The notes beneath the pieces are model-generated. The model was not told the origin of the DNA. It saw only the letters and a list, made by a program, of their open reading frames with translations, and ran no database searches. A stretch of 64,000 nucleotides of DNA, from positions 86,471 through 150,470 of the forward strand of contig JBAWWL010000004.1 of the NCBI GenBank assembly GCA_037146775.1. Direction: 5' to 3'. Shown piece after piece: positions 1-64,000 of the stretch; the first letter of the stretch is position 1, and the number at the start of each line of letters is the position of its first letter. The stretch comes from Candidatus Omnitrophota bacterium (GTDB lineage Bacteria > Omnitrophota > Gorgyraeia > Duberdicusellales > 4484-171). The position numbers and the translations under genes are program-made.

Positions 1-18
1 GCGTAGCCATCATACACA

Positions 19-1848
19 TCAATCATTCTCGATAAATTTATTATTCCAGAGGGTTACATTTATCCATTTCCATATTTGCCTGCTTGCGTCTATCTGATTG
101 CGTATGTGCTTCTGATACATTTTAAAACACTGTTTCTGGTCGAAAAATGGGGATTTACGAAAATTATCCGAGTTTAAAATAGTAAGTATGAATTCTTTGA
201 ATCTGGGCTCCCTAAACCATTGCGCACCGGGATTATCGAACCCGATCTTATCTTGCCTATTTCTAATTTTCTCAGGTAAAATTTTTTTCATAGCTTCTCT
301 AAGAATCCATTTATTTTCTCCCTTTCTAATTATGAACGAACTATGGGAACTTAGGGCTTTTTCTACTATTCGATGATCCAAAAAGGGCACCCGCGATTCC
401 AACGAAAACCTCATTGCATTTCTATCTTCCCATTTAAGAAGATGTTCCAATTTGTGTTCGAAATGCTCTATAAGGCTGCTATTTAAACTTTGTGCTTGAT
501 ATAAAATATCCGGTATGGTTAAGTCTTGCCTAAATTGTGATAGAAATTCCAAAGATAGGCTGGTATTTTCTGACACCTTTATTCTCGATTTAATTTTCCC
601 GGACAACAAGAAGTATAAAAATGATTTTAGCCCAAATAATGACTTATGTCTCAAACAATAATAAAAAATTTCACTAAGGAGTGTGTTAAATTTTCTTTTG
701 CACAGTAATTCCTTAAAAAATGTGCCGAAAAAATAATGATACCCCGCAAAGATCTCATCCGCACCTTGTCCGTCCAATAAAACGACTGCGTGGGCTTGCG
801 CCAACTTCATTACCTCGTAATGCACAAAAGGGGCTATGTGCCCGACAGGCTCGTCTATATAGTAGATGAAATCGTGTATGTCGTTTAAAATGTTATCCGC
901 GCCTACATAGGTCTTATATAACCTTTGTCCTAATGCATCCTTAAATTCGTCGATATACTCACTTTCGTCACCGTATTTGTTTTTTCCGTAAACCGCGGAA
1001 AATGTTTGCAAATTATCTTTTTTTAATTCTTTCAGCAGTATGGAAACAATTGTGGAAGAATCTAGGCCGCCACTTAAACATATTCCCAGAGGAACATCGC
1101 TCCTCAAGTGCACATGAACAGAATTAATTAAATCCTCTTTCAATTCTTCGGGGCACGTATAACCTTTTTTTAAATTATCTCTCAGATTGTACCACCTGTT
1201 CATAGAGAAATTATCATCTTTTATTGATATTGTGTGGCCGTGCGGTAACTTTTTAATGCCTTTCAAGAAGGTATCCTCATCATAATCGGTTCGATTGAAA
1301 ACAAGATAGTTATACATTATCTTTTTGTTAATTTCTTTATTTTTTAAAATATGGCTGAAAGGTTTTAGTTCTGAGGAAAAGATAAAAGTATCTTCTGACA
1401 GATAATAATATAAGGGTTTTATACCAAATCTATCTCTGGCCAAAAATAAGTTTTTGTTTTCTATATCAAGTATGGCAAACGCAAACATTCCATTAAATTT
1501 ATCCAAACATCCCGGCCCCCATTCTATAAAAGAGTACAAGACAACTTCCGTATCTGTATTGGAAGAAAAACTATATTTTTGCCTTAGCTCTTTTCGTAAT
1601 TCTAAATAATTATATACCTCACCATTATAAACAATACAAAACCTTCTGTCCGCACTAAACATGGGTTGGTTGCCCTTATCGGTAAGATCTAGAATACTTA
1701 GCCGTAATGCGCCAAGACCCACATGACGGTCAATAAACTGCCCTTGGGCATCCGGGCCACGATGCTGGAGCGACTGAGACGTACGGTATAAGATTTCTTT
1801 ATCTACATCTTTCCCATTAAAATTAAACATTCCGTAAATTCCGCACAT
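19..1848 (-). CDS. asnB: asparagine synthase (glutamine-hydrolysing), AsnB/WbpS-like amidotransferase
   Basis: N-terminal MCGI (Cys2 Ntn nucleophile) and SGGLDSS PP-loop motif; 609 aa; sits inside a glycosyltransferase cluster. Confidence 0.8.
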   Translation of the reverse strand: MCGIYGMFNFNGKDVDKEILYRTSQSLQHRGPDAQGQFIDRHVGLGALRLSILDLTDKGNQPMFSADRRFCIVYNGEVYNYLELRKELRQKYSFSSNTDTEVVLYSFIEWGPGCLDKFNGMFAFAILDIENKNLFLARDRFGIKPLYYYLSEDTFIFSSELKPFSHILKNKEINKKIMYNYLVFNRTDYDEDTFLKGIKKLPHGHTISIKDDNFSMNRWYNLRDNLKKGYTCPEELKEDLINSVHVHLRSDVPLGICLSGGLDSSTIVSILLKELKKDNLQTFSAVYGKNKYGDESEYIDEFKDALGQRLYKTYVGADNILNDIHDFIYYIDEPVGHIAPFVHYEVMKLAQAHAVVLLDGQGADEIFAGYHYFFGTFFKELLCKRKFNTLLSEIFYYCLRHKSLFGLKSFLYFLLSGKIKSRIKVSENTSLSLEFLSQFRQDLTIPDILYQAQSLNSSLIEHFEHKLEHLLKWEDRNAMRFSLESRVPFLDHRIVEKALSSHSSFIIRKGENKWILREAMKKILPEKIRNRQDKIGFDNPGAQWFREPRFKEFILTILNSDNFRKSPFFDQKQCFKMYQKHIRNQIDASRQIWKWINVTLWNNKFIEND

Positions 1849-1857
1849 ATTTTTTAT

Positions 1858-2940
1858 TTATTTAAATTTAAGTTGGTATTGACCGTCTTTCTTCAGGACA
1901 GCAAAGCTTTCTGGATAATTTTCTACAAACCACACCATAAAAGCCGTGGTATCAATATTGTCTTCCATAATCTTTTCTTTTTTACCGCGCCATTTTTCTT
2001 TCAGAAAAGAATCGCTTAATATTTCTATCCCTTTTTGGATGGATTTCTCATATTCGGAAAAAGAGCTGCCAAAATTGAAAATCGTTCCGTACTTTTCTTC
2101 TTGTTCCCTTGTATAATCACGCCCCTTAAAATCCACATAAATTGCCGGGGTTCCTAATAGCGCTGCTTCCGAGGCAGTTTTTGCGCCTTCGGAATAAACT
2201 AGCGCAGCATGATACAGCGCGGCGTGCATTTTCTCGGGTGGGATTGTAATATTGAATTTGTCTAGGCATGACTCCGTCTTCTCTTCCGAAGAAATAAAAA
2301 CTTTGGCATATTTACTGAATTCTTCGACGCATTTGATTTTATATTTTAACGGCATTCCTTTATATCCAAAATCGTGGGTAGCATTTTGCGCGCTAAAACG
2401 TATTATTACAAATTTTTCTGATTCTTTTACTCCTAATTCTGCTAAAACGCTGCTGTCGACGCTGAAATATTTCGGGTGTAGATACGCCAATTCGTGATAC
2501 CCTCGATATGTTATATGTTTTTTACCCAAATTCAGCTTAAGGCTTTCCGGGGATAAAATAATATCCGTAAAGGGTTTATAAAGAAAGATCTGTTCGAGAT
2601 TGCCGGTGTCTTCCATCGATATATGCGGCTTTCGCATTAATTTTGAAACAAAAGCAAAAGCGATGGATCCATGGCTTAAAAATAAATCCGGGTGAAATCT
2701 CACTGAGAACTTTAGTGTTTTAAAAACGAATCTAAACAAACATGCGATTTTTCTCAAAAATCCAACACCGAATTTTCCTAATACGATATACTTACATCCG
2801 TATTTTTCTAATAAGTACGCTGAGCATCCTTTATCTCGCACGGTAAAGAAAACTTCATGCCCTTTTTTCTCTAAAGCCCAGGCAATATTCTTAAAAAGAT
2901 GCACGTGGGCAGGATGACCAATATCAATTAAAATTTTCAT
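1858..2940 (-). CDS. DUF354 family protein (GT-B / UDP-GlcNAc 2-epimerase-like fold)
   Basis: N-terminal MKILIDIGHPAHVHLFKNI...GHEV..TVRDKG pattern typical of DUF354. Confidence 0.55.
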   Translation of the reverse strand: MKILIDIGHPAHVHLFKNIAWALEKKGHEVFFTVRDKGCSAYLLEKYGCKYIVLGKFGVGFLRKIACLFRFVFKTLKFSVRFHPDLFLSHGSIAFAFVSKLMRKPHISMEDTGNLEQIFLYKPFTDIILSPESLKLNLGKKHITYRGYHELAYLHPKYFSVDSSVLAELGVKESEKFVIIRFSAQNATHDFGYKGMPLKYKIKCVEEFSKYAKVFISSEEKTESCLDKFNITIPPEKMHAALYHAALVYSEGAKTASEAALLGTPAIYVDFKGRDYTREQEEKYGTIFNFGSSFSEYEKSIQKGIEILSDSFLKEKWRGKKEKIMEDNIDTTAFMVWFVENYPESFAVLKKDGQYQLKFK

Positions 2941-2945
2941 CTACC

Positions 2946-3764
2946 TTAATATGTTGGGCTCATTGTGGCGATAGGCGTGAGGCCGGCGTATACCGGATAA
3001 CCCTCGCGTATTAATAACCTGGCTTCCGTGGGCAAAATGATATCAACCTGCGATCCAAAAACTATTTTTCCTATTTTATCGCTTCGCCGAACTAGCTGCT
3101 TTTCTTCTACACAAGTCTTTATTCTACGCACCATGCGCGAAGCTATCTGGATAACCCCTATGAGACGATTGCCGTTCTTTATGACAATGATGTTTCTTTC
3201 GTTTTGACTGCAGGAATCCGGCAACTTGAGTGACATAAATTTTCCCGCACAATGTTTTATGAGCACTATTTCTCCTTCTGTCGGTGCCCTATTTACATGC
3301 ACATCCAATATCGACATACTAATTCCAATAAGCCAGCAATCAGTATCTAATATGCTTGTCGCTGCGATTTCATCCAAACGGATATTGGCTTTTCCTTTTA
3401 TGGAGGTTGGGATAATGCCTTTTTCCACTTTCCGTATATATATTACTCTGCCATCTGCCGGAGAAACTATAATATTTTTATCGCCATGAAATTGCCTTTC
3501 AGGATCTCTGTAAAATCTCAGCAAAATAACACCGATTATGCTTATAAACAGGGCAAAAATGTTCAGGAAGAAAATCACGGTTGGATTACTGCCATGCATA
3601 ACTATCGCGATATCAATAATAGAGCTTACAAACACGGCAATGATGGCTTCCCGGTAAAAACAACTTTTTGGTAATTTTAATTTATTATACAGAAATAAGA
3701 AAATGAGAAATATGAACAAAACATTCGGAAAAACCAATAACCAATAGCTCACTGTCTCCTCCAT
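2946..3764 (-). CDS. phosphatidylserine decarboxylase family proenzyme (Asd-type, pyruvoyl-dependent) with N-terminal transmembrane segment
   Basis: FYRDPER, SPADG, DVHVNRAP motifs and FGSQV near the C-terminus (LGST-like self-cleavage site); hydrophobic N-terminal 80 aa. Confidence 0.6.
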   Translation of the reverse strand: MEETVSYWLLVFPNVLFIFLIFLFLYNKLKLPKSCFYREAIIAVFVSSIIDIAIVMHGSNPTVIFFLNIFALFISIIGVILLRFYRDPERQFHGDKNIIVSPADGRVIYIRKVEKGIIPTSIKGKANIRLDEIAATSILDTDCWLIGISMSILDVHVNRAPTEGEIVLIKHCAGKFMSLKLPDSCSQNERNIIVIKNGNRLIGVIQIASRMVRRIKTCVEEKQLVRRSDKIGKIVFGSQVDIILPTEARLLIREGYPVYAGLTPIATMSPTY

Positions 3765-4906
3765 ATTATATACGGCAGAAGCAAGGCGTACATCAAGGTG
3801 GGCAGCATATCGTCTTTTGAAAAGATTGCTATTTCTTTTTTAATTCTTAAAGAATTTATATATTCCTTGATACCAATGCGATGCCTTGCTAAACAATTTA
3901 TAAATATAAAAAAGTCGGTAAAAGGATCTACCCACCCCACGTTGGACAATTGATTAATTTTCGGAACCGAATCTTTACCTTCAAAATAATCTATTAACAT
4001 CTTTATAAGATTAATTTCTAATGCATGGGTTATAGAGTGCCACTTCCACGTGCGCGGATTAATTTCTAACAGTTTATATGTACCGTCTTCTTCGTCCCAC
4101 ATGAATTCTATTTCTGACAACCCGCAATAATTGATGCCCTTTAAAAATCTTATGGCGTTGTTTTCTATTTCCTTATTCAATACGCTAATAGCAAAGGTGG
4201 TGGAATTACCAAAATCCATAGGTCTTTGCCGTAGCCTGTTTACCACAACTCCTCCGATAGTTTTTCCATCAACAAAAAATGACCCGAAAGAATAAAGATT
4301 TTTTGCCCCACCGCCTATTATTCTCTGAATAATAATATCCTTGGCGCCTATAATATTTTCCGCTAACTTATAATTACGTACCAACTCTTCCCTGGTGCGG
4401 CAAGGCAAAACTTTTTTACCGACCTTATTAAACAGCTTAAACATGATTGCTGGTTTAATAATAACCGGATACCCTATTTCTTCGGAAAAGATTAAAGCCT
4501 CCTCTAAAGTATGGGGATAACGCGAATCAGGAAAATGGACACCTAATTCTTCGGCTTTTTTATAAGTAAGGATTTTATTAAAACAGGTTTCGGTGACTTC
4601 TTTTGGCGGTATAGAGATAAAAAAGCAATTATGCAGCGTGTCGTAGTTTTCCATCAAAAATCCTACCATCATATCGTTGGTTGGCATCAAAATAGTATCT
4701 TTTTTATCATTATATAATTTTGTTATTTGCTCAATCAAATCCTGATCGTTTTTAAATATAACTGTTTTCGTGCAATATTTAGAAAATCTCGCGAGAGATA
4801 ACCCGTGGTCGGTAAAAAGATTTATCTCTACGCCCAGTCTTCCGGCTATCTGCGCTACGCCTAACGCCTGGATATGATTGCCTAGAATAATTATCTTCTT
4901 AATCAT
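3749..4906 (-). CDS. ATP-grasp domain ligase
   Basis: LEINPR motif characteristic of the ATP-grasp C-domain; Gly-rich N-terminal Rossmann-like region. Confidence 0.55.
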   Translation of the reverse strand: MIKKIIILGNHIQALGVAQIAGRLGVEINLFTDHGLSLARFSKYCTKTVIFKNDQDLIEQITKLYNDKKDTILMPTNDMMVGFLMENYDTLHNCFFISIPPKEVTETCFNKILTYKKAEELGVHFPDSRYPHTLEEALIFSEEIGYPVIIKPAIMFKLFNKVGKKVLPCRTREELVRNYKLAENIIGAKDIIIQRIIGGGAKNLYSFGSFFVDGKTIGGVVVNRLRQRPMDFGNSTTFAISVLNKEIENNAIRFLKGINYCGLSEIEFMWDEEDGTYKLLEINPRTWKWHSITHALEINLIKMLIDYFEGKDSVPKINQLSNVGWVDPFTDFFIFINCLARHRIGIKEYINSLRIKKEIAIFSKDDMLPTLMYALLLPYIIWRRQ

Positions 4907-5670
4907 CAGCTATTCCTGGCCTTCTGAAGTAACATTTTAAACAGATTTCGAATATTCTGACCAACGAACTCAACAGCCCAGCCGCACATATCGTCATTCC
5001 ATCTATTAGGATGAATATTTAACATAATACCATCCGGAAGCTCTCCTCTTTTCAGCGCGGACATAATTTCACAAGTATTATTGAATTTATAAGCGAACTT
5101 GGTGTTGACCTTATCTCTTATGTTCGCTGTATCAGCGTTCCAACTTCTTCCTGTGTCTGTGAGATAAAAAATTTTATTAAAATCCATGGAGATACATGTT
5201 TCTCCCATTATTCCTAAATCAATGAAATTATACTTCTCCCACAATTTTTTATTGTCCCATTTTGAAAACGGCGAGCCATGCGCACAAATTGTTTTTACCG
5301 CTGTAATGTTCTGGAATTCCCCCAATTCTTTCTTAAAAAGCTCGATAGCTTTTCCATAATTCCCGCCCGCCTTTGCCAAAACTTCGTAGTGATATCCAAT
5401 ATCGTGATTTAAATTATAAATTTCTTTTATAATATTTTCGTTAAACGTTTGTGGGTATCGAAAATAATAAGATGCAGATATACCCATTCTTTTTTCTGTC
5501 TGGGCTAATCGTAAAGCACTATGCATCCCCCTATCAACATCGTGCCTCAAAATGCAAGTTTTACCGGTATATTTTTTCTGCAGAAAATCTGAAACATTTA
5601 CAATCTGATAGCCATTGTGCAGCAGGCTTGTGTATAGTTCCATCAAAATTTTTACTGTGAAATCTAACAT
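4906..5670 (-). CDS. polysaccharide deacetylase (carbohydrate esterase 4-like) family protein
   Basis: LRHDVD motif resembling NodB motif 1 variants of polysaccharide deacetylases. Confidence 0.45.
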   Translation of the reverse strand: MLDFTVKILMELYTSLLHNGYQIVNVSDFLQKKYTGKTCILRHDVDRGMHSALRLAQTEKRMGISASYYFRYPQTFNENIIKEIYNLNHDIGYHYEVLAKAGGNYGKAIELFKKELGEFQNITAVKTICAHGSPFSKWDNKKLWEKYNFIDLGIMGETCISMDFNKIFYLTDTGRSWNADTANIRDKVNTKFAYKFNNTCEIMSALKRGELPDGIMLNIHPNRWNDDMCGWAVEFVGQNIRNLFKMLLQKARNS

Positions 5671-5688
5671 TTCGTTTTCGTAAAATAA

Positions 5689-6681
5689 TTATTGGTTATT
5701 TAATAGCCCTAGCCAATTACTCCTTACCTTTTCCCAAGTAAAACTCATCACTTTTTTATACATATTTTCTCTAAAAGAATCGTACGTGTGTGGTTTTTCT
5801 AGAACGTTACATATATGTTCGCTCAATTTTTTATAATCACCTTTATCAAAAAATATACACTCATTATCGCCATACACGGTAGGCGTTCCGCCGCATCTGG
5901 CAGAGATAACCAGCATTTCAGAAAATCCAGCTTCAACAAGTTTCAAAGGGAAATTGTCGCCGAAGGACGTATTCAAGAGAACGCAACATTGTTGATATTC
6001 TTTCAATAATTCGGTACGCGGCAAAAACCCTTTAAATATTATCTTTTGATGAGCGTATTGTTTTTTCAATTTATCGAGGAGCGGCCCATTGCCAAAAAAA
6101 TAAAATTCTATGTCGTTTCTTTCTTTTAGAACCACTTCGCAAGCCTTGAGGGCCGTTTCAGGATCATACATAAATTGAAACGAACCAATCCAAAGAAATT
6201 TTTTGTTCCAATCAAAATTCTTTTCTCTTTTTGGAAAATTTCCGTAGTGGAAATGATACGGAATAAGATGGGTATTGAATTCGTATTGGTTAAAAATATC
6301 AAAAAGATACTTTGAGGCAACGGTTACCGGGATTTTTCCTAAAAATAGCCTGACCGTCGGGCCCCATCGATTCATGAACGGCCCGGGATAGCCTTCGTGA
6401 AAATCTACTATAACTTTTTTACGAAAAAACCTGGCTGCGATCACCCCCACAAAAATCGGCAAAAATCCGTAGTTGCTGCAACCCGCAGCCATAATTAAAT
6501 CGTATCTAGGGACGATTTTAAAAATATGCGCGATGCTTTTGATTCTATCTCTTATCCTACCGTGTGTAGAGGCAACGTCTACGCAAAAGCCTTCTTCCCT
6601 AAGGCTTCTCACCAATTCCTCAACGGCCCCGGAAAGACCTCCCCAATTAGACCTATAGTTCATGACCGTAAGTATCTTCAT
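5689..6681 (-). CDS. glycosyltransferase family 4 (GT-B)
   Basis: GT-B C-terminal E..G pattern (KLVEAGFSEMLVISARCGG); 4-bp overlap with the upstream gene. Confidence 0.6.
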   Translation of the reverse strand: MKILTVMNYRSNWGGLSGAVEELVRSLREEGFCVDVASTHGRIRDRIKSIAHIFKIVPRYDLIMAAGCSNYGFLPIFVGVIAARFFRKKVIVDFHEGYPGPFMNRWGPTVRLFLGKIPVTVASKYLFDIFNQYEFNTHLIPYHFHYGNFPKREKNFDWNKKFLWIGSFQFMYDPETALKACEVVLKERNDIEFYFFGNGPLLDKLKKQYAHQKIIFKGFLPRTELLKEYQQCCVLLNTSFGDNFPLKLVEAGFSEMLVISARCGGTPTVYGDNECIFFDKGDYKKLSEHICNVLEKPHTYDSFRENMYKKVMSFTWEKVRSNWLGLLNNQ

Positions 6682-8528
6682 CTACGCTCTTGGTGGAATA
6701 AGGCCATCCATAATCTTAAAGAAAAAATAGAAAAAAATCTAAAGTCTCCTTTAAGATTAATATTGTTTTCAAAACCTTTTATTAGTTTATCTGTAAAAAT
6801 TTCGTCGCCGTTGCCTATCTTGGATACATACTTTGTGACCATATCCTTGGACCATAACTCGGATCTAAAGGTATCGTTTCCTTTCAATCTGCGCCTTGCC
6901 CGCTCTTTTAAATACACTGGCCCAATCTTAAGCGCCTTCGCAATAAAAGGCAAAAGAAGCTCTTTAGGTTTATACCCTCTATCTGTAACTATGTCCCCCA
7001 GGACCGGATTAGCCATTTGAATAATTTTGGCATAAAATAATTGACTGTTTATGCGCGAAAAAATATCCGTTTCCCCTGCCCCTTTATACATTCCCAGAAA
7101 TGGCGTTTTGAAAATAAGTTCTAAAAATTCTTCGTCGAGATAAGGAGTTAATGTCTCGACGTAATGGCTTTCAATCCTTATTTCTTGCATAAAATACTTT
7201 CTTGTTGCTTCCTCTAAAAGGAAAATATAAAATCGAGCAAGCTTGTCGAATGATTCCGTCTTTTTGATATAGTGCTTTTCAAAGTCTTCCTTAATTGCGT
7301 GCGAATATTTATCAATAATATCTGCTCTTATATATCCCGTGTTTTTTAGTTGCCTTAAAATATCATTGAATTCCGCATCGAAGTTTTCAGACATAAAAAG
7401 TCTTATTGTTTCTGGGCTAATTTGTTCGGTAGAACGGGAAAAAGGTTTTAAAATTTCGCTGCCGAACAACCCTGTTATATTCACCCTGGAAAAATTACTT
7501 AATTGCGCAAATACATAGGGGAAGTTTGCCCGCAAAATAGGGGCAGTTCCGTCCGAAAAGTCTAATACTTTTAATGCGTAGTCTTCATAATTTTTTTCGA
7601 ATGCTTCACCTAAATGAATTGCCTTATAGTTTAGTCCCAATTTTTTGGAAATAAGTAAGGGTATCTCTATTTGCTTGCTGCCGGGCATACCATATGAGTA
7701 GCATAAAAAATCTTTTGGGTCTCTCTCAAGAAGTGCTAAATTTGTTCTAGAATCAAATCCGGCTGTTAATGAAAGCAGAAATTTATCCGCGTCTGACGTA
7801 TACACTCTTAAATTTTTCTTCATCAAATCACTGCACGCACATAACGCATCTTTTTCCGGAATAAGCTGATCTGCGCACAGCAAGTTTTCTGTGTGCCAAT
7901 ATTTTTGTACTTTTAATCCATTTTTATCAATTTTTAAAATTGACGCGTGGGATAGTTGTAAAATATCATTATAATATGTTTTATCAAACAACGGATAGTA
8001 GAATAGCGTGTGCTCTATCAGGGCTTTTTCGTTTAGTTTTGGTTGAATATCAAGAAATTTAAGTATCAGTTTCATCGAAGAAGAAAATATAAAATTATTG
8101 TCTTTATAATAATAAAATAAAGGCAAAGTATTTAGTTTACTGCTGACAAGAACAAGCTCTTTTATATAGTTATCATAAATGATAACGGTAAAATTTCCTT
8201 TTATGTAATGCGTCATACCCACATTACATTCTTTATACAACACAAACACATCGTTCATTGATAATTTTCTGGGGTTAACCGAGGTGAACTCATTGTGTTT
8301 CTTGCTAGAAAAGGCTGACCCAAATAAAAAAATAGAGAGATTGTCTTGGGACAAATAACAGCTCTCTGCCCGGGGCGCTGGGGCATAACTGATTTCTCCT
8401 TCGGAAAAAGTCGTTGTTGATATATTATTTTCTGGTATATCGGCACGGATACATTTTCTCGAAAAATTTTTTTCTCGATCGAACTTATTTTGTCTAAGAT
8501 TAATTATTCCTATAATGTCTGTTATCAT
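6678..8528 (-). CDS. asparagine synthetase-like protein lacking the N-terminal Cys nucleophile
   Basis: AsnB-like fold throughout (degenerate SGG.DS as TAGFDSR), but the N-terminus is MITDIIG rather than MCG. Confidence 0.55.
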   Translation of the reverse strand: MITDIIGIINLRQNKFDREKNFSRKCIRADIPENNISTTTFSEGEISYAPAPRAESCYLSQDNLSIFLFGSAFSSKKHNEFTSVNPRKLSMNDVFVLYKECNVGMTHYIKGNFTVIIYDNYIKELVLVSSKLNTLPLFYYYKDNNFIFSSSMKLILKFLDIQPKLNEKALIEHTLFYYPLFDKTYYNDILQLSHASILKIDKNGLKVQKYWHTENLLCADQLIPEKDALCACSDLMKKNLRVYTSDADKFLLSLTAGFDSRTNLALLERDPKDFLCYSYGMPGSKQIEIPLLISKKLGLNYKAIHLGEAFEKNYEDYALKVLDFSDGTAPILRANFPYVFAQLSNFSRVNITGLFGSEILKPFSRSTEQISPETIRLFMSENFDAEFNDILRQLKNTGYIRADIIDKYSHAIKEDFEKHYIKKTESFDKLARFYIFLLEEATRKYFMQEIRIESHYVETLTPYLDEEFLELIFKTPFLGMYKGAGETDIFSRINSQLFYAKIIQMANPVLGDIVTDRGYKPKELLLPFIAKALKIGPVYLKERARRRLKGNDTFRSELWSKDMVTKYVSKIGNGDEIFTDKLIKGFENNINLKGDFRFFSIFSLRLWMALFHQERR

Positions 8529-8531
8529 TTT

Positions 8532-9788
8532 TTATAATTTACTTTTCCGTTGTGTCCTTGTTAATAACTTGCTTATTCTGCCAAATTTTCTTATCAAGAA
8601 GGAGCTTGTGTCTTTGCACCACGATAAAAAAGTATATAGCGGGTCCTCTAACATAAATACATCGAATACCTTTTTATAATTCGGATTGGAAATATAAAAA
8701 TATGGAAAAATAAACTCTTTTAGTGTAATCCTTTTTTTGGCTATGGCGCCAATCCCGCCCGATATATCTCCCGGTACCCTGAAACACTCAAAATATATAC
8801 ATTTTTTAGTTGTTACGCTTGTTGGTAAATTCAATAAATCCGCATAATAACCATAACCTATATCAAATCCGCTCCTAAAAAGCAGGTTGGAAAAACCGGG
8901 AAGTCTGGGGTTAAAATCAGTAAGAAAATAATCTTGTTCCTTTTTTGAAAAAATCCAGTCAAGATGCACAAAACCTTTCCAATGTAAATTATTCAACAAT
9001 TTTTTTGTCAATTCTTCAAGGCGGCGGTTACCGATAACTTTGCCGACATAAAGCCTGCTGCCAAAAGTACCGTCACTATTAAAACAGGTTCTTATTTTTT
9101 GTATGCATAAAACCCCTGCGCACTCGCCTCTCTTGTTATATAGACTCTCCGAACACCAAATATCTCGTATCCCACACTCTATAACCTCTTGGGTCATCAG
9201 CGAAGATTTCCTATATTTGTTTTGTGGCGAAGAAATTATATTTTCCATTTCTTTATAATTGCTTTCTAGATTATTTTTGTTTTCTACCTTCCTGTATATC
9301 CCTCCGGCAAGTCGCGTAGCTTTAATTATGCAGTTCTCCGAAAGTGCTTTCCAGCCTTTTTCGGTGTTTTCAATGGTATCAGCGAGAAAAGATTGCGGGG
9401 TATTTATCCCTATACTTTTACAATATGTATAACATTGCCATTTATCAAAAACTTTTTCAAAAGTATCAAGCTCCGCGATGTTCAAGGAATAGCCGCCATG
9501 TATCAATTCAGCTTGTGATTCCGAAATCAGTTCTGCACTAATGTCTCCCGAATAAATTAATACTCCCCGATAAGGTAAGTCCAGTAAAAATTTAATATAT
9601 TCTTTTCCTTTTTCAACCGACGGAGAAATCACGCTTTTGCTTACGAAACGAGATTTAAAAGCAGTGCTGTTAGAAACGGAACTAAGCGCGATGATTGGGA
9701 TTCTACGAATGCCGAAAGAAGCCAAAAGGCCTTCCTGGGAACGTAGTTCGGAATCGGCTAAAATAACCGGTATTGCTTCTTTTGTCAT
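8532..9788 (-). CDS. ATP-grasp domain protein
   Basis: DFNPRLPGF (E/D-x-N-P-R) ATP-grasp signature near the C-terminus. Confidence 0.5.
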   Translation of the reverse strand: MTKEAIPVILADSELRSQEGLLASFGIRRIPIIALSSVSNSTAFKSRFVSKSVISPSVEKGKEYIKFLLDLPYRGVLIYSGDISAELISESQAELIHGGYSLNIAELDTFEKVFDKWQCYTYCKSIGINTPQSFLADTIENTEKGWKALSENCIIKATRLAGGIYRKVENKNNLESNYKEMENIISSPQNKYRKSSLMTQEVIECGIRDIWCSESLYNKRGECAGVLCIQKIRTCFNSDGTFGSRLYVGKVIGNRRLEELTKKLLNNLHWKGFVHLDWIFSKKEQDYFLTDFNPRLPGFSNLLFRSGFDIGYGYYADLLNLPTSVTTKKCIYFECFRVPGDISGGIGAIAKKRITLKEFIFPYFYISNPNYKKVFDVFMLEDPLYTFLSWCKDTSSFLIRKFGRISKLLTRTQRKSKL

Positions 9789-9916
9789 ATGGTGACCATA
9801 TTTTGTGTTTATCTGGTTCTTTTCTTTGTCTATCCCTGACTAGGCCGACATAACGCTTCGTACGTAATCTGCGCAACAGGACTATTTATATAACACATGC
9901 CCCTCTTTAGCGTCAG

Positions 9917-10927
9917 CTATCCGGTAATCTTTGTTTCGATAAATTTAATATAATCGCTCATGGTAGTAACATATAATTCCTTGCGGTTCATAGATATGAA
10001 AGAAAATAAACCAGAAAGCACTTCTTTTAAAAATAACCCGTCTGAAGACGGATGAAACCAAAAATGACATAACCGTCGATGTTTAATGGCCCTCTCTACA
10101 ATAGTTGTGTATTTTTTTATGTAATAATCTGCCTTCCATCCATGGCATGATAGTCCTATTTCTGCTGTAGTAGGGCACTGCCAAAGCCCATACGAATCTC
10201 GACGAGGAAAAGCTAAAACGTCTTTATCTATACGGTAAGACGTAATTCCTTCTTCCTTGAGGACGCTGCGATGACCTATAAAATTACCGGGAAAAACAAA
10301 AGATTTCAATTCGACCCCGAAAGAATGCGCGGATTCTTTGCACTTCTTAACCTCTTTGCGCAGCATTTCTGCGGAACAAACCTTTTCTCGACAATCAATA
10401 TGCGAAAAAGTATGACAAGCTATCTCATGTTTAACGCTCGAGCGAATGATTTTCTCGACTAAATCCGGCGCATACCAAGCCGTGGCATCCTGCCAATTGC
10501 AACAAGGATCTTGATCGAACCACTCTCCGGAAAGAAATTTCCAATATTGGTTTTTGAAATGTTTAGGGCTGATCAAATCCGTATGCACCCGGCCGTCTTT
10601 TCTTGAGCAGCTTTCAAGGAAAAGGTGCCCGACCGTTGCCCAGGTCATTGGCACATTAAACTTTTCGCATAATAGCAAAATCCAATCAACATTCTCCCGC
10701 TCTCTTTTGGCAATGGCCTCTGCTTCCTTGATATTACAATGCAGGAATTGTGCGAATCGCCATGCCCAGGTAAGTTCAAAATCGCAAGAGAAAAGAACAA
10801 CCGCCTTATAAGGTTGGGGGATACTTTTGGAGATGGTGCGGTGTGGGTAATAAACAACCTGGGGTTTATTGCCTAGCGCAAAATTAAGCCGGCTCAACGC
10901 CGCTTTTGTCCTTAATAGATATTTCAT
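9917..10927 (-). CDS. putative polysaccharide deacetylase-like hydrolase
   Basis: Weak CE4-like pattern (CDFE, H-x3-H); assignment is tentative. Confidence 0.35.
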   Translation of the reverse strand: MKYLLRTKAALSRLNFALGNKPQVVYYPHRTISKSIPQPYKAVVLFSCDFELTWAWRFAQFLHCNIKEAEAIAKRERENVDWILLLCEKFNVPMTWATVGHLFLESCSRKDGRVHTDLISPKHFKNQYWKFLSGEWFDQDPCCNWQDATAWYAPDLVEKIIRSSVKHEIACHTFSHIDCREKVCSAEMLRKEVKKCKESAHSFGVELKSFVFPGNFIGHRSVLKEEGITSYRIDKDVLAFPRRDSYGLWQCPTTAEIGLSCHGWKADYYIKKYTTIVERAIKHRRLCHFWFHPSSDGLFLKEVLSGLFSFISMNRKELYVTTMSDYIKFIETKITG

Positions 10928-11841
10928 TTTCCACCGCGATAGAGCTGAAGTAATTCTTTATCCGAAATACCCTGCTCGCTTTTCCTGCCTAAGAAATAAA
11001 AACCGCTGGCAGCCTCATAAGAAGAACTTTTACGAATAAAATAGTAATCAAGATATTTCATCCAAAAAGTTAAAAAAACACAAAATACTCCAATCAATTT
11101 TCTCAAAATCTTCTTATCCGTAATGCTCATGAAAAGATACCGAAAACTCCATGCAAACGCGACAGCCGGCCCCACAACAATCCCCCTATCGATTTCCTGG
11201 AATTGCTTAAAAATGCGGCGGTGGCCTAAATCGGTAAAGCGGGTAAAATCGTATGGTTTGTGGTGTGTTTGCTGCATAAATGGTACTTCATTATAAACTA
11301 TGCCGTTCTTTACCAAAACTCGACGCGCCTCTTCGACGCAATGATAGGGATCCATAACATGTTCAAGAACGGCCTGCAGCACAATACCGTCAAGGGATTC
11401 GCTTGCGAAAGGAAGATTGTGTGCGTCGCAAATAATTTGTGTTCGAGGACCAAAAATAACATCGGTTTCAATACACGTTATATTTTTGTTTTCAACTAAA
11501 GCTTTCACCCCCACACCTAAGGTGCCGGCGCCGACAAGAAGTACCAATGGTTTCTGGCTGTGTGCACAAACAAGACGGATTATTTTCTCAAAGTTCGCGG
11601 CGGCCTTAAAATTCTTCGTATCCGTTGGTACGAGTCTGCGAAGTATTGCAAGAATGCTCTTTTTTCCGGTTTCCTGCTCGGTATCATGTTTTTTACTGAC
11701 AATGTCGTTAATGGTAAATATGCTGGTTTCTTCGTTTAACAACACCGGGATCCCATCCACAATCGGAAAATTTTTTTTACACACAGCGCATTGTATGACG
11801 GTTCCAAAAAATAATTTACCGCGACAACAGGGGGCACACAA
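10924..11841 (-). CDS. class I SAM-dependent methyltransferase with N-terminal Trm112-like zinc-finger domain
   Basis: CxxC...CAVCKKNFPIVDGIPVLL (Trm112-like) followed by Gly-rich LLVGAGTLG SAM-binding motif. Confidence 0.6.
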   Translation of the reverse strand: MCAPCCRGKLFFGTVIQCAVCKKNFPIVDGIPVLLNEETSIFTINDIVSKKHDTEQETGKKSILAILRRLVPTDTKNFKAAANFEKIIRLVCAHSQKPLVLLVGAGTLGVGVKALVENKNITCIETDVIFGPRTQIICDAHNLPFASESLDGIVLQAVLEHVMDPYHCVEEARRVLVKNGIVYNEVPFMQQTHHKPYDFTRFTDLGHRRIFKQFQEIDRGIVVGPAVAFAWSFRYLFMSITDKKILRKLIGVFCVFLTFWMKYLDYYFIRKSSSYEAASGFYFLGRKSEQGISDKELLQLYRGGK

Positions 11842-11994
11842 GTATTTCTTTTATTCTTGCATCAAGCATTGTTTCACCTTATATAATCCGGGTTTCGTTC
11901 CCTGCGATATACACGCCAAGCGGAAAAAAATATGTAAGGCTTTGTCTTAATGATCACCGCACACACACAAAGAGCCGCTGAATATAATAATTAT

Positions 11995-13113
11995 TTATAT
12001 CGCTTCATTTTTTATGCAAAGATCGAGCAAATCATCAACAGTATGATCCAGGCTGAACCGTTCTACGGCGGTCTTCCTTGCATACTCCTTCAAGCTGTCA
12101 AGCCGTGTTTTGTCGCGATAAAGATTGCCTAATAACCTCGCAAGATATACTGGATTTTTTGGGTGAATTAAATATCCGTTGCCCCCTTCTTCAACGATAG
12201 AAGCACACCCTCCTACGTGAGGTAAAATACAGGGCACCCCCATAGAAAGCGCTTCGAGTGCAGAAAGAGGAAATGCTTCGGTAAGCGAAGTTAACACAAA
12301 TACATCTGACACGTTCAGCAACTCTCTTACATCTTTTAACACGCCTAAAAATTTTACTCTTTCATAAATACCCAACCGTTTTAATTTTTTTCCGTACTCT
12401 TCCCTGATGCGGGCTTCTCCTTGACCAGCGATAAACATCTGCCATTCTACTTTTTCACGAGTATTAAAAATACTTAAACCGTGAAAAAGAGCTTCTTGAT
12501 TTTTTATAGGTTTAAGGCTGGCAATGTGCGCTATCGTAAAAATGTTTTTTTCGTAACCATGGACTGCCGTTGGGATGTTTGAGGTTTTTGCGTATACCGC
12601 AGTATCGACACCTGAACGCATCAGTTTTATATCTTTTCTTTTCAGGAAAAATCTTCTCATAATATTCTTTGCCTGTTCGGGATACAAAATAACCCATTGC
12701 CCTCCGAAAATATGTAACACAAATAGATAAAAGAAATCAAACACCCTGTCCCGAAAAGAAAAAGGAGAAATTGTGTGAAATATCAAGAATTTGGGTATTT
12801 TTAATTTAATTGCTTTTAAGGCTCGGGCGGTAAATAAATAGCTTAAAAATCCGTTGGTAACAACAACATGCGGCTGATATTCTTTTATGCGCGCACCAAT
12901 AACGTCGGTAAATCTGAAGATGTCCAGCTTAAATCTCCTCGCCGCAAACAAAAACACGATATCCTTATTAGAAAATGCGGTAATACTTTTGTCTTTCCCC
13001 AAAATCAAAATAGCAACCTCGTGGCCGCGTAGCGGTATTTTTTCTGCAAGATTCAGCATCAGCTTTTCTGCGCCGCCGATTCTTCCGTTGTCTAATACAA
13101 ATAAAATCTTCAT
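11995..13113 (-). CDS. glycosyltransferase family 4
   Basis: MKILFVLDNGRIGGAEK N-terminus and GT-B C-terminal domain. Confidence 0.7.
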   Translation of the reverse strand: MKILFVLDNGRIGGAEKLMLNLAEKIPLRGHEVAILILGKDKSITAFSNKDIVFLFAARRFKLDIFRFTDVIGARIKEYQPHVVVTNGFLSYLFTARALKAIKLKIPKFLIFHTISPFSFRDRVFDFFYLFVLHIFGGQWVILYPEQAKNIMRRFFLKRKDIKLMRSGVDTAVYAKTSNIPTAVHGYEKNIFTIAHIASLKPIKNQEALFHGLSIFNTREKVEWQMFIAGQGEARIREEYGKKLKRLGIYERVKFLGVLKDVRELLNVSDVFVLTSLTEAFPLSALEALSMGVPCILPHVGGCASIVEEGGNGYLIHPKNPVYLARLLGNLYRDKTRLDSLKEYARKTAVERFSLDHTVDDLLDLCIKNEAI

Positions 13114-14285
13114 GTTTTGTCGGTTATACTCTTATATATATCCATGGTTTTTTTGGCGATATTTCCCCACGTCTGGCTTTGTCCGCCAAATTTTTTATTA
13201 ATATTGGCCGACATATTTTTCCTTAACATCTCGTTGGTCAAAAGACCGATGATTGCTTTGGCTAATTGTACCGGGTCTCGCGGCGGAACCACATAACCGG
13301 TAAGGCCGTCTTCGACCACCTCGGGTATGCCGCCCACATTCGTAGCCACAACTGGTTTACCGTAAGCAAACGCGGTCATGATCACGCCGCTCTGCGTAGA
13401 ATCTGTATACGGACACACAACGAGTGTGCTTTTATTGATAATTTTTGCTAACTGTTCATTGGAGAGATAATGATTAATAATCTCGTATGTTTCATCGTTC
13501 TTGATGGCTCGTATATCAAAATAATACTCGCCGCTTCCTGCAATGATTACCTTCAACTCTGGAATTTCTTTTTTTATGATCGGCACCGCTTCTACCAAAT
13601 ATTCGATGCCCTTATACGGACAAATCCTACCAAAAAAAAGGACTGTCGGCGGAGGAGAAGCTTCGTAGTTACATGACTGCGTGGTCAAATGCACCGGCCC
13701 AAACGGCAGCATATATATTTTTTTTCTAGAAAACATAGCGGTTTCTTTCATTAAATTATATTCGAAAGAATTATGCGTGATAATCGCCCTGGATCTGCGT
13801 AGCCATTGGTTTACAATCAGCTGAGACCAGGGACTGAGGCGCAAACCACTATGTTGCATAAAATCATGTATGTCGGCCACCAACTTGTTATACGAAAACT
13901 TGTTTAGCAGGAAAAAATACTGCGCACTCGGCTGCTGCATATGAATGATATCTGTTTCTCCAATATACTTTATTACTTTGCTTGTGTGCAGCCAGTTATG
14001 CAATGATGCGGTAGAGAAGTTTTTGTAAAAAATGACGGCGATTTTTAGGTTGCTCGCAGTTTTATCCAACAAACTCATATATCCTTTCAATTCTCCCGTT
14101 TGTTCATTTGAGATTTCCGTGATTGCCGCATTGGGGGAGATAAACTTGGTGGAAGAAAAAAGATTACCCGCCCGTGTATACAAACAATTCACGACCAGAG
14201 TAATATCTGCGTAAGGTAATAATGAGTTTATAAGCGGAACAGCTGTGTCTAGGTAACAATCCGATGTTATAAATGTTATTTTCAT
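13110..14285 (-). CDS. glycosyltransferase family 4
   Basis: GT-B C-terminal motif (VVCPYTDSTQSGVIMTAFAYGKPVVATNVGGIPEVV). Confidence 0.65.
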   Translation of the reverse strand: MKITFITSDCYLDTAVPLINSLLPYADITLVVNCLYTRAGNLFSSTKFISPNAAITEISNEQTGELKGYMSLLDKTASNLKIAVIFYKNFSTASLHNWLHTSKVIKYIGETDIIHMQQPSAQYFFLLNKFSYNKLVADIHDFMQHSGLRLSPWSQLIVNQWLRRSRAIITHNSFEYNLMKETAMFSRKKIYMLPFGPVHLTTQSCNYEASPPPTVLFFGRICPYKGIEYLVEAVPIIKKEIPELKVIIAGSGEYYFDIRAIKNDETYEIINHYLSNEQLAKIINKSTLVVCPYTDSTQSGVIMTAFAYGKPVVATNVGGIPEVVEDGLTGYVVPPRDPVQLAKAIIGLLTNEMLRKNMSANINKKFGGQSQTWGNIAKKTMDIYKSITDKT

Positions 14286-14512
14286 GTTTCTGGTAAATGT
14301 TTTGTCCGGCTTTTTTGCTGATATGCCTGCACCTTACACGAACACGAAGAGACCCCCGCCACACAAGCCTTAAACCCCGTGATATTGCGGTGGGGCAAAA
14401 GATGAAAAATGTTTTGCTGAAAACTTTCGGCATCCAAATAGCCATTCGAATGCCATGTATAGTTTATTGAGCCAACGGCTCACCCCAAAAAACTCCGTAA
14501 TAAGATTTATTT

Positions 14513-15802
14513 CTATTGAAGAGCATTTTGGTATATCGTTATAAACTTGGCTGCTATATTGCACCAGTCATAATGATCTTTAGCAATGTTTCTATCTAGA
14601 ACTTTCGGTAATTTTTTTGTCTTTAATATCTCTTCTAATTTATATTCCCATTCTTGGTAGCTGCGCACATCCGCAAGACACCCCACCCGCTCTTTTTCCA
14701 TAAGCTCCGCGGTCTGCCCTGTTTTTGTAGAAAACACCGGAAGTTCACAGGCAAACGCTTCCATGATACTAACCGAAGCACCTTCGGATAAACTTCCCGA
14801 CAAAAACATGTCGGCGCTGCTTAAATATTTTACCAATATTTCCCCTTTTCGATAACCTTCGAACTTTATCATGTTTTTCTGTAATAACGGTTGGGCTAGG
14901 TTTTGTAAATAACGCACATATCCGGGCTGGCCGCTGCCGATGACGATATATAAAAAATTGTATCGCTTGGCTAACGCATTCAAAACAGCGATTAGTTTGT
15001 CTTCTTGTTTTCTAACATTATAATTGGCGACGGTTATCATCACAAAAGTGTCCAGCGGTAATTGTAATTCTTTTCGACATTGCATTGTGTCCATTTTTTT
15101 AAAAACAGAAAAATCGCATCCCATGGTAATTTGTTTCAATTCATGCTTGTAAATCCTGCTTACATGCTCTATGTTTTTAGCGGAACAGTACGTAATATGA
15201 TGTATTTTATTGATGTGTCTTTTTAACCATATATGCTGGCTTAGAAGGCCGAGCTTACTGGGAATGTTCTTGGTAAAAGTGAAAAACTGCGTTGAAGGTA
15301 TTTCCAATTGCGCTCCGTGCAAAGAAAAAACAATGGGAATATTGTCGACAGTTTCTAAAATATCTTTGTTGATCCCCGGAAAAGAACCGTTGAGATGGAA
15401 AATCACAGGTCCTCGCTCGCCCTCTTTTTTCAACGCGTCTATCATAGGCGCAGACGATACTTCTTCTACGCGCTTAAGCCCATATAATTTTTGTATGCAT
15501 TGTGCAGGAAATACACGGCAAGTTAACCGATTCTCAAAAGTATGACTATATACTCTATCGGCTCTGATATCTGGTTGCCAGATTTCATAATCGAATTCGT
15601 CTGTTAATTTTAAAATTGCCTTGCCCAGAAGATGGGGAAAATCGTCATTCCAAATCCCAATCCAATTTTTATCTTCCGCATTCCATTTTCTGTCCGGTTC
15701 GACTTCGGAAGAAAATATATCATAGGGGGGCAGGTGGTTAATGACATTCAATATTTTTGTTTTACCGGACCGGCAATTATGTTTCATTAATTGGCCATGC
15801 AC
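14513..15802 (-). CDS. glycosyltransferase family 4-like
   Basis: C-terminal GT-B pattern (SLSEGASVSIMEAFACELPVFSTKTG). Confidence 0.5.
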   Translation of the reverse strand: MHGQLMKHNCRSGKTKILNVINHLPPYDIFSSEVEPDRKWNAEDKNWIGIWNDDFPHLLGKAILKLTDEFDYEIWQPDIRADRVYSHTFENRLTCRVFPAQCIQKLYGLKRVEEVSSAPMIDALKKEGERGPVIFHLNGSFPGINKDILETVDNIPIVFSLHGAQLEIPSTQFFTFTKNIPSKLGLLSQHIWLKRHINKIHHITYCSAKNIEHVSRIYKHELKQITMGCDFSVFKKMDTMQCRKELQLPLDTFVMITVANYNVRKQEDKLIAVLNALAKRYNFLYIVIGSGQPGYVRYLQNLAQPLLQKNMIKFEGYRKGEILVKYLSSADMFLSGSLSEGASVSIMEAFACELPVFSTKTGQTAELMEKERVGCLADVRSYQEWEYKLEEILKTKKLPKVLDRNIAKDHYDWCNIAAKFITIYQNALQ

Positions 15803-15916
15803 ATGTGTGTAGTAACTTATGTGCTGCTACTTTTATTGAATACATCTACGTGCTACTTCTAACCAATCTATCTAACGAAGATCTCTTCCGAGAAAAAATA
15901 TGCTTCTTCCTGGCTT

Positions 15917-16831
15917 TTAGAGATACGGCCCCGTACCTGTTTTGCCTCGAAAAAAATCTCTTATGCCTCTGATGACCGCAATATATCTGGTTATAATCGC
16001 CCCCACCCGGCAATAGGTTAATTTGATGATAAAATTATAAAGTATATAAGCGAGATGGCGCACAAATACGCGGTTACTGCCGGTGTGTTTTTTGACAAAA
16101 TATAACGCGCTTCTTGTGAGATAATACAGCGTTTTTTTAGAATCGTCTCCGAAAGTGGTGCTTGTCCAATGATACACAATTGCCTGCGGTTCATAGATAA
16201 TACTGCCGCCTTCCTTAATAATGCGGTAACACAAATCGGTTTCTTCCGAATAATAATAGAATTTTTCGTCAAAGCCGCCGAGTTCTATAAAATACTTGGC
16301 GGAAACCAGGAAAGCGCATCCGTTTACAAACTCGACGTTTTCTGTTTTATCATATTGCCCCTTGTCCTTTTCACCGTTACCTCTATTTGTAACTACCAAA
16401 GATGCTTTATTAAAAAAACCTCCCGTGGAACAAATAATATCTGAGAAACCTCTGTAAATTTTTGGACCAACGGCTTTTGTGCGCTCTTCCTCGAAATGAA
16501 AGGATAACCTTAAGATGCACTGTTTATTCAAAATAACATCGTTATTTAAAAACAACAACAGCTCGGCATCCCTCGCTAGAAGATATTGGGCTGCGCGGTT
16601 ACAGGCGGCTCCGTATCCGTAGCGTTCATTCATACACAAAATTTCGACACGGTAACCTCTTTCGTCAAGCTCGTTACGCAACTGTTTTTCGCACAACTCA
16701 TTTGACCCATTATCAACGACAAGCAGTTCTATATTTCTATAATCTGAATGTAAAACAGATTCGATAGCAAGCAGGGTGCTATATACATTATTATAGGTAA
16801 CTATGGCCACTCCCACTTTTTTAGCGTTCAA
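15917..16831 (-). CDS. glycosyltransferase family 2
   Basis: N-terminal VAIVTYNN...D.GS GT-A signature. Confidence 0.7.
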   Translation of the reverse strand: MNAKKVGVAIVTYNNVYSTLLAIESVLHSDYRNIELLVVDNGSNELCEKQLRNELDERGYRVEILCMNERYGYGAACNRAAQYLLARDAELLLFLNNDVILNKQCILRLSFHFEEERTKAVGPKIYRGFSDIICSTGGFFNKASLVVTNRGNGEKDKGQYDKTENVEFVNGCAFLVSAKYFIELGGFDEKFYYYSEETDLCYRIIKEGGSIIYEPQAIVYHWTSTTFGDDSKKTLYYLTRSALYFVKKHTGSNRVFVRHLAYILYNFIIKLTYCRVGAIITRYIAVIRGIRDFFRGKTGTGPYL

Positions 16832-17024
16832 CTCTTCTCCTCCTTTACCTCCGCAGCGACAGGCGTCCTATCGCACAAACAGGTACGTAAACTAAGTAAA
16901 TTTTTGTGTGCGCAAAAATCACAACGCTGTTTTCGAAACATTATCATTGCGCTTTGCCAGCCCGATTCTTGATGAATATTGCCTTCGGCGTTTTGCTCTT
17001 ATGTGAGCTGGATACTTTCAAGAA

Positions 17025-18431
17025 TCAGGTTTCTTGCAAAAAATCACGCGCCGTAAATTGTTCACATATTGCAAAAAATATCATTGTAAATACTACTTGA
17101 TACGAATAAGACAAACTAAATAAGTCCCACGTGAGCGCATATCCTCCCAAAAACGTACATAAACTCACCAGCAACACCCGCAATGACGATCTTGTCGGAT
17201 CGGAAAACGGTAATCGTCGCATAGACTGAAAGATAAGCTTCAGGTACGAGATGGTTAAAAAACAAAATATAGCCAAACCCATAACCCCAAACATCAACAC
17301 TGTATTAAAAAACCCCCAGTTATTGTCATAATATTCATAGGAAATATCAGAAAAACCATACCCCAAAAACATGTTATCTTTGATTCTCTGAAGCATGGGC
17401 TGTAACCCCTGTATCCTGGCATCAAAGGTATCGATATGGTGCCCCTCGCCCTTCATCAGAAGAAAGATCTGAAAGACCCTGCTAAATACACTTTCCTTGA
17501 TGTATGCGTCCGTCAACAAACCAGTGTTAATAAAAATAATCAGAACAAGCGCAGCGACGCAAATAAGCATAATAATATGGCCCACGGAACGCATTCTAGT
17601 AAAATAAACTCCTAATAGAATACAAAAGAACATGCCAAACATGAATCTTGTAGCAGAAAGTAACACACTTATAAATGCTATCATTGTTATGAAGTAGAGG
17701 TAATATTTTATGGGTGTGTTCTTCTTGTAAGGTAAAAGCAGCATTGGGCCGATATAGCATAGAATGAGGAGGCCCCACGCACCGGTAACCGGCCTTACTT
17801 CACCGGTAAGAGTATTGGTGATAACCATGCGCTCAAATGGAACAAGTACATTTATGAGTTCCTGATTGTTCATGAGCATATAAAACTGCGAAAAAAGCAG
17901 AAAAAATACGGCAGGAAAGAGCAGGTAGAAAAATTTGCACACCTTCTCTTTCGTGCCGACAAGGCCAAGAAAACTAATGAGCCAGGTCAGGTGAAATACT
18001 GGCCTCAAGAATATTATAGGCGTTTTGATGGAGGAGCTATTGATGGCGCCGCTGATAAAAGAAACCACGAGGTACAATATCAAAAGAGTAAAAGGAGTTT
18101 TTACTTGTATTTTTACGGGCTTTTTATAGAATAAAACTTTTAAAAACATGAGTACAGTAAAAATATCTGTAGGGGTAAAGGAAATGCGGGGTATAGGTTG
18201 AATGAGTGGCAGTCCAGCGCTCTCCGAGTTGAGAAAAAAAGATGCGGGAGTTTGCAGAAGTATGAAAAAAAACGCAATGAAAAAATAGTCTTTATTAGAA
18301 ACCCAGGCCCAAAGCAAAAGCGCTATAAAAAAAGGTAGAGCGAATACTTTGTGAAGATAAACTACATATACCGCCAGGGCCAGTACTATATAGAATAATA
18401 GCACCTCTTTGAAGAACTTTGGTTGTTTCAT
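17025..18431 (-). CDS. Wzy_C family membrane protein (O-antigen ligase / polymerase / possible PglL-like O-oligosaccharyltransferase)
   Basis: 468 aa, roughly 10-12 predicted TM helices with one large periplasmic loop containing Arg/His. Confidence 0.5.
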   Translation of the reverse strand: MKQPKFFKEVLLFYIVLALAVYVVYLHKVFALPFFIALLLWAWVSNKDYFFIAFFFILLQTPASFFLNSESAGLPLIQPIPRISFTPTDIFTVLMFLKVLFYKKPVKIQVKTPFTLLILYLVVSFISGAINSSSIKTPIIFLRPVFHLTWLISFLGLVGTKEKVCKFFYLLFPAVFFLLFSQFYMLMNNQELINVLVPFERMVITNTLTGEVRPVTGAWGLLILCYIGPMLLLPYKKNTPIKYYLYFITMIAFISVLLSATRFMFGMFFCILLGVYFTRMRSVGHIIMLICVAALVLIIFINTGLLTDAYIKESVFSRVFQIFLLMKGEGHHIDTFDARIQGLQPMLQRIKDNMFLGYGFSDISYEYYDNNWGFFNTVLMFGVMGLAIFCFLTISYLKLIFQSMRRLPFSDPTRSSLRVLLVSLCTFLGGYALTWDLFSLSYSYQVVFTMIFFAICEQFTARDFLQET

Positions 18432-18447
18432 AATCGTTTACGCGCTA

Positions 18448-20277
18448 CTAGTAGAATTTCTGCTCTTGCCAATATTCGTAAAATTTACCTTTCCGCGCAA
18501 GCAAATCTTCCAAAGATCCCTCCTCAACAATTCTACCTTTTTCCAACACCAAAATCTTATCCGCATGTTTGATGGTAGAAAGACGGTGGGCAATGGCGAT
18601 GACCGTTTTTCCTTGTAGCGTTTCACTTATTGATTCCTGGATCAATCGTTCGGTCTTTGAATCCAACGAACTTGTTGCTTCATCCAAAATAAGTATGTCG
18701 GAGTTTTTAAGCAAAGCTCTGGCTATAGAAACTCTTTGCCGTTCTCCTCCGGAAAGTTGTACGCCCCGGTCACCAATATACGTATCAAACCCGTCGGGTA
18801 AACTTGTGATAAAATCGTATAAACGCGCTTTTTTGGTAATGCCGACAAGTTCTTCCTGCGATACGGCCCGCCTCAAACCATACACAATATTGTTTCTGAA
18901 GGTATCATTGAAAAGCCAGGTGTCTTGGCTGACTACCGCCACGGAAGCCATTAGAGAAGCAGGGGTAAATTCACGGATGTCAATCCCATCAATCAGTATG
19001 GAGCGCGGCGGACAGTCATAAAAGCGTAATAAAAGATTTATGCAAGTGGTTTTCCCGCTCCCGGTCGGACCTACTAAAGCTATCATTTTTCCTTTTTCAA
19101 TGGAAAAAGTGACGTCTTTCAATACGGGCGTGTCGCTGGTATACGAAAAATTCAAATGCAGCATTTCCAATGCCCCGGTCAACCCGGTAAATGTTTTAGC
19201 ACCGCCGGTGATAATGTATTTGTCTTTATCCTCTAGCATATGTCTCACAACGGCCAGCGGGCCGCTAATGCTCGCAAACGCGGATCGCATCTGGTTTAAG
19301 GAGTTAAAAGTGGTTTGCGATTTTTTCAGGAGATAAAAAAATACCAAAAAACTTCCTATCTCAATGGTTTTGGTTTTACCCACCATAAACGCCATAAAAG
19401 AAAGAAGAAATAAAGTTGCCACCTGCACAATCACATCCTGCAGGGGACCGACCAAAAGCTGCTTCTTCTCTATGCTAAATTCCAACGTTTGTACTTCATC
19501 GCTTTTTGATGCGAATACCTTTTTTTCTTTTTCTTCGTTAGTATATAATTTAACCAGCGGCATACAAGATAGCACATTGAAAATATTTTTGCCGAGAGCG
19601 CTATACGCTGTTATGTAACTTTTGGAGGTTTTTTTTATTTTCACCATCAGCCACTTCAGGGAATAATTAAGGATCGGAAGAATAGTGATAATAAAAATAC
19701 TTACCTTCCACGAAATGAAAAACATCATCATCAAATACACCATCAGCATCAGAAGATAGCTTAACATACTTCCCAACCCCGCAAGTTGAGCGGTAATAAA
19801 TGTGATAAAATCTAATATTATGCTCTGAAGATACCCCGCGTTGTTGCGATCGAAAAACAATTTACCGAATATCAGATAACGATCAAAAAGAAGTTTTCTA
19901 AGTTCGTTGCCAAACCTTTTAATTTGATACGCGGCAGTGACTGATGCCAGATATTGAAATACATTTTTGGTTATCGAGGCGATAAACACGGTAAATACCA
20001 GCATTACAAAAACAGGGCTTCTTGGCGCATCAAATAGAGCGGGAAACGTGGCGATAATGGTCTTAAAAAATGGCATCACGCGCACAAAATGGAAGTCCAT
20101 CTTAATGATTCCGTTGGCCATAGGTATAAGAATACTCACGGCTACCGCTTCAAACAAAGCTGCGCCGACAGAGAATGCAATTGTTGCGATAAAATAAGCG
20201 GGACGCACGCCTACTTTACGTAAGAACGCCTTAAGCTGCATCGTGTTGAGATATATTTTTCTGATTTTCGTACCCAT
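18448..20277 (-). CDS. ABC transporter permease/ATP-binding fusion protein (MsbA/PglK/Wzk-like exporter)
   Basis: N-terminal six-TM domain; Walker A GPTGSGKTT, ABC signature LSGGERQR and Walker B ILILDEATS. Confidence 0.85.
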   Translation of the reverse strand: MGTKIRKIYLNTMQLKAFLRKVGVRPAYFIATIAFSVGAALFEAVAVSILIPMANGIIKMDFHFVRVMPFFKTIIATFPALFDAPRSPVFVMLVFTVFIASITKNVFQYLASVTAAYQIKRFGNELRKLLFDRYLIFGKLFFDRNNAGYLQSIILDFITFITAQLAGLGSMLSYLLMLMVYLMMMFFISWKVSIFIITILPILNYSLKWLMVKIKKTSKSYITAYSALGKNIFNVLSCMPLVKLYTNEEKEKKVFASKSDEVQTLEFSIEKKQLLVGPLQDVIVQVATLFLLSFMAFMVGKTKTIEIGSFLVFFYLLKKSQTTFNSLNQMRSAFASISGPLAVVRHMLEDKDKYIITGGAKTFTGLTGALEMLHLNFSYTSDTPVLKDVTFSIEKGKMIALVGPTGSGKTTCINLLLRFYDCPPRSILIDGIDIREFTPASLMASVAVVSQDTWLFNDTFRNNIVYGLRRAVSQEELVGITKKARLYDFITSLPDGFDTYIGDRGVQLSGGERQRVSIARALLKNSDILILDEATSSLDSKTERLIQESISETLQGKTVIAIAHRLSTIKHADKILVLEKGRIVEEGSLEDLLARKGKFYEYWQEQKFY

Positions 20278-20318
20278 AGTACTGGCTCCTCAACCGTTGA
20301 TTGAAAGAAAAGGGAATG

Positions 20319-20945
20319 TTATTGGCGAGAAACGTTAACTTTTTTTTCGAATCGTTCCCAGCCACCCCTTAAACTGATCAAGAAAGATATGCAGATTAGT
20401 TTTAAATCTAAAAGAAAATTAAATTTCTTAATATATTCCAAATCATATTTTAGTTTCTCTTCGACATCGGTATCGTGTTTACCGTTGACCTGGGCTAAGC
20501 CGGTTAAACCCGGCCGCATTGCGTGCCGATCAGCGTATCTTGGCACGGTTTTAATAAACTTTTCGACAAAAAAAATGCGTTCCGGCCTTGGCCCAACAAC
20601 ACTCATATCCCCTTTTAAAATATTGAGAAGTTGTGGAGATTCATCCATTGCACTCGCACGTAGAATTTTGCCTAATTTAGTTACTCGCGCATCCTCCGGC
20701 CTCGACCATACGGGCCCGGTCTCTTTTTCGGCATGCTTTATCATCGACCGAAATTTAAGGTGCCGGTAAATTTTACCGTCCTTACCTACCCGTTCATCGG
20801 TAAAAAAAATCGGCCGGCCATCTTCGAGTATAATGGCAAACACGATCAATATCCACAAGGGCAACGCAATAATTATCCCTGTTATGGAAAAAACCACATC
20901 AAACAACCGTTTTATTTTAAGCTGAATGAGCCTATTCTGTACCAT
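20319..20945 (-). CDS. undecaprenyl-phosphate sugar phosphotransferase (small PglC/WbaP C-terminal-type bacterial sugar transferase)
   Basis: KRLFDVV...PLW single re-entrant helix followed by the conserved catalytic domain (KFRSM, PGLTGLAQV); 208 aa. Confidence 0.75.
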   Translation of the reverse strand: MVQNRLIQLKIKRLFDVVFSITGIIIALPLWILIVFAIILEDGRPIFFTDERVGKDGKIYRHLKFRSMIKHAEKETGPVWSRPEDARVTKLGKILRASAMDESPQLLNILKGDMSVVGPRPERIFFVEKFIKTVPRYADRHAMRPGLTGLAQVNGKHDTDVEEKLKYDLEYIKKFNFLLDLKLICISFLISLRGGWERFEKKVNVSRQ

Positions 20946-21437
20946 GATCTTGCTGTTTCTTTCGGTTCCGCGTAAAACTCCACTACATTATACGCACTCA
21001 ATAAAAAACGTATCTCGCCAATATTAATCGTGCCTCGTAATCGGCTCATTTTGCGTAAAGAACCTCTCTCTACGCAAATTTTAACGCGAAGGCACTCCAT
21101 GAACGCGGCCACAATATCTAAATTCATCCGCCGAAGACGGATAAATATTATCTTATACTAATATTAATTTATTAGCAACGAATTTATATAAATATGGCCG
21201 CAAAAATGTGCCCTATTCGTTTCCCGCATAAGGAAGAAAACGCTAAAGCTCTCTACGCGGCAGCCGCAAATAGATATTCATGTCTTTGTTTTACGAGAAC
21301 CTTAGTGGAGGTGCTGGCAGGGTCACGTTACGGTATTGAGCGATGCGCTGAATAGCCGGCTTTTCTGGTCCGGATGTGGATAGACAAGTAACGTTACTCT
21401 TAGGATGTACGATGAATTTGCATTCCACTATAGGAGG

Positions 21438-21827
21438 CTATTCTCCTCTTCTTTCTCCTATAATATTAGATATCTCTTCAAAATTAATCTCTTTTCTAGA
21501 ACCATCGTCGCAGCCTGACTTAACTATATAGCGGGAGTTGTTTTGTTCTGCATAAACGATATATTGGCCGTCTTTAGAAAAAATGGCGAATGTTTCTCTA
21601 ATAGACGGGGTACGAGTAATCTGTTTGGTCTCGCGCCCATCCAGCTTTTCCATCCAGATATCATTGTTCTTTTCTACAAGCCTGTATTCGCCGTGAGTAT
21701 CCAAAAGTTCATAGTCTGCTTCCCCGGAAACTATGGAAATAGTTGCATGCTCCGCTAACCCAGACAGACCGCTGATCACTAATAGCAAAAAAACTCTGTG
21801 CTTAAATTTATTGGCTATCCTTTGCAT
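21438..21827 (-). CDS. hypothetical secreted protein
   Basis: N-terminal signal peptide-like hydrophobic segment; no recognisable motifs. Confidence 0.35.
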   Translation of the reverse strand: MQRIANKFKHRVFLLLVISGLSGLAEHATISIVSGEADYELLDTHGEYRLVEKNNDIWMEKLDGRETKQITRTPSIRETFAIFSKDGQYIVYAEQNNSRYIVKSGCDDGSRKEINFEEISNIIGERRGE

Positions 21828-21872
21828 TTTACTACCTCCTATATGCCACGGTCTTTATCTTTGGAACGTATA

Positions 21873-22655
21873 TTATTTGTTTATTTTTTGTTCCCCTTTT
21901 ATATAAATAATGCCCATTCCAAAACCATCTTGTTGGGAATTATTGATCAATTCTGTATATTCGTAATCTTTCTTGATTTCTTGCCAAAACTTCGGCACCC
22001 CTCCGACATTACTATAAGTAGCAACCCCATACCGAGTGCGAAAATCATTGACAATATCGTGAAAAACGATCATACCGCCCGGCCTCACAAGACGAAAATA
22101 GCACAAGAAATCAAGCTTGACACCCTCGTAACTGTGATCGCCATCTATAAATAGAAAATCGATAGAAGACGGAAAAAAATTTTCTACTTGCTTCACTGTC
22201 GAACTCGCGTGAGAATCCGCTTCAAGCAAAATAACGTTATGGCCGGCGGGAATGTGGGCATATATTGTATCTTTGCCGTCAGGAAATTTTATATCAATAC
22301 CTACCATGGTCGCACCTGGCGTGGCTAACTCTGCGAAGCGAAACAGTAATCTACCCCTGGATGTCCCTATTTCTAAAATATTTTTTGGCCGAAGATCCTT
22401 TAACGCCAAGAGCAACCTGTCTATTTCTTCCTTGATTTGATTACCGTATTGTCCGCGGTTTCCATATTGCTGGTATCGCTGGTCCAACCGGAATGCGGCG
22501 GCGGTAGAAAACTTAGAAATAATTCGTTGTGCGTATTGAATATATCTTTTCATGTTGTCCACAAATTTCTTTTTAAACAACTCCTTACTTAGAAAACCAG
22601 GATAATCAATAGCCTTGCCTTGGAAATCCAAGACAAAAAGAGTACTACTTTGCAA
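21873..22655 (-). CDS. class I SAM-dependent methyltransferase (TylF/CmcI-like sugar O-methyltransferase family)
   Basis: LEIGTSRG ... FIDGDHSYEGV motif. Confidence 0.55.
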   Translation of the reverse strand: MQSSTLFVLDFQGKAIDYPGFLSKELFKKKFVDNMKRYIQYAQRIISKFSTAAAFRLDQRYQQYGNRGQYGNQIKEEIDRLLLALKDLRPKNILEIGTSRGRLLFRFAELATPGATMVGIDIKFPDGKDTIYAHIPAGHNVILLEADSHASSTVKQVENFFPSSIDFLFIDGDHSYEGVKLDFLCYFRLVRPGGMIVFHDIVNDFRTRYGVATYSNVGGVPKFWQEIKKDYEYTELINNSQQDGFGMGIIYIKGEQKINK

Positions 22656-22875
22656 GTTTTGGTTTGCCGTCTACGCCCAGCTTCCTCATCAATTTAAAAT
22701 TACCTCGCGCTATCACGCTCATGGATTAACTGTAGGTGAGCAGGAAATGCGTTTTTGAATAACTGCTTTATTGTCCGTGGGCTAAATGATAATAACGCGG
22801 CTGTAAAAACGGATATAATAAAATTATACCCATATTCCAGACACTAATTTTTGTGTAATTATTCCAAATGATAGT

Positions 22876-23865
22876 CTATTCCATTATTCTACATCTATTC
22901 TTTGCCGTTACCGTTAACATACTTTTTATGTATCTGTAAATCGGTTTTATTGAATAATAAAGTTTGGTGCCTAAAAAATTCTTGATCCTATTCTTTATAA
23001 TATGCATTTTTATGACGTCGTAAAATGTCTGTTTTTCTGTTTTAGTGAAAAAATCGTCGACAAAATTATTAAGCACTTTTCGTGTGGATTCCTGGTTGAA
23101 CCACATTGTTTTCATGTGTGAAATAAGCCACTGTCTATCTTGTTCTCCGCTAAATTGATCAAAAAATGCCAAGTGGACATCGCCCCTATCCTTTAATAAT
23201 CTGCATGAACCCATCCACCACAATAAGAATGTGGAACAATCATAATACTGCCCCGAAGTTTTTGCAGTTACTATTTGTTTTTTAGATACATACACCTCTT
23301 TGCTTGATTCATACATATCAACCAAATATGGAAAATGAGGATAACTATTCGCGAGATTGGCATAGGCGGACTCAATATTATTTTGAAACTTTTTGGTTTT
23401 AAATATATTGCATGGCAAAAAACTGCCAAATTTGAAATAATGATAGCCTTTTTCCATTAATTGTTTAGGTGTTAATTTTTCTCCGCCGTGGTTCCAGCCG
23501 GATGGGTGTGCTCCAACATGAATTAGATCTATTGCCCCTTCTTCGATAATTGCCGAAATATCTCCGATATCTTTCGGATCTAAATAATCATCGTCGCACA
23601 AAACCCATGTGTACAAAGATGAGCTCATCTCTATGGCTCTTACACAGTTTGCCCCCGCACCTATATTACATTTATGCGAAACTAAATTAAAATCTGCAAA
23701 ACTTTTCTTAAATTGACCGCACACGGACTCTGTATCATCTGTAGAGCAATTATTAAGCACTGTTATTTTGCAGTCCTTCAATGAGATATCCGTCAATGAA
23801 TTTAAGATATTTTTTAAAAATCCCGATCTATTATAAGTAATAATATATATTTCCAGATTTTTCAT
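22876..23865 (-). CDS. glycosyltransferase family 2
   Basis: N-terminal IYIITYNR...CSTDDT GT-A motif. Confidence 0.65.
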   Translation of the reverse strand: MKNLEIYIITYNRSGFLKNILNSLTDISLKDCKITVLNNCSTDDTESVCGQFKKSFADFNLVSHKCNIGAGANCVRAIEMSSSLYTWVLCDDDYLDPKDIGDISAIIEEGAIDLIHVGAHPSGWNHGGEKLTPKQLMEKGYHYFKFGSFLPCNIFKTKKFQNNIESAYANLANSYPHFPYLVDMYESSKEVYVSKKQIVTAKTSGQYYDCSTFLLWWMGSCRLLKDRGDVHLAFFDQFSGEQDRQWLISHMKTMWFNQESTRKVLNNFVDDFFTKTEKQTFYDVIKMHIIKNRIKNFLGTKLYYSIKPIYRYIKSMLTVTAKNRCRIME

Positions 23866-23915
23866 GTCTACCTTAGGCTAAAATTAGTATAAAGAAACGT
23901 GCCATTTGAAATATT

Positions 23916-25619
23916 TCACTTTATAGGTTCCATATCGGCGATCGAGGATTTAAACTTGATCTTAGGATAAACATTCAAAAAAATAGGTATCTCGACATTA
24001 AGCAGGGTCGGTGATAAAGGATCTCGCCAAAGCCACGCCAAGGCATTTTCTATTTCGGCGCGTTTTTGGATAGTTTTAGCAGCGATATTATACGCTGCTG
24101 ATATTTTTACAAAGTCCGGAGAGGTATATCCTACATGGGTTGCCGAATATCTCTTTGCAAAATATTCGTCTTGGAATTGACGGACCATGCCTAAGCAATG
24201 ATTATTGATAATTATCATTTTTAAAGGCAGGTTATTTCTTCTGACAGTTTCGAGTTCTTGAATATTCAACTGGAAACCCCCATCTCCAGCAATAAGAACT
24301 ACCGGTTTTTTAGGCATCGCGAAAGCCATACCAATAGCTGCGGGTAAGCCAAATCCCGTAGACCCCATCCCGCCGCTCGTCAAGAATCTCTGTTTTTCCT
24401 TAAGCTCAATAGACTGAGCTGCCCACATCTGATGTTGTCCGACATCTACCGCATATCCGACACAGGAACCGCTAAAACGCGAGATTATATGCATAAGCTG
24501 ATTCGGATTGATTTCGCCGCCACCGCAAGAAAGTTCTTTCGTGTCAGGATACTTTTTACGCCACTCCTTGATCTTCAATCTCCACTCATCAATACCGCTT
24601 TTTCTGGTTCCATTAATATTGCGTGTAGCTGAATTGAAAAATATCTTGAGATCGCAACAAAATATCTCACAGCGTTTCACGCGATTATTCAACTGGTTTT
24701 TATCGCAATCAATCTGAAAAATATCTTTATTTTCCCGAAATGCATTGGCATCTGATCCGGTCTGTCTGCTATCCAGACGGCTTCCTAAAACTAATAAACA
24801 ATCTGTCTCCTTGACAGCGAGATTCGCATATCTGTTACCATAAGAGCCTATCATTCCAACCCGGTTCGGATGTCCGTATGGTAAGACGTCCGCACCCATA
24901 AGACTATTAACGACGGGGATGTCGACTTTCTCTATCCACTTGAGAAAAAGATTCCTACTTCGAGAAGCTTGTATGCCACCCCCCACTAAAACCAAGGGTT
25001 TCTTTGATTTTGACAATTTTCTGTACATTTTATGTGTAAATTTTTCAAGAGCTTCGGAAAAATTATTTTTTGATTCTGGCAACTGTACATAGCTTTTTCC
25101 CGTCTCTTTTTGTTGAACATCTATAGGTATATCTATAAGAACTGGCCCTGGCCGGCCTTCCTTTGCCAACCAGAATGCTTTTTCTAGAACCCAAGAAATT
25201 TTACTGGTCTTATCAACCATCCAAGCACCTTTTACGATCGGCTTAACTATCGAAATAATATCCGCCTCCTGGAATCCCTGCTGTCTAACTCCGCTGGAAC
25301 CTTTAAAATCTTTTGTGCTAACCTGACCGGTTATAAAAACTACCGGGGAAGAATCAAAATAACAACTACCGATACCTGTGATAAGGTTTGTAGCTCCAGG
25401 ACCTGACGTTGCCATTGCAACTCCTGGCCGACCGGTCAATCTGGCATAAGCTTCAGCCGCAAAAGCCGCGGCCTGTTCATGATGCATAGAAATAAAGTTG
25501 ATTTTACCATGACGATAAATGGAGTCTACCAGGAAAGCGATCATGCCGCCAGTCATACCAAATATGACTCTTGTATTATTTCGAGAAAAAAAACGAGCCA
25601 GATAATCACTAGCTATCAT
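23916..25619 (-). CDS. thiamine pyrophosphate-dependent enzyme, acetolactate synthase large subunit-like (YerE-like candidate)
   Basis: 567 aa with N-terminal TPP_enzyme_N and C-terminal TPP-binding GDG...N motif (GDGGFQLN...NN). Confidence 0.75.
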   Translation of the reverse strand: MIASDYLARFFSRNNTRVIFGMTGGMIAFLVDSIYRHGKINFISMHHEQAAAFAAEAYARLTGRPGVAMATSGPGATNLITGIGSCYFDSSPVVFITGQVSTKDFKGSSGVRQQGFQEADIISIVKPIVKGAWMVDKTSKISWVLEKAFWLAKEGRPGPVLIDIPIDVQQKETGKSYVQLPESKNNFSEALEKFTHKMYRKLSKSKKPLVLVGGGIQASRSRNLFLKWIEKVDIPVVNSLMGADVLPYGHPNRVGMIGSYGNRYANLAVKETDCLLVLGSRLDSRQTGSDANAFRENKDIFQIDCDKNQLNNRVKRCEIFCCDLKIFFNSATRNINGTRKSGIDEWRLKIKEWRKKYPDTKELSCGGGEINPNQLMHIISRFSGSCVGYAVDVGQHQMWAAQSIELKEKQRFLTSGGMGSTGFGLPAAIGMAFAMPKKPVVLIAGDGGFQLNIQELETVRRNNLPLKMIIINNHCLGMVRQFQDEYFAKRYSATHVGYTSPDFVKISAAYNIAAKTIQKRAEIENALAWLWRDPLSPTLLNVEIPIFLNVYPKIKFKSSIADMEPIK

Positions 25620-25846
25620 ATTCGTAATCCATTTTCAAAATAGAAATTTAACGGTAATTCATTGATAAGCTGCACAAAACCGCAGGCGCAACAATTATAA
25701 ACTTCTAGATTGATTGCGCAGTTAAACTTCAGTTCGCTTTTCTTTAGCAACCGGAAAATATTTCTTGATATATTGAATACGTTAATGCATGGGGTCGGTT
25801 TTTTTTGAACCTCAAAGCCTGTATTCCCTCCGAACCCTATTCTTTC

Positions 25847-26767
25847 TCATGACGCTTTAAACCAATATACCGTCTTTTCTATACCTTCGTTCAATTCCAC
25901 TACAGGGATCCAACCCGAAGCACATTTTATTTTTCTGATATCTGCCTGTGCGTACATTGCCTGGTGCGTGTTATATTCAATAGCGCCATAATTGGGCTGA
26001 AGACGAGGATTTATCAGTTTTCGGAGTCGTTCTACAATCTTTTTTAACTGTGTGGCTTTACCTGAACCAAGATTAAATATCCCGGGAGTTTGATAATAAG
26101 CCACACTTAGAATTCCTTTAGCGGCATCATCGATGTATACATAATCTGCTGATTGTTTACACTTCGTAAGGCTGGGGGGTTTACCTTTAAACATTTCTCG
26201 AATAACATACGGTATCAACCAGTTAGGGTCTTGTCCCGGACCATAGATACCAAATAAGCGTAACCAGGAACCGATCATTCCATAAAACTGGCACAAACCA
26301 AGCCCTGACCAACAACAAGCTAATTTTACTTTCCCATAAACAGTGACTGGATTTGTCGGAAATAATTCATCTGTTTTCCTGTTGGGATCCCCATACTCGG
26401 AGCGTGAACCTATGCCAACCCATTGGCTACATCCTACTTCATGCGCAAATTTGACAGTACTTTGAGTTAAAGGTATATTATCCGTCACTTGGAATAATTG
26501 ATTTCTATCGTCTCCCGCCACTCCATGCCAAGCTAAATGAATTAAGGTTCTTGGTTTATATGCTTTAATTGCGGCGACTAAATTTTTATTTTTAAGTGTT
26601 TCATAGGTAAAAGACCGATATCCCTTAATATCCTTAATTCTATCTAAATTTGAAATAGTTCTTGTTAAAATGATGGGATTATTCCCGTCTTTAATAATCT
26701 GTTTTAACACAGCGGAACCTACAAAGCCGGTTGCCCCAGTTAATACTATCGTTTGTTTTTTTCGCAT
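25847..26767 (-). CDS. NAD-dependent epimerase/dehydratase family (SDR) protein
   Basis: TGATGFVGS Rossmann motif; YxxxK implied. Confidence 0.75.
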   Translation of the reverse strand: MRKKQTIVLTGATGFVGSAVLKQIIKDGNNPIILTRTISNLDRIKDIKGYRSFTYETLKNKNLVAAIKAYKPRTLIHLAWHGVAGDDRNQLFQVTDNIPLTQSTVKFAHEVGCSQWVGIGSRSEYGDPNRKTDELFPTNPVTVYGKVKLACCWSGLGLCQFYGMIGSWLRLFGIYGPGQDPNWLIPYVIREMFKGKPPSLTKCKQSADYVYIDDAAKGILSVAYYQTPGIFNLGSGKATQLKKIVERLRKLINPRLQPNYGAIEYNTHQAMYAQADIRKIKCASGWIPVVELNEGIEKTVYWFKAS

Positions 26768-27277
26768 CTCATATTCGATTTACCATTCTAAAATATTTTT
26801 AAACGACGCAATAACACAGTTTAACATTCCCTTGCTTAGGTTCGAATAAACTACTGCCCAAGCGTTCGGCGTACGCCCTTGTATGGCTCTCTCGGGTTAC
26901 CGACTTTTTTATATTTTACATCTTTATAAGGAGATTTGCATATAAGATTTCTGCCAAAAAGTAAACGGGTACCGATTTTATGGCTATTAAGAAATTGCAT
27001 CAGTCCATGTCAGTTTAAGGGCGACATTTCTTTTTTAACTAATTTATAACTTTCTCTTTCCGAATCACTTAATCTTTTCAGAATCCTTAATATCCTCTCT
27101 CGCCGCTGGCACCGACAATCAACCATGAGTTATAATAATTCCGTTTTCATTGTACCATTTTTAATCTAAACCTCAAACAAAGCTTCCAACGCTTTTTACT
27201 GCAGTAAATGTACTTGCCAAAAGATGTTTTTGGGGAATGGTTAAAGTAAAGATAAGTCGAGAAGATTAGTAAATACT

Positions 27278-27300
27278 CTCCACTGCAAGGTGGGGTTTTT
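27278..27300 (+). terminator. putative rho-independent terminator-like hairpin on the plus strand within a gene-free 800-bp region
   Basis: CTCCAC-TGCAAG-GTGGGG stem-loop followed by TTTTT. Confidence 0.3.
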
Positions 27301-27584
27301 CGAAATAGATTTCAAGAATGGTGGGGGAGAAATTTGTTATGCCTACCTGAGAAAATACTTGGAACAATAAAGACAACGGGTAGTCGTGGACGGCAGGCGA
27401 ACCCTATCCTTCGACTCGCTCCGCTCGCTCAGAACTTCGCAACCTATTAAAAACCGTTACTTATAAAAATTCATCGCAAACACAGCATGGATTGGCAAAC
27501 ATCCTTAGACTGCCCATTAACGATTGATCCTAAAATGCCCCCTCATTTTACTTCTTTTCATTTATTTTTACGGAGCAATAATCT

Positions 27585-28346
27585 CTACTTTTGAGAAATA
27601 ACAAGCGTCTCAAAATCCCCTGTCGTCAGCTTGTCGTTTCTTGAGTACGCCCCGAGCTTGGCGCCGAAAATATCGATTTTTTTATACCCCAGCGTCTTTA
27701 AAAGCCATGTGAGTTCACTTGGCACATAGTAGCGCTCGTTACAGGTTAATTCCTTTTTAGTTCCCGCATCGTCCTCGAACACGACGGTGTTGTGGTCCCG
27801 GAACGTCATTAGATCGAAGGAGCAATTTTTGCAGGCTGAATTGCCTTCTTTGGCCGCGGACTCATAAAATTCTTTGACGGAATGAAAAAGCGGAAATAAC
27901 CCGTTCAATGTCGTGAATATAAACTTGCCCTTATTTTTTAACGCCTTTGTCGCGCTTTTTAATATTTCAAAATTCATCTCATCCGTTTCCATTAAAGAAA
28001 AACCGCCCTCACAGAGCATGATCGCCAGATCGAACTCGCCTTCAAAGGGAAGGTCTCTGGCGTCATGTTTCTGAAAATCAATGTTCAGATCATGTTCTTT
28101 TGCTTTTTCCTTTGCCCTTATAAGCTGTGACTCGGATAAATCAACACCAGTTACGCTATATCCTCTTTTTGTCAATTCGATCGAATGGCGACCAGTGCCA
28201 CAACCGATGTCGATGATCTTTAGCGATTTATCCCGGCTTATTTCCTGCTCGATAAAATCACATTCGCCAACGGTCCCCTGGACAAAACATTCCTTGTCGT
28301 ATTTCTTGGCGTAATTTTCAAATAATGACTCGTACCACTGCTTCAT
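27585..28346 (-). CDS. class I SAM-dependent methyltransferase
   Basis: IIDIGCGTGRHS motif I. Confidence 0.7.
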   Translation of the reverse strand: MKQWYESLFENYAKKYDKECFVQGTVGECDFIEQEISRDKSLKIIDIGCGTGRHSIELTKRGYSVTGVDLSESQLIRAKEKAKEHDLNIDFQKHDARDLPFEGEFDLAIMLCEGGFSLMETDEMNFEILKSATKALKNKGKFIFTTLNGLFPLFHSVKEFYESAAKEGNSACKNCSFDLMTFRDHNTVVFEDDAGTKKELTCNERYYVPSELTWLLKTLGYKKIDIFGAKLGAYSRNDKLTTGDFETLVISQK

Positions 28347-28565
28347 CGCTGACTCCTATTATTTTTAGGGTTCGCGTCCATGACAACTCAGATCAAAACC
28401 GTCACCTGTTCTCGTCGGACGGTTCACCAAAAAATTGGCGGATAGAGATTCTCCGTCATTTTTAGATCAATAGAGCAATAGAAAATAGACCGCAATTGAG
28501 CCTGAAGTCTATAGTTCTATTATCTATTGCTCAATTGCTCTGTTTTTTTACCGAAGGTGAAAAAA

Positions 28566-28641
28566 CGGGGACGAAGGGATTTGAACCCTCGGTCACCTGC
28601 GTGACAGGCAGGGGTCTTGAACCAGGCTAGACGACGTCCCC
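28566..28641 (-). tRNA. tRNA-Asp (GTC)
   Basis: Manual cloverleaf fold; anticodon loop CTGTCAC; T-loop GGTTCAAATCC. Confidence 0.8.
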
Positions 28642-28644
28642 AAT

Positions 28645-28766
28645 ATCAGATGTCAGAGGCCGGAGGTCAGAGATCAGATAGCAATTGTATATGGGATTTG
28701 CTTATTGTCAACATTTTATCTCTTTTATTGTCTAACCTCTGTCTTCTGACGTCTGATTTCTGATTT
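28645..28766. repeat. imperfect 15-bp inverted repeats (ATCAGATGTCAGAGG / CTTCTGACGTCTGAT) flanking an 80-bp AT-rich core
   Basis: Read directly from the sequence; 13/15 complementary. Confidence 0.4.
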
Positions 28767-28770
28767 TAAA

Positions 28771-28791
28771 TGGTGGTCGATACAGGACTTG
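28771..28791. repeat. direct repeat of the 3' terminal 21 nt of tRNA-Val (20/21 identical), 117 bp downstream of the tRNA
   Basis: TGGTGGTCGATACAGGACTTG versus TGGTGGGCGATACAGGACTTG at 28908. Confidence 0.7.
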
Positions 28792-28907
28792 TATGCAATC
28801 TCCGACGTAGTCGGAGCGCCGAAGGCAATTATTGCGTCCAAGTCAACATGTTTTGTAAAAGCAGCTGCTTGTCTTGCTATCACAGATTTTCAAAGAAGCA
28901 AAAATAT

Positions 28908-28983
28908 GGTGGGCGATACAGGACTTGAACCTGTGACCTTTTCCATGTCAAGGAAACGCTCTAGCCAACTGAGCTAATCGCCC
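28908..28983 (-). tRNA. tRNA-Val (GAC), CCA encoded
   Basis: Manual cloverleaf fold; anticodon loop TTGACAT. Confidence 0.8.
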
Positions 28984-29022
28984 AAATACGTTCAACGCCA
29001 AACGTTCGCCGTTGAACGTAAC

Positions 29023-29107
29023 TGCCGGGGGCGGGACTCGAACCCGCACGTCCCTCACGGGACAGCAGATTTTAAGTCTGCATTGTCTGCCATTCCAACA
29101 CCCCGGC
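29023..29107 (-). tRNA. tRNA-Leu (TAA), long variable arm
   Basis: Manual fold; anticodon loop CTTAAAA; T-loop GGTTCGAGTCC. Confidence 0.75.
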
Positions 29108-29292
29108 ACGCACATCAAGGGGAACTTTCCCCTTGACACTACGCTCATGAGTAATTCCAGTGAAGCTAAAATCACTTCGTTGTCACCCCTGTAGCTCAAC
29201 CACAGAAGTGTTTTAGCGGTAACCGCTAAATCTTAATAAAATATTTTGTTTTTCGACTCAATGCTATTCGCCACATGTTATACGCTTTTAAA

Positions 29293-29364
29293 AGGCGTGG
29301 GCCGGATTTGAACCGGCGAATAGCGGTTTTGCAGACCGCTGCCTTGCCACTTGGCTACCACGCC
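29293..29364 (-). tRNA. tRNA-Cys (GCA)
   Basis: Manual fold; anticodon loop CTGCAAA; T-loop GGTTCAAATCC. Confidence 0.8.
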
Positions 29365-29618
29365 ATTATACTCTAAGTTTCTTTATTTTTAAAGAACCGA
29401 GAAGCGGCATAAATTTTACACATGCCTGTAAAGGCGTTTATTATAGCATCTTTTAAAACCTTTTCAAACGCATTTCTTACCTGGGTTCCAGGGAAAATTT
29501 TCCGCCCCGAAAACATTCCTTATTCCTTGTCTTTCGGTCGGAGAACTGGAAAAATCATGAACTCAAAAAATTTTAAGATGGTGGTAATTACTGGTTGGGT
29601 GGGGTGGGTTGGTCCGGT

Positions 29619-29807
29619 TTAAAAAAAGTTTTTTTGTATTCTTTCAAACCTGATGCTTTTCCCGGACGTAGTTACTCTATATTCCGTTCCGCAAGAACAT
29701 ACATACACTGGCCCTTTGTGATACCGTTGTTGTGCGGTAGATTTTATTTCCGCCGTAAAACTTTTACCGCACACCTCGCATCTTTGGGTATTTTCTTCTT
29801 TCTGCAT
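29619..29807 (-). CDS. small zinc-ribbon protein (hypothetical)
   Basis: CxxC ... CxC spacing (CEVCGK ... CSCGTEY); lies between rpoZ and the tRNA array; no clear SD. Confidence 0.3.
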   Translation of the reverse strand: MQKEENTQRCEVCGKSFTAEIKSTAQQRYHKGPVYVCSCGTEYRVTTSGKSIRFERIQKNFF

Positions 29808-30068
29808 CGCAAAACTTATTATTTTTTCCCGATATGGTTTTCGAGTTTTTGACTATACAATATCCCTATTATACCATACTCTTCTTGCTATACGTTGTTT
29901 TCTTGAAAAAGGTATAGATTTTTCTGAAGTATTGAAATGAACCAAAAACCTTCACGAGATTGCCTTGTCGCTGGACGATCTATTGACACATACCACACAC
30001 GGACGGTTCTGGCTAACAATTCTGAACACGTTTAATACCCGCTTATCCTACCTTAACAAAGAAAAGAG

Positions 30069-30272
30069 TTATTTTGCGACGAGTGGCCTTATTCTGCCTT
30101 CGGCAATCTCTCTTAAAGCGTTATCTAATACTTTTTCGCCGGGTTTCTCTATCATTGGCTTATCCCCGTCTGCCAGCTGCAAAGCCCGTTTTGCCACCAA
30201 AAGAGTGAGTTTATAAATAGACCCGTCCGTTACTTTGATGAGTTTTTCCAGAGGGATGTATGTCTCGTTCAT
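30069..30272 (-). CDS. rpoZ: DNA-directed RNA polymerase subunit omega
   Basis: 67 aa; LLVAKRALQL and ALREIAEGRI motifs; canonical gmk-rpoZ synteny. Confidence 0.8.
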   Translation of the reverse strand: MNETYIPLEKLIKVTDGSIYKLTLLVAKRALQLADGDKPMIEKPGEKVLDNALREIAEGRIRPLVAK

Positions 30273-30322
30273 AGGGAAACCTCCTTTAATTTATGTTTCA
30301 GTTGGCACTAACGGCACGTATA

Positions 30323-30901
30323 CTATGATTGTTTCTCGGCCAAAAGAATATTTTCCAATTTCCTCAAGGAAGCATGAATATCCTTGTTAATAATGAGTGC
30401 GTCGTAATACTTGGCGAACTGTAGCTCTTTTTTCGCCAATTCTATGCGTTTGGCTATTGTTTCTTTTTTTTCAACTCTTTTTTCCAGGCGCTGGCACAAA
30501 TCCCCTTCTGTTGGTGCAGAAATAAAAAGAGTGATTATCTTACCAAGGTTTCTCTGCTTTTTCAAATACATTCCTCCTTTTACATCTATGCACAAAATCA
30601 AATCTTTTTTTCCTTTGGCTGCGTCCGTATAAAAATATCTTGGTGTACCATAATAATTATTTAGCACGCGCTGACTTTCCAGAAAAAATTTTTTGCTTTT
30701 TAGTTTTAAGAACACTGGTTTACTCACAAAAAAATAGTCTTTCCCCTGCTGCTCTTGCGGCCTTTTTGGCCGTGTAGTTACTGATATGCCTCTTACGAAA
30801 TATTTCTGAATCTGCTCCTTACCAAACAATTCATTCACCAGCGTTGTTTTCCCCGCCCCCGAGGGGCCTGAAAGAATGAATATTGTGGGCTTGCGCGTCA
30901 T
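30323..30901 (-). CDS. gmk: guanylate kinase
   Basis: ILSGPSGAGKTTL P-loop; 192 aa. Confidence 0.85.
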   Translation of the reverse strand: MTRKPTIFILSGPSGAGKTTLVNELFGKEQIQKYFVRGISVTTRPKRPQEQQGKDYFFVSKPVFLKLKSKKFFLESQRVLNNYYGTPRYFYTDAAKGKKDLILCIDVKGGMYLKKQRNLGKIITLFISAPTEGDLCQRLEKRVEKKETIAKRIELAKKELQFAKYYDALIINKDIHASLRKLENILLAEKQS

Positions 30902-30938
30902 ACTATACCTTCCTCCTGTGCCGACAACCGTATCGTTT

Positions 30939-31718
30939 TCACTCTACGTTCTGCGCCTGTTCACGTATTCTATCCAAATAGTTTTTTGACTCAACCAACA
31001 GAGGCGCAATCGTTCTGTCTTTGGTTTTGCTTGATGCGGAGTTTAACTCTCTAAGAATCTCCTGTGTTAAAAAGTCTATCGATTTTCCTTGAGAGATAAG
31101 TCTTTGAAAATTTATCTTTTTTTCCAGATCGGCTACATAAAAAGACGCCAACGAAACTTCCTCGTTAATATCTTCTTTTCCGCTTTCAGACCGAATCGTC
31201 ATGGGGTTACGGCTTTTAATAAGTTCTATGTTTTTCTTGAGATGCTTCAGGTTTTTGGTCATGTCTTTCTTAATGGCTCCTCCCTGCTTTTCTTTGAAAC
31301 GCAGAAGTTTCTCGATGGCAGCCCGCGCAGCGGAAAGAATGAATTGTTCTTCTGTTTTCTTTTCGCTCCAGGAAATTACCTGCGGCAGATTAAATAAATC
31401 GCTTATATCAAAACGGGGTTCCAGATGATACTTCTTGGCTATTTTCTTGGTTTCAATAATATACCGCGCAAGGTTTTTTTCGTCAATGTACACGTCATTC
31501 TCAATGTGTCCTTTCACCGACACATACACTTCAATCTTCCCGCGAGCAATTCTTTTCTTTATGTCCCGCTTAATCCTCTCTTCCAAAATAATATTCTGCG
31601 CGGGGAGATCATGAATAGAGATATCCAAATATTTAAAGTTTGAGGAGCGCAAGGTCACTTGGATAGTTTGTGAATTTTTTCTCTTATGCACACTTGCGTA
31701 CGCAGTCATTGACTTCAT
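30939..31718 (-). CDS. yicC: YicC family stress-induced protein
   Basis: N-terminal MKSMTAYAS pattern and typical yicC-gmk synteny. Confidence 0.7.
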   Translation of the reverse strand: MKSMTAYASVHKRKNSQTIQVTLRSSNFKYLDISIHDLPAQNIILEERIKRDIKKRIARGKIEVYVSVKGHIENDVYIDEKNLARYIIETKKIAKKYHLEPRFDISDLFNLPQVISWSEKKTEEQFILSAARAAIEKLLRFKEKQGGAIKKDMTKNLKHLKKNIELIKSRNPMTIRSESGKEDINEEVSLASFYVADLEKKINFQRLISQGKSIDFLTQEILRELNSASSKTKDRTIAPLLVESKNYLDRIREQAQNVE

Positions 31719-31781
31719 AACGGGTATCTCCTTTTTATCATTACCTTTTAGTATACGAGCGCGCTGGATAGAAACAAGCGG

Positions 31782-32288
31782 CTATTTCCAGCATTTCTTG
31801 GGAGCATCTTTGCATGTTGTTTCTTCTGTAGCGTAAAGATCGTATGCTATCTCGTTCGGCTGAAACCACAATTTTATTTCGCGTTCCGCCTCTTCCGGGC
31901 TGCTGGACGCATGTATCACATTCTCGTAAAGACCGTTGGTCAAAATCCTTCCGTATGCGCCGCGCACGCTCACCGGATCGGCCTCTTCGGGATTGGTGGC
32001 GCCTGCAATCTGCCTTACTTTTTTGATCGCGTCTTTGCCCCAGTAAATTAATGCCATTACTCTGTTTTCGCCGTGCTTCTGCCCGGTTATATATTTAATG
32101 AGCTCCGGATAAAACGGTTTTTCTTTCAGATGATGATAATGCTTACGGGCAAGCTCCTCGCTTACCTCCGTTACTTTCGCGCCGATTATTTTTAATTTGG
32201 TTTCGGAAAGACGGCTTAAAATATTACCGGTCAGTGATTTTTTCAAGCCATCCGGCTTAATGATGACTAACGTTGCTTCGTTTGTCAT
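31782..32288 (-). CDS. ndk: nucleoside-diphosphate kinase
   Basis: TLVIIKPDG, NxxHASD-type core (NVIHAS); short C-terminal extension. Confidence 0.85.
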   Translation of the reverse strand: MTNEATLVIIKPDGLKKSLTGNILSRLSETKLKIIGAKVTEVSEELARKHYHHLKEKPFYPELIKYITGQKHGENRVMALIYWGKDAIKKVRQIAGATNPEEADPVSVRGAYGRILTNGLYENVIHASSSPEEAEREIKLWFQPNEIAYDLYATEETTCKDAPKKCWK

Positions 32289-32341
32289 TCTACGAATCCT
32301 CCTTTCGCGATATCATTTATACTGTCTGAAGCGGCGGCTCG

Positions 32342-33169
32342 CTAACCTAACCGCTTTGTGATCCTTTCCAGATCTTCCAAACTATAATATTCGATGGCGA
32401 TTTTTCCGCGGTTATTTCGCTTATGAAAAACTCGCACCTTTGTCCCCAAAGATTTTTGCAATGTATCCTCTACTTCCAGCACAAACGGGTCAACGCTTTT
32501 CCGCTTCTTGGAAGCCCTTTGTACCCGTGTCTCTATTTCTCGTACCGAAAGTCCCTCGCTAAGAATGTCCCTGAATAATTTTCTCTGCGCCTCTTCGGTC
32601 TCCATGCCCAGGATTGTCCGGGCTTGACTGCGCGTTATAATCCTCTTACGCACCGCTTCCTTGATTTCCGGCAGCAACCTTTGTAAGCGAAGCGTATTAG
32701 CAATAGTAGTTTTATCCTTGCCGACTACCTGCGCAACATCTTCAAGCGTAAATTCAAACTGTTCGATAAGTTGCTGAAATGATTCTGCTTCGTCGATCGG
32801 GTTTAAATCCTGGCGTTGCAGATTTTCTACGATCGCATAAATCAGTGCGTTTTTGTCATCGAGCTCTTTAATAATTGTTGGTATCTCATTGAGCCCCAAT
32901 GACTTAGCAGCGTGATATCTCCTGCCACCGGCCACTATTTCGTAACTCTCCTCCCCTGTTTTCCTCACGATAATCGGTTGGATTATACCTTTCTCTTTTA
33001 TCGAACGAGCTAATTCCTCCAATTCTTTCGTGTTCATCTCTTTCCGAGGTTGATACCGGCCGGGACTAATTTTATACATGGGTAAGTGAACGTAATCTTT
33101 TGCTGTCTCGAGCATATTTTTTTTCGGGATAAGGGCGTCGAGTCCTTTTCCTAAAACTTTTTTTTCCAT
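32342..33169 (-). CDS. parB: chromosome partitioning protein ParB/Spo0J
   Basis: ParB N-terminal box (GERRYRAA-like: GGRRYHAAK) and HTH; adjacent to parA. Confidence 0.85.
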   Translation of the reverse strand: MEKKVLGKGLDALIPKKNMLETAKDYVHLPMYKISPGRYQPRKEMNTKELEELARSIKEKGIIQPIIVRKTGEESYEIVAGGRRYHAAKSLGLNEIPTIIKELDDKNALIYAIVENLQRQDLNPIDEAESFQQLIEQFEFTLEDVAQVVGKDKTTIANTLRLQRLLPEIKEAVRKRIITRSQARTILGMETEEAQRKLFRDILSEGLSVREIETRVQRASKKRKSVDPFVLEVEDTLQKSLGTKVRVFHKRNNRGKIAIEYYSLEDLERITKRLG

Positions 33170-33963
33170 TACTGGCTTACCTCCTTAACCGCGACTTCAA
33201 TCGCTATTTTTTCTTTTAAAATTTCTTCGGTTAAATTTAGATAGGCTTTTGCCCCCACGCATATCGGATCATAAAAATGTATGGGCTTACCAAAACTGGG
33301 TGCTTCGGCAAGTCTGATGTTGCGCGGGATAATGGTATTAAATGTTTTTTCTTTAAAAAAATTCCTTACCTCTTCGATGACCTGTAACGTAAGCCGTGTC
33401 CTAAAATCCGCCATAGTCAACAAAACGCCCCTGATCTCCAAGCCAGGATTTAACCGTTCTCGAACAAGATCGGTGGTATGTAATAGTTTTGAAACTCCTT
33501 CCAAAGCATAATATTCACATTGTATGGGCACAATAACCCCATCAACAGCCACCAGCACATTAACGGTCAAAAGCCCCAGGGATGGCGGGGCGTCAATAAT
33601 AATATAGGCAAATTTGTCTTTTATTTTATAGAGCTCCTCTCTTAAGCGCATTTCTCTATTTTCGATAGCAACAAGCTCAATCTCTCCTCCGGTAAGCGCA
33701 ATACACGAAGGAAGAATGTATAGTCCGGACCATTGGGTAGGATAAATACTTTCTTCTATGGCCGCTGTTCCAGAAATAATATCATAGATTGATTGTTTGT
33801 TTTCGCTTGCAACCCCTAAGCCTGATGTAGCGTTACCTTGGGGATCCATATCAACAAGCAGTGTTTTTTGACCAGCAAGAGCTAAATATGATGCTAAATT
33901 GATGGCGCTGGTAGTTTTACCAGTACCGCCCTTTTGATTACAAATACCGATTATTTTTCCCAT
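33169..33963 (-). CDS. parA: chromosome partitioning ATPase ParA/Soj
   Basis: Deviant Walker A KGGTGKTT. Confidence 0.85.
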   Translation of the reverse strand: MGKIIGICNQKGGTGKTTSAINLASYLALAGQKTLLVDMDPQGNATSGLGVASENKQSIYDIISGTAAIEESIYPTQWSGLYILPSCIALTGGEIELVAIENREMRLREELYKIKDKFAYIIIDAPPSLGLLTVNVLVAVDGVIVPIQCEYYALEGVSKLLHTTDLVRERLNPGLEIRGVLLTMADFRTRLTLQVIEEVRNFFKEKTFNTIIPRNIRLAEAPSFGKPIHFYDPICVGAKAYLNLTEEILKEKIAIEVAVKEVSQ

Positions 33964-33976
33964 TATGGTTTGACGG

Positions 33977-34000
33977 TACCGTTTCCACGTGGAAACGGTA
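33977..34000. promoter_or_regulatory. parS-like perfect 24-bp palindrome TACCGTTTCCACGTGGAAACGGTA, 14 bp upstream of the parA start codon
   Basis: Core TTCCACGTGGAA is identical to the parS core; perfect dyad symmetry. Confidence 0.55.
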
Positions 34001-34150
34001 TACTTAGTTATTAAAAATAGCTTTTAATATATAAATAAGTATATTGCGATATTCTTGTATTTTTTCTAAATATAATATCATTGTAATCGCACATACCCCC
34101 CTTTGTCAAGAAAATTTTGTATTAGATGCCTAAAAAATTGCGTTTTGAGC

Positions 34151-34166
34151 GTTTCCACGTGGAAAC
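34151..34166. promoter_or_regulatory. parS-like 16-bp palindrome GTTTCCACGTGGAAAC (copy 2)
   Basis: Exact repeat of the copy-1 core. Confidence 0.5.
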
Positions 34167-34631
34167 TTTACCTACCTAAAACAAAAATCCAGACTATTTT
34201 GTACGATAACGTAATTACTGCTGCTGTCAACCTTTGAAATAATAGTACTGTTTCTCAATCAATTGTTTTGGTTGTTCGTTTAATATAATAACTATGCAAA
34301 AATAGAATAATACCGTTTGCAAATTATTTTTATGCTTTTCAATAGCAAGATATTGCCATATGTTATTGTTTTAACACTCGCGGAGTACGGTAGTAAGTAT
34401 TGATTGTCATATTCTAGGGCCTTTTTGACGCAACAAGCAGAATAAGTATGCTACCATAGATTCTTAAGAAACATTCGAAGACAGCTCAATAGCAATTATA
34501 TAGTATGTTCTTAAATTGTCACCATGCTGAAAATTTTATCCTTATTAACCAATCTGCAGGTATCATAAAGGCATGAAGCACATTTATGCTTGATTACCAA
34601 AGGTGGTTATTGAAAAAAGACCTTTTTGTAC

Positions 34632-34649
34632 CGTTTCCACGTGGAAACG
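34632..34649. promoter_or_regulatory. parS-like 18-bp palindrome CGTTTCCACGTGGAAACG (copy 3)
   Basis: Exact repeat of the core. Confidence 0.5.
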
Positions 34650-34765
34650 TCTAACTTGTAGATAATCCGGGATGTGTGGCTATGCGAATTGCTGTAGGTT
34701 AATAAGTCGCCTTGAGGTTTACTCTGTGCGGAAAATTCTGATATTAGAAAAAACTGTTGTTTTTA

Positions 34766-36202
34766 CTATGTTTTACACGTTTTCACGTGGAAACCTGTTT
34801 TGGCTACACGCATTTGGTAGGAAAGGGTGAGGATGTTTTGAACAAACCAATATATAGTAAGACAGGAGGGGAAAGTATAAAAAACTACTCCCATAACTAT
34901 AGACATGACCAATCCGATATTTTTTTGATCCGACGAAAGAGAAGAGGACGAACTAATTTTTTGTTGCACTATTCCTACAATTACGATTAAGATGGGTAAG
35001 ATGTTGATATAATCTACTGGCTGCGGGAAGGGGAGTTTAAATGCGTGATCCGGCAATGATAAATCTTTAATCCAAAGAAATGGCTGGCCTTTCAACTCTA
35101 CAAATTTTAGCAGTACTTGCCAAAGCGCGATAAACACCGGGAATTGTAGCAACATAGGTATACAGGACCCTGCGGGATTGACTTTGTTTTTTTTATACAA
35201 TTCAAGTGTTTCTTTATTAACTTTTTGCGGGTTATCCGGATACTTTTTTCTCAATTCTTCGATTTCCGGCTGAAGTTCTTGCATTTTTTTCATTGCCTTG
35301 GTGCTCATCATAGTGAAGGGGAACAAACAGCAATAAGTGAATAGAGAGAGAAGAATGATACTAATACCCCAGCTTTTCGTAAAAGAGAAAAAGAATTCTA
35401 ATAAACCTACCAAAATCAAGCCAATACCATGAAAAAACCCGTAATTAATAATGCTGTGCAAACCGAGTTTTTTGAGTTCTTTTTCTGAAAGCGGCCCTAT
35501 ATATAGAGATATTTCTTCTGGGACTGAAACCAATTCCAAAGAAAGCGTGTTTTTGGTTGGCAAAATATTCGCCATATACGAGCCCTTCAGCAGAGAAAGG
35601 CAGAAATGTTTTGCGCTTATCCCCACGAAAGCTACATTACTTACTATGGTGTTCTTGGCTTGCTTGAGAGATACTTTTTTGATGGTTTCGTTTTGTGTAT
35701 AGAAAACCTCTAAAAATTGTTGTTCTAAGTTTTTGTCGCTCAAGCTGTTAGAAAATATATTTATCCGCTGAGGAAGGGGAGAGGAGAGTTTTATTTTAAC
35801 TAAAAAGTCGCTAAAAATAAACTCTTTACGATTGCCTTGCGCTGAAATAAAGACAATTCTATCGTCTTGTACTTGACTTTTAAATTCTTTATCTTTATCT
35901 TGAGAGATAAAGCCGATGTTTCTAAAAGGGAGCTCTTCGTTGTATGATTTGATGGAAAGTTTTTTAATGTAACCTCCTCGCGGAGAATATGTTACAATAA
36001 ATTTACCGATGCTGGCTTGGGGGAGTTCACTATTGTCGTCTACCTCTGTTGCTGTTTCGACGGTTGGGGTTTCTACCGCAGCCGGCGCTGTTATTTGGGT
36101 GGCTGGCGGCAAAGTACGGGGGGCATATTTGGAAAGAAAATAGTTATAGCCGATAAAAAATAACAAAGTAAGAAAAATAGCCGGAAATAATCTTTTTTCC
36201 AT
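34766..36202 (-). CDS. yidC: membrane protein insertase YidC
   Basis: N-terminal TM, large periplasmic domain, conserved C-terminal five-TM core (PMLLQFPVFIALW...); synteny with yidD and rpmH. Confidence 0.85.
   Translation of the reverse strand: MEKRLFPAIFLTLLFFIGYNYFLSKYAPRTLPPATQITAPAAVETPTVETATEVDDNSELPQASIGKFIVTYSPRGGYIKKLSIKSYNEELPFRNIGFISQDKDKEFKSQVQDDRIVFISAQGNRKEFIFSDFLVKIKLSSPLPQRINIFSNSLSDKNLEQQFLEVFYTQNETIKKVSLKQAKNTIVSNVAFVGISAKHFCLSLLKGSYMANILPTKNTLSLELVSVPEEISLYIGPLSEKELKKLGLHSIINYGFFHGIGLILVGLLEFFFSFTKSWGISIILLSLFTYCCLFPFTMMSTKAMKKMQELQPEIEELRKKYPDNPQKVNKETLELYKKNKVNPAGSCIPMLLQFPVFIALWQVLLKFVELKGQPFLWIKDLSLPDHAFKLPFPQPVDYINILPILIVIVGIVQQKISSSSSLSSDQKNIGLVMSIVMGVVFYTFPSCLTIYWFVQNILTLSYQMRVAKTGFHVKTCKT
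34789..34804. promoter_or_regulatory. parS-like palindrome GTTTTCACGTGGAAAC (copy 4, one mismatch) at the extreme 3' end of yidC
   Basis: 15/16 match to the core. Confidence 0.45.
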
Positions 36203-36411
36203 TATCGTACCGGATCAAAACCACCCTTAGTAAAGGGGTGACAATGTAAAAGCCGTACTGAAGACAACCTTAGTGCTTTCATAAAAGAATAGCGAGTAAA
36301 TGCTTCTTGCGCATACGCGGAGCAGCTAGGCGTGTACCGGCACCGCGATGGGGGGAGCAAAAAAGAGATCTTTTTGTAAAGGCGGATTAAGCTGAGGGCT
36401 GTTTTCCTCAT
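36202..36411 (-). CDS. yidD: membrane protein insertion efficiency factor YidD
   Basis: C..PSCS.Y ... HC.P...GG.DPV signature; 69 aa. Confidence 0.75.
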
Positions 36412-36545
36412 ACAGTAAGCTTTGCTCTTCCTTTTCTCCGGCGGCGTTGCAAAACTTTTCTTCCGCTATGAGTGGCCATTCGCGCTCGAAATCCGTGTCT
36501 TTTTTTCCCTTTTAGCGTGGTTGGGGTTTTAAAATTTTTCTTCAT
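36408..36545 (-). CDS. rpmH: 50S ribosomal protein L34 (not in the ORF track, below 60 aa)
   Basis: Manual translation of the minus strand gives [45 protein letters not shown]; its stop overlaps the yidD start (ATGA). Confidence 0.8.
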
Positions 36546-36747
36546 AGGTAGCAATTGTAACATATCTTGTTTTCGTGTCAACTATAAAAATTGCGTTTTT
36601 TTGGGTGCGCCGAAAAGAATCGTTGCTCGCACACCGCTCAATGATCTTTTTTTTGTTTCAGGTAAACGTTCTCGCCCGGACCGCTACAACATGCTGCTGG
36701 TTTTTACCAAAAAACAACTTGGTGATTGGCGGGTAAACTAAAATAAT

Positions 36748-36775
36748 TTGCAAAGAAATTTTATTACGGTATAAT
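36748..36775 (+). promoter_or_regulatory. putative sigma70-type dnaA promoter (-35 TTGCAA, 16-bp spacer, -10 TATAAT)
   Basis: Hexamers read directly from the sequence, 60-90 bp upstream of the dnaA ATG. Confidence 0.45.
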
Positions 36776-36798
36776 TGGGGTTACTGTAAAAAGTCTTT

Positions 36799-36827
36799 TG
36801 TGAATAACTTGTGAATTTTGTGAATTA
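36799..36827 (+). promoter_or_regulatory. three tandem DnaA-box-like 9-mers (TGTGAATAA, TGTGAATTT, TGTGAATTA) at about 10-bp spacing just upstream of the dnaA start
   Basis: Each is a single mismatch from the consensus TGTGGATAA/TTATCCACA; a fourth copy lies in the dnaA-dnaN spacer. Confidence 0.55.
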
Positions 36828-36837
36828 GCTGTTAACT

Positions 36838-38169
36838 ATGGAAAAGGTTTGGCAAGCTTGCCGAGAGCAACTCAAGGTCATTCTGGGGGAAACCTCGTTC
36901 GATACCTGGATAAACCCGCTCAAATATAAGAAAATTGAAGGGTTATCAATTACCCTGGAGGCGCCGGACGGGTTTTTTAAGAATTGGGTAGAAACGACTT
37001 ATTTACCGCAAATCAAAGACGCCCTTAAAACAATTGCCCAGAAGGAATTTGAAGTTTTTTTCGAGGTTAATCCCAATCTGCTGAAACGGGGAACCAATAA
37101 AATTTTCAAAACCATCGGCCAGAGCTTCCAGGAAGAACCGCAGGATTCGATACGCTTAAACGCGCGGTTTACTTTCGATAATTTCATCGTTGGTGCATCA
37201 AACAGGATGGCGCACGCGGCTTCGCTGGCAGTGACCAGCGCACCCGGGAAGGCTTACAACCCGCTTTTTATTTACGGGGGGGTGGGCTTAGGAAAAACTC
37301 ACCTTATGCAGGCGATCGCCAATCAGATCGTGGTAAATAATCCTCATGCTAAAATCAAATATACTTCTTCGGAAAAATTCACCAACGAGCTCATTCAATC
37401 TATCCAAAACAAAGCTACGGAAAAATTCCGGCAAAAATACAGAAACAGCGACATCCTGCTTATAGACGATATCCATTTTTTAGCGGGCAAAGAAGCCGCC
37501 CAGGAAGAATTCTTCAATACTTTCAATGCACTATACGATTACCACAAACAAATCGTTGTTTCGTCTGACCGGCCGCCGAAAGAAATTCCAAAATTGGAGG
37601 AGCGCTTGGTTTCTCGTTTCTGTTGGGGTTTGGTGGTGGATATCCAGTTGCCCGACTTCGAAACCAGGGTGGCAATTTTACGGAAAAAACTGGAAAAAGA
37701 CCCGATTAAAATCGACGAAGACGTGATCGCGTTTATCGCAAAAAACATCACCAGTAATATCCGGGAACTGGAGGGCGCCCTTATTAGAATTATCGCTTAC
37801 TCGCTCATCGAAAACAAGCCTATTACCCTGGAATTGGCTAAAGAGATCCTGAGAGACATGGTGAAAGAGATTTATAAACGGATCACGCCCGATGTGGTGT
37901 TAGAGCGAGTGGGGGGGTATTTTAATTTGACCAGAGACGATCTAAAAAAAGGTAAAAGAAGCAAAACCTTGGTGCTGCCGCGGCAAATAGTTATGTATCT
38001 GACCCGGGAGTTGACCGACCTCTCCCTTCCGGAGATCGGCGCGGCGCTGGGGGCCAAACATCACACTACCATACTATACGCACATAAAAAATTGAAAGAA
38101 AGTTTAAAGAAGGATGAAAAGCTAAAATTAATTATTGACAGCATTAAACAGGATATTAAGAGTTTATAG
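36838..38169 (+). CDS. dnaA: chromosomal replication initiator DnaA
   Basis: AAA+ Walker A GGVGLGKTHL, Walker B LLIDDIHF, C-terminal DNA-binding domain; 443 aa. Confidence 0.95.
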   Translation: MEKVWQACREQLKVILGETSFDTWINPLKYKKIEGLSITLEAPDGFFKNWVETTYLPQIKDALKTIAQKEFEVFFEVNPNLLKRGTNKIFKTIGQSFQEEPQDSIRLNARFTFDNFIVGASNRMAHAASLAVTSAPGKAYNPLFIYGGVGLGKTHLMQAIANQIVVNNPHAKIKYTSSEKFTNELIQSIQNKATEKFRQKYRNSDILLIDDIHFLAGKEAAQEEFFNTFNALYDYHKQIVVSSDRPPKEIPKLEERLVSRFCWGLVVDIQLPDFETRVAILRKKLEKDPIKIDEDVIAFIAKNITSNIRELEGALIRIIAYSLIENKPITLELAKEILRDMVKEIYKRITPDVVLERVGGYFNLTRDDLKKGKRSKTLVLPRQIVMYLTRELTDLSLPEIGAALGAKHHTTILYAHKKLKESLKKDEKLKLIIDSIKQDIKSL

Positions 38170-38178
38170 AAAATTTTT

Positions 38179-38187
38179 TGTGAATAA
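38179..38187 (+). promoter_or_regulatory. DnaA box TGTGAATAA in the dnaA-dnaN intergenic region
   Basis: One mismatch from the consensus. Confidence 0.45.
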
Positions 38188-38264
38188 AATGCTGGTTTTT
38201 CTTTTTGTTTTTGGTACAATTATGTCTTTCAACAGTATCCACAGGCCCTACTAAGAGTACTACT

Positions 38265-39362
38265 ATGAAGTTTACTATTAATAGAGAAGTATTATTAGCC
38301 AACCTACAAAAAGTGTTGGGACCAACCATTACCAAACAAAACTTCCCAATTCTAAACAGCGTGCTTATTTCTTCTTTGGGGAAAAAACTAAAGTTTATAG
38401 CTACTGATCTCGATATTACCATTATATCTTTACAAGAAACAACAATAGACGAGAAGGGAAAAATCGCCATCCCCATGAAACGGTTTTTTTCAATTATTAA
38501 AGAACTCCCATCCCAAGATGTACAGCTTGAGGTTGTAAAAAACACCCTTATTATAAAATGCGGGAAAATAGAATTTAAAATAAACACCCTCAACCCCGAA
38601 GAGTTTCCTCAGGTAGAAGAAGAGAAGGAGGTATCTTTTATTAAAATTAATCCCGCCAACCTGGAAGAAATGATTAGGCTTACCTCGTTTTCTGTGGGGT
38701 ATGAAGACACTAATTATGTGTTGAACGGAATTCTATTCGAAATTTACGAAGATTCCATTATTCTTGTGTCTACCGACGGCAAGCGCCTTTCGTATATAAA
38801 AAGAAAGCTTCCCGCCAACCAACCAGAGGTGAAAACGAAACTGTCTTTTATTTTACCTATTAAAGCCATTAATGAGTTGTACAAACTTATTAAAGAAAGA
38901 AACGAAGATGTGTTCCTTTTTGTGAAAGAGAACAAGGTGGGGTTTGACTTTAAAGACACGCAATTTATCGCGCGGCCCATTGAGGGGGAATTCCCTAATT
39001 ATGCCCAATATATCCCCAACGAAAACAAAGATAAAATGGTGGTTAACCGGCAAAATTTTCTCCCCGCGCTGCGCCGGGCAGACCTACTTTCAACCCCCGA
39101 CTATCAAGGAGTGAAGCTGGAGTTGAAAAAAGAGAGTTTGATAATTTCGAAAGCAACCCCACAGTTGGGCGAAGTAAAGGAAACAGTGGAAGCGCGCTAC
39201 ACGGGACCGGGGCTGGAAATAGGATTTAATCCGAACTATTTGCTGGATGCACTTAAAAATCTCGATGACATGGAAGTGAGTTTTGAATTTTTTGGGGCGG
39301 ATAAGCCGGCGGTATTGCGAAAAGAGGATTATATTTACCTAATTTTGCCGATGAAAATTTAA
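38265..39362 (+). CDS. dnaN: DNA polymerase III beta sliding clamp
   Basis: MKFTINREVLL... aligns with the DnaN N-terminus; the ORF-track start (TTG 38205) is probably 20 codons too far upstream. Confidence 0.9.
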   Translation: MKFTINREVLLANLQKVLGPTITKQNFPILNSVLISSLGKKLKFIATDLDITIISLQETTIDEKGKIAIPMKRFFSIIKELPSQDVQLEVVKNTLIIKCGKIEFKINTLNPEEFPQVEEEKEVSFIKINPANLEEMIRLTSFSVGYEDTNYVLNGILFEIYEDSIILVSTDGKRLSYIKRKLPANQPEVKTKLSFILPIKAINELYKLIKERNEDVFLFVKENKVGFDFKDTQFIARPIEGEFPNYAQYIPNENKDKMVVNRQNFLPALRRADLLSTPDYQGVKLELKKESLIISKATPQLGEVKETVEARYTGPGLEIGFNPNYLLDALKNLDDMEVSFEFFGADKPAVLRKEDYIYLILPMKI

Positions 39363-39369
39363 CCCCGGT

Positions 39370-42014
<2,645 letters not shown>

Positions 42015-42015
42015 G

Positions 42016-42200
42016 TGGTAAACCCTAAACCCGAAATCCTAAACTCTAAACAAACTCAAACTCAAAAACCCCATATCCAAAACGTTTTTGGTTTTAGGTT
42101 TATAATTTTGGATTTGTTTAGGATTTAGTCCTTCGACTTCGCTTGAGGACTAATGGTGAGCGCAGTTGAAACACTAGAGCTTAGTATTTAGAGTTTGGAA
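42016..42200. repeat. structured intergenic repeat element, copy A
   Basis: GGTAAACCCTAAACCCGAAATCCTAAACTCTAAACAAACT (7-bp periodic C/A-rich arm) plus complementary G/T-rich arm ...GTTTAGGATTTAG...TTTAGAGTTT; fills the gyrB-stop to gyrA-start spacer. Confidence 0.6.
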
Positions 42201-42204
42201 AAAC

Positions 42205-44673
42205 ATGCAAGAACAAACAAATAAAGGAAAAATTATAACCCGCTATCTCGAAGAAGAGATGAAGGATTCCTACCTCTCTTACTCGATGAGCGTTATTGCA
42301 GGCCGTGCCCTTCCGGATATCCGTGACGGGCTTAAGCCGGTACAACGCAGGATTATGTATGCGATGCATGATTTGCATCTTCGGCATAACCAGTCGCATA
42401 AAAAATGTGCGAGGATAGTCGGAGAATGTCTTGGTAAATATCATCCGCACGGAGACCTTTCGGTTTACGATGCTCTCGTGAGGATGGCCCAGGATTTTTC
42501 TTTGAGGTACCCGCTCGTAAACGGGCAGGGTAACTTTGGCTCGATAGACGGCGATCCTCCCGCAGCAATGCGTTATTCCGAAGCGCGGCTTTCCAGGATC
42601 GCAGACTACATACTCCAAGATATCGAAAAAGAAACAGTCAAGTTTTTCCCTAATTTCGACAATTCACTCACTGAACCGGAAGTGCTTCCGTCGGTTGTCC
42701 CCAATCTTTTGATAAACGGTGCAAGCGGCATCGCCGTTGGCATGGCAACCAATATGCCGCCTCATAATTTAGGGGAAGTGTGCGATGCGCTGGAGCATTT
42801 GCTAGACAACCCCACCGCCTCAATCAAAGAGCTGCATAAATTTGTAAAAGGGCCGGATTTCCCAACCGGTGCGATAATCTGCGGCAAAGCAGACATACTT
42901 AAAATGTATGAAGAAGGTAAGGGAAGATTAATCCTTCGCGCAAAATCGACCATTGAACACGAAAAGGGAAAATCCCAAATAATTTTTAACGAAATACCTT
43001 ACCAATTAAACAAGACCAATCTCATCGAGGCAATAGCAGGTCTTGTTACTGACAAAAAAATAGAGGGCATCTCCGATTTACGTGACGAATCGAACAAGGA
43101 AGGTATACGCATAGTCTTGGAGCTTAAAAGAGATGTCGAGCCGCAAATTATTCTAAACCAGCTTTATAAACACACAAATCTTGAAACAACTTTTGGCGCG
43201 ATATTTCTTGCGCTTGTAAACAGGAAGCCCGTCATCCTTACGCTTCGCGAAATGCTGACTCATCACATTAGCTTCCGTAAGGAAGTAATCGTAAAGAGGT
43301 CGAAATTTGAGTTAGATAAAGCGCAAAAAAGAGCACATATTTTAGAAGGTTTAAAGGTTGCCTTGAAACATTTGGATGAGGTAGTTTCGATCATTAAAAA
43401 ATCAAAAAATCCTCAAGAGGCAAAAGAAGGCTTGATGAAAAAATTCTCCCTGTCGGATTTACAGGCGCAGGCAATTCTGGAAATGCAGCTGGTGAGGTTG
43501 TGTACGTTGGAGAGAAATAAGATCGATGAAGAATATTTGGAACTAATTAAGAAAATCGAGCTATATAACCTTATTCTATCTTCAGAAAAAAAACAGGAAG
43601 AATTGATAAAGCAGGAACTCAAGGACTTGAGAGAACAATTCGCCGATAGCAGGCGCACAGAAATTGTTGCGCAGAAAGAAGAGATAGAGATAGAAGATTT
43701 GATCGTGGAAGAAGATATGGTAATAACCATATCTGGGTCGGGGTACATTAAGCGGTTGCCGCTCACCAGTTACCGACAGCAAAAGCGCGGCGGCCGCGGC
43801 GTTACCGCCATGGCAACTTCGGACGAGGATTTCGTAGAACATCTTTTTGTTGCTTCCAGCAAGGACACCCTTTTGATATTTTCCGACGAAGGGAAGATCT
43901 ACCCGGTAAAAACATACGAAGTCCCGGTTGGCAGCCGCACCTCTAAAGGAAGAGCCATTATCAATCTTTTAAATTTAACCACCAAAGAAAAAATTACCAC
44001 GGTTTTATCCATAAAGGATTTCGATCCCAAGCAGTGTATCGTGATGACTACGCAAAAAGGTATGATCAAGAGAAGTTCTCTCGAACTTTTTTCGAACATG
44101 CGTAAAAGCGGCATCTGCGCGATTACGCTTGATAGAGACGACCGTCTTGTCGGGGCAAGGCTCTGTGAAGATAAAGACGAAGTAGTTCTTGCGACTAAAA
44201 AAGGGATTGCGATACGATTTAAGATGGCCCAGGTGCGTCCTACCGGACGGCAATCCCAGGGTGTGAGAGGAATGAAGCTGGCGAAGGACGACATAGTGTT
44301 GGGTATGGTGCTTGTTCGGGGAAGTATTAAGAAGGAAGAGTTGTATCTTTTTACCGCGACCGAGAACGGTTTTGCCAAACAAACACATATTGAGCAATAC
44401 CGGCTTCAATCCAGAGGCGGCAAAGGGATTATCAATATAAAAATTTCGCCAAAAATCGGAGAGGTCAAGGGTTTTACTTGCGTACGTCAAGACGAGGAAC
44501 TCGTCTGTATTACGCAAAAGGGCATACTTATTCGCACCAAAGTGAAAGATATCCGCGTCTCGGGTCGTTCTACCCAGGGGGTGCGGATTATTAACGTAGA
44601 AAAAGGTGACAAAGTTTCGTCCATCGCCCGGATTATTCCCGAAGAAGAAGCGCCGGTGAGTCAAACTTTATAA
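42205..44673 (+). CDS. gyrA: DNA gyrase subunit A
   Basis: Active-site region, QRR, six C-terminal beta-pinwheel repeats; 822 aa. Confidence 0.95.
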
Positions 44674-44768
44674 TAAGAGAATTTGTTGACAAAATAGATT
44701 TTGCATCTAAAATGATTCGTTTTCAACTCTTGATTTTTCTGTATAGTTTTCGGAAAGCGTAAGTGTAC

Positions 44769-44843
44769 GTCCCCATCGTCTAGCCTGGTTCAGGACATCG
44801 CCCTTTCACGGCGACGGCGCCAGTTCAAATCTGGCTGGGGACG
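44769..44843 (+). tRNA. tRNA-Glu (TTC)
   Basis: Manual fold; anticodon loop CTTTCAC; T-loop AGTTCAAATCTGG. Confidence 0.75.
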
Positions 44844-44983
44844 TTTATTGTAAATGATTCGCTCGAACATAGATAGCCAGTTCCCCCGCGTCAGAACTCG
44901 CCTTGTTCGTTCTTTGCGGGATTAATTCGCGCTATTCATTTTTCCTGCGCCGCAGCGGCTTTGAAAAATGAGGCGCTCATTAA

Positions 44984-45004
44984 AAATCTGGCTGGGGACG
45001 TTTA
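44984..45004. repeat. exact 21-bp direct repeat of the tRNA-Glu 3' end (AAATCTGGCTGGGGACGTTTA; first copy at 44827..44847)
   Basis: Read directly; the repeat copy is 157 bp downstream. Confidence 0.75.
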
Positions 45005-45104
45005 ATTTTTTAAAGTTTTTATGACAGTGTAGTGGAGTCGGTTTCCCGGGCCGGAATATATGCACTCGTCCGATGATGTGTGAAGAATATTCTCAGGAGG
45101 ATCA

Positions 45105-45560
45105 ATGGAACAACAAGAAGAAAAGCTTTTAGGGTCAACGATTTTGGGGTGGATAAATTGTTTTATCTTCGGGCTTTTCTTTTTGCTCCTTTCCCTGTCT
45201 GTTTATATGAAGGCTACCCCTCAGGACTTGGTCAAGGTTACCGAGGTGCTGAAAGCACGGCAGGTAGTCTTTGATATTACCTTTCGGCAATTTAAAATAG
45301 CCTGTCTCTATTATGCTTTTTTTTCGTCCATATTTTTTATAAGCGGCCTGGGCATCTTATTGAAAAAAGAATGGGCAAGGAAATTAACGATTTATTTTGC
45401 CCTGCTCATAGCTATTCTTATTTTTCTCTCCGTGCTCCTTGTTCCTGGTTTGATTAGCCAGGCTTTCTTACAGATCGTCTACCCCGGTATTCTTCTTCTT
45501 TATTTCACGAACAAAAACGTTGAGGCGCGTTTCAAGGCAGCACGGGCGCGCGCGCAGTAA
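45105..45560 (+). CDS. hypothetical membrane protein (about four TM helices)
   Basis: AGGAGG SD 7 nt upstream; hydrophobic profile; no motifs recognised. Confidence 0.4.
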   Translation: MEQQEEKLLGSTILGWINCFIFGLFFLLLSLSVYMKATPQDLVKVTEVLKARQVVFDITFRQFKIACLYYAFFSSIFFISGLGILLKKEWARKLTIYFALLIAILIFLSVLLVPGLISQAFLQIVYPGILLLYFTNKNVEARFKAARARAQ

Positions 45561-45581
45561 CAGGAAAATACACAGGCATAT

Positions 45582-47411
45582 ATGTGCGGAATTTTTGGTT
45601 ATATAGGCAAAGAAACAGCCCTTGCGGTTTTTTTAGATGGGGTTGCGCGGCTGGAGTATCGCGGTTACGATTCCTGCGGCGCAGTAGGGATTAGAGGAAA
45701 TAAATTTTTCCTTACCAAACGGACGGGAAAAATTCATCAGTTGCGCGAAGAACTTAAGGATGCGCTGAAGGACAAATACCCCATAGGAATTTTTCATACG
45801 CGTTGGGCAACGCATGGAAAACCCAGTTATGCTAACGCCCATCCTCACCTTGATTGCCGCCAGGAAATTGCCATCGTTCACAACGGTATTATCGAAAACT
45901 ACCTCGAATTGAAAGAAAAACTACTTAAAGAGGGGCATGTGTTTGTAAGCGAAACCGATACCGAAGTTATTGTGCATTTGATTGAAAAATTTTACAGCAG
46001 TTCCTTGGAGCAGGCGGTGTATAAAGCGGTTAAGCAATTACGGGGATCGTTCGCGCTCGGTGTCATTTCAATAAGAGAACCGGAAAAACTGATTGGCGTC
46101 AGGAAGGGCAGCCCCTTGATTGTCGGTATGAGCAAGAACGGATTTTTTATTGCCTCGGATATTCCGGCCATCTTGCCGTTTACTCAGGAAATCGTTTATC
46201 TGAAAGATGAGGAACTGGTAATCTTAAAAAAAGACAATATCAACATTTTCCATTTTAAGGGCGAGCCGGTGAAGTTGGAAATAGAAAAGATCCACATGCG
46301 GCCACAAGACGTGGAAAAAAAAGGTTATGAGCATTTCATGCTTAAAGAAATATATGAGCAACCGGAGATTCTGCGCAAAACTCTCTCGCTCTATGTAAAG
46401 GCTGGCCGCATTGTGCTGCCTCAGTTGAATTTAAGCGATACATTCTTGAGAAAAGTTAAAAATATATTTATTACTGCGTGCGGAACCGCCTACCACGCAG
46501 GTTATGTGGCCAAATATTTTTTAGAAAAATACTGTGACGTAGATGTGGAAATAGACACGTCATCGGAATTTCGTTATCGGACGCTGCGCGTTACTAAAAA
46601 CGACCTGTTGGTTACTATTTCTCAGTCAGGAGAAACTGCCGATACCTTAGCGGCGGTGCGGGAGATAAAAAAGGCCGGCGTTAAAGTGGTCAGTATTTGT
46701 AATGTGTTGGGGTCCAGCCTCGTGAAGGAAAGCGATGGATTGATTTTTTCTCATGCCGGCCCGGAAATCGGTGTCGCATCCACCAAGGCATATACCGCGC
46801 AGATACTTTCTTTTTTTCTGCTCGCCTTGTATATAGGTAATTTGAAAAAGACCATCACGGAACACACTTTTGAAGAAATGCTTAAAGAATTAGGATGCAT
46901 GCCAGGTTTCCAGCAAGATATTTTAAAAAAGGGTGGCGAAGTAAAAAAAATAGCGCATACGTTTTCCAAGTTTGGCTGCTTTCTCTTTTTAGGCAGAGGG
47001 GTTAATTATCCCTCGGCTTTGGAGGGTGCCTTAAAATTAAAAGAAATTTCTTATATACCGGCGGAAGGCTATGCTGCCGGCGAAATGAAACACGGGCCCA
47101 TCGCACTTATCGATGAGTACCGCGGAGTTGTGTGTATCGCCCCCAGGGACAACCTATATGAAAAGATGGTTTCCAATATCCAGGAAATAAAAGCCCGTAA
47201 AGGAAAAGTATTGTCGATAGTCAACCACGGCGATACCGCCGCGAGCCATATCAGTGACGCGCTTATTCATATACCGGAATTAAAATTTCAAATTTTTTCC
47301 CCACTCCTTGTTGCCGTAGGCCTACAGCTTTTCGCCTATTACGTCGCAAAAAATTTAAATTGCGAAATAGACCAGCCACGCAATCTTGCTAAATCCGTTA
47401 CAGTTGAATAG
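45582..47411 (+). CDS. glmS: glutamine--fructose-6-phosphate aminotransferase
   Basis: MCGIFGY N-terminus and two SIS domains; 609 aa. Confidence 0.9.
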   Translation: MCGIFGYIGKETALAVFLDGVARLEYRGYDSCGAVGIRGNKFFLTKRTGKIHQLREELKDALKDKYPIGIFHTRWATHGKPSYANAHPHLDCRQEIAIVHNGIIENYLELKEKLLKEGHVFVSETDTEVIVHLIEKFYSSSLEQAVYKAVKQLRGSFALGVISIREPEKLIGVRKGSPLIVGMSKNGFFIASDIPAILPFTQEIVYLKDEELVILKKDNINIFHFKGEPVKLEIEKIHMRPQDVEKKGYEHFMLKEIYEQPEILRKTLSLYVKAGRIVLPQLNLSDTFLRKVKNIFITACGTAYHAGYVAKYFLEKYCDVDVEIDTSSEFRYRTLRVTKNDLLVTISQSGETADTLAAVREIKKAGVKVVSICNVLGSSLVKESDGLIFSHAGPEIGVASTKAYTAQILSFFLLALYIGNLKKTITEHTFEEMLKELGCMPGFQQDILKKGGEVKKIAHTFSKFGCFLFLGRGVNYPSALEGALKLKEISYIPAEGYAAGEMKHGPIALIDEYRGVVCIAPRDNLYEKMVSNIQEIKARKGKVLSIVNHGDTAASHISDALIHIPELKFQIFSPLLVAVGLQLFAYYVAKNLNCEIDQPRNLAKSVTVE

Positions 47412-47553
47412 ATTAGATGGTAAACCCTAAACCCGAAATCCTAAACCCTAAACAAACTAGAAATTACAAATCTAAAATTCCAAATATTTGTTTCGAGTTT
47501 GTTATTTATGGTTTATTTGTTTAGGATTTAGTGTTTAGAATTTAGAGTTTAAA
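47412..47553. repeat. structured intergenic repeat element, copy B (41-bp 5' arm 40/41 identical to copy A)
   Basis: GGTAAACCCTAAACCCGAAATCCTAAACCCTAAACAAACT ... GTTTAGGATTTAGTGTTTAGAATTTAGAGTTTAAA; fills the glmS-stop to rsmI-start spacer. Confidence 0.6.
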
Positions 47554-48222
47554 ATGTTGTATATCATTGCCACCCCCATAGGAAATTTAGAAGATATTAC
47601 TTTGCGCGCGCTCAAGGTCCTTAAAGAAGTTGACACGGTGCTGGCAGAGGATACACGTAAGACTGGATTTTTATTGGCACATTTTGGTATAAAAAAACAA
47701 CTGGTAAGTTTATTTGAACATAATGAAGTAAAAAAAATACCCTGGTTGATTCAAGAGCTTTCTGGCGGGAAAAATATGGCATTGGTTTCTGACGGCGGCA
47801 TGCCGACCCTTTGCGATCCCGGCTATAAGCTGATACGCGAATGCAGAGAAAAACATATCGCGCTTACTGTGCTGCCGGGAGCTTCAAGCATTACCTCCGC
47901 CTTAGCATGCACTTCCGTGCCTCACGACAAATTTGCTTTTATCGGATACCTGCCACGCAAACACAATGAACGCAAGAAGGTATTCGAGAAGGTGATATCT
48001 TGGGGCTGTGCAATTGTTTTTTTTGAATCGCCATACCGGGTTTTAAGCGCCCTAAAAGATATCAATGAATTTGTGGGTAACCGCAGAGTGGCTATTGCAA
48101 GAGAAATGACCAAGAAGTTTGAAGAAATTATTGAGTGTAACTTGGAAGACGCAATAAGGCACTTTGAAAAAACGACCCCTCGCGGAGAATTTACCGTTAT
48201 TCTGGATGCCCATCAAGCATAG
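47554..48222 (+). CDS. rsmI: 16S rRNA (cytidine1402-2'-O)-methyltransferase
   Basis: MLYIIATPIGNLEDIT tetrapyrrole-methylase-like N-terminus. Confidence 0.8.
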   Translation: MLYIIATPIGNLEDITLRALKVLKEVDTVLAEDTRKTGFLLAHFGIKKQLVSLFEHNEVKKIPWLIQELSGGKNMALVSDGGMPTLCDPGYKLIRECREKHIALTVLPGASSITSALACTSVPHDKFAFIGYLPRKHNERKKVFEKVISWGCAIVFFESPYRVLSALKDINEFVGNRRVAIAREMTKKFEEIIECNLEDAIRHFEKTTPRGEFTVILDAHQA

Positions 48223-48340
48223 CGTCTATCAGCAAAAAAGCGCACAATATCTTCCATGCTCTCCGATGTTACTCATGCAAAGATTTTTTGATTCACCGCA
48301 AATGAAAAATAACCACATACATATAAAAGGGCAGGGATAG

Positions 48341-50206
48341 ATGAAAAAAAATAATTTTGGCGATTCCGCCTATCAGTTTAACACGAAAGATATAACTTTT
48401 GTCTTGATCATTCTTGTTCTGGCTATGGTTTTCAGGGTAATCTATTTTGCGGACTACAAAAACGCAAGTACATACCCTGTGCTGGCGCGTTCCGATAGCC
48501 ACTCTTACTATGTGTTGGCAAAAGATATCTCAAGCGGTGATGTTTTCGGGGGGAAGGCATTTATGACTTGGCCCCTGTACGCCTATTTTTTAGGTTTTCT
48601 GTTTAAGTTTTTCGGAGACAGCCCAATGCACGTATATTTTTTGCAGTTTATTTTAGGGGCGATTCACTGTGTCCTGGTTTATCTTATCGCTAAAATCGTA
48701 TTCAATCAAAAAGTCGCTTTTATTTCCGGCTTACTGTGTGTGTGGTATGGGATGTTTATATTTTATGACGGGCTGTTTATGTATACCAGCTTATCCATCT
48801 TTTTGAACTCTTTACTATTTTTGCTCATGCTATACGTGAAAAACGCACCCAGTAAAAAAAACCTTTTCTTCATAGGTCTTTTCACTGGCTTGTGTGCCCT
48901 CGCTCAACCCCTCATCGTGTTGTTTGGGGTTTCTTCTGTTGCGGCGATAGCGATGATTGCGAAATTGAACTGGCGAGCGCGCGTGTATAATTTTTCCTGT
49001 TTCATACTGGGGATGTGTCTGGTGGTTGGGGTAACAACGCTTAAAAATTACGTAGTAGAAAAAGATTTTATACTCTTGTCGGGCAATACCGGTTTCAATT
49101 TTTATTTGGGCAATAACTCCGAATCAACCGGAAACTTTTTTTGCCCCAATAACTTTAATTTGAATAAAGAAGACATGTTCCGCGACGCTAAGATTTTCGC
49201 AAACGCACAAACGGGGAAAAATTTAAAAACATCCGAAGTTTCTCGTTTCTGGTTTACTAAGGCCACGGAATTCATTAAAAAAAGTCCTTATCTCTGGGTA
49301 AAGCTTTTATGCAAAAAAATGATATATGCGTTCAGTCCGCGAGAATTCAACCAAGAGGTAGAATATTATTTTATCGCGGATACCATGAGAATTTTTAAGA
49401 TTATGCTTATGGATTTGAGAATCATATTACCATTGGGACTGTTGGGTATGCTCGTGTGCCTTAAAAAGTTTAAGCAAGTGTGGCTACTTTATCTTATGCT
49501 TATCACCATTGCGTGCAGTATGAGCTTATTTTTCGTGATCACGAAGCTGCGTATCGCCATGGCGCCTTTTTTGATAATTTTTGCGGCTTTCTGTATATAT
49601 CGCATGGGGAGTTTGTTGAAAAGTAAAAAATATCTCGGTTTAGGATTGCTATGTGTGGGGGCGATTGCCCTCGGTATTTTATTGAACCGTGATAAAATTT
49701 TTGCCGGGAACACAAACCCGGATTCACAATCCGTTCGTTCGCTTGTTGAGGAGCGTCTCTATGAGGCAGCTTATTACGAACACAAATCCGACTATAACAA
49801 GGCAATCCAGGAATTGGATACTGCGCATGATCTACAACCACGGAATACCTATGTTTTGTTTCATTTAGGTCTCGCGTACTACCGGATGAATGATTTTAAG
49901 AAAGCCGAAGAAAGATTTAAAGAAACCATCGAGCTCAACCCTCTTTTCGTCGACGCATATTATAATTTAGGATTTATGTACAACCACCAACAGCGTTTCT
50001 CCGAAGCCAAGGATATGCTCAATAAAGCGCTTTCCTTGGAACCGGAGAGCGTAGACACTCACTTCGAGTTAGCGTTAGTTTACAAAGCAACCGGTAATCT
50101 CAAGGAGGCCAGGGAGGAATTCGCTCTTGTTTTACGCGCCCTCGCGCGCTGGCGCAAAGCGGAAAGAGATATGGTTATTCAGGCGTTGCACTCCCTTGAT
50201 GGCTGA
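48341..50206 (+). CDS. glycosyltransferase family 39 (ArnT/PMT-like) membrane protein with C-terminal TPR repeats
   Basis: More than 10 TM helices in the N-terminal 450 aa; C-terminal TPR-like repeats (AYYNLGFMY..., HFELALVY...). Confidence 0.55.
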   Translation: MKKNNFGDSAYQFNTKDITFVLIILVLAMVFRVIYFADYKNASTYPVLARSDSHSYYVLAKDISSGDVFGGKAFMTWPLYAYFLGFLFKFFGDSPMHVYFLQFILGAIHCVLVYLIAKIVFNQKVAFISGLLCVWYGMFIFYDGLFMYTSLSIFLNSLLFLLMLYVKNAPSKKNLFFIGLFTGLCALAQPLIVLFGVSSVAAIAMIAKLNWRARVYNFSCFILGMCLVVGVTTLKNYVVEKDFILLSGNTGFNFYLGNNSESTGNFFCPNNFNLNKEDMFRDAKIFANAQTGKNLKTSEVSRFWFTKATEFIKKSPYLWVKLLCKKMIYAFSPREFNQEVEYYFIADTMRIFKIMLMDLRIILPLGLLGMLVCLKKFKQVWLLYLMLITIACSMSLFFVITKLRIAMAPFLIIFAAFCIYRMGSLLKSKKYLGLGLLCVGAIALGILLNRDKIFAGNTNPDSQSVRSLVEERLYEAAYYEHKSDYNKAIQELDTAHDLQPRNTYVLFHLGLAYYRMNDFKKAEERFKETIELNPLFVDAYYNLGFMYNHQQRFSEAKDMLNKALSLEPESVDTHFELALVYKATGNLKEAREEFALVLRALARWRKAERDMVIQALHSLDG

Positions 50207-50239
50207 AATAAAAATCGCCCCTTTTCCCCTAAATTAATC

Positions 50240-50268
50240 TTGACATTTTTTGCTTTATGGGGTATATA
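50240..50268 (+). promoter_or_regulatory. sigma70-type promoter of the pyr operon (-35 TTGACA, 17-bp spacer, -10 TATATA)
   Basis: Consensus hexamers with optimal spacing, read directly. Confidence 0.55.
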
Positions 50269-50288
50269 TTATGAAACCTTTAAGTCGG

Positions 50289-50300
50289 TCCAGCGAGGCC
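50289..50300 (+). promoter_or_regulatory. PyrR-binding loop motif UCCAGCGAGGCC in the pyr leader
   Basis: Matches the PyrR box consensus ARUCCNGNGAGGYU and is followed by GGCAAGG as in Bacillus attenuators. Confidence 0.55.
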
Positions 50301-50346
50301 GGCAAGGAACAGTTATGAAAAAACCTAAAAGCACAGACTATGTAAT

Positions 50347-50376
50347 CCGCACAGCAATGTGCGGTTTTTTATTTTT
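50347..50376 (+). terminator. pyr attenuator terminator hairpin (CCGCACA-GCAA-TGTGCGG followed by a T-run)
   Basis: 7-bp GC-rich stem, GNRA-like loop and TTTTTTATTTTT. Confidence 0.6.
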
Positions 50377-50406
50377 ACAGCCGCTCATAGTTTAGGAGGA
50401 GGTTGT

Positions 50407-50955
50407 GTGGGCACTTTCAAAGAAAAAGCCAAGGTTTTAAGCACGGAAGAGATAAAAAGAACGTTGCAGCGGCTTACTCACCAAATTTTTGAAAACAATC
50501 CAGACTCCAAAGAAATTGTACTGGTGGGCATCCAAACCCGAGGCGTGTATTTAGCCAAGCGGATTCAATCGTTGATCAAAGAAACAACCGCGATAGATAT
50601 TCCCCTGGGTGTGTTGGATATCACCCTGTACCGGGATGACCTTACGGTCGTTGGCTCAAAACCGGAAGTGAAAGAAACGAAGATAGATTTTAATCTTACC
50701 GATAAAGTGGTGGTGTTGGTCGATGATGTGCTGTTTACCGGAAGAACCATTCGTGCCGCCTTGGATGAATTGATGGATTTCGGCCGGCCCCAGAGGGTCG
50801 AACTCCTTGTCCTTATTGACCGCGGCCACCGAGAGTTACCCATACGTGCCGATTTTGTAGGTAAAAATATCCCCACTTCTAAAAACGAAACCGTGGAGGT
50901 GCGGCTCGGAGAAGTAGATGGGGTTGACGAGGTTGTAATAGGGGAAAAACAATAA
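50407..50955 (+). CDS. pyrR: bifunctional pyrimidine operon regulator / uracil phosphoribosyltransferase PyrR
   Basis: PRTase motif [13 protein letters not shown]; GTG start 7 nt after AGGAGG; the ORF-track start at 50359 lies inside the terminator hairpin. Confidence 0.8.
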
Positions 50956-51004
50956 GTTGTAAGTTGTCGCGATATACTATTGATAGCACGTATTTGATAT
51001 ATCT

Positions 51005-51940
51005 ATGAAGTGGAAACGGAAAGATCTACTAGGCCTGGAAGATTTAAGCAGAGAAGAGATAGAGTTAATTTTAGAAACCGCGAGGTCGTTCAAGGAAGTT
51101 TCTAAGCGCGAGATTAAAAAAGTCCCGGCCCTGCGCGGCAAAACCTTAGTGAACCTTTTTTATGAGCCATCTACCCGTACAAGAATTTCTTTTGAGCTGG
51201 CCGCCAAACGGTTATCGCTCGATGTTATTAATATTGCCACCGAAACTTCCAGTGTGCGTAAAGGCGAAACCCTTATTGATACCGGGAAAAATATTGAAGC
51301 ATTACGGGTAGATATTATCGTTATGAGGCATAGTTCGTCGGGTGCCGCGGCAATTCTGTCACGTCACGTGCGCGCCAGTGTCGTTAATGCCGGCGATGGA
51401 TGGCACGAACATCCTACACAGGCGCTCTTAGATATGTTTACCTTGAAGGAGAAGTTAGGCAAAATAGAGGGGCTTCATGTGAGTATTGTCGGCGATATAT
51501 CGCATTCGCGAGTCGCGCGCTCCAACATTTGGGGATTGACAAAACTCGGCGCTCAGGTAACCGTCTGTGCGCCGAAAATACTCATTCCTCTCGCCATAGA
51601 ACAAGCGGGTGTGCGAGTCACATATGACCTCGACGATGCGTTAAGAAACGCGGACGCAGTGAATGTGCTACGCATGCAATTTGAACGCGATGAAGTCGGA
51701 GCATTCCCGAAACAGCTCGAATATTTTAAAAATTACGGAATTACGCAGGAACGGCTTGCGAAGGCGAAGAAAAATATTTTGGTGATGCACCCTGGGCCGA
51801 TAAACCGCGGCATAGAAATTTCCAGCGACGTGGCTGACGGGCCGCACTCGGTTATTTTGGAGCAGGTTACCAACGGTATTGCCGTGCGCATGGCGGTTTT
51901 ATTTTTAGTAGCCCAGGCGAACGAATATATAAAACGATGA
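51005..51940 (+). CDS. pyrB: aspartate carbamoyltransferase catalytic subunit
   Basis: STRTR and HPTQ motifs. Confidence 0.9.
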   Translation: MKWKRKDLLGLEDLSREEIELILETARSFKEVSKREIKKVPALRGKTLVNLFYEPSTRTRISFELAAKRLSLDVINIATETSSVRKGETLIDTGKNIEALRVDIIVMRHSSSGAAAILSRHVRASVVNAGDGWHEHPTQALLDMFTLKEKLGKIEGLHVSIVGDISHSRVARSNIWGLTKLGAQVTVCAPKILIPLAIEQAGVRVTYDLDDALRNADAVNVLRMQFERDEVGAFPKQLEYFKNYGITQERLAKAKKNILVMHPGPINRGIEISSDVADGPHSVILEQVTNGIAVRMAVLFLVAQANEYIKR

Positions 51941-53214
51941 AACTATTAATTAAAAACGGACATGTTGTTGATCCTGCCAACCACGTTGATGGGGTGTGCG
52001 ATATCCTGATTGAACACGAACGCATTGCTAAAGTAGGCAGTGCTATCAAGGTCGACGCACATACTGTTATTGATGCCACAGGCAAGATCGTGATCCCCGG
52101 CATTGTAGACATGCATGTGCATTTGCGTGAGCCGGGCAGGGAAGACAAGGAAACCGTCTCCAGCGGTACTAAAGCGGCCCTGCACGGTGGCGTGACCAGC
52201 ATGCTGGCGATGGCCAATACCCTTCAGACCATTGATTGCCCGGAGGCTGTCCGCCTGCTGCGGCAGATTATTGAAAAAACAGCCTATGCCAATGTGTATA
52301 TTACTGCGGCAATTACCAAAGGACGAATGGGAGAGCATATTACGGATATTGCGCGGCTGAAGAAAGAAGGAGCCATTGCTCTGAGCGACGACGGCGCATC
52401 GGTCGACGCAGACAACATTATGCTTGAGGCGCTTAAAAAAGCCAAAAAAGCTAAAATGCTGGTTCTCTGCCATAGCGAAGATAAAAGATTATCAGCCGGC
52501 GGCGTGATGAACGCAGGGTTCACTTCGACAAAACTGGGCCTGCGCGGCATCTCGAAAGAATCGGAATATAAACGGGTACAGCGAGACATAGACTTGGCTG
52601 CCAGCATTGACGCGTGCGTGCATATTACTCACGTCAGCTGCAAAGAATCCGTGGAAATTGTTGCACAGGCCAAGAAAAAGGGAATTAGGGTAACTGCCGA
52701 CACCGCTCCTCACTATTTTTCGCTTAGCGAAGAAGCTGTTTCCGGTTACGATACAAATACCAAAATGAACCCCCCATTACGAGGTAAAGATGATATGTTG
52801 GCGATACAGCAAGCTTTGCGCGACGGCACTATAGATGCTATTGCTTCGGACCATGCTCCGCATACGGAAAATGAAAAGGAAATAGAATTTGATCGCGCTG
52901 AGTTCGGCGTTATCGGTCTGGAAACGGAATTGTCGGTAAGCCTTGCGCTCGTCCATGCCGGCGCGTTAACGTTGTCTGAGTTGATAGCAAAACTTACGCG
53001 CAATCCCGCCAAGATCTTGGGAATTCCCAAGGGAACGTTGAGTGTCGGCGCCGATGCTGACGTGGCGGTATTTTCGAAGGATCGAGAGTGGTTGGTTGAA
53101 AAAAAAGTATTTTTTTCAAAATCAAAAAATTCCGCGTTTTTAGGCAAAACTTTAAAAGGTCTGGTCGAGTACACATTTGTTAAGGGCAAGCGCGTATATC
53201 CTTACGCGGAATAA
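51937..53214 (+). CDS. pyrC: dihydroorotase
   Basis: DMHVHLREPG and DHAPH motifs; 425 aa. Confidence 0.85.
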   Translation: MKLLIKNGHVVDPANHVDGVCDILIEHERIAKVGSAIKVDAHTVIDATGKIVIPGIVDMHVHLREPGREDKETVSSGTKAALHGGVTSMLAMANTLQTIDCPEAVRLLRQIIEKTAYANVYITAAITKGRMGEHITDIARLKKEGAIALSDDGASVDADNIMLEALKKAKKAKMLVLCHSEDKRLSAGGVMNAGFTSTKLGLRGISKESEYKRVQRDIDLAASIDACVHITHVSCKESVEIVAQAKKKGIRVTADTAPHYFSLSEEAVSGYDTNTKMNPPLRGKDDMLAIQQALRDGTIDAIASDHAPHTENEKEIEFDRAEFGVIGLETELSVSLALVHAGALTLSELIAKLTRNPAKILGIPKGTLSVGADADVAVFSKDREWLVEKKVFFSKSKNSAFLGKTLKGLVEYTFVKGKRVYPYAE

Positions 53215-53225
53215 ACCGAGGGAAA

Positions 53226-54467
53226 ATGGAATTTGTAGCAGATTTTCACATTCACTCTAAATACTCACGTGCGACATCTCGAGATATGGATGTGAAACAT
53301 ATTGCCGATTGGGCAAAGCTAAAGGGAATTGCTCTTATGGGCACGGGAGACTTTACCCACCATTTATGGCTTCAGGAGCTAAAAGCGAATTTAGAAGATT
53401 TAGGCAACGGCCTGTTTAAACACAAAGATATTCATTTTATGCTTACCGCAGAAGTAAGCAGTATTTATTCCAAGAAGGGTAAGGTCTATCGCATACACAA
53501 CCTTATTTTTGCGCCGTCTTTTAAAACCGTAGAAAAAATAAACGAAACATTAGGCCGGCAAGGCAATCTGGCCAGTGACGGCAGGCCCATTTTAGGCTTA
53601 GATGCGGAAGAATTGGCACGTATTGTTTTTGATATCGACGAGAATTGTATGGTTATCCCGGCACATGTATGGACTCCCTGGTTTAGTCTTTTTGGCTCCA
53701 TGTCCGGCTTTAACAGGATAGAAGATTGTTTCGGGAAGCAGACTTCCAAAATATTTGCCATGGAGACAGGGCTTTCAAGCGACCCCGCAATGAACTGGCG
53801 GTTGTCCGCGCTCGATAAATTTTCTTTGATTTCCAATTCAGACAGCCACTCCCCTTCTCGCATAGGCAGGGAAGCGAATGTTTTTAATTGCGAGCTTAGT
53901 TATTTTGAAATTAAAAAAGTTTTGGAAAAAAAAGACAAAAATAAATTCTTGTATACAATAGAATTTTTCCCCGAAGAGGGGAAATATCACTTTGATGGGC
54001 ATCGTAACTGCAATCTTCGCAGCAGTCCCGAAGAAACGAAAAAATACAAAGGCATTTGTCCCCGTTGTAACCGCCCGATGACCAAAGGGGTGCTGTATCG
54101 TGTCGAAGAGCTTGCAGACAGGCCTGTCGGTTTCGTTCCTCCCGACGCCATTGCTTACAAGAGCTTAGTTTCGCTGGATGAAATATTGGCCGCGGTAAAA
54201 GGTGTGGATAAGAAGAGTAAAACCATAGAAAGGGACTACATGCCTCTTATAGACATGTTTGGGTCTGAGTTTAATATTCTGGTAAAAGTGCCGCAAAATG
54301 AGCTCGACGCCAAACTGCCCGCAAAAATAGCCGAGGGTATACGGCGGGTCCGGGGAGGACAATTGAAAATACTCCCTGGTTACGATGGCGAATACGGAAT
54401 AATTTCAATCTTCGACGAGGAAAACAAGAAAGATAAACAAGCACAACTCAGTCTTTTTGATACATAG
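53226..54467 (+). CDS. PHP-domain protein with C4 zinc finger, endonuclease Q (TIGR00375)-like
   Basis: N-terminal DFHIHSKYSRATS PHP motif, GTGDFTH, and CPRCNRPMTKG zinc ribbon. Confidence 0.5.
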   Translation: MEFVADFHIHSKYSRATSRDMDVKHIADWAKLKGIALMGTGDFTHHLWLQELKANLEDLGNGLFKHKDIHFMLTAEVSSIYSKKGKVYRIHNLIFAPSFKTVEKINETLGRQGNLASDGRPILGLDAEELARIVFDIDENCMVIPAHVWTPWFSLFGSMSGFNRIEDCFGKQTSKIFAMETGLSSDPAMNWRLSALDKFSLISNSDSHSPSRIGREANVFNCELSYFEIKKVLEKKDKNKFLYTIEFFPEEGKYHFDGHRNCNLRSSPEETKKYKGICPRCNRPMTKGVLYRVEELADRPVGFVPPDAIAYKSLVSLDEILAAVKGVDKKSKTIERDYMPLIDMFGSEFNILVKVPQNELDAKLPAKIAEGIRRVRGGQLKILPGYDGEYGIISIFDEENKKDKQAQLSLFDT

Positions 54468-54508
54468 CGAATGAACAGAGTGTATGTAGTTTTTGCTCTA
54501 TACATATT

Positions 54509-55009
54509 ATGAAAGTAGCGATAATTTTTTATTCGTTTTCAGGAAACACAAAATCCGCATGTCTATTTTTAAAAGGGAGCTTGAACTCAAACGGTATCGC
54601 GGCAGATAGTATCGAGCTAAAACCCCTTAGAGAAGAGAGGTCATTTTTTCAACAAGGCAGGCAAGCATTCCGCAAGCACATGCCGCTTTTGGCCGACGTT
54701 ACATATGACCTGGCCGCGTACGATTTTGTTGTTTTTGCTTCGCCGGTATGGGCATTTACTATTGCGCCAGCGCTGCGCAGTTACCTCAAGAAAGCAAAGG
54801 GGTTAGAGAACAAAAAAACAGCGTGTTTTGTTACGCACGGTAGCGGTCTGGGCAGTAAAAAAGCGCTTCGAGAACTGGAGGAAATTCTTAAAAGCTGCGG
54901 TGCGCGAATCCTTTGTGCGAAAGATATCGCGGGGAATAAAGCAAAGGACTGTTTTTGTATGGAAGAAAATTTTAAATCTTTTATCGATATAGTAACGGCT
55001 CGCCCTTAA
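54509..55009 (+). CDS. flavodoxin-like fold protein
   Basis: MKVAIIFYSFSGNTK N-terminal flavodoxin signature. Confidence 0.55.
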   Translation: MKVAIIFYSFSGNTKSACLFLKGSLNSNGIAADSIELKPLREERSFFQQGRQAFRKHMPLLADVTYDLAAYDFVVFASPVWAFTIAPALRSYLKKAKGLENKKTACFVTHGSGLGSKKALRELEEILKSCGARILCAKDIAGNKAKDCFCMEENFKSFIDIVTARP

Positions 55010-55027
55010 GAAGGAGGCAAAGCGTAT

Positions 55028-55714
55028 ATGCGATACAAAATTTATTTAACACGCTTACTACGATTGGCGGTGTTTGTGTTGCCTGTAATATTAGCTGTGT
55101 ATCATTGTGACCCTGCCGCGCAGGCATATGCGCGTTCCCAGGAGCACCCTTCCAAGCTATTAGATACACAACCCGCTGCGTTGGCTGCGCTCATAAATTC
55201 GGCACAGTGGAAGCAGATCCAAATTTTTTGGAGCAAGCTTAACGCGTGTCGCTCGCGGCCAGACCGCTGCACCATGGGTGAGTATTTCGCGGTGCTTGAT
55301 GCGAAAAAAAGCGCCCAACTTTATAAAGAACTGGAACAAATCATTACTGGATTGGAACGGTTGGAGAAAGACCGTAAAATATCTTCTTCAACAAAAGAGA
55401 TTTTGCAAAATGTATTACGCGACCGCCTCGATTACTTTTCCGGCGTAAAACCAGAGGATGTGCTCAGTCAGGAAATACCTTTGTACGTTACCAGAAGGCT
55501 ACATATTATCGATCTGGAAAGAAACATTGATGCGTTACAAAAATTACATCAAACAAAAAAAAACATCTCAAAAGTGCAAAAGTTGTTGGGCGCTGTTCAG
55601 ACGCGCGTGAATATGCTCATTGCTTTCTACCGCCTGCCGCAGGGAATGTGTTTGAATGCGAGCGACGAGCGCATGGTGAGAGCACTGATAACGGATTTAG
55701 TAAAAAACAGCTAA
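55028..55714 (+). CDS. hypothetical secreted protein or lipoprotein
   Basis: AGGAGG SD; N-terminal hydrophobic signal followed by C (VYHC); no recognised motifs. Confidence 0.35.
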   Translation: MRYKIYLTRLLRLAVFVLPVILAVYHCDPAAQAYARSQEHPSKLLDTQPAALAALINSAQWKQIQIFWSKLNACRSRPDRCTMGEYFAVLDAKKSAQLYKELEQIITGLERLEKDRKISSSTKEILQNVLRDRLDYFSGVKPEDVLSQEIPLYVTRRLHIIDLERNIDALQKLHQTKKNISKVQKLLGAVQTRVNMLIAFYRLPQGMCLNASDERMVRALITDLVKNS

Positions 55715-55741
55715 GAGATAATTCCGCAAAACATATACTAT

Positions 55742-55813
55742 GTCCCTGTAGCCCAACGGATAGGGCGTTGGCCTCCGAAGCCAAAAATGGCAGTTCAATT
55801 CTGCCCAGGGACG
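55742..55813 (+). tRNA. tRNA-Arg (CCG)
   Basis: Manual fold; anticodon loop CTCCGAA; T-loop AGTTCAATTCTGC. Confidence 0.7.
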
Positions 55814-55882
55814 TTATATGTAGAACGGCCGAGAGAAGCAGTGTATAGAGCTGTGTGTGCGCATAAAACTAAAACGAGGAAG

Positions 55883-56344
55883 ATGAACATAGCAGTAATT
55901 GGCGGCTCAAAGGTTTCAAGAAAAAATTACCAGATTGCGTACGAGCTTGGCAAGTGCATCGCGCAGGAAGGCTGGGTATTGCTTTCCGGCGGTAGGACAG
56001 GAGTAATGGAAGCCTCGTGCAAAGGCGCACGAGAAAACGGTGGAGTAACGATCGGTATACTGCCCAGCTACGATGGCAAAGACGCCAATACGTATGTCGG
56101 TGTAAAGATTCCTACGGGCATCGGTTACGCGAGAAATGTGCTTGTGGTCCGCGCTGCCGATATTGTTGTAGCCATAAGCGGGAAATATGGAACGCTCTCT
56201 GAAATTGCTTTCGCATTTAACGAAGGCAAGACTGTCCTGGGTATTAATACCTGGAACATTAAGGGGGTACGCAAAGTAAAAAATGTCAAAACGGCAGTGC
56301 AATACATTAAACGAACATTTTGCAAAACTAATACAGTAAGGTGA
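55883..56344 (+). CDS. TIGR00725 / LOG (lysine-decarboxylase-like) family protein
   Basis: MNIAVIGGS...LLSGGRTGVMEA...GVTIGILP pattern; the internal ATG at 55883 is used because the upstream part of the ORF overlaps tRNA-Arg. Confidence 0.6.
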   Translation: MNIAVIGGSKVSRKNYQIAYELGKCIAQEGWVLLSGGRTGVMEASCKGARENGGVTIGILPSYDGKDANTYVGVKIPTGIGYARNVLVVRAADIVVAISGKYGTLSEIAFAFNEGKTVLGINTWNIKGVRKVKNVKTAVQYIKRTFCKTNTVR

Positions 56345-56419
56345 ACATGCGCATTATTCTTTTCGATGGCGGGAAGAATAATGTTGGAAGTAAACTGTTG
56401 AGAACAGCTGTAAGGAGGA

Positions 56420-59400
56420 ATGATGCCAAAGAGAACAGACATTAAGAAAATAATTATTATCGGCTCAGGCCCCATTATTATCGGCCAAGCCTGCGAATTC
56501 GATTATTCCGGAACCCAGGCGTGTAAGGCGCTCAAAGAAGAGGGGTATGAAGTGGTTTTGGTCAACTCAAATCCGGCCACAATCATGACCGATCCGGGTA
56601 TGGCGGATCAGACATATATTGAGCCGCTTACGGTAGAAAGTTTGGAAAAAATTATCGAGAAAGAAAGACCCGATGCGCTGCTTCCTAATTTAGGAGGACA
56701 AACCGGACTTAACCTTGCGTCAGCGCTGCACAAAAAAGGTATCTTGGAAAAATATGACGTAGAAATCATCGGAGTTAAGGCTGATGCTATCGAACGAGGA
56801 GAAGACCGTCTTGCATTTAAAGAAACCATGAACGCGCTCGGCATCTCTCTCCCGAAATCGGAAATTTGTCATTCGGCTCAAGAGGCGGAAAAGATCGCCG
56901 AACAGCTGGGGTATCCTGTGGTGCTGCGACCGGCTTATACCTTAGGCGGAACAGGCGGCGGTATCGCGTATAATATCGAGGAGTTACGTACTATTGTCGG
57001 CAGAGGCCTTAACGCCAGCCTTATCCGCCAAGTCTTGGTTGAAGAATCCGTGTTAGGGTGGGAAGAGCTCGAGTTGGAGGTAGTACGAGATCAGAAAAAT
57101 CAGAAAATTACCGTATGTTTTATAGAAAACATCGATCCAATGGGAGTGCATACCGGAGATAGTTTTTGTGTTGCTCCTATGCTGACGGTTCCCGAAAAAC
57201 TGCAGAAGCGGATGCAGGAACTTTCGTATAAAATCGTTGATGCTATCGGTGTGGTAGGAGGCACCAATATACAGTTTGCTCATAATCCTTTGAATGACCG
57301 GCTGGTTGCCATAGAAATAAATCCGAGAACTTCGCGTTCTTCCGCGCTTGCCTCAAAAGCCACAGGTTTTCCTATCGCGCGTATTTCCACAAAGCTTGCT
57401 GCGGGCTTTACCATGGAGGAAATACCTTATTGGAGAAAAGGAACGCTTGAAAAGTATGAACCGAGCGGCGATTATGTGGTGGTAAAATTCGCACGCTGGG
57501 CCTTTGAGAAATTTCCTCAGGCAAAGGATATCTTGGGTACTCAAATGAAAGCGGTCGGAGAAGTTATGAGTATAGGCAAGAACTTTAAGGAGGCCCTGCA
57601 AAAAGCAATACGCTCACTAGAGATCAACCGATATGGTCTTGGGGTCAAAAAAATCAGGGTGCTTTCTCCGGAGGCCTTAACCGATAAGCTGCGGTATCCT
57701 TCGAGTGAACGTATTTTTCTAATGTACGAAGCTCTGCGCCGCGGCGTATCCGTCGAAGAGCTGCACCGGACCACTTATATCGGTTGTTGGTTTATCAATG
57801 AGATGAAAGAGCTGGTTGATTTTGAAGAAGAATTATTGAAGTATAAATGGAACGATCTTCCTGACAAAAAACTTTTGAAAGCCAAAGAGTGGGGGTTCGC
57901 CGATCGGTATATAGCGGAACTTTTTGGTATCAAAGAAAAAACAGTGCGCGATAAAAGAGTAGCGCTCGGTAAGATTGGTCATTATGACGCCGTGGCGGTC
58001 AGTGGAGTGGCGGATGCAGCCTATTATTACTCAACCTACAACGGCGAAGATCGCGTGAAAGTATCCGATAAGAAAAAAGTAATGATTTTAGGCGGTGGGC
58101 CCAATAGAATCGGCCAGGGTATTGAGTTTGATTATACCTGCGTACATGCTGCCTTTGCCTTGCGCGACGAAGGGCGCGAATCAATCATGGTCAACTGTAA
58201 TCCCGAAACAGTTTCTACCGATTATGACACTTCCGATAAGCTCTATTTTGAGCCGCTGACCGTGGAAGATGTAATGACTATTTATGAAAAAGAAAAACCG
58301 GAAGGAGCCATCGTTCAGTTCGGCGGTCAAACGCCTTTAAATATCGCTCAAGCACTCAAAGACAACGGCGTTAAAATATTAGGAACTTCTCCGGAAAGTA
58401 TTCGTCTCGCGGAAGATCGCGAGTATTTTAGGGAACGGATGAAAAAGTTAGATATTTTGCAACCGGAAGGAGATGCGGCTCGCTCTCTCGAGGAAGCAAT
58501 CAAGATCGCGAAAAGAATAGGTTATCCGTTGATGGTCAGGCCATCGTTTGTCTTAGGCGGCCGCGGCATGGAAGTTATTTATGATGAAGCCACGCTTAGA
58601 AGATATGCGCAAGAGGCGATCGAAATTACTCCCGAGTACCCGATGCTTATCGATCGTTTCCTCGAGCAGGCAATCGAAACCGAAGTTGACGCGTTGTGTG
58701 ATGGCGAAAACACTTTTGTTGCCGCGGTAATGGAACATATAGAACTGGCCGGGGTGCATTCGGGTGATTCGGCTTGCGCCATTCCGCCTCGGACCATACC
58801 TGAAAAACATCTCAAAACTATCAACGAATACACCGCAAAAATCGCCAAAGATCTTAAAGTGGTGGGTTTGATCAACATCCAGTACGCTATATGTAACGAT
58901 AAGGTTTATATCCTGGAAGCAAATCCGCGGGCATCGCGCACCGTGCCTTTGGTTTCTAAAATAACAGGTTTTCCTATCGCGCGTATCGCGACACTCTTGA
59001 TGCTGGGTAAGTCGCTAAAAGATTTTCCAGAACTTAAAGCTCGCAAGCTTTCTTACGTCGGCGTTAAAGAAGCCGTGTTTCCTTTCAATATGTTTCCCGA
59101 AGTTGACCCGGTGCTGGGGCCAGAAATGCGCGCTACCGGAGAAGTCATGGGTATAGCCGATAGCTTCGGCCTCGCGTTTTATAAAGCCCAAGAGGCCACA
59201 GGGCTCAAATTGCCCGAAGAAGGAAATGTGTTGATTACGGTGGCAGACAAAGACAAGCGCCAGATCATTCCGGTTGCGAAGAGGCTTAAGAAAGCAGGGT
59301 TTACTATTTATGCCACGAAAAAAACACACGCTGCGTTACGCGAGAACGGCGTTGAAAGCATTGAGATATGCAAAATTGACGAAGGCAGGCCGGACATTAC

Positions 59401-59626
59401 AGATCTTATTAAAAACCGGGATTTGCATCTTATTATCAACACGCCGCTCGGCCATAGCGGCAAGCTCGACGACAGCTATATCCGTATGATGGCAATTCAA
59501 TATAAGATTCCCTACATTACTTCTATCGCGTCAGCCGAAGCAAGCGTAGAAGGTATAGAGGCGGTTCAGCAGAAAAAAACCGCGCCCAAATCTTTACAGG
59601 ATTATCATAGCGATAGTATACGTTAG
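56420..59626 (+). CDS. carB: carbamoyl-phosphate synthase large subunit
   Basis: Duplicated ATP-grasp halves, oligomerisation domain and MGS-like domain; 1068 aa. Confidence 0.95.
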   Translation: MMPKRTDIKKIIIIGSGPIIIGQACEFDYSGTQACKALKEEGYEVVLVNSNPATIMTDPGMADQTYIEPLTVESLEKIIEKERPDALLPNLGGQTGLNLASALHKKGILEKYDVEIIGVKADAIERGEDRLAFKETMNALGISLPKSEICHSAQEAEKIAEQLGYPVVLRPAYTLGGTGGGIAYNIEELRTIVGRGLNASLIRQVLVEESVLGWEELELEVVRDQKNQKITVCFIENIDPMGVHTGDSFCVAPMLTVPEKLQKRMQELSYKIVDAIGVVGGTNIQFAHNPLNDRLVAIEINPRTSRSSALASKATGFPIARISTKLAAGFTMEEIPYWRKGTLEKYEPSGDYVVVKFARWAFEKFPQAKDILGTQMKAVGEVMSIGKNFKEALQKAIRSLEINRYGLGVKKIRVLSPEALTDKLRYPSSERIFLMYEALRRGVSVEELHRTTYIGCWFINEMKELVDFEEELLKYKWNDLPDKKLLKAKEWGFADRYIAELFGIKEKTVRDKRVALGKIGHYDAVAVSGVADAAYYYSTYNGEDRVKVSDKKKVMILGGGPNRIGQGIEFDYTCVHAAFALRDEGRESIMVNCNPETVSTDYDTSDKLYFEPLTVEDVMTIYEKEKPEGAIVQFGGQTPLNIAQALKDNGVKILGTSPESIRLAEDREYFRERMKKLDILQPEGDAARSLEEAIKIAKRIGYPLMVRPSFVLGGRGMEVIYDEATLRRYAQEAIEITPEYPMLIDRFLEQAIETEVDALCDGENTFVAAVMEHIELAGVHSGDSACAIPPRTIPEKHLKTINEYTAKIAKDLKVVGLINIQYAICNDKVYILEANPRASRTVPLVSKITGFPIARIATLLMLGKSLKDFPELKARKLSYVGVKEAVFPFNMFPEVDPVLGPEMRATGEVMGIADSFGLAFYKAQEATGLKLPEEGNVLITVADKDKRQIIPVAKRLKKAGFTIYATKKTHAALRENGVESIEICKIDEGRPDITDLIKNRDLHLIINTPLGHSGKLDDSYIRMMAIQYKIPYITSIASAEASVEGIEAVQQKKTAPKSLQDYHSDSIR

Positions 59627-59667
59627 GCCGACGGTCCAACGTATTGTGTGCGGAGGTTAAAATTAAA

Positions 59668-60222
59668 ATGTCTAATACAATAACGAATTCCTTGCAAAGG
59701 TTATCGCGGATTGTGTTTAACAAAGAAGAAGTCAGGAAGCTTGTTGCCTCGAAAAAAATGATCGAATCCTATATCGATCTAGACACCCAGCTGACTCCCA
59801 ATGGTTTTGATGTAACGGTGGAAAAGGTTTTTTCGTTCATTTCTTCCGGCGCTTTAGATTTTTCCAACAAAGAAAGAATTCTGCCGGAGACAAAAGAGGT
59901 CATTGCCAAAAAGAGAAAAACAACAGATAAGTTCGGCTGGTGGATTTTGAAGAAAGGTGTTTATAAAGTAAGGACCAACGAAACCGTTAATCTGCCGAAT
60001 ACTGTGGTGGCGTTTGCTTTCAGTCGTACTTCCGTTTTGCGTATGGGCGCTTTCACACAGCATGGCGTGTGGGATGCTGGTTTTCGCGGTAAAGGAGAAT
60101 TTGTTTTAACCGTAGAAAACCCCAAGGGTATTGCGATTAAGCAGAATGCCCGCATTGCCCAACTGGTATTTCTTTCTACCAACGAGACAGAAGGGTATAA
60201 AGGTATCTACAAGAATTTGTGA
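59668..60222 (+). CDS. dcd: dCTP deaminase / dUTPase-superfamily protein
   Basis: dUTPase-fold motifs (VAFAFSRTSVLRMGAF...GVWDAGFRGK); ATG at 59668 is preceded by GGAGGT. Confidence 0.6.
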   Translation: MSNTITNSLQRLSRIVFNKEEVRKLVASKKMIESYIDLDTQLTPNGFDVTVEKVFSFISSGALDFSNKERILPETKEVIAKKRKTTDKFGWWILKKGVYKVRTNETVNLPNTVVAFAFSRTSVLRMGAFTQHGVWDAGFRGKGEFVLTVENPKGIAIKQNARIAQLVFLSTNETEGYKGIYKNL

Positions 60223-60229
60223 GGTAAAA

Positions 60230-60628
60230 ATGCACACCTTGTGCCTTGATACCACCAAAAGAGCAGAGATGATTGATATCACCTCTCGCGTGGGAAAAAT
60301 CGTAAAAGACTCTGAAATAAAAGACGGCCTTTGCGTTATTTTTTGCCCGCATACAACCGCCGGTCTCACTATAAACGAAAACGCAGACCCTTCAGTAAAA
60401 AAAGATATACTTACGCACCTAGAAGAACTTGTACCACAGGATAAAAATTATACGCACACCGAAGGCAATTCCGCCGCGCACATTAAAAGCTCTCTGGTGG
60501 GGAGTTCCCTCTATGTCATTGTTGAGTGCGGCGCACTTGTTTTAGGAACCTGGCAAGGAGTGTATCTTTGTGAGTTCGATGGCCCACGGCAACGGCACAT
60601 ATATGTGCAAACGATAGCAGCGCAGTAA
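60230..60628 (+). CDS. yjbQ: YjbQ (UPF0047) family secondary thiamine-phosphate synthase-like protein
   Basis: CPHTTAGLTINENADPSV and HIKSSLVGSS conserved blocks; internal ATG preceded by GAGGT. Confidence 0.7.
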   Translation: MHTLCLDTTKRAEMIDITSRVGKIVKDSEIKDGLCVIFCPHTTAGLTINENADPSVKKDILTHLEELVPQDKNYTHTEGNSAAHIKSSLVGSSLYVIVECGALVLGTWQGVYLCEFDGPRQRHIYVQTIAAQ

Positions 60629-60821
60629 CATTAGTATTCCAGCAATCAACTTAACCTGGCCTCAATATCTTTCTTGCACGAGAGGAGCAATGTCAAGATT
60701 TCTAGAAGAGGTTTTTGGCCTTTCGCGAAGCGAAAGCAGTAGGGATGTTTCCAATGGATTCTGTGATTCCAACAAGAGAGCTATTGCCGAGATATTATAG
60801 ATAAGGCTAAAAAGGAGTACG

Positions 60822-61625
60822 ATGCCCGAACTTCCAGAAGTGGAGACCATCAAACGCGAATTAGAAAAAGCGGTCTTAGGTAAAAAAATTACCGAGGTCT
60901 GCGTGCGTCACCCTACAGTTATACGCGAACCATCGGTTGAAAAATTTAAAAAAGGCATTGCCGGCACGACGGTAAAAAATATTCTGCGTAAAGCCAAGGT
61001 TTTAATTTTAGAATTGTCGAATGGGAAATCTTTAGTGATCCACTTGAAGATGACGGGCCAGCTTATTTATCCCGGGACCCCCGGTACGCACACGCGCGTT
61101 GTCTTTAACCTGGCTGGCGGTAAAACGCTCGATTTTAACGATCAACGTTTATTCGCGGATCTGCGGCTACTCGATGACTGGCGCAATTTAAAATTTATTC
61201 AGGAGTTGGGGCCGGAGCCATTCGATATCTCAAGGGAACAATTTAACAGTATGTTAGATTCCAAGAAAACCAAAATAAAGCCTCTTTTGATGGATCAAAC
61301 ATTTATTTCCGGCGTGGGCAACCTTTATGCGGCAGAGGCGTTATTTCGGGCGCGTATCCACCCCGAAAGGCCGGCCCAGAGTTTATCCGGAAAAGAAAAA
61401 GAAACACTCCTGACCGAGCTAAAAAAAACGCTCGAAGAAGCGATCCGCCATAAAGGCTCGTCCGTAGATCAGTATGTGCAGTTAACCGGCGCACCGGGGG
61501 ATTATGTGCAGCACCACCAGGTATATGAACGCCAAGGAAAGCCTTGCCGTATCTGTAAAACGCCGATTAAGAAAATCGTTTTAGGCGGAAGAGGTACTTG
61601 TTTTTGCCCCAAATGCCAGAAATAA
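60822..61625 (+). CDS. mutM: formamidopyrimidine-DNA glycosylase
   Basis: MPELPEVE N-terminus and C-terminal CxxC...CxxC zinc finger. Confidence 0.85.
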   Translation: MPELPEVETIKRELEKAVLGKKITEVCVRHPTVIREPSVEKFKKGIAGTTVKNILRKAKVLILELSNGKSLVIHLKMTGQLIYPGTPGTHTRVVFNLAGGKTLDFNDQRLFADLRLLDDWRNLKFIQELGPEPFDISREQFNSMLDSKKTKIKPLLMDQTFISGVGNLYAAEALFRARIHPERPAQSLSGKEKETLLTELKKTLEEAIRHKGSSVDQYVQLTGAPGDYVQHHQVYERQGKPCRICKTPIKKIVLGGRGTCFCPKCQK

Positions 61626-61638
61626 ACACACCTTTATT

Positions 61639-63507
61639 ATGTTATTTACTTTTTCCGAGCCTGAGATAAAAGAAATATTAGCTGCCCAGCACGATCAACC
61701 TTACGTTTTTTTAGAATCCGCAACCCCTCGTCCCGGCGAACACACCTCGTTTTTATTCAACCATTTCAGTGAAATAATTACTTTTCGTTGGGGTGATGAC
61801 ATTAATGCATTTTTTAGAACCATAGAAGACCGCATACAAAATAATTTTTGGCTATGCGGCTATTTTACTTATGAATTTGGCTATTTTCTGGAACCGGCAC
61901 TATATCATTTGCGAGAAAAAAGTAACACAGTGTTAGCATGGCTTGGTGTAAGCAAGGAACCTTTTCGTTTCGACCATCACAACCACAAGCCGTCTTTGGG
62001 CCGCGCCCCTCTTTTTTATCGGGTAACGCATCTAACGTCCACTATCGACAAAGAAACCTATCGCGATCATATCGCTATCATAAAAAGTTACCTAGAAACA
62101 GGCTTAACATATCAGGTTAATTATACGTTTAAAATGAAGTTCGATTTTACAGGTGATCCGATAGATTTATATCTGGCTTTACGCCGTGGGCAACCCACTT
62201 CCTATTTGGCATGCATTAATACCGGCAGCGAAAATATTCTTTCCTTTTCCCCGGAGCTGTTTTTCCGTCTCTCTGGGGACACCATTGTCACTAAGCCGAT
62301 GAAAGGAACGCATGCCAGAGGTCTCGCTAAAGACGACGATGAATATTGCCGCCGCCAACTGAAACGGGACAAGAAAAGCCGAGCGGAAAACATCATGATA
62401 GTTGATTTATTACGCAACGATTTAGGTAAAATCGCTTATCAAGTGAACGTGCCGGTTCTCTTTGAAACAGAACAACATCGAACATTGCATCAGATGACCT
62501 CAACTGTTCGGGCGACCCTCCCGCGCCAGACGTCAGCCGCGGATATTGTCAAAGCGCTTTTTCCTTCCGGTTCGGTAACGGGAGCACCGAAAATAAAAAC
62601 TATGCAGCTTATAAAAGATTTAGAAGCCCAACCGCGTAATATTTATACCGGAGCAATCGGTTATATTTCTCCACAACATGAGATGTGTTTTAATGTTGCC
62701 ATTCGTACGATTTCTATTTCCGGCCACAAAGGAGAAATGGGTATTGGCGGAGGGATTGTATATGATTCAACTGCTGAAAATGAATATGAAGAAGCCTTGC
62801 TTAAATCAAAGTTTCTCACGCAAGAATTTCCTCAATTTTCGCTTATTGAGAGTTTATTATGGCAGAACAATAAAGGGTATTTTTTATTGGAAGAGCATCT
62901 TAGGCGGCTGAAAAATTCCTGCAGCTATTTTTCTATTCCGGTCAATATGTATAAAATACGCCGGGAACTAAAAATGTTGGAGAAAAAAATAAAAGGCGAA
63001 AAAACCAAGATCAGAATAATACTATCTACCGGCGGCGAACTTGCGATAGAGAGCCAACCCTTGGAAGGCATGACCGAATCAGTAACAATAAAGGTTAGTC
63101 CGCACAGGGTAAATCCTCAAGATATTTTTCTTTATCATAAAACTACCCGGCGTAAATTATACGATGAAGCCTTGAAGGGGGCGCGCATGGAAGGATTCTT
63201 CGAAGTTATGTTCTTAAACGTTCACGGCCAAGTTACTGAGGGAAGCGTGAGCAATATTTTTATTGAGAAAGGCAAACTATTATACACACCGCCCACAAAA
63301 TGTGGACTTTTAGGCGGAGTTTTAAGACAACATCTTCTAGATAAAGGTGTGGCCAGGGAGAGAGTGCTTTATATAAAAGATATTTTATCGGCAGATACGT
63401 TATATATAGGTAATTCTGTGCGCGGCTTAATCAAGGCAGAAATTTCCCTTGCTGATTTTGAAAATAAAAGTACAATTGAAATACAGGTGGAAAACTGCAA
63501 GAGGTAA
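61639..63507 (+). CDS. pabBC: aminodeoxychorismate synthase component I fused to an aminodeoxychorismate lyase-like (class IV aminotransferase) domain
   Basis: Chorismate-binding domain (PIKGT, GAPK, IYTGAIGY motifs) up to about aa 390, then a class IV aminotransferase fold to aa 622. Confidence 0.7.
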   Translation: MLFTFSEPEIKEILAAQHDQPYVFLESATPRPGEHTSFLFNHFSEIITFRWGDDINAFFRTIEDRIQNNFWLCGYFTYEFGYFLEPALYHLREKSNTVLAWLGVSKEPFRFDHHNHKPSLGRAPLFYRVTHLTSTIDKETYRDHIAIIKSYLETGLTYQVNYTFKMKFDFTGDPIDLYLALRRGQPTSYLACINTGSENILSFSPELFFRLSGDTIVTKPMKGTHARGLAKDDDEYCRRQLKRDKKSRAENIMIVDLLRNDLGKIAYQVNVPVLFETEQHRTLHQMTSTVRATLPRQTSAADIVKALFPSGSVTGAPKIKTMQLIKDLEAQPRNIYTGAIGYISPQHEMCFNVAIRTISISGHKGEMGIGGGIVYDSTAENEYEEALLKSKFLTQEFPQFSLIESLLWQNNKGYFLLEEHLRRLKNSCSYFSIPVNMYKIRRELKMLEKKIKGEKTKIRIILSTGGELAIESQPLEGMTESVTIKVSPHRVNPQDIFLYHKTTRRKLYDEALKGARMEGFFEVMFLNVHGQVTEGSVSNIFIEKGKLLYTPPTKCGLLGGVLRQHLLDKGVARERVLYIKDILSADTLYIGNSVRGLIKAEISLADFENKSTIEIQVENCKR

Positions 63508-63540
63508 TATATCCCTTATTCGCACGAATAAGGGATATAT
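63507..63540. promoter_or_regulatory. 34-bp palindrome ATATATCCCTTATTCGCACGAATAAGGGATATAT (16-2-16) immediately upstream of arsR, overlapping the pabBC stop
   Basis: Perfect inverted repeat, read directly. Confidence 0.6.
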
Positions 63541-63545
63541 AAAGT

Positions 63546-63818
63546 ATGACTAAAGAAGTAAAACTGTTCAAGGTTTTGGCTAACCCGCGTAGACTTAGAA
63601 TAATGGAAATATTGCTTGGTAGAGAACGTCTCAGTGTTTCCACTATCTCTCATCAAATCGATCTCTCCTTCAAAAGTACATCTAGGCACCTATCATTATT
63701 AGAAACCGCCGGTTTGATCGAGCGGAAACAAGAAGGTCTCTTTGCTTTTTATAGTATCAGAAAAGATTTAAAAACGCCGTTCAGGAAGCTTTTGCAAGAA
63801 ACCTCGGTTTTCGTTTAG
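63546..63818 (+). CDS. ArsR/SmtB family transcriptional regulator
   Basis: LANPRRLRIMEIL...LSVSTISHQIDLS...SRHLSLLETAGLI winged-HTH signature; 90 aa. Confidence 0.75.
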   Translation: MTKEVKLFKVLANPRRLRIMEILLGRERLSVSTISHQIDLSFKSTSRHLSLLETAGLIERKQEGLFAFYSIRKDLKTPFRKLLQETSVFV

Positions 63819-63852
63819 ATATATCCCATATTCGCACGAATAAGGGATATAT
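63819..63852. promoter_or_regulatory. second copy of the 34-bp palindrome (one mismatch) immediately downstream of arsR
   Basis: ATATATCCCATATTCGCACGAATAAGGGATATAT. Confidence 0.6.
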
Positions 63853-63883
63853 CGAGAGGTGAAAGCAATTCGCAAGAGAAACC

Positions 63884-64000
63884 ATGGCAAAACAGATAAA
63901 GGAAAAAGTCGAATTTTTAAAACAATTGAGAGCGGACACGTATCTGCTGGGTTTCCGTTCCCCTTATCTTGTGCAGGTCGCTAAGCCAGGTCAATTCGTG
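63884..64000 (+). CDS. partial (5' end only) FAD/NAD-binding oxidoreductase, PyrK-like dihydroorotate dehydrogenase electron-transfer subunit candidate
   Basis: MAKQIKEKVEFLKQL...VAKPGQFV resembles the PyrK/FNR-like N-terminus; runs off the window end. Confidence 0.35.
   Translation, partial: MAKQIKEKVEFLKQLRADTYLLGFRSPYLVQVAKPGQFV

Follow-up and report, generated by a model that had tools for sequence, protein, structure and literature searches.

A conserved cassette pairing an ATP-grasp ligase with a PSD-like decarboxylase in a glycan-assembly locus of an Omnitrophota bacterium

In the Wbp/Vim pathway, the CE4 enzyme VimE deacetylates, VimA then attaches Ser or Gly to the freed amine, and the AsnB-like WbpS makes a uronamide (PMC7468200). 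For peptidoglycan cross-bridges there are two routes, one through tRNA-dependent Fem/Bpp transferases and one through an ATP-grasp D-Asp ligase acting via beta-aspartyl phosphate, and the AsnB-like AsnH amidates the alpha-carboxyl of the Asp so introduced (PMC4155827). Here, we compare these systems with a locus of Candidatus Omnitrophota, found in a 64,000-nucleotide stretch of DNA referred to as the window, in which an ATP-grasp ligase is paired with a relative of the phosphatidylserine decarboxylases.

A co-directional glycan-assembly locus

Positions 19 to 26767 of the window form a single run of 22 intact genes, with all ORFs of at least 100 amino acids (22/22) on the minus strand and with overlapping stop and start codons in several neighboring pairs. 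Gene calls rest on Pfam and NCBIfam profiles plus motif checks on the sequences themselves, and they agree with the initial annotation of this stretch as a locus for glycan assembly with an unusual combination of tailoring enzymes, all of which prove intact. Besides these, the locus encodes a PglC-like transferase for initiation, seven proteins of glycosyltransferase type (among them four GT4 and two GT2 enzymes), a putative ABC flippase for lipid-linked oligosaccharides, and a membrane protein with a weak Wzy_C match (Table 1). The two ATP-grasp ligases, membrane pyruvoyl decarboxylase, DUF354 protein, two CE4-like proteins, and TPP enzyme named earlier were all located by profiles or motifs. 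In contrast, only two of the three SAM methyltransferases counted at that time lie within the locus, the third (27585 to 28346) being outside it with a GC content like that of the flank. We found no characterized serotype cluster that matches, in line with the earlier view that the combination is unlike any described pathway.

Table 1 Features of the glycan locus and its right-hand boundary
Feature	Coordinates	Strand	Evidence
AsnB1, canonical glutamine-dependent AsnB-type amidotransferase	19..1848	-	Asn_synthase 242, GATase_7 151 bits
DUF354 protein, GT-B fold	1858..2940	-	PF04007 76 bits; cassette anchor gene
PSD-like pyruvoyl decarboxylase, GSQ clade	2946..3764	-	PF02666 (PS_Dcarbxylase) 130 bits
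AG1, ATP-grasp carboxylate-amine ligase	3749..4906	-	CPSase_L_D2 48.6 bits
u254, divergent CE4-like deacetylase	4906..5670	-	13-homologue profile matches PgdA 2c1g
Cassette GT4	5689..6681	-	Glycos_transf_1 69 bits
AsnL2, AsnB/beta-lactam-synthetase-like adenylating enzyme	6678..8528	-	GATase_7 31.7 bits; TIGR01536 75 bits, under cutoff
AG2, second ATP-grasp ligase	8532..9788	-	ATP-grasp_3 21.6 bits, gathering score 23.2; PRK12767-type matches
CE4L, second CE4-like putative deacetylase	9917..10927	-	Polysacc_deac_1 23.1 bits, exactly the cutoff
Class I SAM methyltransferase	10924..11841	-	Methyltransf_11 42.7 bits
GT4	11995..13113	-	Glycos_transf_1 98.7 bits
GT4	13110..14285	-	Glycos_transf_1 103.8 bits
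GT4	14513..15802	-	Glycos_transf_1 82.5 bits
GT2	15917..16831	-	Glycos_transf_2 60.8 bits
Polytopic membrane protein, weak Wzy_C	17025..18431	-	23.6 bits, gathering score 31.7
Fused ABC exporter, HepA/MsbA/PglK type	18448..20277	-	ABC_tran + ABC_membrane
Small monotopic phosphoglycosyl transferase, PglC-like, initiating	20319..20945	-	Bac_transf 207 bits, 208 aa
129-aa protein	21438..21827	-	One N-terminal hydrophobic segment, 12-30
CmcI/rhamnosyl-O-methyltransferase-like SAM methyltransferase	21873..22655	-	Methyltransf_24 59.4, RMNT_CmcI 39.9 bits
GT2	22876..23865	-	Glycos_transf_2 58.1 bits
TPP enzyme, acetolactate-synthase large-subunit-like	23916..25619	-	TPP_enzyme N, M, C domains
SDR nucleotide-sugar epimerase or dehydratase	25847..26767	-	Epimerase 105.9 bits; GC3 0.313
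tRNA-Asp, -Val, -Leu, -Cys cluster	28565..29364	-	Rfam + ARAGORN; boundary of locus and core genes

No locus gene is truncated, and lengths agree with those of orthologues (AsnB1, 609 versus 609 amino acids in the related locus L006; ATP-grasp, 385 versus 382 to 385; PSD, 268 to 272 versus 265 to 275; DUF354, 360 versus 360), so that the AsnB, ATP-grasp, and PSD-like genes, whose truncation would have undermined the initial annotation, are intact. The locus is also more AT rich than its surroundings, as had been stated, with 38.7% GC versus 42.8% across the remainder of the window, a housekeeping flank beside oriC, and a mean per-gene GC3 of 0.391 versus 0.461 outside (Mann-Whitney P = 4e-6); the cassette part from 19 to 9788 has 36.4% GC. 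On the right, the SDR gene is the last of the locus, which stops ahead of the tRNA cluster. On the left, AsnB1 is the final gene before the end of the window, which cuts the locus, and neighboring genes beyond it may belong to the locus as well. Horizontal acquisition, proposed earlier, is plausible at most, on the basis of the low GC content and the adjacent tRNA cluster.

Among the genes to the right of CE4L, the first methyltransferase carries an N-terminal Trm112/YcaR-like zinc ribbon (YcaR and Trm112 matches, residues 3 to 45). The Wzy_C-type protein has about 10 to 12 hydrophobic or transmembrane segments and could be a ligase, a polymerase, or an O-oligosaccharyltransferase, and the ABC exporter scores 486 bits with the HepA, 384 with the MsbA, and 199 with the PglK model, each under the model's cutoff. 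The TPP enzyme reaches 499 bits with TIGR00118 (cutoff, 538) and has no ilvN or ilvC partner; judging by its sequence, its product may be a branched or acylated sugar. The 129-amino-acid protein has no Pfam match.

The cassette and its ligase-decarboxylase pair

What sets this locus apart is the region from 19 to 10927, which contains a conserved cassette of a Cys-less AsnB-like enzyme, a GT4, a CE4-like deacetylase, an ATP-grasp ligase, a PSD-like decarboxylase, and DUF354. In the related locus L001, the cassette genes occur in identical order with 47 to 66% identity, and GT4 orthologues hold the same position there (66% identity) and in L088 (64%). DUF354 has more than 6,299 homologues. Its AF2 model (pLDDT 92) retrieves UDP-GlcNAc 2-epimerases with TM scores of 0.67 to 0.70 and GT1-type glycosyltransferases with about 0.6 in Foldseek, and the predicted fold therefore fits a glycosyltransferase as well as a 2-epimerase-like enzyme. 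Although u254 has no Pfam match, a profile of 13 homologues matches the peptidoglycan deacetylase PgdA (2c1g, E = 3.7e-4) and other CE4 structures, and the motifs HDVD, HxxxYH, HGSP, and HPxRW are invariant. CE4L matches HfsH (8.6e-7), carries an HTFSH motif, and has orthologues in L001 (54%) and L005 (37%).

The initial annotation listed two AsnB-like amidotransferases, and of these AsnB1 bears out the assignment, with an N-terminal MCGI, the PP-loop SGGLDSS, and 445 bits with TIGR01536 (cutoff, 267). The second, AsnL2, lacks the glutaminase residue Cys2, both in the window protein and in a seven-member alignment, and is therefore no glutamine amidotransferase. Its PP-loop reads TAGFDS, and its profile matches the hydroxyamidotransferase 7ylz (2e-12) as well as AsnB, CarA, and beta-lactam synthetase. 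The slot beside AsnL2 is variable: AG2 has an orthologue in L008 only, and other loci have a different ATP-grasp or a CapK-like enzyme there. The proposed co-occurrence of AsnB, ATP-grasp, and PSD genes holds strongly for the ATP-grasp-PSD link but not for the triad as a conserved unit: among the related loci, a close orthologue of AsnB1 (50% identity) occurs only in L006.

The window PSD retains the catalytic and self-cleavage motifs SPADG, DVH, and G-S, and among 26 PSD-like homologues SPADG, DVHxNxxP, and G-S-Q are invariant. These proteins split cleanly from the ordinary PSDs with GSR: the GSQ clade has about 270 amino acids (263 to 297 in most, with a few ORF calls outside this range), versus 205 to 245 in the GSR type, and the window protein has three N-terminal transmembrane segments (7 to 25, 40 to 58, and 63 to 81). 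A pssA homologue is found in 0 of 27 cassette loci, the window included, whereas 50 of 59 GSR-type loci have one, immediately downstream of psd in all six sampled (6/6). The window PSD also scores under every NCBIfam PSD cutoff, the best models being phosphatidylserine and archaetidylserine decarboxylases. Because of these scores, the absence of pssA, and the pairing with AG1, the GSQ-clade PSD is very likely not a phospholipid enzyme.

AG1 is predicted with high confidence to adopt an ATP-grasp fold (AF2 pLDDT 93), and fold and sequence searches against the PDB returned generic ATP-grasp enzymes only; JGI labels members of its family "D-aspartate ligase" or "ATP-grasp carboligase" by automatic annotation only. 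The TGA stop of AG1 (3751 to 3749) overlaps the start of the PSD gene, and the two are probably translationally coupled. AG1 lies near a GSQ-type PSD in all 23 evaluable bacterial loci, directly upstream in 20, a pairing that spans at least seven bacterial lineages and occurs in Bacteroidota, Cloacimonadota, Verrucomicrobiia, Anaerolineae, Thermoleophilia, a Shewanella MAG, and other Omnitrophota. Our literature search found no published description of this gene pair, which is apparently widespread and undescribed. The hydrophobic C-terminal tail of AG1 is conserved and, together with the three transmembrane helices of the PSD, fits action of both proteins at the membrane.

The slot upstream of DUF354 in sister loci

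Of the related loci, L088 is closest to the window cassette (AsnL2, 60%; GT4, 64%; u254, 63%; DUF354, 63% identity), and it has a single FemAB-family gene (Pfam FemAB, 3e-18) exactly at the position of AG1 and PSD. The best NCBIfam model of this gene is TIGR03019, which VimA also matches, and L086 has the same arrangement. The swap from FemAB to AG1 plus PSD is a non-orthologous displacement in place; AsnL2 is conserved across both cassette types, and u254 is kept alongside DUF354 in both. Among loci collected with DUF354 as seed, FemAB fills the slot in 18, and other loci have AG1 plus PSD, AG1 plus a DegT aminotransferase, hexapeptide acyltransferases (N-acyl), or HisF-like enzymes. By their families, these enzymes all appear to make or modify a sugar amine, and the FemAB, hexapeptide, and HisF-like occupants, together with the co-conserved CE4 protein, point to the sugar amine as the modified site. 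Since DegT, FemAB, hexapeptide transferase, and UDP-sugar dehydrogenase genes are all absent from the window, the only source of a free sugar amine visible there is CE4-type deacetylation.

A candidate pathway and its alternatives

Taken together, the locus would make an undecaprenyl-PP-linked oligosaccharide, started by the PglC-like transferase, extended by the six GT4 and GT2 enzymes and possibly DUF354, flipped by the ABC exporter, and ligated or polymerized by the Wzy_C-type protein. Within it, u254 and/or CE4L would free the amine of an N-acetyl-hexosamine, and AG1 would acylate this amine with an acidic amino acid via its side-chain carboxyl, activated as acyl-phosphate. The alpha-amino and alpha-carboxyl groups would stay free, giving a head group like that of phosphatidylserine, from which the membrane-anchored PSD could strip the alpha-carboxyl to leave a beta-alanyl (from Asp) or 4-aminobutyryl (GABA-yl, from Glu) group with a free primary amine. 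AG1 and PSD would thus stand in for the single tRNA-dependent FemAB/VimA-type transferase (Gly, Ser, or Ala) of sister loci and reach an omega-aminoacyl group beyond tRNA-dependent chemistry. AsnB1, whose role may be WbpS- or AsnH-like by similarity, would probably amidate a remaining carboxylate, and AsnL2 and AG2 would probably form one further amide bond. We infer the substrate, amino acid, step order, and product, and we consider the reading as a whole about evenly balanced between right and wrong. As far as we know, neither N-beta-alanyl nor N-(4-aminobutyryl) amino sugars have been described as frequent substituents of glycans.

The amine-directed reading has to be weighed against a uronic-acid route, in which an ATP-grasp enzyme activates the C6 carboxylate of a uronate for amide formation with an amine and AsnB enzymes make uronamides. 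ATP-grasp amide ligases act on glucuronate in Campylobacter capsule synthesis, and the WecG family, a member of which replaces DUF354 in L002, typically handles ManNAcA. A carboxylate acceptor would also suit the UDP-sugar dehydrogenase genes near the cassette in L001, L008, and L025, the WbpB/WbpD-like genes that flank it together with the dehydrogenase in L001, and the WbpB-like gene of L088; moreover, the uronamide maker of the Wbp/Vim pathway, WbpS, is itself of AsnB type (PMC7468200). However, a UDP-sugar dehydrogenase is absent from the window and, within 10 kb, from most cassette loci, so that the uronamide chemistry first suggested is less well supported, and the AG1 plus PSD slot is elsewhere filled by amine-acting (FemAB, hexapeptide, HisF-like) and not carboxylate-acting enzymes. 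Pyruvoyl decarboxylases need a substrate with a free alpha-amine. The simple version, namely, the originally proposed attachment of an amino acid to a uronate, as a seryl or aspartyl amide, followed by decarboxylation to ethanolamine or beta-alanine, is chemically unlikely, since an amino acid bound through its alpha-amine has none left for the pyruvoyl Schiff base. Either the PSD would have to act first, on the free amino acid, turning Ser into ethanolamine or Asp into beta-alanine, a version against which the three transmembrane helices of the enzyme argue, or Lys or Orn linked by the side-chain amine would have to yield a cadaverine or putrescine amide. On balance, we regard this route as unlikely.

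Far less probable still is that the PSD is an ordinary phospholipid enzyme lying in a glycan locus by chance, providing PE for membranes or as phosphoethanolamine donor, with a meaningless gene combination. Its strong Pfam match, its membrane location, and its top NCBIfam models would suit such a role, but the subcutoff scores, the distinct clade with an additional N-terminal transmembrane domain, the contrast in pssA, the constant AG1 partner across lineages, and the joint displacement of both genes by FemAB all argue against it, and a Pfam scan found no EptA-type phosphoethanolamine transferase in the locus. It is also very improbable that the cassette builds a small membrane-bound or soluble glycoconjugate like bacillithiol or mycothiol, with the glycan locus a mere neighbor. 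The combination of GT4, deacetylase, and ATP-dependent ligase does follow the logic of BshA/B/C and MshA/B/C, and BshA and MshA are among the best NCBIfam models of the window GT4s, but these matches lie far under the cutoffs and reflect generic GT4 similarity. Furthermore, the cassette is in every case surrounded by additional glycosyltransferase genes, genes for initiating phosphoglycosyl transferases, and genes for flippases or ligases, and in the window it belongs to the same uninterrupted, partly overlapping run as the glycan genes.

Returning to acylation of the sugar amine, its best reading, by analogy, would be a variant of Wbp/Vim-type sugar N-aminoacylation. If this is true, a surface-sugar cluster of an uncultured Omnitrophota bacterium uses a relative of a lipid-type decarboxylase on an aminoacylated sugar. 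The logic of the cassette resembles that of the Porphyromonas Wbp/Vim "linking sugar" pathway and that of peptidoglycan cross-bridge synthesis, where the step proposed for AG1 may be likened to the action of D-aspartate ligase on lysine.

Gene content and setting of the glycan locus

The glycan locus comprises 22 open reading frames (ORFs) of at least 100 amino acids at 19-26767, all on the minus strand, several of which overlap at their stop and start codons; on the left, the locus runs into the window edge and is incomplete. Almost every item in the gene list of the initial annotation was recovered with Pfam and NCBIfam models (see the table below). Of the three SAM methyltransferases listed, only two lie inside the locus; the third (27585-28346) is located beyond it and has a flank-like composition. 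A GC scan agreed with the proposal that the locus is more AT-rich than its flanks (38.7% GC versus 42.8% in the rest of the window, and 36.4% in the cassette part), and the GC3 of the genes differs accordingly (0.391 in the locus versus 0.461 in the rest of the window, P = 4e-6). Truncation or pseudogenization of the AsnB, ATP-grasp, and PSD-like genes had been named as grounds for refutation, and we found no pseudogene in the locus, because every gene matches the length of its orthologs.

Features of the glycan locus and of its right flank (positions in the window)
Feature	Coordinates	Strand	Characteristics
AsnB1, canonical AsnB	19-1848	-	MCGI start, SGGLDSS loop; TIGR01536 445 bits (cut-off 267)
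DUF354 protein	1858-2940	-	Pfam match
PSD-like pyruvoyl decarboxylase	2946-3764	-	PS_Dcarbxylase 130 bits; three hydrophobic segments at the N terminus
AG1, ATP-grasp ligase	3749-4906	-	
u254, 254-aa CE4-like protein	4906-5670	-	no Pfam match; family profile against PDB gives CE4 deacetylases (PgdA, E = 3.7e-4)
AsnL2, second AsnB-like protein	6678-8528	-	very divergent
AG2, second ATP-grasp protein	8532-9788	-	
CE4L, second CE4-like protein	9917-10927	-	CE4 match exactly at the Pfam threshold (23.1 bits)
ALS-like TPP enzyme	23916-25619	-	499 bits (cut-off 538)
Glycosyltransferases		-	four GT4 and two GT2
Initiating enzyme		-	208-aa Bac_transf protein, PglC-like
Fused ABC exporter		-	score below PglK, MsbA, and HepA cut-offs
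Polytopic membrane protein		-	sub-threshold Wzy_C match
SDR epimerase		-	
Right of the locus			methyltransferase, four tRNA genes (28565-29364), then gmk, yicC, ndk, parB, parA, yidC
Further right		opposite	dnaA, dnaN, gyrB, gyrA, glmS, pyrimidine-synthesis genes, dcd, fpg, pabB/pabC fusion

No Wzx, Wzz, or Wza/Wzc domain was found in the locus, which instead encodes the ABC exporter and the Wzy_C-type protein, a set that would fit PglK-type block transfer better than a Wzx/Wzy cluster. Together with the PglC-like initiator, this backbone suggests, as far as domain content can tell, a short oligosaccharide transferred as a block and not a polymerized capsule. Two of the remaining genes have unusual features. 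One of the methyltransferases (10924-11841) carries a Trm112/YcaR-like zinc ribbon (residues 3 to 45) fused N-terminally to its class I SAM domain, which is unusual for a glycan methyltransferase; we speculate that it could methylate the amine made by the cassette. The TPP enzyme gene lies between a GT2 gene and the SDR epimerase gene and is not accompanied by ilvN or ilvC; instead of serving branched-chain amino acid synthesis, its product may branch sugars in the manner of YerE. Two gaps without ORFs of at least 100 amino acids, one at the right edge of the locus (26767-27585, ∼800 bp) and one internal (20945-21438, ∼500 bp), might contain promoters or be what is left of decayed genes.

The cumulative GC skew has its minimum at ∼33 to 35 kb of the window, and the locus therefore abuts the replication origin, with core genes flanking it on the right. 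At the origin (33963-36838), the coding strand switches from minus for every gene on its left to plus for every gene on its right, the GC content falls to 0.35 around yidC (34766-36202), and dnaA starts at 36838; an 800-bp gap at 33963-34766 without ORFs of at least 90 amino acids may hold small genes such as rnpA and rpmH. Between the AT-rich locus and gmk lie 2 kb (28346-30323) without any ORF of at least 90 amino acids, where the tRNA genes (Asp-GTC, Val-GAC, Leu-TAA, and Cys-GCA) are found on the minus strand, and this stretch is a plausible integration or recombination boundary of the variable locus. In the core flank, a 621-amino-acid protein with a PMT_2 (GT-C, ArnT/PMT-like) membrane domain and C-terminal TPR repeats (48341-50206) adjoins glmS (45582-47411).

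A clade of PSD-family proteins paired with an ATP-grasp ligase

The PSD-like protein matches PF02666 over residues 81 to 264 (gathering score, 22) and scores below the cut-offs of all 14 NCBIfam PSD/Asd models, the best being NF003685 (173 versus a cut-off of 183) and TIGR00164 (166 versus 230); it had no match among PDB sequences at an E value of ≤0.01. The motifs SPADG (residues 101 to 105), DVHVNRAP (154 to 161), and FGSQ (236 to 239) are invariant in 26 homologs. The protein thus keeps the SPADG, DVH, and Gly-Ser motifs required for pyruvoyl formation and is predicted to be self-processing. The 80 PSD loci obtained by scanning a single genome for each species divide sharply at the self-cleavage motif: proteins at least ∼37% identical to the one in the window carry (F/W/L)GSQ, while the others carry FGSR. 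The GSQ proteins are mostly 263 to 297 amino acids long with an N-terminal membrane extension, and the GSR proteins 205 to 245 amino acids.

The co-occurrence of the ATP-grasp and PSD-like genes, which the initial annotation had singled out for checking, held in all 23 evaluable bacterial GSQ loci, and in 20 of these the AG1 homolog is the codirectional gene immediately upstream; among the GSR loci surveyed, none had an AG1 homolog. AsnB, which had been proposed as the third member of a conserved triad, does not share this pattern, a close AsnB1 ortholog being found only in L006, one of the related loci. In the window, the stop codon of AG1 overlaps the start codon of the PSD-like gene. A homolog of the phosphatidylserine synthase gene pssA adjoins 50 of the 59 GSR-type genes (immediately downstream in 6/6 sampled with Pfam) and is absent from the vicinity of all 27 cassette loci, including the window. 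In GSQ operons, the ATP-grasp ligase thus holds the place that PssA, the enzyme attaching the head group, has in the classical psd-pssA operon. Two short contigs of archaeal metagenome-assembled genomes (MAGs) from Thermoplasmatota and Nitrososphaerota also encode PSD homologs with the GSQ motif; no AG1 homolog was detected on them, and the clade may reach into the archaea, where it would have another partner.

What is known of the PSD family mainly concerns the decarboxylation of lipid head groups, and the protein in the window has the PF02666 domain, the self-processing motifs, and the membrane association of classical PSDs; the proposed pairing of an attaching enzyme with a decarboxylase that acts next is likewise that of psd-pssA operons. 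It differs from classical PSDs, however, in having GSQ instead of GSR or GST after the cleavage site and ∼60 extra N-terminal residues with additional transmembrane helices, and its gene never adjoins pssA but is always accompanied by an ATP-grasp gene, in glycan loci. A housekeeping role is very unlikely and was rejected on the split of the GSQ clade and the lack of pssA in the 27 cassette loci.

AG1 itself has the domain and fold of ATP-grasp enzymes (CPSase_L_D2, 48.6 bits versus a gathering score of 19.8), and its AF2 model (pLDDT of 93) resembles biotin carboxylase in Foldseek (E = 1e-20) and 2pn1 (TM score of 0.79). Sequence searches of the PDB, whether they used the AG1 sequence or a profile built from 47 members, gave only generic ATP-grasp enzymes of the biotin carboxylase/CPS type, as did Foldseek with the model, and no clue to the substrate. 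Several AG1 relatives are named “D-aspartate ligase” by JGI, a name that stems from automatic annotation, and we saw no gene for an aspartate racemase among those of the locus. For AG2, we found a sub-threshold ATP-grasp_3 match (21.6 versus 23.2 bits) and PRK12767-type matches. AsnB1 has both the Cys2 and the PP-loop of glutamine-dependent AsnB. AsnL2 begins with MITDI and is placed outside the glutamine-dependent class because it lacks Cys2, and no cysteine is conserved among its seven homologs; its PP-loop is intact, and among proteins of known structure it is most closely related to a hydroxyamidotransferase, AsnB, CarA, and beta-lactam synthetase. The DUF354 protein has a predicted GT-B fold similar to UDP-GlcNAc 2-epimerases (TM scores of 0.67 to 0.70) and to GT1-type transferases, and the fold search would fit either a glycosyltransferase or a 2-epimerase-like enzyme.

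Conservation of the cassette and exchange of the module upstream of DUF354

The searches yielded thousands of relatives of the PSD family and hundreds of the ATP-grasp partner. In L001, an ENA metagenome contig with a PSD 53 to 55% identical to that of the window, the gene order is the same (CE4-like, ATP-grasp, Cys-less AsnB-like, GT4, 252-amino-acid CE4-like, AG1, PSD, and DUF354), with 47 to 66% identity to the window proteins except for DUF354 (31%); the cassette is followed by genes resembling wbpA, wbpB, and wbpD and by a Bac_transf gene. In more distant relatives, among them a Bacteroidales MAG and a 2-Mb contig, the ATP-grasp-PSD core is retained next to a GT-B gene, which is DUF354 or, in L002, WecG; most of these loci also have a CE4 protein, an AsnB-like protein of 550 to 590 amino acids, a second ligase, and a GT4. 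Carriers were found in Flavobacteriia, Bacteroidales, Cytophagales, Saprospiraceae, Cloacimonadota, Verrucomicrobiia, Anaerolineae, Thermoleophilia, a Shewanella MAG, and Omnitrophota, with one cultured carrier, Saccharicrinis sp. FJH62. [quoted passage not shown]

DUF354 homologs are abundant, with ∼50% identity across phyla, and the loci around them show that the ATP-grasp-PSD pair is exchanged for other genes. L086 has the same cassette (AsnB-like, ATP-grasp, and GT4, with DUF354 50% and the CE4-like protein 44% identical to the window) and a single FemAB-family gene at the position of AG1 and PSD. The closest relative of the window cassette, L088, which came from a metagenome scan seeded with DUF354 (identities of 60% for AsnB-like, 64% for GT4, 63% for CE4-like, and 63% for DUF354), likewise has a FemAB gene exactly in this slot. 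Both FemAB proteins match the Pfam models FemAB and Acetyltransf_6, and among the NCBIfam models they score highest with TIGR03019 and next with FemX; tblastn with these two proteins gave no homolog in the 64-kb window. L088 also encodes a B12-binding radical SAM enzyme within its cassette (2733-4169) and UbiA-family and PMT_2 GT-C proteins downstream (8683-11869). The UbiA-family protein scores 263 bits against an NCBIfam cut-off of 234 for decaprenyl-phosphate phosphoribosyltransferase, and the set resembles the mycobacterial arabinan donor pathway in a nonactinobacterial context.

We counted the gene immediately upstream of DUF354 across the evaluable loci, considering the queried families only. 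The slot is occupied by FemAB in 18 loci and by AG1 with PSD in another 18 (5 of them in the DUF354-seeded set); AG1 with a DegT aminotransferase (3 loci), a hexapeptide acyltransferase (3 to 4), and a HisF-like protein (3) follow, and in 22 loci no queried family was found there. Every identified occupant of the slot makes or modifies a sugar amino group. The arrangement with DegT, in which an AG1-like ATP-grasp gene is followed by a DegT-type aminotransferase gene that replaces PSD directly upstream of DUF354 (L108, L132, L154, and L095), is a third variant of the module.

Proposed chemistry and comparison with known systems

A pyruvoyl decarboxylase needs a free amine beside the carboxyl group that it removes in order to form its Schiff base, and the amino acid must therefore be held via its side chain, as is serine in phosphatidylserine. 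The route that we infer as most likely starts with a CE4-like enzyme that would remove the acetyl group from a HexNAc and free the sugar amine, this deacetylation being the only visible source of a sugar amine because neither DegT nor FemAB nor a hexapeptide transferase is encoded in the window. AG1 would then link aspartate or glutamate to this amine via the beta- or gamma-carboxyl group, and the membrane-anchored PSD-like enzyme would take off the alpha-carboxyl group, so that the sugar would end up with an N-beta-alanyl or N-(4-aminobutyryl) substituent whose primary amine is free. To our knowledge, tRNA-dependent FemAB enzymes deliver only proteinogenic aminoacyl groups, which would explain why two enzymes replace one. 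AsnB1 may amidate a remaining carboxylate, and AsnL2 with the adjacent variable ligase would probably make a further amide.

The initial annotation had suggested a glycan with uronamide or amino-acid-amidated sugars, and such a uronate route is less probable but possible. In it, the substrate of PSD would have to be either a free amino acid or lysine or ornithine attached through the side-chain amine. It fits less well than side-chain ligation to a sugar amine with the equivalence of the modules in the DUF354 slot and with the lack of a uronate-forming dehydrogenase in the window. A uronic acid dehydrogenase was also considered as an obligatory partner of the cassette and rejected, being present within 10 kb in only 3 of ∼25 cassette loci.

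Our searches of the open-access literature found no account of glycan biosynthesis that pairs a PSD-family enzyme with an ATP-grasp ligase. The N-aminoacylation of sugars, of the Wbp/Vim or Fem/Asl type, is of a known kind; the decarboxylation step and this clade of enzymes seem not to have been described. A separate and abundant PSD clade in glycan assembly would bring pyruvoyl chemistry into glycan tailoring and would predict a new class of cationic substituents (beta-alanyl and 4-aminobutyryl) on surface sugars. Free amines make surface polysaccharides zwitterionic, which affects immune modulation, and alter the resistance to cationic antimicrobials; in Porphyromonas, the free amine of a glycan is the attachment point of secreted proteins. 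The exchange of FemAB for ATP-grasp and PSD offers a clean, testable pair of natural variants, and two families of unknown function, DUF354 and the 254-amino-acid CE4-like family, gain a working context.

A bolder extension, to which we give little credence at present, is that the GSQ proteins are the first PSD-family enzymes acting on a glycan-bound amino acid and, with their ATP-grasp partners, produce an omega-aminoacyl “linking sugar” whose primary amine is the acceptor nucleophile in a covalent, sortase-like anchoring of surface proteins. The logic would be that of the seryl amine in the Porphyromonas linking sugar (PorU) and of the phosphatidylethanolamine-type and archaetidylethanolamine-type anchors of rhombosortase and archaeosortase substrates, respectively. 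If this is true, Bacteroidota, Omnitrophota, Verrucomicrobiota, Chloroflexota, and Actinomycetota would have a widespread, unrecognized route to glycans that anchor proteins or are zwitterionic.

Among known systems, the Wbp/Vim pathway of Porphyromonas and Tannerella makes the sugar to which T9SS cargo is attached: the putative CE4 deacetylase VimE takes off the C-2 N-acetyl group, VimA (TIGR03019) puts serine or glycine on the exposed amine, and the AsnB-like WbpS converts the uronic acid to a uronamide (PMC7468200). VimA-, deacetylase-, and AsnB-like genes are co-located in further phyla (PMC7468200). The proposed route shares with the pathway of P. gingivalis and T. forsythia, which includes VimE, VimA, VimF, and WbpS, the order of putative CE4-type deacetylation and N-aminoacylation of the sugar amine and the presence of a GT4 and an AsnB-type amidotransferase in the locus, and the FemAB proteins of L086 and L088, in the corresponding position, belong to the same NCBIfam family as VimA. 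Candidate counterparts of VimE are the two CE4-like proteins, of which one matches CE4 at the threshold and the other by profile. L001 and L088 carry genes of the WbpA/B/E/D set, which makes UDP-2,3-diacetamido-glucuronic acid; in the window, we found no UDP-sugar dehydrogenase, WbpB-like, WbpD-like, or DegT homolog, but the locus is cut at its left end and may have them beyond it. In contrast to Wbp/Vim, the window has an ATP-grasp ligase and a PSD-like decarboxylase instead of FemAB/VimA, its host is an Omnitrophota MAG with no evident T9SS, and its DUF354 and Cys-less AsnB-like enzymes are without counterpart in the described pathway.

In the glucuronamide pathway of the Campylobacter jejuni HS:2 capsule, an ATP-grasp ligase amidates the uronate with ethanolamine or serinol phosphate, and a PLP-dependent decarboxylase acts on free phosphoserine. 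There, too, an ATP-grasp ligase and a decarboxylase jointly decorate a surface glycan with an amino alcohol or an amine. The decarboxylase in the window, however, is membrane-bound, of the pyruvoyl type, and from the PSD family, and its gene neighborhood suggests that a sugar amine is modified.

The amino acids of peptidoglycan cross-bridges are added by either tRNA-dependent Fem/Bpp transferases or an ATP-grasp D-aspartate ligase, which activates D-aspartate as beta-aspartyl phosphate and joins it to the epsilon-amine of lysine, the free alpha-carboxyl group being amidated by the AsnB-like AsnH (PMC4155827). Because cross-bridges use either enzyme type, the exchange of FemAB for ATP-grasp in the cassettes has a direct precedent. 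As in the D-aspartate cross-bridge (Aslfm/AslA and AsnH), an ATP-grasp enzyme would attach an acidic amino acid via its side-chain carboxyl group as an alternative to Fem, a second enzyme would neutralize the leftover alpha-carboxyl group, and an AsnB-family enzyme is present. The presumed acceptor for the enzymes of this glycan locus, in contrast, is the amine of a sugar instead of the lysine of a peptidoglycan precursor, and the alpha-carboxyl group would be decarboxylated rather than, or besides, amidated.

Follow-up and report, generated by a model that had tools for sequence, protein, structure and literature searches.

Palindromes beside parAB in an Omnitrophota genome as probable variant parS centromere sites

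The DNA considered here is a 64-kb window from a Candidatus Omnitrophota MAG and is an origin region of that genome. The genes dnaA-dnaN-gyrB lie 2 kb from the sites described below, and the minimum of the cumulative G-C curve falls at 34260, inside the spacer between parA and yidC, where the sign of the GC skew flips. The relevant features are as follows:

32342 to 33169, minus strand: parB, 275 aa (Pfam ParB_N, HTH_ParB, ParB_C)
32618 to 32722, minus strand: helix-turn-helix (HTH) and alpha6 segment of ParB, GKDK(153)TTIANT(159)LRLQR(164)...ITRS(181)Q(182)AR
33169 to 33963, minus strand: parA, a Soj-type deviant Walker A ATPase of 264 aa (Pfam AAA_31 at 1e-60, and CbiA), N-terminus MGKIIGICNQKGGTGKT
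33964 to 34765: parA-yidC intergenic spacer, 802 bp, GC 32.7%
33977 to 34000: site 1, 24-bp perfect palindrome with arms TACCGTTTCCAC and GTGGAAACGGTA; core GTTTCCACGTGGAAAC at 33981 to 33996, a perfect copy
34080 to 34109, minus strand: predicted sigma-70-type parA promoter, TTGACA (34109-34104), 18 nt, TACAAT (34085-34080)
34151 to 34166: site 2, GTTTCCACGTGGAAAC, a perfect copy
34632 to 34649: site 3, 18-bp palindrome CGTTTCCACGTGGAAACG; core GTTTCCACGTGGAAAC at 34633 to 34648, a perfect copy
34779 to 34794: site 4, GTTTTCACGTGGAAAC, one mismatch, asymmetric at the variable position

A sequence-only reading of this DNA had reported four copies of the palindrome, three perfect and one with a single mismatch, and these were found at 33981, 34151, 34633 and 34779, against an expected number of 0.00 in 100 shuffles. 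Its description of copy 1 as a 24-bp perfect palindrome about 25 bp from the parA start was also accurate: its centre and the A of the ATG (33963) are 25.5 bp apart, and the site stands 17 bp upstream of that ATG in the predicted 5′ leader. Site 2 is 41 bp upstream of the predicted −35 element of the parA promoter, and sites 3 and 4, at the yidC end, are 670–815 bp away from the parA ATG. The same reading placed all four copies in an AT-rich 830-bp spacer; the spacer is indeed AT-rich, but it measures 802 bp, and copy 4 falls within the final nine codons of yidC (ending GFHVKTCKT and the stop). Across the 64 kb, the four copies are confined to one 830-bp stretch, with no other copy at up to three mismatches to GTTTYCACGTGRAAAC, and all copies in the 20-kb loci L001–L004 likewise lie in the spacer. 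The spacer also carries a half-site-like TACCGTTTGCA at 34311. A repeat search of it otherwise returned only short families at chance level, and a search of the window against Rfam matched tRNAs only, none of them in the spacer.

The consensus of the sites is GTTTYCAC to the left of the dyad and GTGRAAAC to the right, and Omnitrophota copies are often flanked by C on one side and G on the other. In common with canonical parS, TGTTNCACGTGAAACA, as known for B. subtilis Spo0J, Caulobacter ParB and Thermus Spo0J, they are 16-bp CACGTG-centred palindromes that retain a variable fifth position and occur in several copies beside parAB and the origin. As had been proposed, the inner 12 bp are those of canonical parS and the outer dinucleotide of each arm reads GT in place of TG, so that 4 of the 16 positions differ; natural canonical sites of the form TGTTCCACGTGGAACA are present in loci L029, L062 and L072. 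Relative to the canonical arms TGTTNCAC and GTGNAACA, the guanine of each arm is one base pair farther from the dyad. Canonical TGTTNCACGTGAAACA itself is absent from the 64-kb window; it has no match in the spacer at up to three mismatches, and its sole three-mismatch match in the window is at 48828.

The predicted parA promoter, flanked by sites 1 and 2, matches the consensus at 11 of 12 positions. No DnaA-box array was found in the spacer or beside dnaA, whether in the window or in the related loci L002 and L003. For 9-mers resembling TTATCCACA, the spacer holds one at up to one mismatch and only a background density at up to two, in keeping with the earlier statement that it lacks an array. 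The companion statement, that the boxes sit beside dnaA, holds only weakly: TTATTCACA occurs once upstream of the gene (36799) and once downstream (38179).

All Omnitrophota parAB loci whose DNA reaches far enough upstream, 12 in number (L001–L004, L006, L009, L011, L095, L101, L134, L150 and L187), have between two and six copies of GTTTYCACGTGRAAAC each between yidC and parA, and none of the 12 contained canonical parS. The proximal site precedes the parA ATG by 11–59 bp in all Omnitrophota loci examined. A spacer footprint was obtained by comparison with L009, a 90%-identical relative whose spacer is otherwise diverged and rich in indels. Conservation is most prominent in islands at the parA start, at both promoter hexamers and at all four palindromes: site 1 is perfectly conserved, sites 2 and 3 stand out as islands, the hexamers are identical, and site 4 is kept in L009 as GTTTCCACGTGAAAAC on the parA strand.

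The motif extends well beyond this phylum. A scan of 185,579 species genomes gave at least 120 stretches, and among the matches listed Elusimicrobiota, Omnitrophota and Gaiellales dominate, with parA and/or parB inside the locus in 34 of 120 8-kb loci. GTTTYCACGTGRAAAC is also the parAB-linked palindrome of Elusimicrobiota, where 18 loci have sites upstream of parA, and the loci with sites in Omnitrophota and Elusimicrobiota have no neighbours in common other than parA and parB. The motif also shows enrichment in the 70%-GC Gaiellales; there and in Saccharimonadia a link to ParB is putative. In the Elusimicrobiaceae genome ruminal_MAG_185 and in bin SI.B36.38 copies of the motif are scattered among several contigs or across tens to hundreds of kilobases, a distribution that fits loading sites. 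Literature searches with the exact 16-mers and their cores returned nothing relevant, and those on non-canonical parS, or on parS in Omnitrophota or Elusimicrobia, returned no description of the variant.

The adjacent ParB has the complete architecture of a chromosomal partition protein, with a CTPase N-domain, an HTH domain and a C-terminal dimerisation domain as in canonical ParB, and it is encoded in an operon with parA. It is 100% identical to an NCBI protein from a Candidatus Omnitrophota MAG, passes TIGR00180, and matches Spo0J (PDB 1vz0, 2e-50) as well as Noc and ParB chains. The conserved GxRR and ENLQR boxes of canonical ParBs are present, together with a QPR box, and the N-terminus, LGKGLDALI, is of the ParA-interaction type. 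Comparison of the HTH specificity residues with those of B. subtilis Spo0J had been suggested by the sequence-only reading. Residues could be placed because HMMER alignments to Spo0J, Noc and M. xanthus ParB, including solved ParB and Noc structures, were free of gaps, and K153 falls at position 173 of the Caulobacter numbering, which is used from here on. At the four specificity positions the window ParB has K/T/R/S, compared with R/T/A/G in Caulobacter ParB and Q/K/K/R in Noc.

In canonical complexes Arg173 hydrogen-bonds guanine 1 of parS (PMC7383237), and R173 was invariable among the parS binders recovered from a library of 160,000 variants (PMC7383237). Whereas arginine occupies this position in all characterised parS binders, it is lysine in 119 of 120 Omnitrophota ParB homologs. 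The local site could be typed for 51 ParBs: those with variant sites have K in 32, R in 4 and P in 1, and all 14 with canonical sites have R; these are raw counts that ignore kinship, and the variant-site loci L085–L204 were chosen by the motif itself. Within the DNA-binding domain no column segregates better than position 173, which is equalled by one other, and K173 and variant sites occur together in at least four ParB clades. One such case is a switch inside a canonical clade: L075 has K173 and carries the variant GTTTCCGCGTGGAAAC although its ParB is 74–75% identical to the canonical-site ParBs of L027 and L046. The core Omnitrophota clade is altered at further contact residues relative to canonical ParB, with Q162 replaced by L, G201 by S or T and H202 by Q. 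Lysine 173 as the sole determinant of site type is ruled out by an Arg173 subclade of Elusimicrobia (L119, L129, L142 and L182), which retains variant sites, mostly TGTTTTCACGTGAAAACA; Lys173 is therefore not obligatory.

Taken together, these sequence comparisons make it highly probable that the centromere of this Omnitrophota chromosome consists of the four palindromes, as parS sites in a variant specific to the lineage, GTTTYCACGTGRAAAC rather than TGTTNCACGTGNAACA. At least two phyla have that variant next to parAB, and it goes together with a change from arginine to lysine at the DNA-reading residue of ParB. By analogy with known ParABS systems, dimers of the adjacent ParB would nucleate on the sites through their HTH domains, then close as a CTP-dependent clamp and spread over origin-proximal DNA, giving a partition complex that would be moved by ParA. 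A changed ParB surface probably reads the changed outer dinucleotide; it would comprise K153 (position 173) and, in the core Omnitrophota clade, also residues 162, 201 and 202. The same partition complex most likely also autoregulates parAB, because the promoter lies between sites 1 and 2 and the nearer of them is so close to the ATG, and an operator role is thus probably an extra function of the same ParB-bound sites.

The position of the conserved promoter between sites 1 and 2, and the fact that every copy seen lies within about 830 bp of parA, could also mean that the palindromes are ParB operators that do nothing but autoregulate the parAB promoter, with the segregation centromere elsewhere or absent. 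We consider this unlikely, since sites 3 and 4 are too distant for simple operator action, no further parS-like sequence exists in the 64 kb, the motif is dispersed in other carriers such as ruminal_MAG_185 and SI.B36.38, and known systems use one set of parS sites for both roles. The sequence-only reading had left the choice between a variant centromere and an operator for another dimeric regulator. CACGTG-centred palindromes are generic dimer sites, and binding by ParB is here deduced from context, so a different dimeric transcription factor acting on parAB or yidC has to be considered; it is very improbable, however. Omnitrophota and Elusimicrobiota loci share no regulator gene besides parA and parB, 12 of the 16 bp are the same as in canonical parS, the window holds a single ParB-like gene with no second ParB or Noc paralogue, and the type of site co-varies with a ParB DNA-contact residue even inside one ParB subfamily. 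The variant centromere is favoured over another operator by this covariation, by conservation of the sites across phyla, by parAB as the only common neighbours and by the single ParB.

Palindromes of this kind might instead act as hairpins, be it as yidC terminators, parA-leader attenuators or REP-like elements. A consensus scan picks out a terminator-like stem on the plus strand at site 1, and site 3 follows yidC. However, the stems lack a loop, and that lone terminator-like call is on a strand with no gene end at site 1. The sequence itself is kept across phyla without compensatory changes, and in 11 of 35 Omnitrophota sites the variable position 5/12 is non-complementary, which would disrupt a hairpin but fits the unread N of parS; the motif is also missing from the remaining 63 kb. 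Of all the explanations weighed here, the hairpin is the least credible. Elements of oriC bound by the initiator or an origin-organising factor are scarcely more plausible, on a par with the unrelated transcription factor. The cumulative G-C minimum falls inside the yidC-parA spacer not only in the window but also in L002 (8869), the spacer is AT-rich and dnaA has no array of boxes beside it. Against this, the motif is unlike DnaA boxes, it follows parAB in Elusimicrobiota and other carriers and is dispersed in some genomes, the skew minimum of L003 is elsewhere, and an origin-proximal location is normal for parS sites.

The closest precedent for a change of specificity in the ParB fold is Noc of Bacillota, which has specificity residues Q173, K179, K184 and R201 and the NBS site ATTTCCCGGGAAAT (PMC7383237). 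As proposed for the Omnitrophota proteins, Noc is a ParB fold retargeted through a few HTH and alpha6 residues, residue 173 and the outer base that it reads are involved, and a basic residue at 184, the 'permissive' Noc position, is found in the Omnitrophota ParBs too. The two differ in that the variant sites keep the CACGTG core where NBS has CCCGGG, and the Omnitrophota residues are K/x/[KR]/[ST] instead of Q/K/K/R. The window protein scores 223 with the Noc model TIGR04285, under its cut-off of 315. Unlike Noc, it is the window's only ParB, is encoded with parA and has the LGKGLDALI N-terminus, and the Omnitrophota sites, unlike NBS, cluster at the origin.

Dedicated ParB/parS pairs with sites that depart from the universal consensus and no known cross-recognition exist in Vibrio cholerae (ParB2/parS2) and on chromosomes 2 and 3 of Burkholderia cenocepacia. 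Those are additional systems that tell replicons apart within one cell, whereas whole phyla seem to rely on the variant described here as their only, primary chromosomal system.

In conclusion, parS is commonly counted among the most conserved cis-elements of bacteria, and Arg173 is described as invariant in the proteins that bind it, yet whole uncultivated phyla appear to use a parS with a shifted guanine together with a Lys173 ParB. Consensus-based searches miss the variant because 4 of its 16 positions differ, and so wrongly call such genomes parS-less. A broader proposal, to which we give an even chance, is that these proteins form a third natural class of ParB specificity beside the parS type, in which Arg173 reads G1, and the Noc type, in which Gln173 reads A1. 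This class would be typified by Lys173, would read a guanine shifted one base pair outward (GTTTYCACGTGRAAAC), and would serve the primary centromere in Elusimicrobiota, Omnitrophota and probably Gaiellales, having arisen several times independently and being orthogonal to canonical ParB/parS. If this is true, nature would offer a series of intermediates in the specificity switch, and DNA labelling would gain a new orthogonal pair. In the variant, ParB and its site appear to have co-evolved repeatedly in nature, which extends the work on the ParB-to-Noc change of specificity; the resulting ParB/parS pair is potentially orthogonal and of use in imaging tools. For the organisms themselves, the motif serves to locate the origin region in MAGs of both Omnitrophota and Elusimicrobiota, in which origins are otherwise hard to place.

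The sequence-only reading had placed four copies of a palindrome, three of them perfect, in an 830-bp AT-rich spacer between parA and yidC. A pattern search found three copies of GTTTCCACGTGGAAAC and one of GTTTTCACGTGGAAAC at the expected places; they are numbered here from parA towards yidC and listed with the neighbouring features.

33981-33996, site 1, GTTTCCACGTGGAAAC
34151-34166, site 2, GTTTCCACGTGGAAAC
34633-34648, site 3, GTTTCCACGTGGAAAC
34779-34794, site 4, GTTTTCACGTGGAAAC
32342-33169, minus strand, parB, with ParB domains
33169-33963, minus strand, parA
34109-34080, minus strand, predicted parA promoter, TTGACA/TACAAT, with the same hexamers in L009, a close relative

The parA-yidC intergenic spacer is in fact 802 bp long (33964-34765, GC 32.7%) and holds sites 1-3 only, site 4 overlapping the final nine codons of yidC. 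None of 100 dinucleotide-preserving shuffles contained a match to the palindrome, and the 64-kb window held no further copy at up to three mismatches to GTTTYCACGTGRAAAC. Site 1 does extend to the perfect 24-bp palindrome claimed for it (33977-34000), and site 3 is an 18-bp palindrome. We call sites with GTTT half-sites variant and those with the TGTT half-sites of universal parS canonical; the guanine of each arm is 8 bp out from the dyad in the former and 7 in the latter. Canonical parS, TGTTNCACGTGAAACA, is absent from the window, where the sole three-mismatch match is an unrelated sequence at 48828. A lone half-site-like TACCGTTTGCA lies mid-spacer (34311-34321) and shares 10 of 11 positions with the left arm of sites 1 and 3.

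Synteny around parAB is kept in other Omnitrophota loci, twelve of which (L001-L004, L006, L009, L011, L095, L101, L134, L150 and L187) have two to six GTTTYCACGTGRAAAC sites in the yidC-parA interval, with no canonical parS. Over 35 Omnitrophota sites the half-site G-T-T-T-Y-C-A-C is invariant save for Y, a flanking C is favoured (40 of 70 half-sites), and in all loci the parA-proximal copy stops 11-59 bp short of the ATG. When the window is aligned with L009, whose ParB is about 90% identical, the spacer is rich in substitutions and indels, and the conserved islands are the four palindromes, the parA start and the two hexamers of the predicted promoter, which sites 1 and 2 flank. L187, labelled Planctomycetia, has a ParB and site layout near-identical to those of core Omnitrophota, and the same holds for L122, labelled Eggerthellaceae, relative to Elusimicrobiales L109; both are probably mis-binned or mislabelled. 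Beyond parAB-ndk-yicC-gmk-rpoZ in L004 (Candidatus Susulua) lies a stretch (15548-20828) with an HTH gene, a reverse transcriptase (RVT_1), RadC and an HsdR-like type I restriction helicase; it resembles a defence island, and L003, syntenic in other respects, lacks it.

A scan for GTTTYCACGTGRAAAC in one genome per GTDB species returned at least 120 stretches, the chance expectation being about 550 matches over 596 Gb by our own arithmetic, and their taxonomy is far from random. Among the 120 matches listed, about 30 come from Elusimicrobiota, about 15 from Omnitrophota (including Planctomycetia-labelled contigs with an Omnitrophota-type ParB), about 30 from Gaiellales/Thermoleophilia and similar 70%-GC actinobacterial MAGs, and a few from Saccharimonadia, with chance-like singletons scattered over Proteobacteria and Bacillota. 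Among these listed matches, parA and/or parB lie within 34 of the 120 8-kb loci; for a random position we estimate well under 1%. In Elusimicrobiota the parA ATG is preceded by sites at 20-110 bp and again at about 1.1 kb. The variant is thus no quirk of the window's genome: at least two phyla have it as their parAB-linked palindrome. The Gaiellales/Thermoleophilia loci (L086, L092, L102, L103, L107 and at least about 25 others from the scan) are clearly non-random too: the Gaiellales motif, cGTTTYCACGTGRAAACg, is far too AT-rich to have arisen by chance in DNA of about 70% GC, and it is often paired at 23-41 bp (L092 1836/1859, L103 281/322, L107 2813/2845). No parAB was found inside the Gaiellales 8-kb loci. 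The uncultured bacterium SI.B36.metabat-bins.38 (about 30% GC; loci L091, L104, L138, L154, L161 and L189) has at least seven copies, scattered along some 170 kb of a single contig and on two further contigs, both L154 copies being AAAGTTTCCACGTGGAAACTTTT; the distribution resembles the dispersed parS of some bacteria.

The window's ParB, beside which no second ParB-like gene was found in the window, has all three ParB domains, scores above the TIGR00180 cut-off and below that of the Noc model, and is 100% identical to a Candidatus Omnitrophota MAG protein; its 120 best relatives are Omnitrophota in every named case. In its CTPase domain the GERR box reads GGRR (codon 32924-32926 on the minus strand, residue 82); of the 120 homologs, 61 have E at this position and 50 have G. 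The equivalent glutamate, E102 in Caulobacter, is required for CTP hydrolysis; if it is needed here, hydrolysis may be poor in roughly half of these proteins. In the solved Caulobacter ParB-parS and Noc-NBS structures, DNA is contacted by Q162, G170, K171, S172, R173, N178, G201 and R204, with R173 hydrogen-bonded to guanine 1 of the half-site GTTTCAC; specificity is set by positions 173/179/184/201 (RTAG in ParB, QKKR in Noc), and R173 was constant in all parS binders from a 160,000-variant library (Jalal et al., 2020; PMC7383237). At position 173 in Caulobacter numbering the window's ParB has lysine (K153), not arginine. The DNA-binding region aligns gap-free with Thermus Spo0J, Geobacillus Noc and Myxococcus ParB, equivalences being fixed by the spacing G-K-x-[173]-x4-N...[201]-x2-R, and the window's residues are G150 K151 D152 K153 ... 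N158 T159 ... R164 ... S181 Q182 A183 R184. Among the 120 closest homologs, position 173 is K in 119, 201 is S or T in 118, 202 is Q (H elsewhere) in 119 and 162 is L in 91.

Local site and ParB signature were typed in all fetched loci, giving 51 labelled ParBs, 37 with variant half-sites only and 14 with canonical only. Position 173 was K32/R4/P1 in the variant class, whose species-scan loci were ascertained by the motif itself, and R in 14 of 14 canonical ParBs (Fisher's p = 9e-9, phylogeny ignored); no column of the DNA-binding domain segregates better, and one other does so equally well. Canonical ParBs have a hydrophobic residue at position 200, where variant ones have E, R or T. Within the subset found by ParB only (L005-L084), no K173 protein accompanied a canonical site, and R173 ParBs with a clear palindrome have canonical arms, except mixed-arm L017. 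A neighbour-joining tree places the K173/variant state in at least four places: core Omnitrophota; a second Omnitrophota group (L110 Makaraimicrobium, L117, L144 and L188); Elusimicrobiota; and L075, nested among canonical ParBs. The last, 74-75% identical to L027 and L046 with their TGTTCC..GGAACA-type sites yet carrying K173 and GTTTCCGCGTGGAAAC, is the cleanest independent switch. An Elusimicrobia subclade (L119, L129, L142, L182) keeps variant sites, mostly T...A-flanked TGTTTTCACGTGAAAACA, with R173, so that Lys173 is the best correlate of variant sites and not an absolute requirement. One reading of the flanked TGTTTTCACGTGAAAACA is that the canonical TGTT arms have moved one bp outward, which would make it a possible intermediate.

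On the minus strand the genes run gmk, yicC, ndk, parB, parA, the spacer, then yidC, yidD and rpmH; the plus-strand side carries dnaA, dnaN, a DciA-like ORF and a 787-aa ORF in the place of gyrB in the syntenic L002 and L003. The DciA-like ORF (39370-39648; Pfam DciA, E = 8e-6) is small and lies between dnaN and the 787-aa ORF, a position held in many bacteria by recF or remB-type genes and in L002 and L003 by similarly sized ORFs. GC skew switches sign at the parA-yidC region. Over the whole window, cumulative G-C is lowest at 34260, in the spacer between sites 2 and 3; in L002 the minimum (8869) lies within the parS-bearing yidC-parA spacer (8818-9207). The sequence-only reading was right that the spacer lacks a DnaA-box array, but its placing of the boxes beside dnaA is weak: by the E. 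coli consensus there is no array in either place, in the window or in L002. A single TTATTCACA box upstream of dnaA is conserved between the window (36799-36807), L002 (6749) and L003 (6689), and the window (38179-38187) and L002 (5329) have another between dnaA and dnaN; this arrangement is more suggestive of autoregulation of dnaA than of an oriC array. The origin may sit within the parS cluster, with initiator sites unlike the E. coli consensus.

The skew minimum among the sites in both the window and L002 leaves some probability that the palindromes are themselves an origin element, although across phyla the motif goes with parAB and not with dnaA. A hairpin or terminator function is contradicted by stems without a loop, by sequence kept without compensatory change and by 11 of the 35 Omnitrophota sites being non-complementary at the variable position. 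Pure operators would leave the distal sites, and the dispersed copies in other genomes, unaccounted for. Between the two options first offered, a variant centromere and an operator for another dimeric regulator, the centromere is favoured; a non-ParB regulator is unlikely because parAB is the only neighbour common to carriers and site type follows a ParB residue.

We propose that the four palindromes are the ParB loading sites of the chromosome, on which ParB dimers would nucleate, close as a CTP clamp and spread, forming an origin-proximal partition complex on which ParA would act; loading, clamp and spreading are established ParABS biology. The same complex probably represses parAB, since sites flank the promoter of parA, one of them within the leader. 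More speculatively, Lys173 and the other changed contact residues could plausibly read the displaced guanine. A literature search, mostly without subscription journals, found neither the 16-mers nor parS in these phyla. The architecture is that of an ordinary ParABS system; what appears to be new is a site variant at the level of phyla, accompanied by corresponding changes in ParB.

Follow-up and report, generated by a model that had tools for sequence, protein, structure and literature searches.

The 190-nt spacer between gyrB and gyrA in the stretch of Omnitrophota DNA analysed here (64,000 nt at full length, hereafter the window) holds a foldback element that is, on balance, probably one copy of a dispersed, slippage-prone repeat, spread by copy and paste and tolerated in co-transcribed spacers. 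Two inverted arrays, each with about five heptamers, and a self-complementary centre make up the element. Paired arrays of this class abound in this Omnitrophota clade; across the class, the architecture is constant and the heptamer sequence differs by family. On this reading, the gyrB-gyrA copy is an ordinary lineage-specific insertion rather than a conserved gyrase control element, and its interest lies in the class: about one spacer per 10 kb in the clade, orthologous spacers included, has a hairpin of the same design and of different sequence. Reports of such pairs in Xanthomonas and Geobacter go back more than ten years, without an explanation having emerged.

We identified gyrA from its protein matches, the best of which are Omnitrophica/Omnitrophota MAG proteins with no more than 85% identity, so that the window comes from this phylum; the identities of gyrB, glmS and rsmI come from synteny and from Pfam matches in relatives, where the gene order, with Pfam support, is dnaA-dnaN-dciA-gyrB-gyrA. 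The initial annotation of the window listed five 7-bp units directly after the gyrB stop codon, and all five are present exactly as given, at 42020-42054, in the element that we call copy A (Table 1). TRF reported a period of 7 and 4.7 copies at 42019-42051 and again at 47421-47453, with 80-84% matches (80% in copy A). The A3N4 rhythm continues to an apex at 42083/42084, after which a T3N4 rhythm forms its imperfect complement, and an inverted-repeat finder placed two arms there (42032-42083 and 42084-42135) that are 71% complementary with zero gap, in agreement with the earlier description of a G/T-rich arm as an imperfect complement of the first. The further statement that the whole spacer can fold into one long hairpin holds only in part: a foldback is present, but it is interrupted by a nested 56-nt module (42129-42184), and the MFE structure of the + strand leaves the first three heptamers unpaired. 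Nor does the hairpin end at the gyrA ATG, as had been thought, since the predicted fold stops about 6-10 nt short of it. Folded as RNA with its flanks, copy A gave z-scores of -1.78 (+ strand) and -3.55 (- strand); it is weaker than the second copy described below. The nested module splits the stem, and several C:A mismatches of the + strand become G:U pairs on the other.

No second match to the 56-nt module was found in any fetched sequence, and the related element of another genome (L003, below) has another hairpin module, which is GC-rich, at the corresponding place in its 3' arm. A sigma-70-like match (TTGAAA-17-TAGAGT, 42166-42194, 9/12) lies inside the nested module, and such matches were not above the count in shuffled sequences. 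The remark that gyrA has no SD also stands, but there is nothing special in it: an SD is absent in about 55% of the window's genes, and the gyrA of one relative (L006) likewise has none, although no heptamer element is found there.

Table 1. Positions of the three foldback elements and of the genes next to copies A and B in the window.
Feature	Position	Sequence or description	Remarks
gyrB	39651-42014	787-aa ORF	stop codon 42012-42014
Copy A, 5' arm	42017-42054	GGT (with which the spacer opens) + AAACCCT AAACCCG AAATCCT AAACTCT AAACAAA	starts 2 nt past the gyrB stop codon
Copy A, inner hairpin and first part of 3' arm	42055-42128	ends with GTTTAGGATTTAG	apex 42083/42084; located by inverted repeat and folds
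Copy A, nested 56-nt module in 3' arm	42129-42184	own small hairpin AGTCCT...AGGACT	missing from copy B
Copy A, terminal part of 3' arm	42185-42198	TATTTAGAGTTTGG	stops 6 nt short of the gyrA ATG; matches ATTTAGAGTTT, with which copy B closes
gyrA	42205-44673	822-aa ORF	ATG at 42205
glmS stop codon	47409-47411		
glmS-rsmI spacer	47412-47553	142 nt	
Copy B, 5' arm	47419-47456	GGT + AAACCCT AAACCCG AAATCCT AAACCCT AAACAAA	
Copy B, centre	47457-47515	self-complementary; A3N4 and then T3N4 periodicity carries on	
Copy B, 3' arm	47516-47553	TTTGTTTAGGATTTAGTGTTTAGAATTTAGAGTTTAAA	abuts the rsmI ATG (47554); two inverted repeats found
Third foldback	28643-28772	five xxTCAGA units, loop, five TCTGAxx units	directly 5' of tRNA-Asp (minus strand); unrelated heptamer family

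The same element had been said to recur after glmS, and we found a second full-length copy there, copy B (47419-47553). The 23-mer GGTAAACCCTAAACCCGAAATCC occurs twice in the window (at 42017 and 47419), against none expected from shuffled sequences. The alignment of the two copies spans their full length, with identity at 38/40 positions in the 5' arm, at 37/50 in the centre and at about 90% in the 3' arm; copy A differs in having one heptamer fewer and in carrying the nested module. The early suggestion of a REP- or MITE-like candidate is to this extent upheld, in that the spacer contains a repeated, hairpin-forming intergenic element whose two copies are homologous end to end. The predicted fold of copy B covers nt 2-141 of its spacer, with RNA z-scores of -4.70 (+) and -7.49 (-) and with none of 200 shuffles equally stable; folded as DNA, its hairpin has a z-score of about -5. 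The initial annotation had staked its reading on further copies in the genome or a stable predicted structure, and both were found, the stability lying above chance in copy B and, less strongly, in copy A with its flanks. The third foldback, with RNA z-scores of -5.25 and -4.35, has a heptamer that fits the MTYCTGA consensus of Geobacter metallireducens discussed below, as do elements of the Omnitrophota locus L133. In a scan for 7-nt self-similarity, the window yielded exactly these three elements and 20 shuffles yielded none; within the 64-kb window, the family of copies A and B numbers two copies only.

A Logan contig from an independent assembly (L005, SRR12676968) that encodes an RsmI identical to that of the window, and that equals the window exactly across the compared stretch, starts inside the 5' arm of copy B (47430). 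This start fits an assembly break at the repeat, although it is a weak hint. In practical terms, such repeats break short-read assemblies.

Copies A and B are built of degenerate A3-Y3-N heptamers (AAAYYYN, hereafter A3Y3N), and a 21-mer search matched four species-representative genomes. Omnitrophica UBA6210 (L003, 55% GC) holds the same element, with a 36-nt run, comprising the same five units in the same order, identical to the 5' arm of copy A and with a similar 3' end, and two metagenome loci (L039 and L121) hold further related copies that differ from those of the window by whole-heptamer indels. Two other hairpins open with the same three units as the window copies: one in Terrybacteria (L001), which lies directly 5' of a tRNA-Asp gene, as does the third foldback of the window (28643-28772), and one in a MAG labelled gammaproteobacterial (L004). 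Because three-unit A3Y3N strings have only 32^3 possibilities, these two matches may reflect convergence within an A3Y3N superfamily rather than transfer, and we do not take the cross-phylum matches as proof of horizontal transfer. The same argument would not account for the five-unit identity within Omnitrophota. The elements of L003, L004 and L039 lie in reverse orientation relative to their flanking genes. We saw a single element match per locus and no pair of ends flanking a gene; no direct repeats were shared by the flanks of copies A and B, L003, L039 and L121, whose ends can be fixed only with an empty site, and no filled and empty site pair at nucleotide resolution was found among the loci compared. 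A search of viral contigs with two patterns gave no match that would point to carriage by phages. Small GC-rich palindromes adjoin or are nested in several of these foldbacks (L004, about 530-560 and about 2020-2045; L003, 7735-7790; L001, 1306-1320); L004 has GATTCCCGCCTCCGCGGGAATGAC twice, and L003 a perfect 16-bp stem closed by a TTCG loop. Their position points to a second small element with a preference for heptamer-foldback sites.

The CCCTAAA unit equals the plant-type telomere repeat, and the likeness is coincidental, as was suspected from the start. When metagenomes were scanned with a 20-mer, most of the at least 120 matches were long one-stranded (CCCTAAA)n-like arrays of the eukaryotic chromosome-end type, whereas the bacterial copies, short and in inverted pairs, sit between genes that are conserved; as bacterial foldbacks we could recognise only L039 and L121, and perhaps L111 and L127. 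Copies A and B have at most two exact CCCTAAA units, followed by their complement, between essential genes of conserved order, so they are not telomeric repeats, and eukaryotic or telomeric contamination is ruled out by the syntenic essential neighbours and by recurrence in independent Omnitrophota assemblies. A contig labelled Cyclobacteriaceae (L002) has at about 1380-3330 a kilobase-scale one-stranded array of C/A-rich degenerate heptamers (CCCTAAA, TCCAAAA and similar); it does not resemble the short inverted pairs, and contamination or a different phenomenon could be behind it.

The gyrB-gyrA spacer of the closest relatives is only 8 nt long (L006/L007, GyrA 85% identical to that of the window), and in L010 (75%) it is 14 nt long. 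Because these spacers have 8-14 nt, the element is dispensable for gyrA in the closest relatives, and the idea of a structure specific to gyrA regulation finds no support. At four further loci (L008, L009, L133 and L134; GyrA 77-83%), the same spacer contains hairpins with four to five heptamers per arm, made of the unrelated units GCTGACA, CGGTTTT, CTGACAA and CACCAGN, and the glmS-rsmI spacers likewise contain different heptamers (GTTTACA in L008, GTCCACA in L009, GCGCATA in L132 and an A3N4 type in L133). The relatives' spacers thus share a common design of 4-7 heptamers, a loop and 4-7 complementary heptamers, with unrelated sequences. Some families recur at separate loci, namely GTTTACA (twice in L008, and in L131), GCGCATA (L132, L134) and CAGCTGA (L008, L009, L133). 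We counted about 24 foldbacks in 249 kb of Omnitrophota DNA, nearly all of the arrays having an inverted partner; in 175 kb, nine arrays were found at period 7, and none at periods 4-6 and 8-12 or in shuffled sequences. Their density is very uneven: about seven were found in 22 kb of L133, but the 16 kb of L006 contain none and the 22 kb of L010 one weak candidate at most. All foldbacks with mapped neighbours lie between co-oriented genes, starting no more than about 10 nt past the stop codon (one at 22 nt) and mostly ending no more than 12 nt before the start codon (one at 20 nt). Of 16 elements tested, 14 had a z-score below -3 on at least one strand. Their units combine a conserved core of 4-5 nt with 2-3 variable positions, and the positions conserved along an arm are those paired across the arms (Spearman 0.49). 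The architecture is independent of both sequence and orientation.

The gyrB-gyrA junction is also an insertion hot spot in this clade, and additional short ORFs that lack Pfam hits are found there in some relatives; L131 and L132 (GyrA 84%) each have one, and the junctions of L131, L132 and L134 lie at 7795-8319, 8317-9160 and 9788-10000. In L132 and L134, a conserved insert of about 125 nt with a hairpin (AACTTCGCTTTGGCGAAGCC...) stands behind a duplicated gyrA-start-like ATG(C/T)C(A/C)GAACAG; a 9-nt likeness between this leader insert and the 56-nt module of copy A is probably due to chance. Inteins are found in gyrA and/or gyrB of L132-L134. In L009 (7552-9903), gyrB is split into two ORFs of 250 aa and 502 aa that lie 90 nt apart, for which a frameshift, a pseudogene and an assembly error are all conceivable explanations.

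How might these elements have come to occupy the spacers? The end-to-end homology of copies A and B indicates that whole elements have in all likelihood been copied between loci, and the distribution of the copies suggests that they are mobile. Whole elements would have been written into new intergenic sites by a copy-and-paste process, either by non-autonomous transposition in the manner of MITEs and REPINs or by recombination. Their arrays would then gain and lose 7-nt units through replication slippage, as the literature on heptameric repeats suggests; the whole-heptamer indels that separate copies A and B, and those seen across the window, L039 and L121, fit such slippage. The relatives compared reach at most 85% identity in GyrA. 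As the mapped elements show, they persist only in spacers between co-oriented genes, which they fill from stop codon to start codon. There, the foldback would keep the upstream stop and the downstream start adjacent in the mRNA, so that expression of the downstream gene might be little disturbed. RNase III cleavage or coupling of stop and start, if it occurs, would be a by-product of the foldback. The initial annotation had named an RNase III processing site and a translational-coupling structure as candidates; both are possible, but nothing in our analysis favours either.

By published descriptions of repeats, the elements are tandem arrays of 7-nt units in non-coding DNA, between co-oriented ORFs and near ORF ends, and they form convergent pairs on opposite strands that are able to fold into a stem-loop. 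Arms of 71-85% complementarity, a length of 135-190 bp and two copies in 64 kb, together with L003, L039 and L121, place the A3Y3N elements within the range of MITEs in size, terminal inverted repeats and copy number. Their arms are not of the REP type, being tandem heptamers without internal dyad symmetry or a GTAG/CGTC tag. No terminator-like site overlaps copy A or B, whose stems are long, A/U-rich and without a following T-run, so they are not intrinsic terminators. Integron attC sites were dropped as a comparison for the heptamer foldbacks on account of a misfit to the R'/R'' consensus and of flanking genes that are core genes in conserved order. A HutP-like (UAG-N4)n motif fits the G/U arm of the A3Y3N family alone, and was dropped as a general explanation. 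Searched with Rfam 15 at the gathering threshold, the window gave only tRNAs, and a permissive search of the gyrB-gyrA spacer gave as its best hits generic miRNA-precursor hairpins of at most 26 bits against thresholds of 70-330; the Rfam check that had been proposed for this spacer therefore returned no curated RNA family.

Could the foldback instead be a functional cis-acting RNA hairpin of the gyrBA and glmS-rsmI transcripts? It might serve as double-stranded RNA cut by RNase III, as a stabiliser that sets the ratio of the products, or as a coupling device whose 3' arm masks the start region as long as no ribosome, ending translation at the upstream stop, has melted the stem base. Foldback repeats such as NEMIS/Correia of Neisseria are RNase III substrates. 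The placement of every mapped element between co-oriented genes, close to both stop and start, would be expected of such a device, as would the stem base of copy B, which reaches almost from one end of its spacer to the other; filling from stop to start and co-transcribed positions thus fit an RNA-level role as well. Orthologous spacers retain a hairpin despite their differing sequences, and the presence of different families in the same spacers of different lineages could equally mean that a hairpin is needed while its sequence turns over. Nevertheless, the closest relatives have no hairpin between gyrB and gyrA, the A3Y3N family occurs in both orientations relative to transcription, and the same architecture stands upstream of tRNA genes, where translation is irrelevant. 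The arms of copies A and B show no compensatory change, and no Rfam family matches. Across 16 elements, the difference between sense and antisense MFE was of mixed sign, and in all three elements of the window the antisense strand folds better by about 8 kcal/mol, because C:A mismatches of the sense strand turn into G:U pairs on the other; a function of the sense-strand RNA is not favoured by these values. We regard an RNA function as unlikely, and annotation of such repeats as gene-specific regulators as unwarranted.

A site acting at the DNA level, whether it binds a nucleoid or architectural protein or acts on supercoiling, replication or local genome stability by way of an extruded cruciform or a G-quadruplex, would have an orientation-independent function and so would match the missing strand bias. 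A core with variable positions, the conserved ones being those that pair, is what iterated binding sites would show, the hairpin of copy B is stable as DNA, and regulator binding (IHF/HU) and G-quadruplex (G4) formation were proposed by the authors of the Geobacter and Xanthomonas studies cited below. Many unrelated families in one clade would however require as many cognate proteins, and the elements avoid divergent promoter regions. A G-quadruplex is no common denominator of the paired arrays, because G-tracts are missing from most Omnitrophota families (GTTTACA, TCAGAGG, CAGCTGA, GCGCATA). As for copies A and B, the G/T-rich 3' arm of the + strand has no GGG, and the GGG tracts of the - strand (two in copy A, three in copy B) are interrupted by a GG, short of the four runs of at least three Gs that mark the Xanthomonas and Nostoc repeats. 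We therefore judge a DNA-level site to be decidedly unlikely. Purely local microsatellite growth, in which slippage in place and a partner made by template switching would produce each element with neither copying between loci nor function, would explain why copies differ by whole heptamers. In many prokaryotes, moreover, no long simple repeats are more over-represented than heptanucleotides, an excess that has been put down to slippage (Mrazek 2007, cited in both PMC4679880 and PMC4692102). Independent slippage cannot, however, explain how two loci, and other genomes as well, came to have the same order of five different units, a centre with 74% identity and a 3' arm that matches, and local growth is for this reason very improbable.

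Inverted heptamer pairs in operon-internal spacers are not novel, contrary to what the initial annotation had supposed, having been described before in Xanthomonas (PMC4692102) and in Geobacter metallireducens (PMC2700814). Xanthomonas genomes each have 70-75 convergent pairs of GGGAATC arrays that are potential stem-loops (Rehm et al. 2015, PMC4692102). These arrays lie between aligned ORFs, mostly within 50 bp of ORF ends, are transcribed and have about four to five units, four being preferred; they occupy the same spacers in related species with varying length and sequence, have no known function, and consist of a repeat that forms a G-quadruplex in vitro, whence the authors' proposal, and Nostoc has related GGGGA(C/T)T arrays (PMC4692102). 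The Xanthomonas and Nostoc arrays resemble the Omnitrophota elements in their 7-nt units, intergenic position between aligned ORFs, convergent pairing and shared spacers with variable sequence. The Xanthomonas units, however, are near-perfect and G-rich, whereas those of Omnitrophota are degenerate and A/T-rich with few G-tracts; moreover, the Omnitrophota copies keep the order of variant units, their hairpin runs through the centre, and several unrelated families coexist. In Geobacter metallireducens, 'class 3 predicted global regulator binding sites' contain five tandem MTYCTGA units (Aklujkar et al. 2009, PMC2700814), occur in opposite-strand pairs at variable distance and form a multicopy family located by BLAST; one example lies between proB and proA, and binding of the IHF/HU type was guessed by the authors without a test (PMC2700814). 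Five heptamers per site, inverted pairs and a copy in an operon spacer are shared with the elements reported here, of which copies A and B differ in using the AAAYYYN heptamer.

REPINs are REP doublets that form hairpins, the REPs being tagged palindromes tied to RAYT transposases (Bertels and Rainey 2011, PMC3116915). With these and with MITEs (Correia/NEMIS, ERIC), our elements have in common that they are extragenic foldbacks of 100-200 bp with conserved ends and a less conserved, pairing centre, that several families occur per genome and that one element may be nested in another; their arms, unlike those of REPINs, are heptamer arrays and not GTAG/CGTC-tagged palindromes. TAACTGA heptamers of marine Beggiatoaceae, cyanobacteria and Bacteroidetes stand a few nucleotides upstream of SD-less starts (MacGregor 2015, PMC4679880), and their sets are almost always direct and in one orientation (one inverted case in 170 sets) and predicted to be unstructured (PMC4679880). 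Like the tandem heptanucleotide (STRR) sequences of cyanobacteria, they resemble the Omnitrophota arrays in lying near SD-less starts, in their patchy spread across phyla and in having two to six units, but they are direct repeats, whereas the inverted pair is the rule in Omnitrophota.

Families that resemble one another occur in phyla that are far apart: Omnitrophota, CPR and a gammaproteobacterial MAG have A3Y3N, Omnitrophota and Geobacter share CTTCTGA, and TAACTGA is found in the three groups just named. We speculate, although we think it quite unlikely, that heptamer foldbacks are a distinct and widespread class of prokaryotic elements written or moved by new machinery, for example by a single-strand-specific transposase of the HUH type or by an oligomeric protein whose subunits each recognise one core. 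If true, such machinery would explain the shared architecture of unrelated families, the repeated occupancy of spacers and the similar families in distant phyla. The process or protein that generates the elements could well be sought in a lineage such as this one, which is compact, uncultivated and rich in families.

Several other features of the window deserve mention. Between the third foldback and tRNA-Val lies a 130-nt stretch (28776-28906, minus strand) in which neither ARAGORN nor Rfam made a call; the T-arm/acceptor half of the tRNA-Val next to it recurs in its 3' end, CAAGTCCTGTATCGAC. The stretch may be what is left of a tRNA, or an unusual tRNA that escaped detection. The 16-bp palindrome GTTTCCACGTGGAAAC occurs four times (33981-33996, 34151-34166, 34633-34648 and 34779-34794; none expected by chance) in or at the edge of an 802-nt spacer that adjoins a parA-like ORF (33169-33963) near dnaA. 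It resembles the parS consensus, and the four sites are a candidate parS cluster. Finally, a perfect 16-bp inverted repeat (ATATATCCCTTATTCG / CGAATAAGGGATATAT) is found at 63507-63540 and again at 63819-63852, directly after two consecutive ORFs; this small dispersed palindrome is possibly a terminator or a REP-like element.

What the first reader, a model, noticed from the sequence alone, without database searches (positions are those of the whole stretch)
47412..47553. Second copy of the CCCTAAA hairpin element fills the glmS-rsmI spacer
The 41-bp 5' arm is 40/41 identical to the gyrB-gyrA copy, and the 3' arm again ends ...TTTAGAGTTTAAA directly before the start codon of rsmI, which has no SD. 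Two copies, both occupying exactly the stop-to-start interval between co-directional genes, argue for a dispersed functional element rather than chance.
Basis: seen in the sequence. Interest (0 to 1): 0.55.

Follow-up and report, generated by a model that had tools for sequence, protein, structure and literature searches.

The report
Dispersed heptamer-array hairpin repeat between genes
The glmS-rsmI spacer of this Omnitrophota genome is filled by one copy of a repeated, hairpin-forming DNA element whose arms are runs of 7-base units; the same element occurs in about 39 assemblies labelled with roughly eleven phyla, and it looks like a REP/MITE-like genomic passenger rather than a dedicated switch for the downstream gene.

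Summary
Window 47412-47553 is a 142-nt imperfect palindrome that fills the glmS stop to rsmI start interval. Its 41-nt 5' arm is 40/41 identical to a copy in the gyrB-gyrA spacer (42015-42204). Both arms are degenerate heptamer arrays: YYCKAAA, then TTTMGRR.

The window comes from a Candidatus Omnitrophota MAG. A 20-mer from the arm occurs in 51 loci of 39 assemblies carrying about 11 phylum-level labels, mostly with the same hairpin architecture.

In syntenic relatives the same two spacers hold either this family (L059) or unrelated heptamer hairpins (TCAG, CCATAG, GCATAGC cores). One compact relative has a 14-nt gyrB-gyrA spacer and no element. Copies resemble each other more within a genome (87-88%) than between genomes at the same site (82%). 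They are almost entirely intergenic, often carry nested small inserts, and show an orientation bias of 13:2.

The link to missing SD sequences is not supported. About two thirds of window genes lack an SD, and some copies elsewhere are followed by a good SD.

Best reading: a non-autonomous REPIN/MITE-like palindromic repeat that is co-transcribed and tolerated in short operon spacers. I found no Rfam family or paper describing it.

The parts
47412..47553 (+). Element B, the finding: a complete 142-nt heptamer-array palindrome that fills the glmS-rsmI spacer.
   Evidence: Covariance model R1 scores 133.5 bits on + and 107.5 on -.
47418..47458 (+). 5' arm of B, TGGTAAACCCTAAACCCGAAATCCTAAACCCTAAACAAACT. 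Heptads TAAACCC, TAAACCC, GAAATCC, TAAACCC. Contains the cross-phylum 20-mer CTAAACCCGAAATCCTAAAC.
   Evidence: 40/41 identical to 42016-42056. The 20-mer occurs in 51 GTDB loci.
47459..47514 (+). Inner part of B. A CA-rich half and a GT-rich half form the inner stem and loop. This part differs from copy A.
   Evidence: Compensatory changes in the family alignment concentrate in this inner helix.
47515..47553 (+). 3' arm of B, ATTTG TTTAGGA TTTAGTG TTTAGAA TTTAGAG TTTAAA. It ends directly at the rsmI ATG (47554).
   Evidence: (I11).
42015..42204 (+). Element A: the same family filling the gyrB-gyrA spacer (190 nt, including a nested insert).
   Evidence: 97.6 bits on +. It is 88% identical to B once the insert is removed.
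42130..42180 (+). A 51-nt foreign insert nested in the 3' arm of A. It is a decayed copy of a second small repeat family, CCTTCGACT..CGCT.AGG..TGAGCG..GTCGAAGG.
   Evidence: Aligns with inserts in L059 (two identical copies) and L026.
42181..42196 (+). Distal remainder of the 3' arm of A (TTAGTATTTAGAGTTT). It is followed by GGAAAAAC and then the gyrA ATG at 42205.
   Evidence: The L059 gyrB-gyrA copy ends the same way.
28643..28772 (.). Third heptamer-array hairpin, from a different sequence family (nnnTCAG ... CTGAnnn), between two minus-strand tRNA genes.
   Evidence: The same heptad family sits at gyrB-gyrA in L055 and L057.
45582..47411 (+). glmS, the upstream gene. Its stop TAG is at 47409-47411.
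   Evidence: NCBIfam TIGR01135, 777 bits.
47554..48222 (+). rsmI, the downstream gene. No GGAG/GAGG/AGGA motif in the 20 nt before the start.
   Evidence: NCBIfam TIGR00096 aligned from residue 1. The N-terminus is conserved in relatives. SD census.

Best explanation
The element is one copy of a non-autonomous, hairpin-forming dispersed repeat. It is REPIN/MITE-like in behaviour. Its two arms are inverted arrays of degenerate heptamers, and I call it a 'heptad palindrome'.

Shown:
- It is repeated within genomes and across genomes.
- Copies are nearly always intergenic.
- Copies within a genome resemble each other more than copies at the same site in another genome.
- It is dispensable at this site.
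- Unrelated heptamer hairpins replace it at the same site in relatives.
- It is itself a landing pad for smaller inserts.
- The palindromic symmetry is kept while the inner sequence diverges.

Inferred:
- It spreads or is homogenised at the DNA level, through a folded single-strand intermediate or gene conversion. This would explain the orientation bias and the conserved asymmetric mismatches between the arms.
- The heptad arrays grow and shrink by replication slippage.
- It persists where it does least harm, in the very short spacers of co-transcribed genes.
- There it is transcribed as part of the gyrB-gyrA and glmS-rsmI mRNAs and folds into an AU-rich, mismatch-studded hairpin that brings the stop and start codons close together.
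- Any effect on rsmI expression (occluding the start region, or relief by the ribosome terminating on glmS) is a side effect, not the reason the element exists.
For: Dispersal. There are two copies in the window. Model R1 finds five places in L059. The 20-mer matches four loci of JBAZGN01 and, in total, 51 loci in 39 assemblies, against about 1 expected by chance for a 20-mer in 596 Gb. R1 finds 37 places in 602 kb of held loci. A Logan assembly contig ends inside the element, as happens at repeats.

Sequence tracks the genome, not the site. A versus B in the window is 88% identical. L059 A versus L059 B is 87%. Window A versus L059 A is 82%, and window B versus L059 B is 82%.

Turnover and dispensability. 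The orthologous gyrB-gyrA and glmS-rsmI spacers carry TCAG, CCATAG, GCATAGC or CA/TG heptamer hairpins in L054-L057 and L060. L059 carries the CCCTAAA family. L061 has nothing in a 14-nt gyrB-gyrA spacer.

Intergenic restriction. Strict lag-7 arrays are 18 intergenic versus 1 coding, although coding DNA is about 9 times longer. No such arrays appear at lags 8-10.

Context and orientation. Of the 37 places, 25 are between co-directional ORFs, 3 divergent and 2 convergent. Orientation is 13 same to 2 opposite.

Nested inserts are seen.

Symmetry is maintained. 89% of alignment cells are paired. There are 19 double-change cells against 9.9 +/- 2.6 in shuffles, reached by 0 of 500 shuffles. RNA stability on the two strands is equal across 33 copies, as expected for a DNA palindrome.

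No competing signal. There is no terminator or promoter signal above chance and no Rfam family.
Against: - No transposase, RAYT or other mobilising gene was found. The listed Pfam families of 42 window proteins are housekeeping, but only the top 25 of 90 families were shown, and whole genomes could not be scanned.
- There is no clear target-site duplication around A or B.
- No filled-versus-empty polymorphism was seen within a species. L057 and L058 are 99.9% identical with no indels.
- Only two copies of this family lie in 64 kb.
- About 80% nucleotide identity between genomes whose RsmI proteins are only 68% identical, the orientation bias, and occupancy of the same two junctions in several genera could equally reflect selection for a function in place.
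Confidence: 0.55

Rival explanations
1. A selected intercistronic RNA hairpin. Transcribed within the operon mRNA, it hides the SD-less start region of the downstream gene. The hairpin is opened by the ribosome terminating on the upstream gene (translational coupling), or it serves as an RNase processing or stabilising hairpin. Either would set the gyrB:gyrA and glmS:rsmI expression ratios.
For: - The element runs from 0-9 nt after the stop to 0-8 nt before the start in the window and relatives.
- The same two junctions carry some heptamer hairpin in most syntenic relatives: glmS-rsmI in 7 of 7 genomes that keep glmS next to rsmI, and gyrB-gyrA in 5 of 7 syntenic genomes.
- Orientation is biased 13:2 with gene direction.
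- Compensatory changes keep the stem.
- With a ribosome footprint placed on the glmS stop, the mean probability that rsmI positions -15..+3 are unpaired rises from 0.38 to 0.77.
- The RNA-unfolding model of translational coupling is established for other gene pairs (PMC12548453).
- Heptamer arrays abutting SD-less start codons are also reported in Beggiatoaceae (PMC4679880).
Against: - The unfolding effect is not general. It is 0.59 to 0.62 in L059, 0.52 to 0.48 in L055, and 0.32 to 0.17 in L060, because freed heptads re-pair in a shifted register.
- The element is absent from a compact relative with a 14-nt gyrB-gyrA spacer.
- Members of the class lie beside tRNA genes and in divergent or convergent spacers.
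- Some copies are followed by a normal SD.
- Missing SD is the majority state in this genome.
- Sense and antisense RNA stabilities do not differ across copies, 16 versus 17.
- An RNA function does not explain the 7-nt periodicity shared by unrelated sequence families.
Confidence: 0.22
2. Purely local growth with no mobility. Each spacer independently grew a palindromic microsatellite by slippage of 7-nt units, plus template switching that copies one arm from the other.
For: - Many unrelated heptamer families have the same architecture in the same genomes.
- Heptanucleotide repeats are the most abundant class of long simple repeats in most prokaryotic genomes, and polymerase slippage has been proposed as the cause (Mrazek 2007, as summarised in PMC4679880).
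- The number of heptads varies between copies.
Against: - Independent growth cannot produce a 41-nt arm that is 40/41 identical at two loci, including the non-periodic TGG head and the irregular CCCGAAAT heptad.
- It cannot produce the near-identical 44-nt inner segment shared by the two L059 copies.
- It cannot produce the same 20-mer in 39 assemblies.
Confidence: 0.08
3. A DNA-level protein-binding or recombination site. This could be an array of heptamer sites for a nucleoid or replication protein, or an attC-like folded single-strand recombination site between genes.
For: - The arm sequence is conserved over large phylogenetic distances.
- The two arms are not simple mirror images. They keep the same mismatches (CCCGAAA opposite TTTAGTG) in several genomes. 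In attC sites such mismatches mark the strand to be recombined (general knowledge).
- The window lies next to dnaA-dnaN.
Against: - The arms do not fit the attC core sites RYYYAAC / GTTRRRY (read directly from the sequence).
- The flanking genes are housekeeping genes in conserved synteny, not cassettes.
- No integrase or recombinase appears among the listed window protein families.
- Sister families have entirely different heptads, so no single sequence-specific binding protein fits.
- Copies in relatives are spread over 20 kb and are not confined to the origin region.
Confidence: 0.08

Closest known systems
REP / BIME / REPIN elements with their RAYT transposases (E. coli, Pseudomonas; PMC3116915, PMC2817692, PMC3733652, seen as abstracts)
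   Same: Both are short non-coding palindromes dispersed in intergenic regions, often between co-directional genes. Both can form hairpins, are non-autonomous, cluster by genome, and are used as landing sites by other elements (PMC1525189 abstract).
   Different: This element has no GTAG or CGTC head. It is 130-190 nt rather than 20-40 nt (or about 100 nt for a REPIN doublet). Its arms are heptamer arrays and it is AT-rich. No RAYT was found. The same arm sequence occurs under about 11 phylum-level labels, whereas REPs are lineage-specific (general knowledge).
Bacterial MITEs such as Correia/NEMIS, RUP and ERIC (reviews PMC2229807, PMC10969869, abstracts)
   Same: Both are 100-200 nt with inverted ends, are co-transcribed with neighbouring genes, and are tolerated inside operons. 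They can alter mRNA folding.
   Different: Here the whole element is one hairpin with 7-nt periodicity. There is no recognisable target-site duplication and no parent insertion sequence with matching ends.
Intergenic heptanucleotide tandem repeats: TAACTGA in Beggiatoaceae, cyanobacteria and Bacteroidetes (PMC4679880); GGGNATC in Xanthomonas and Nostoc (PMC4692102); the Calothrix heptamers (cited in PMC4692102, known as STRR from my own knowledge); Nostoc recF/recO heptamers (bioRxiv 10.1101/2022.06.06.494920)
   Same: All have a 7-nt unit, degenerate copies interspersed in the array, and a strong intergenic bias. Arrays end within a few nt of start codons that lack an SD. They lie between co-directional ORFs, and their patchy cross-phylum distribution is read as horizontal transfer. 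Function is unresolved.
   Different: Those are direct arrays. Only one inverted case was noted among 170 TAACTGA sets. Here two complementary arrays face each other across an inner stem to give a 130-190-nt hairpin that behaves as a unit repeat. The unit sequences also differ.
Integron attC sites (general knowledge)
   Same: Both are imperfect palindromes lying between co-directional ORFs close to the next start codon. Both have conserved mismatches that make the two strands different.
   Different: The attC core sites are not present. There is no integrase, and the neighbours are conserved housekeeping genes rather than cassettes.
Palindromic repeats of organelle genomes: Volvox, sponge repetitive hairpin-forming elements, Fusarium 'palindromic microsatellites' (abstracts)
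   Same: These are hairpin-forming repeats that invade intergenic DNA repeatedly and nest within one another.
   Different: They occur in eukaryotic organelles, have no heptad rule, and show no sequence similarity.

Membership tests
REP / REPIN | Short imperfect palindrome, dispersed in many copies in intergenic DNA | tested here: inconclusive
   The element is palindromic, intergenic and dispersed. Only 2 copies lie in 64 kb here, and the genome-wide copy number could not be counted.
REP / REPIN | Conserved GTAG or CGTC tetranucleotide at one end of the palindrome (PMC3733652) | tested here: not met
   Copies start TGGTAAACCC, TTAAACTC or ATAAACTC. Neither tag is present at either end.
REP / REPIN | A RAYT (Y1 transposase) gene in the genome, typically flanked by the repeats | not testable with these tools
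   None appears among the listed Pfam families of 42 window proteins. The rest of the genome is not available.
MITE | Terminal inverted repeats | tested here: met
   The arms 47421-47453 and 47518-47551 are inverted and about 85% complementary (I11).
MITE | Target-site duplication flanking the element | tested here: inconclusive
   The flanks are GTGG / GGAAAAAC for A and ATTAGA / none for B. No direct duplication is visible. The exact ends are uncertain.
MITE | A parent insertion sequence with the same ends | not tested
   No such element is in the held loci. The viral collection had no match to the 20-mer.
Heptanucleotide simple-sequence repeats (STRR / LSSR type) | At least three head-to-tail copies of a 7-nt unit | tested here: met
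   There are four heptads in each arm. The lag-7 signal is 0.59 versus 0.32. The signal is specific to lag 7.
Heptanucleotide simple-sequence repeats (STRR / LSSR type) | Strong intergenic bias | tested here: met
   18 intergenic arrays versus 1 coding across the window and six relatives.
TAACTGA repeats (PMC4679880) | Unit TAACTGA in direct arrays | tested here: not met
   The units are YYCKAAA / TTTMGRR, arranged as an inverted pair.
Integron attC | R''/L'' ... L'/R' core sites (RYYYAAC ... GTTRRRY) and a nearby integrase | tested here: not met
   The heptads read CCTAAAC / GTTTAGG, with one A or T too many for the cores (sequence). No integrase appears among the listed window families. The neighbours are syntenic housekeeping genes.
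Intrinsic terminator | GC-rich stem followed by a U-tract | tested here: not met
   No terminator-like site is found at either element. The stems are AT-rich and are followed by A-runs.
Any Rfam family | Score at or above the family's gathering threshold | tested here: not met
   Only tRNAs and one PyrR site pass. In E-value mode the elements hit only plant miRNA hairpin models at 26-37 bits, against thresholds of 90 and above.

The most novel reading that the evidence does not exclude
Heptad palindromes may be an undescribed, cross-phylum class of mobile DNA. In this reading, families of hairpin elements built from inverted heptamer arrays are copied by a still unknown enzyme specific for folded single strands. 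They repeatedly colonise and overwrite the same intercistronic sites, in Omnitrophota and in at least ten other phylum-level lineages. Some copies, such as those at gyrB-gyrA and glmS-rsmI, may have been co-opted as intercistronic RNA hairpins that set the translation of SD-less downstream genes.
Probability: 0.3. Interest if true: 0.8.

Novelty: new variant of a known kind. Interest (0 to 1): 0.58.

Why it matters
- If this is a real class, it adds a repeat type to the short list of bacterial non-coding repeats (REP/REPIN, MITE, CRISPR, simple repeats). It also links two observations that have stayed separate: the unexplained excess of heptanucleotide repeats in prokaryotes, and palindromic intergenic elements.
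- The same 20-nt arm in assemblies labelled with about eleven phyla, including an ANME-1 archaeon, would be a marker of gene flow among uncultured groundwater and sediment lineages.
- Practically, these elements end contigs in metagenome assemblies. In some Omnitrophota they occupy up to about half of the intergenic spacers, so they affect gene-start calling, operon prediction and binning.
- In genomes that mostly lack SD sequences, a long hairpin ending at the start codon is a natural test case for how initiation works on structured, SD-less intercistronic RNA.

Tried and rejected
- **Rfam.** Gathering mode on the window and seven relatives, and E-value mode on both elements, found no family. 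The only hits were sub-threshold plant miRNA hairpin models.
- **Terminator or promoter.** Nothing at the elements above the shuffle expectation.
- **SD coupling.** Rejected by the SD census (15 of 48 genes) and by copies that are followed by an SD.
- **Strand-specific RNA folding.** The window copy folds better on the minus strand (z -6.5 versus -2.95). Across 33 copies the split is 16 to 17, so this is not general. Element boundaries in that test were crude.
- **Ribosome-at-stop unfolding model.** It works for window copy B but not consistently in relatives.
- **Integron attC.** The core sites do not fit.
- **Phage origin.** No match to the 20-mer in viral contigs and no blastn match in phage records.
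- **Plasmids.** One hit, in an unannotated AT-rich stretch of a Rahnella plasmid with CCCTAAA-like arrays. It is probably unrelated or foreign DNA.
- **Metagenome scan with the neighbouring PMT_2/TPR protein.** It returned only a distant TPR match, so the scan was wasted.
- **Within-species polymorphism.** L057 and L058 differ by 13 substitutions and no indels, so they are uninformative.
- **Mobilising gene in the window.** None seen.
- **Literature.** Seven searches found no description of inverted heptamer-array hairpins or of this sequence. A sequence-string search hit only a CRISPR table. Elhai 2008, on small dispersed repeats in cyanobacteria, is not in the held library.

Full report
**1. 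Observation**

The region 47412-47553 is exactly the interval between the glmS stop (TAG, 47409-47411) and the rsmI start (ATG, 47554). NCBIfam confirms gyrB, gyrA, glmS and rsmI, and also dnaA and dnaN upstream. The rsmI and gyrA N-termini and the glmS C-terminus are conserved in syntenic relatives, so the gene boundaries are sound.

A 35-mer from the 5' arm matches only at 42017 and 47419, with at most 1 mismatch. None of 100 shuffles gave a match. The shared arm TGGTAAACCCTAAACCCGAAATCCTAAAC[C/T]CTAAACAAACT is 40/41 identical between the two copies.

The spacer folds into one long hairpin. As RNA it gives -34.3 kcal/mol with z -2.95 on the + strand, and -40.5 kcal/mol with z -6.53 on the - strand.

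Both arms are arrays of degenerate 7-nt units. The 5' arm reads TAAACCC, TAAACCC, GAAATCC, TAAACCC. The 3' arm reads TTTAGGA, TTTAGTG, TTTAGAA, TTTAGAG. Identity at lag 7 is 0.59 here and 0.45 in the gyrB-gyrA spacer, against about 0.27 in the other 22 spacers of 50 nt or more.

Two corrections are needed. Copy A keeps 8 nt (GGAAAAAC) between the arm and the gyrA ATG. Its 3' arm is split by a 51-nt insert at 42130-42180.

**2. Source and relatives**

The RsmI protein is 100% identical to one that NCBI names from a Candidatus Omnitrophota MAG, on a 180.6-kb contig. The next relatives are 82% identical, then 71% or lower, and all named ones are Omnitrophota. A Logan assembly contig from SRR12676968 that carries the same gene begins inside the element, which is the behaviour of a repeat in an assembly graph.

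**3. The family is widespread**

The 20-mer CTAAACCCGAAATCCTAAAC was found in 51 loci of the GTDB species set. About one match is expected by chance in 596 Gb.

The loci belong to 39 assemblies. Their labels are Omnitrophota (8), WOR-3, Planctomycetota, Verrucomicrobiota/Lentisphaeria/Kiritimatiellales, Bacteroidota, Chloroflexota, Patescibacteria, Nitrospirota, Nitrospinae, a Rhodospirillaceae MAG and an ANME-1 archaeon. MAG labels were taken as given and not verified.

Most loci show the same layout: a C/A-rich heptad arm, a CA-rich then GT-rich inner stem, and a G/T-rich heptad arm.

A covariance model built from ten copies finds 37 places in 602 kb of held sequence. In the window it finds only the two known copies.

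There was no match in viral contigs or phage records. No Rfam family matches. Seven literature searches found no description.

**4. It belongs to a broader class**

Five syntenic relatives keep the order gyrB-gyrA ... glmS-rsmI; a sixth, L054, is a 5-kb contig that covers only the glmS-rsmI end. Their orthologous spacers also hold hairpins built from inverted heptamer arrays, but from other sequence families:
- nnnTCAG / CTGAnnn at gyrB-gyrA in L055 and L057, and at glmS-rsmI in L055.
- TCCATAG / CTATGGA at glmS-rsmI in L057 and L060.
- GCATAGC / GCTATGC in L056.
- A CA/TG type in L054, the closest relative.

L059 (GCA_027371495.1) carries the CCCTAAA-type family at both junctions and at three further places.

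In L055, L057, L059 and L060 roughly half of the spacers hold such hairpins. These include CACG, ACAG and CCAAG types and one 9-mer type, and they are often nested.

The complete 1.28-Mb genome CP070684.1 (L061) has a 14-nt gyrB-gyrA spacer and no such element in 20 kb.

Strict lag-7 arrays are 18 intergenic versus 1 coding across the window and six relatives. In the window they are found at lag 7 but not at lags 8-10. That scan also revealed a third window element, of the TCAG family, at 28643-28772 between two tRNA genes.

The 51 GTDB loci contain 69 further heptamer arrays of other families. Genomes that carry this family therefore tend to carry the phenomenon in general.

**5. Evidence bearing on mechanism**

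(a) *Sequence follows the genome, not the site.* Window A versus B is 88% identical. L059 A versus L059 B is 87%, with a near-identical 44-nt inner segment. Window A versus L059 A is 82%, window B versus L059 B is 82%, and comparisons across both site and genome are 74-84%. This indicates copying or conversion within genomes.

(b) *Context.* Of the 37 places, 25 lie between co-directional ORFs, 3 are divergent, 2 are convergent, 6 are at contig ends, and 1 is inside an ORF call.

(c) *Orientation.* Orientation was taken from the better-scoring strand with a difference of at least 5 bits. It is 13 with the gene direction and 2 against (two-sided binomial about 0.007, my calculation). Counting one per genome gives 11 to 2. 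Seven of the 13 are training sequences, but gene direction was not used in training. Transcription direction and replication direction cannot be separated in fragments.

(d) *Symmetry.* 89% of alignment cells pair. Double-change cells number 19 against 9.9 +/- 2.6 in shuffles, reached by 0 of 500 shuffles, and lie mostly in the inner helix. The outer arms are invariant and so say nothing either way. The arms are not exact mirror images; CCCGAAA faces TTTAGTG in several genomes.

(e) *No general strand preference in RNA stability.* The split is 16 to 17.

(f) *No terminator or promoter signal*.

(g) *Nested inserts of two small GC-richer families interrupt arms or loops.* The families are CCTTCGACT...GTCGAAGG and CCGCC..GGCGGATCCGCC..GGTGGCGG. 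They occur in the window (copy A), L026, L030, L042, L048, L055, L057 and L059.

(h) *Stop codons.* The heptads carry TAA (5' arm) and TAG (3' arm). Because 7 is not a multiple of 3, the arrays close all three reading frames. Read from the sequence, this alone would exclude them from ORFs.

**6. The SD idea**

Only about 15 of 48 window genes have GGAG, GAGG or AGGA at -18 to -4. Copies in JBAZGN01 are followed by strong SDs. The 14-nt spacer of the element-free relative also has no SD.

The flanks left outside the elements sum to about 5-13 nt. 'Exactly filling the interval' is therefore what insertion into an ordinary short operon spacer gives.

I tested a ribosome-unfolding model by forcing 13 nt after the stop codon to be unpaired. 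It raises accessibility of the rsmI start from 0.38 to 0.77. In relatives it has small or opposite effects, because freed heptads re-pair one register over.

**7. Interpretation**

The best-supported reading is a non-autonomous, REPIN/MITE-like palindromic repeat with heptad-array arms. It is co-transcribed and tolerated in short spacers (confidence 0.55). A selected intercistronic RNA role is not excluded (0.22). Purely local slippage is contradicted as a full explanation by the shared non-periodic sequence. A DNA-binding or attC-like role lacks support.

**8. Comparison with known elements**

The closest described phenomena are:
- REP/REPIN elements. The GTAG/CGTC head is not present here, and a RAYT could not be tested.
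- MITEs. Inverted ends are present; the target-site duplication is inconclusive.
- Intergenic heptanucleotide repeats. TAACTGA arrays end mostly 1 nt before SD-less start codons and are scattered across phyla (PMC4679880). GGGNATC arrays lie between aligned ORFs (PMC4692102). Heptamers near start codons have been tested in Nostoc (bioRxiv 10.1101/2022.06.06.494920).

What is different here is that inverted heptamer arrays are combined into a unit hairpin repeat. Many sequence families share that architecture, they turn over at the same sites, and one family keeps 20 or more identical bases across phyla.

**9. Verdict**

I rate it a new variant of a known kind, with interest 0.58.

Noticed in passing
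window 28643-28772: A third heptamer-array hairpin of a different family lies between two minus-strand tRNA genes. Its arms read ATATCAG ATGTCAG AGGCCGG AGGTCAG AGATCAG ... CCTCTGT CTTCTGA CGTCTGA TTTCTGA. The same heptad family occupies gyrB-gyrA in relatives L055 and L057.
   Followed up: partly
window 28463-28545: A more degenerate palindrome of AATAG / CTATT heptads sits next to a tRNA gene. A similar sequence (gagcaatagagaatagaacaatag...) follows the tRNA downstream of gyrA in L060 at about 7430-7540.
   Followed up: no
window 42130-42180; L059 10935-10983 and 18251-18299; L026: A small second repeat family, CCTTCGACT-CGCTCAGGA..TCCTGAGCG-AGTGAAACG-AGTCGAAGG, is nested inside heptamer hairpins. 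The window copy is decayed. The two L059 copies are identical and sit inside a larger repeat. No Rfam match.
   Followed up: partly
L030, L042, L055 9884-10000, L057 12489-12693 and 13999-14193, L059 7884-8050: A third small insert family has four mutually complementary GC blocks, CCGCC..GGCGGATCCGCC..GGTGGCGG, which can pair in two alternative ways. It is repeatedly found inside arms of heptamer hairpins. L059 gyrB-gyrA keeps only a 'cggaag' remnant.
   Followed up: no
window 33972-34794: There are four copies of a perfect 16-nt palindrome, GTTTCCACGTGGAAAC, spaced 146-482 nt apart. They lie between the 264-aa ORF ending at 33963 and the ORF at 34766-36202, on the minus-strand side of the dnaA region. 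They may be binding sites of a partition or origin-associated protein.
   Followed up: no
window 63507-63540 and 63819-63852: Two copies of a 34-nt perfect-stem palindrome, ATATATCCCTTATTCGCACGAATAAGGGATATAT, lie 312 nt apart at the end of the window.
   Followed up: no
L019, L028, L032, L040, L045, L049, L052 (WOR-3 MAG JAGLZA01): In this genome the 20-mer is embedded in a longer repeat of about 200-300 nt. It has a conserved left flank (..acagaagagagtttaattaattctaatttt) and an inverted match about 400 nt away. It sits in long non-coding stretches and looks like a different, larger MITE-like element that carries the same heptads.
   Followed up: partly
L056 2246-5797; L059 183-3005 and 3148-6924: Some Omnitrophota relatives have intein-containing gyrA (L056, L059) and gyrB (L059). 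L056 also has a 143-aa ORF inserted between gyrB and gyrA.
   Followed up: no
L063 (Rahnella aquatilis plasmid CP036489.1, about 43.2-43.7 kb): This is an unannotated, very AT-rich stretch with CCCTAAA-like arrays followed by inverted GGTTTAG arrays. It was the only plasmid hit to the element and may be foreign or eukaryote-like DNA in the record.
   Followed up: partly
window 44686-44713: A near-consensus sigma-70-type promoter (TTGACA, 16 nt spacer, TAAAAT) lies just upstream of the tRNA gene at 44769-44843. This suggests a transcription unit boundary between gyrA and the glmS-rsmI group.
   Followed up: no
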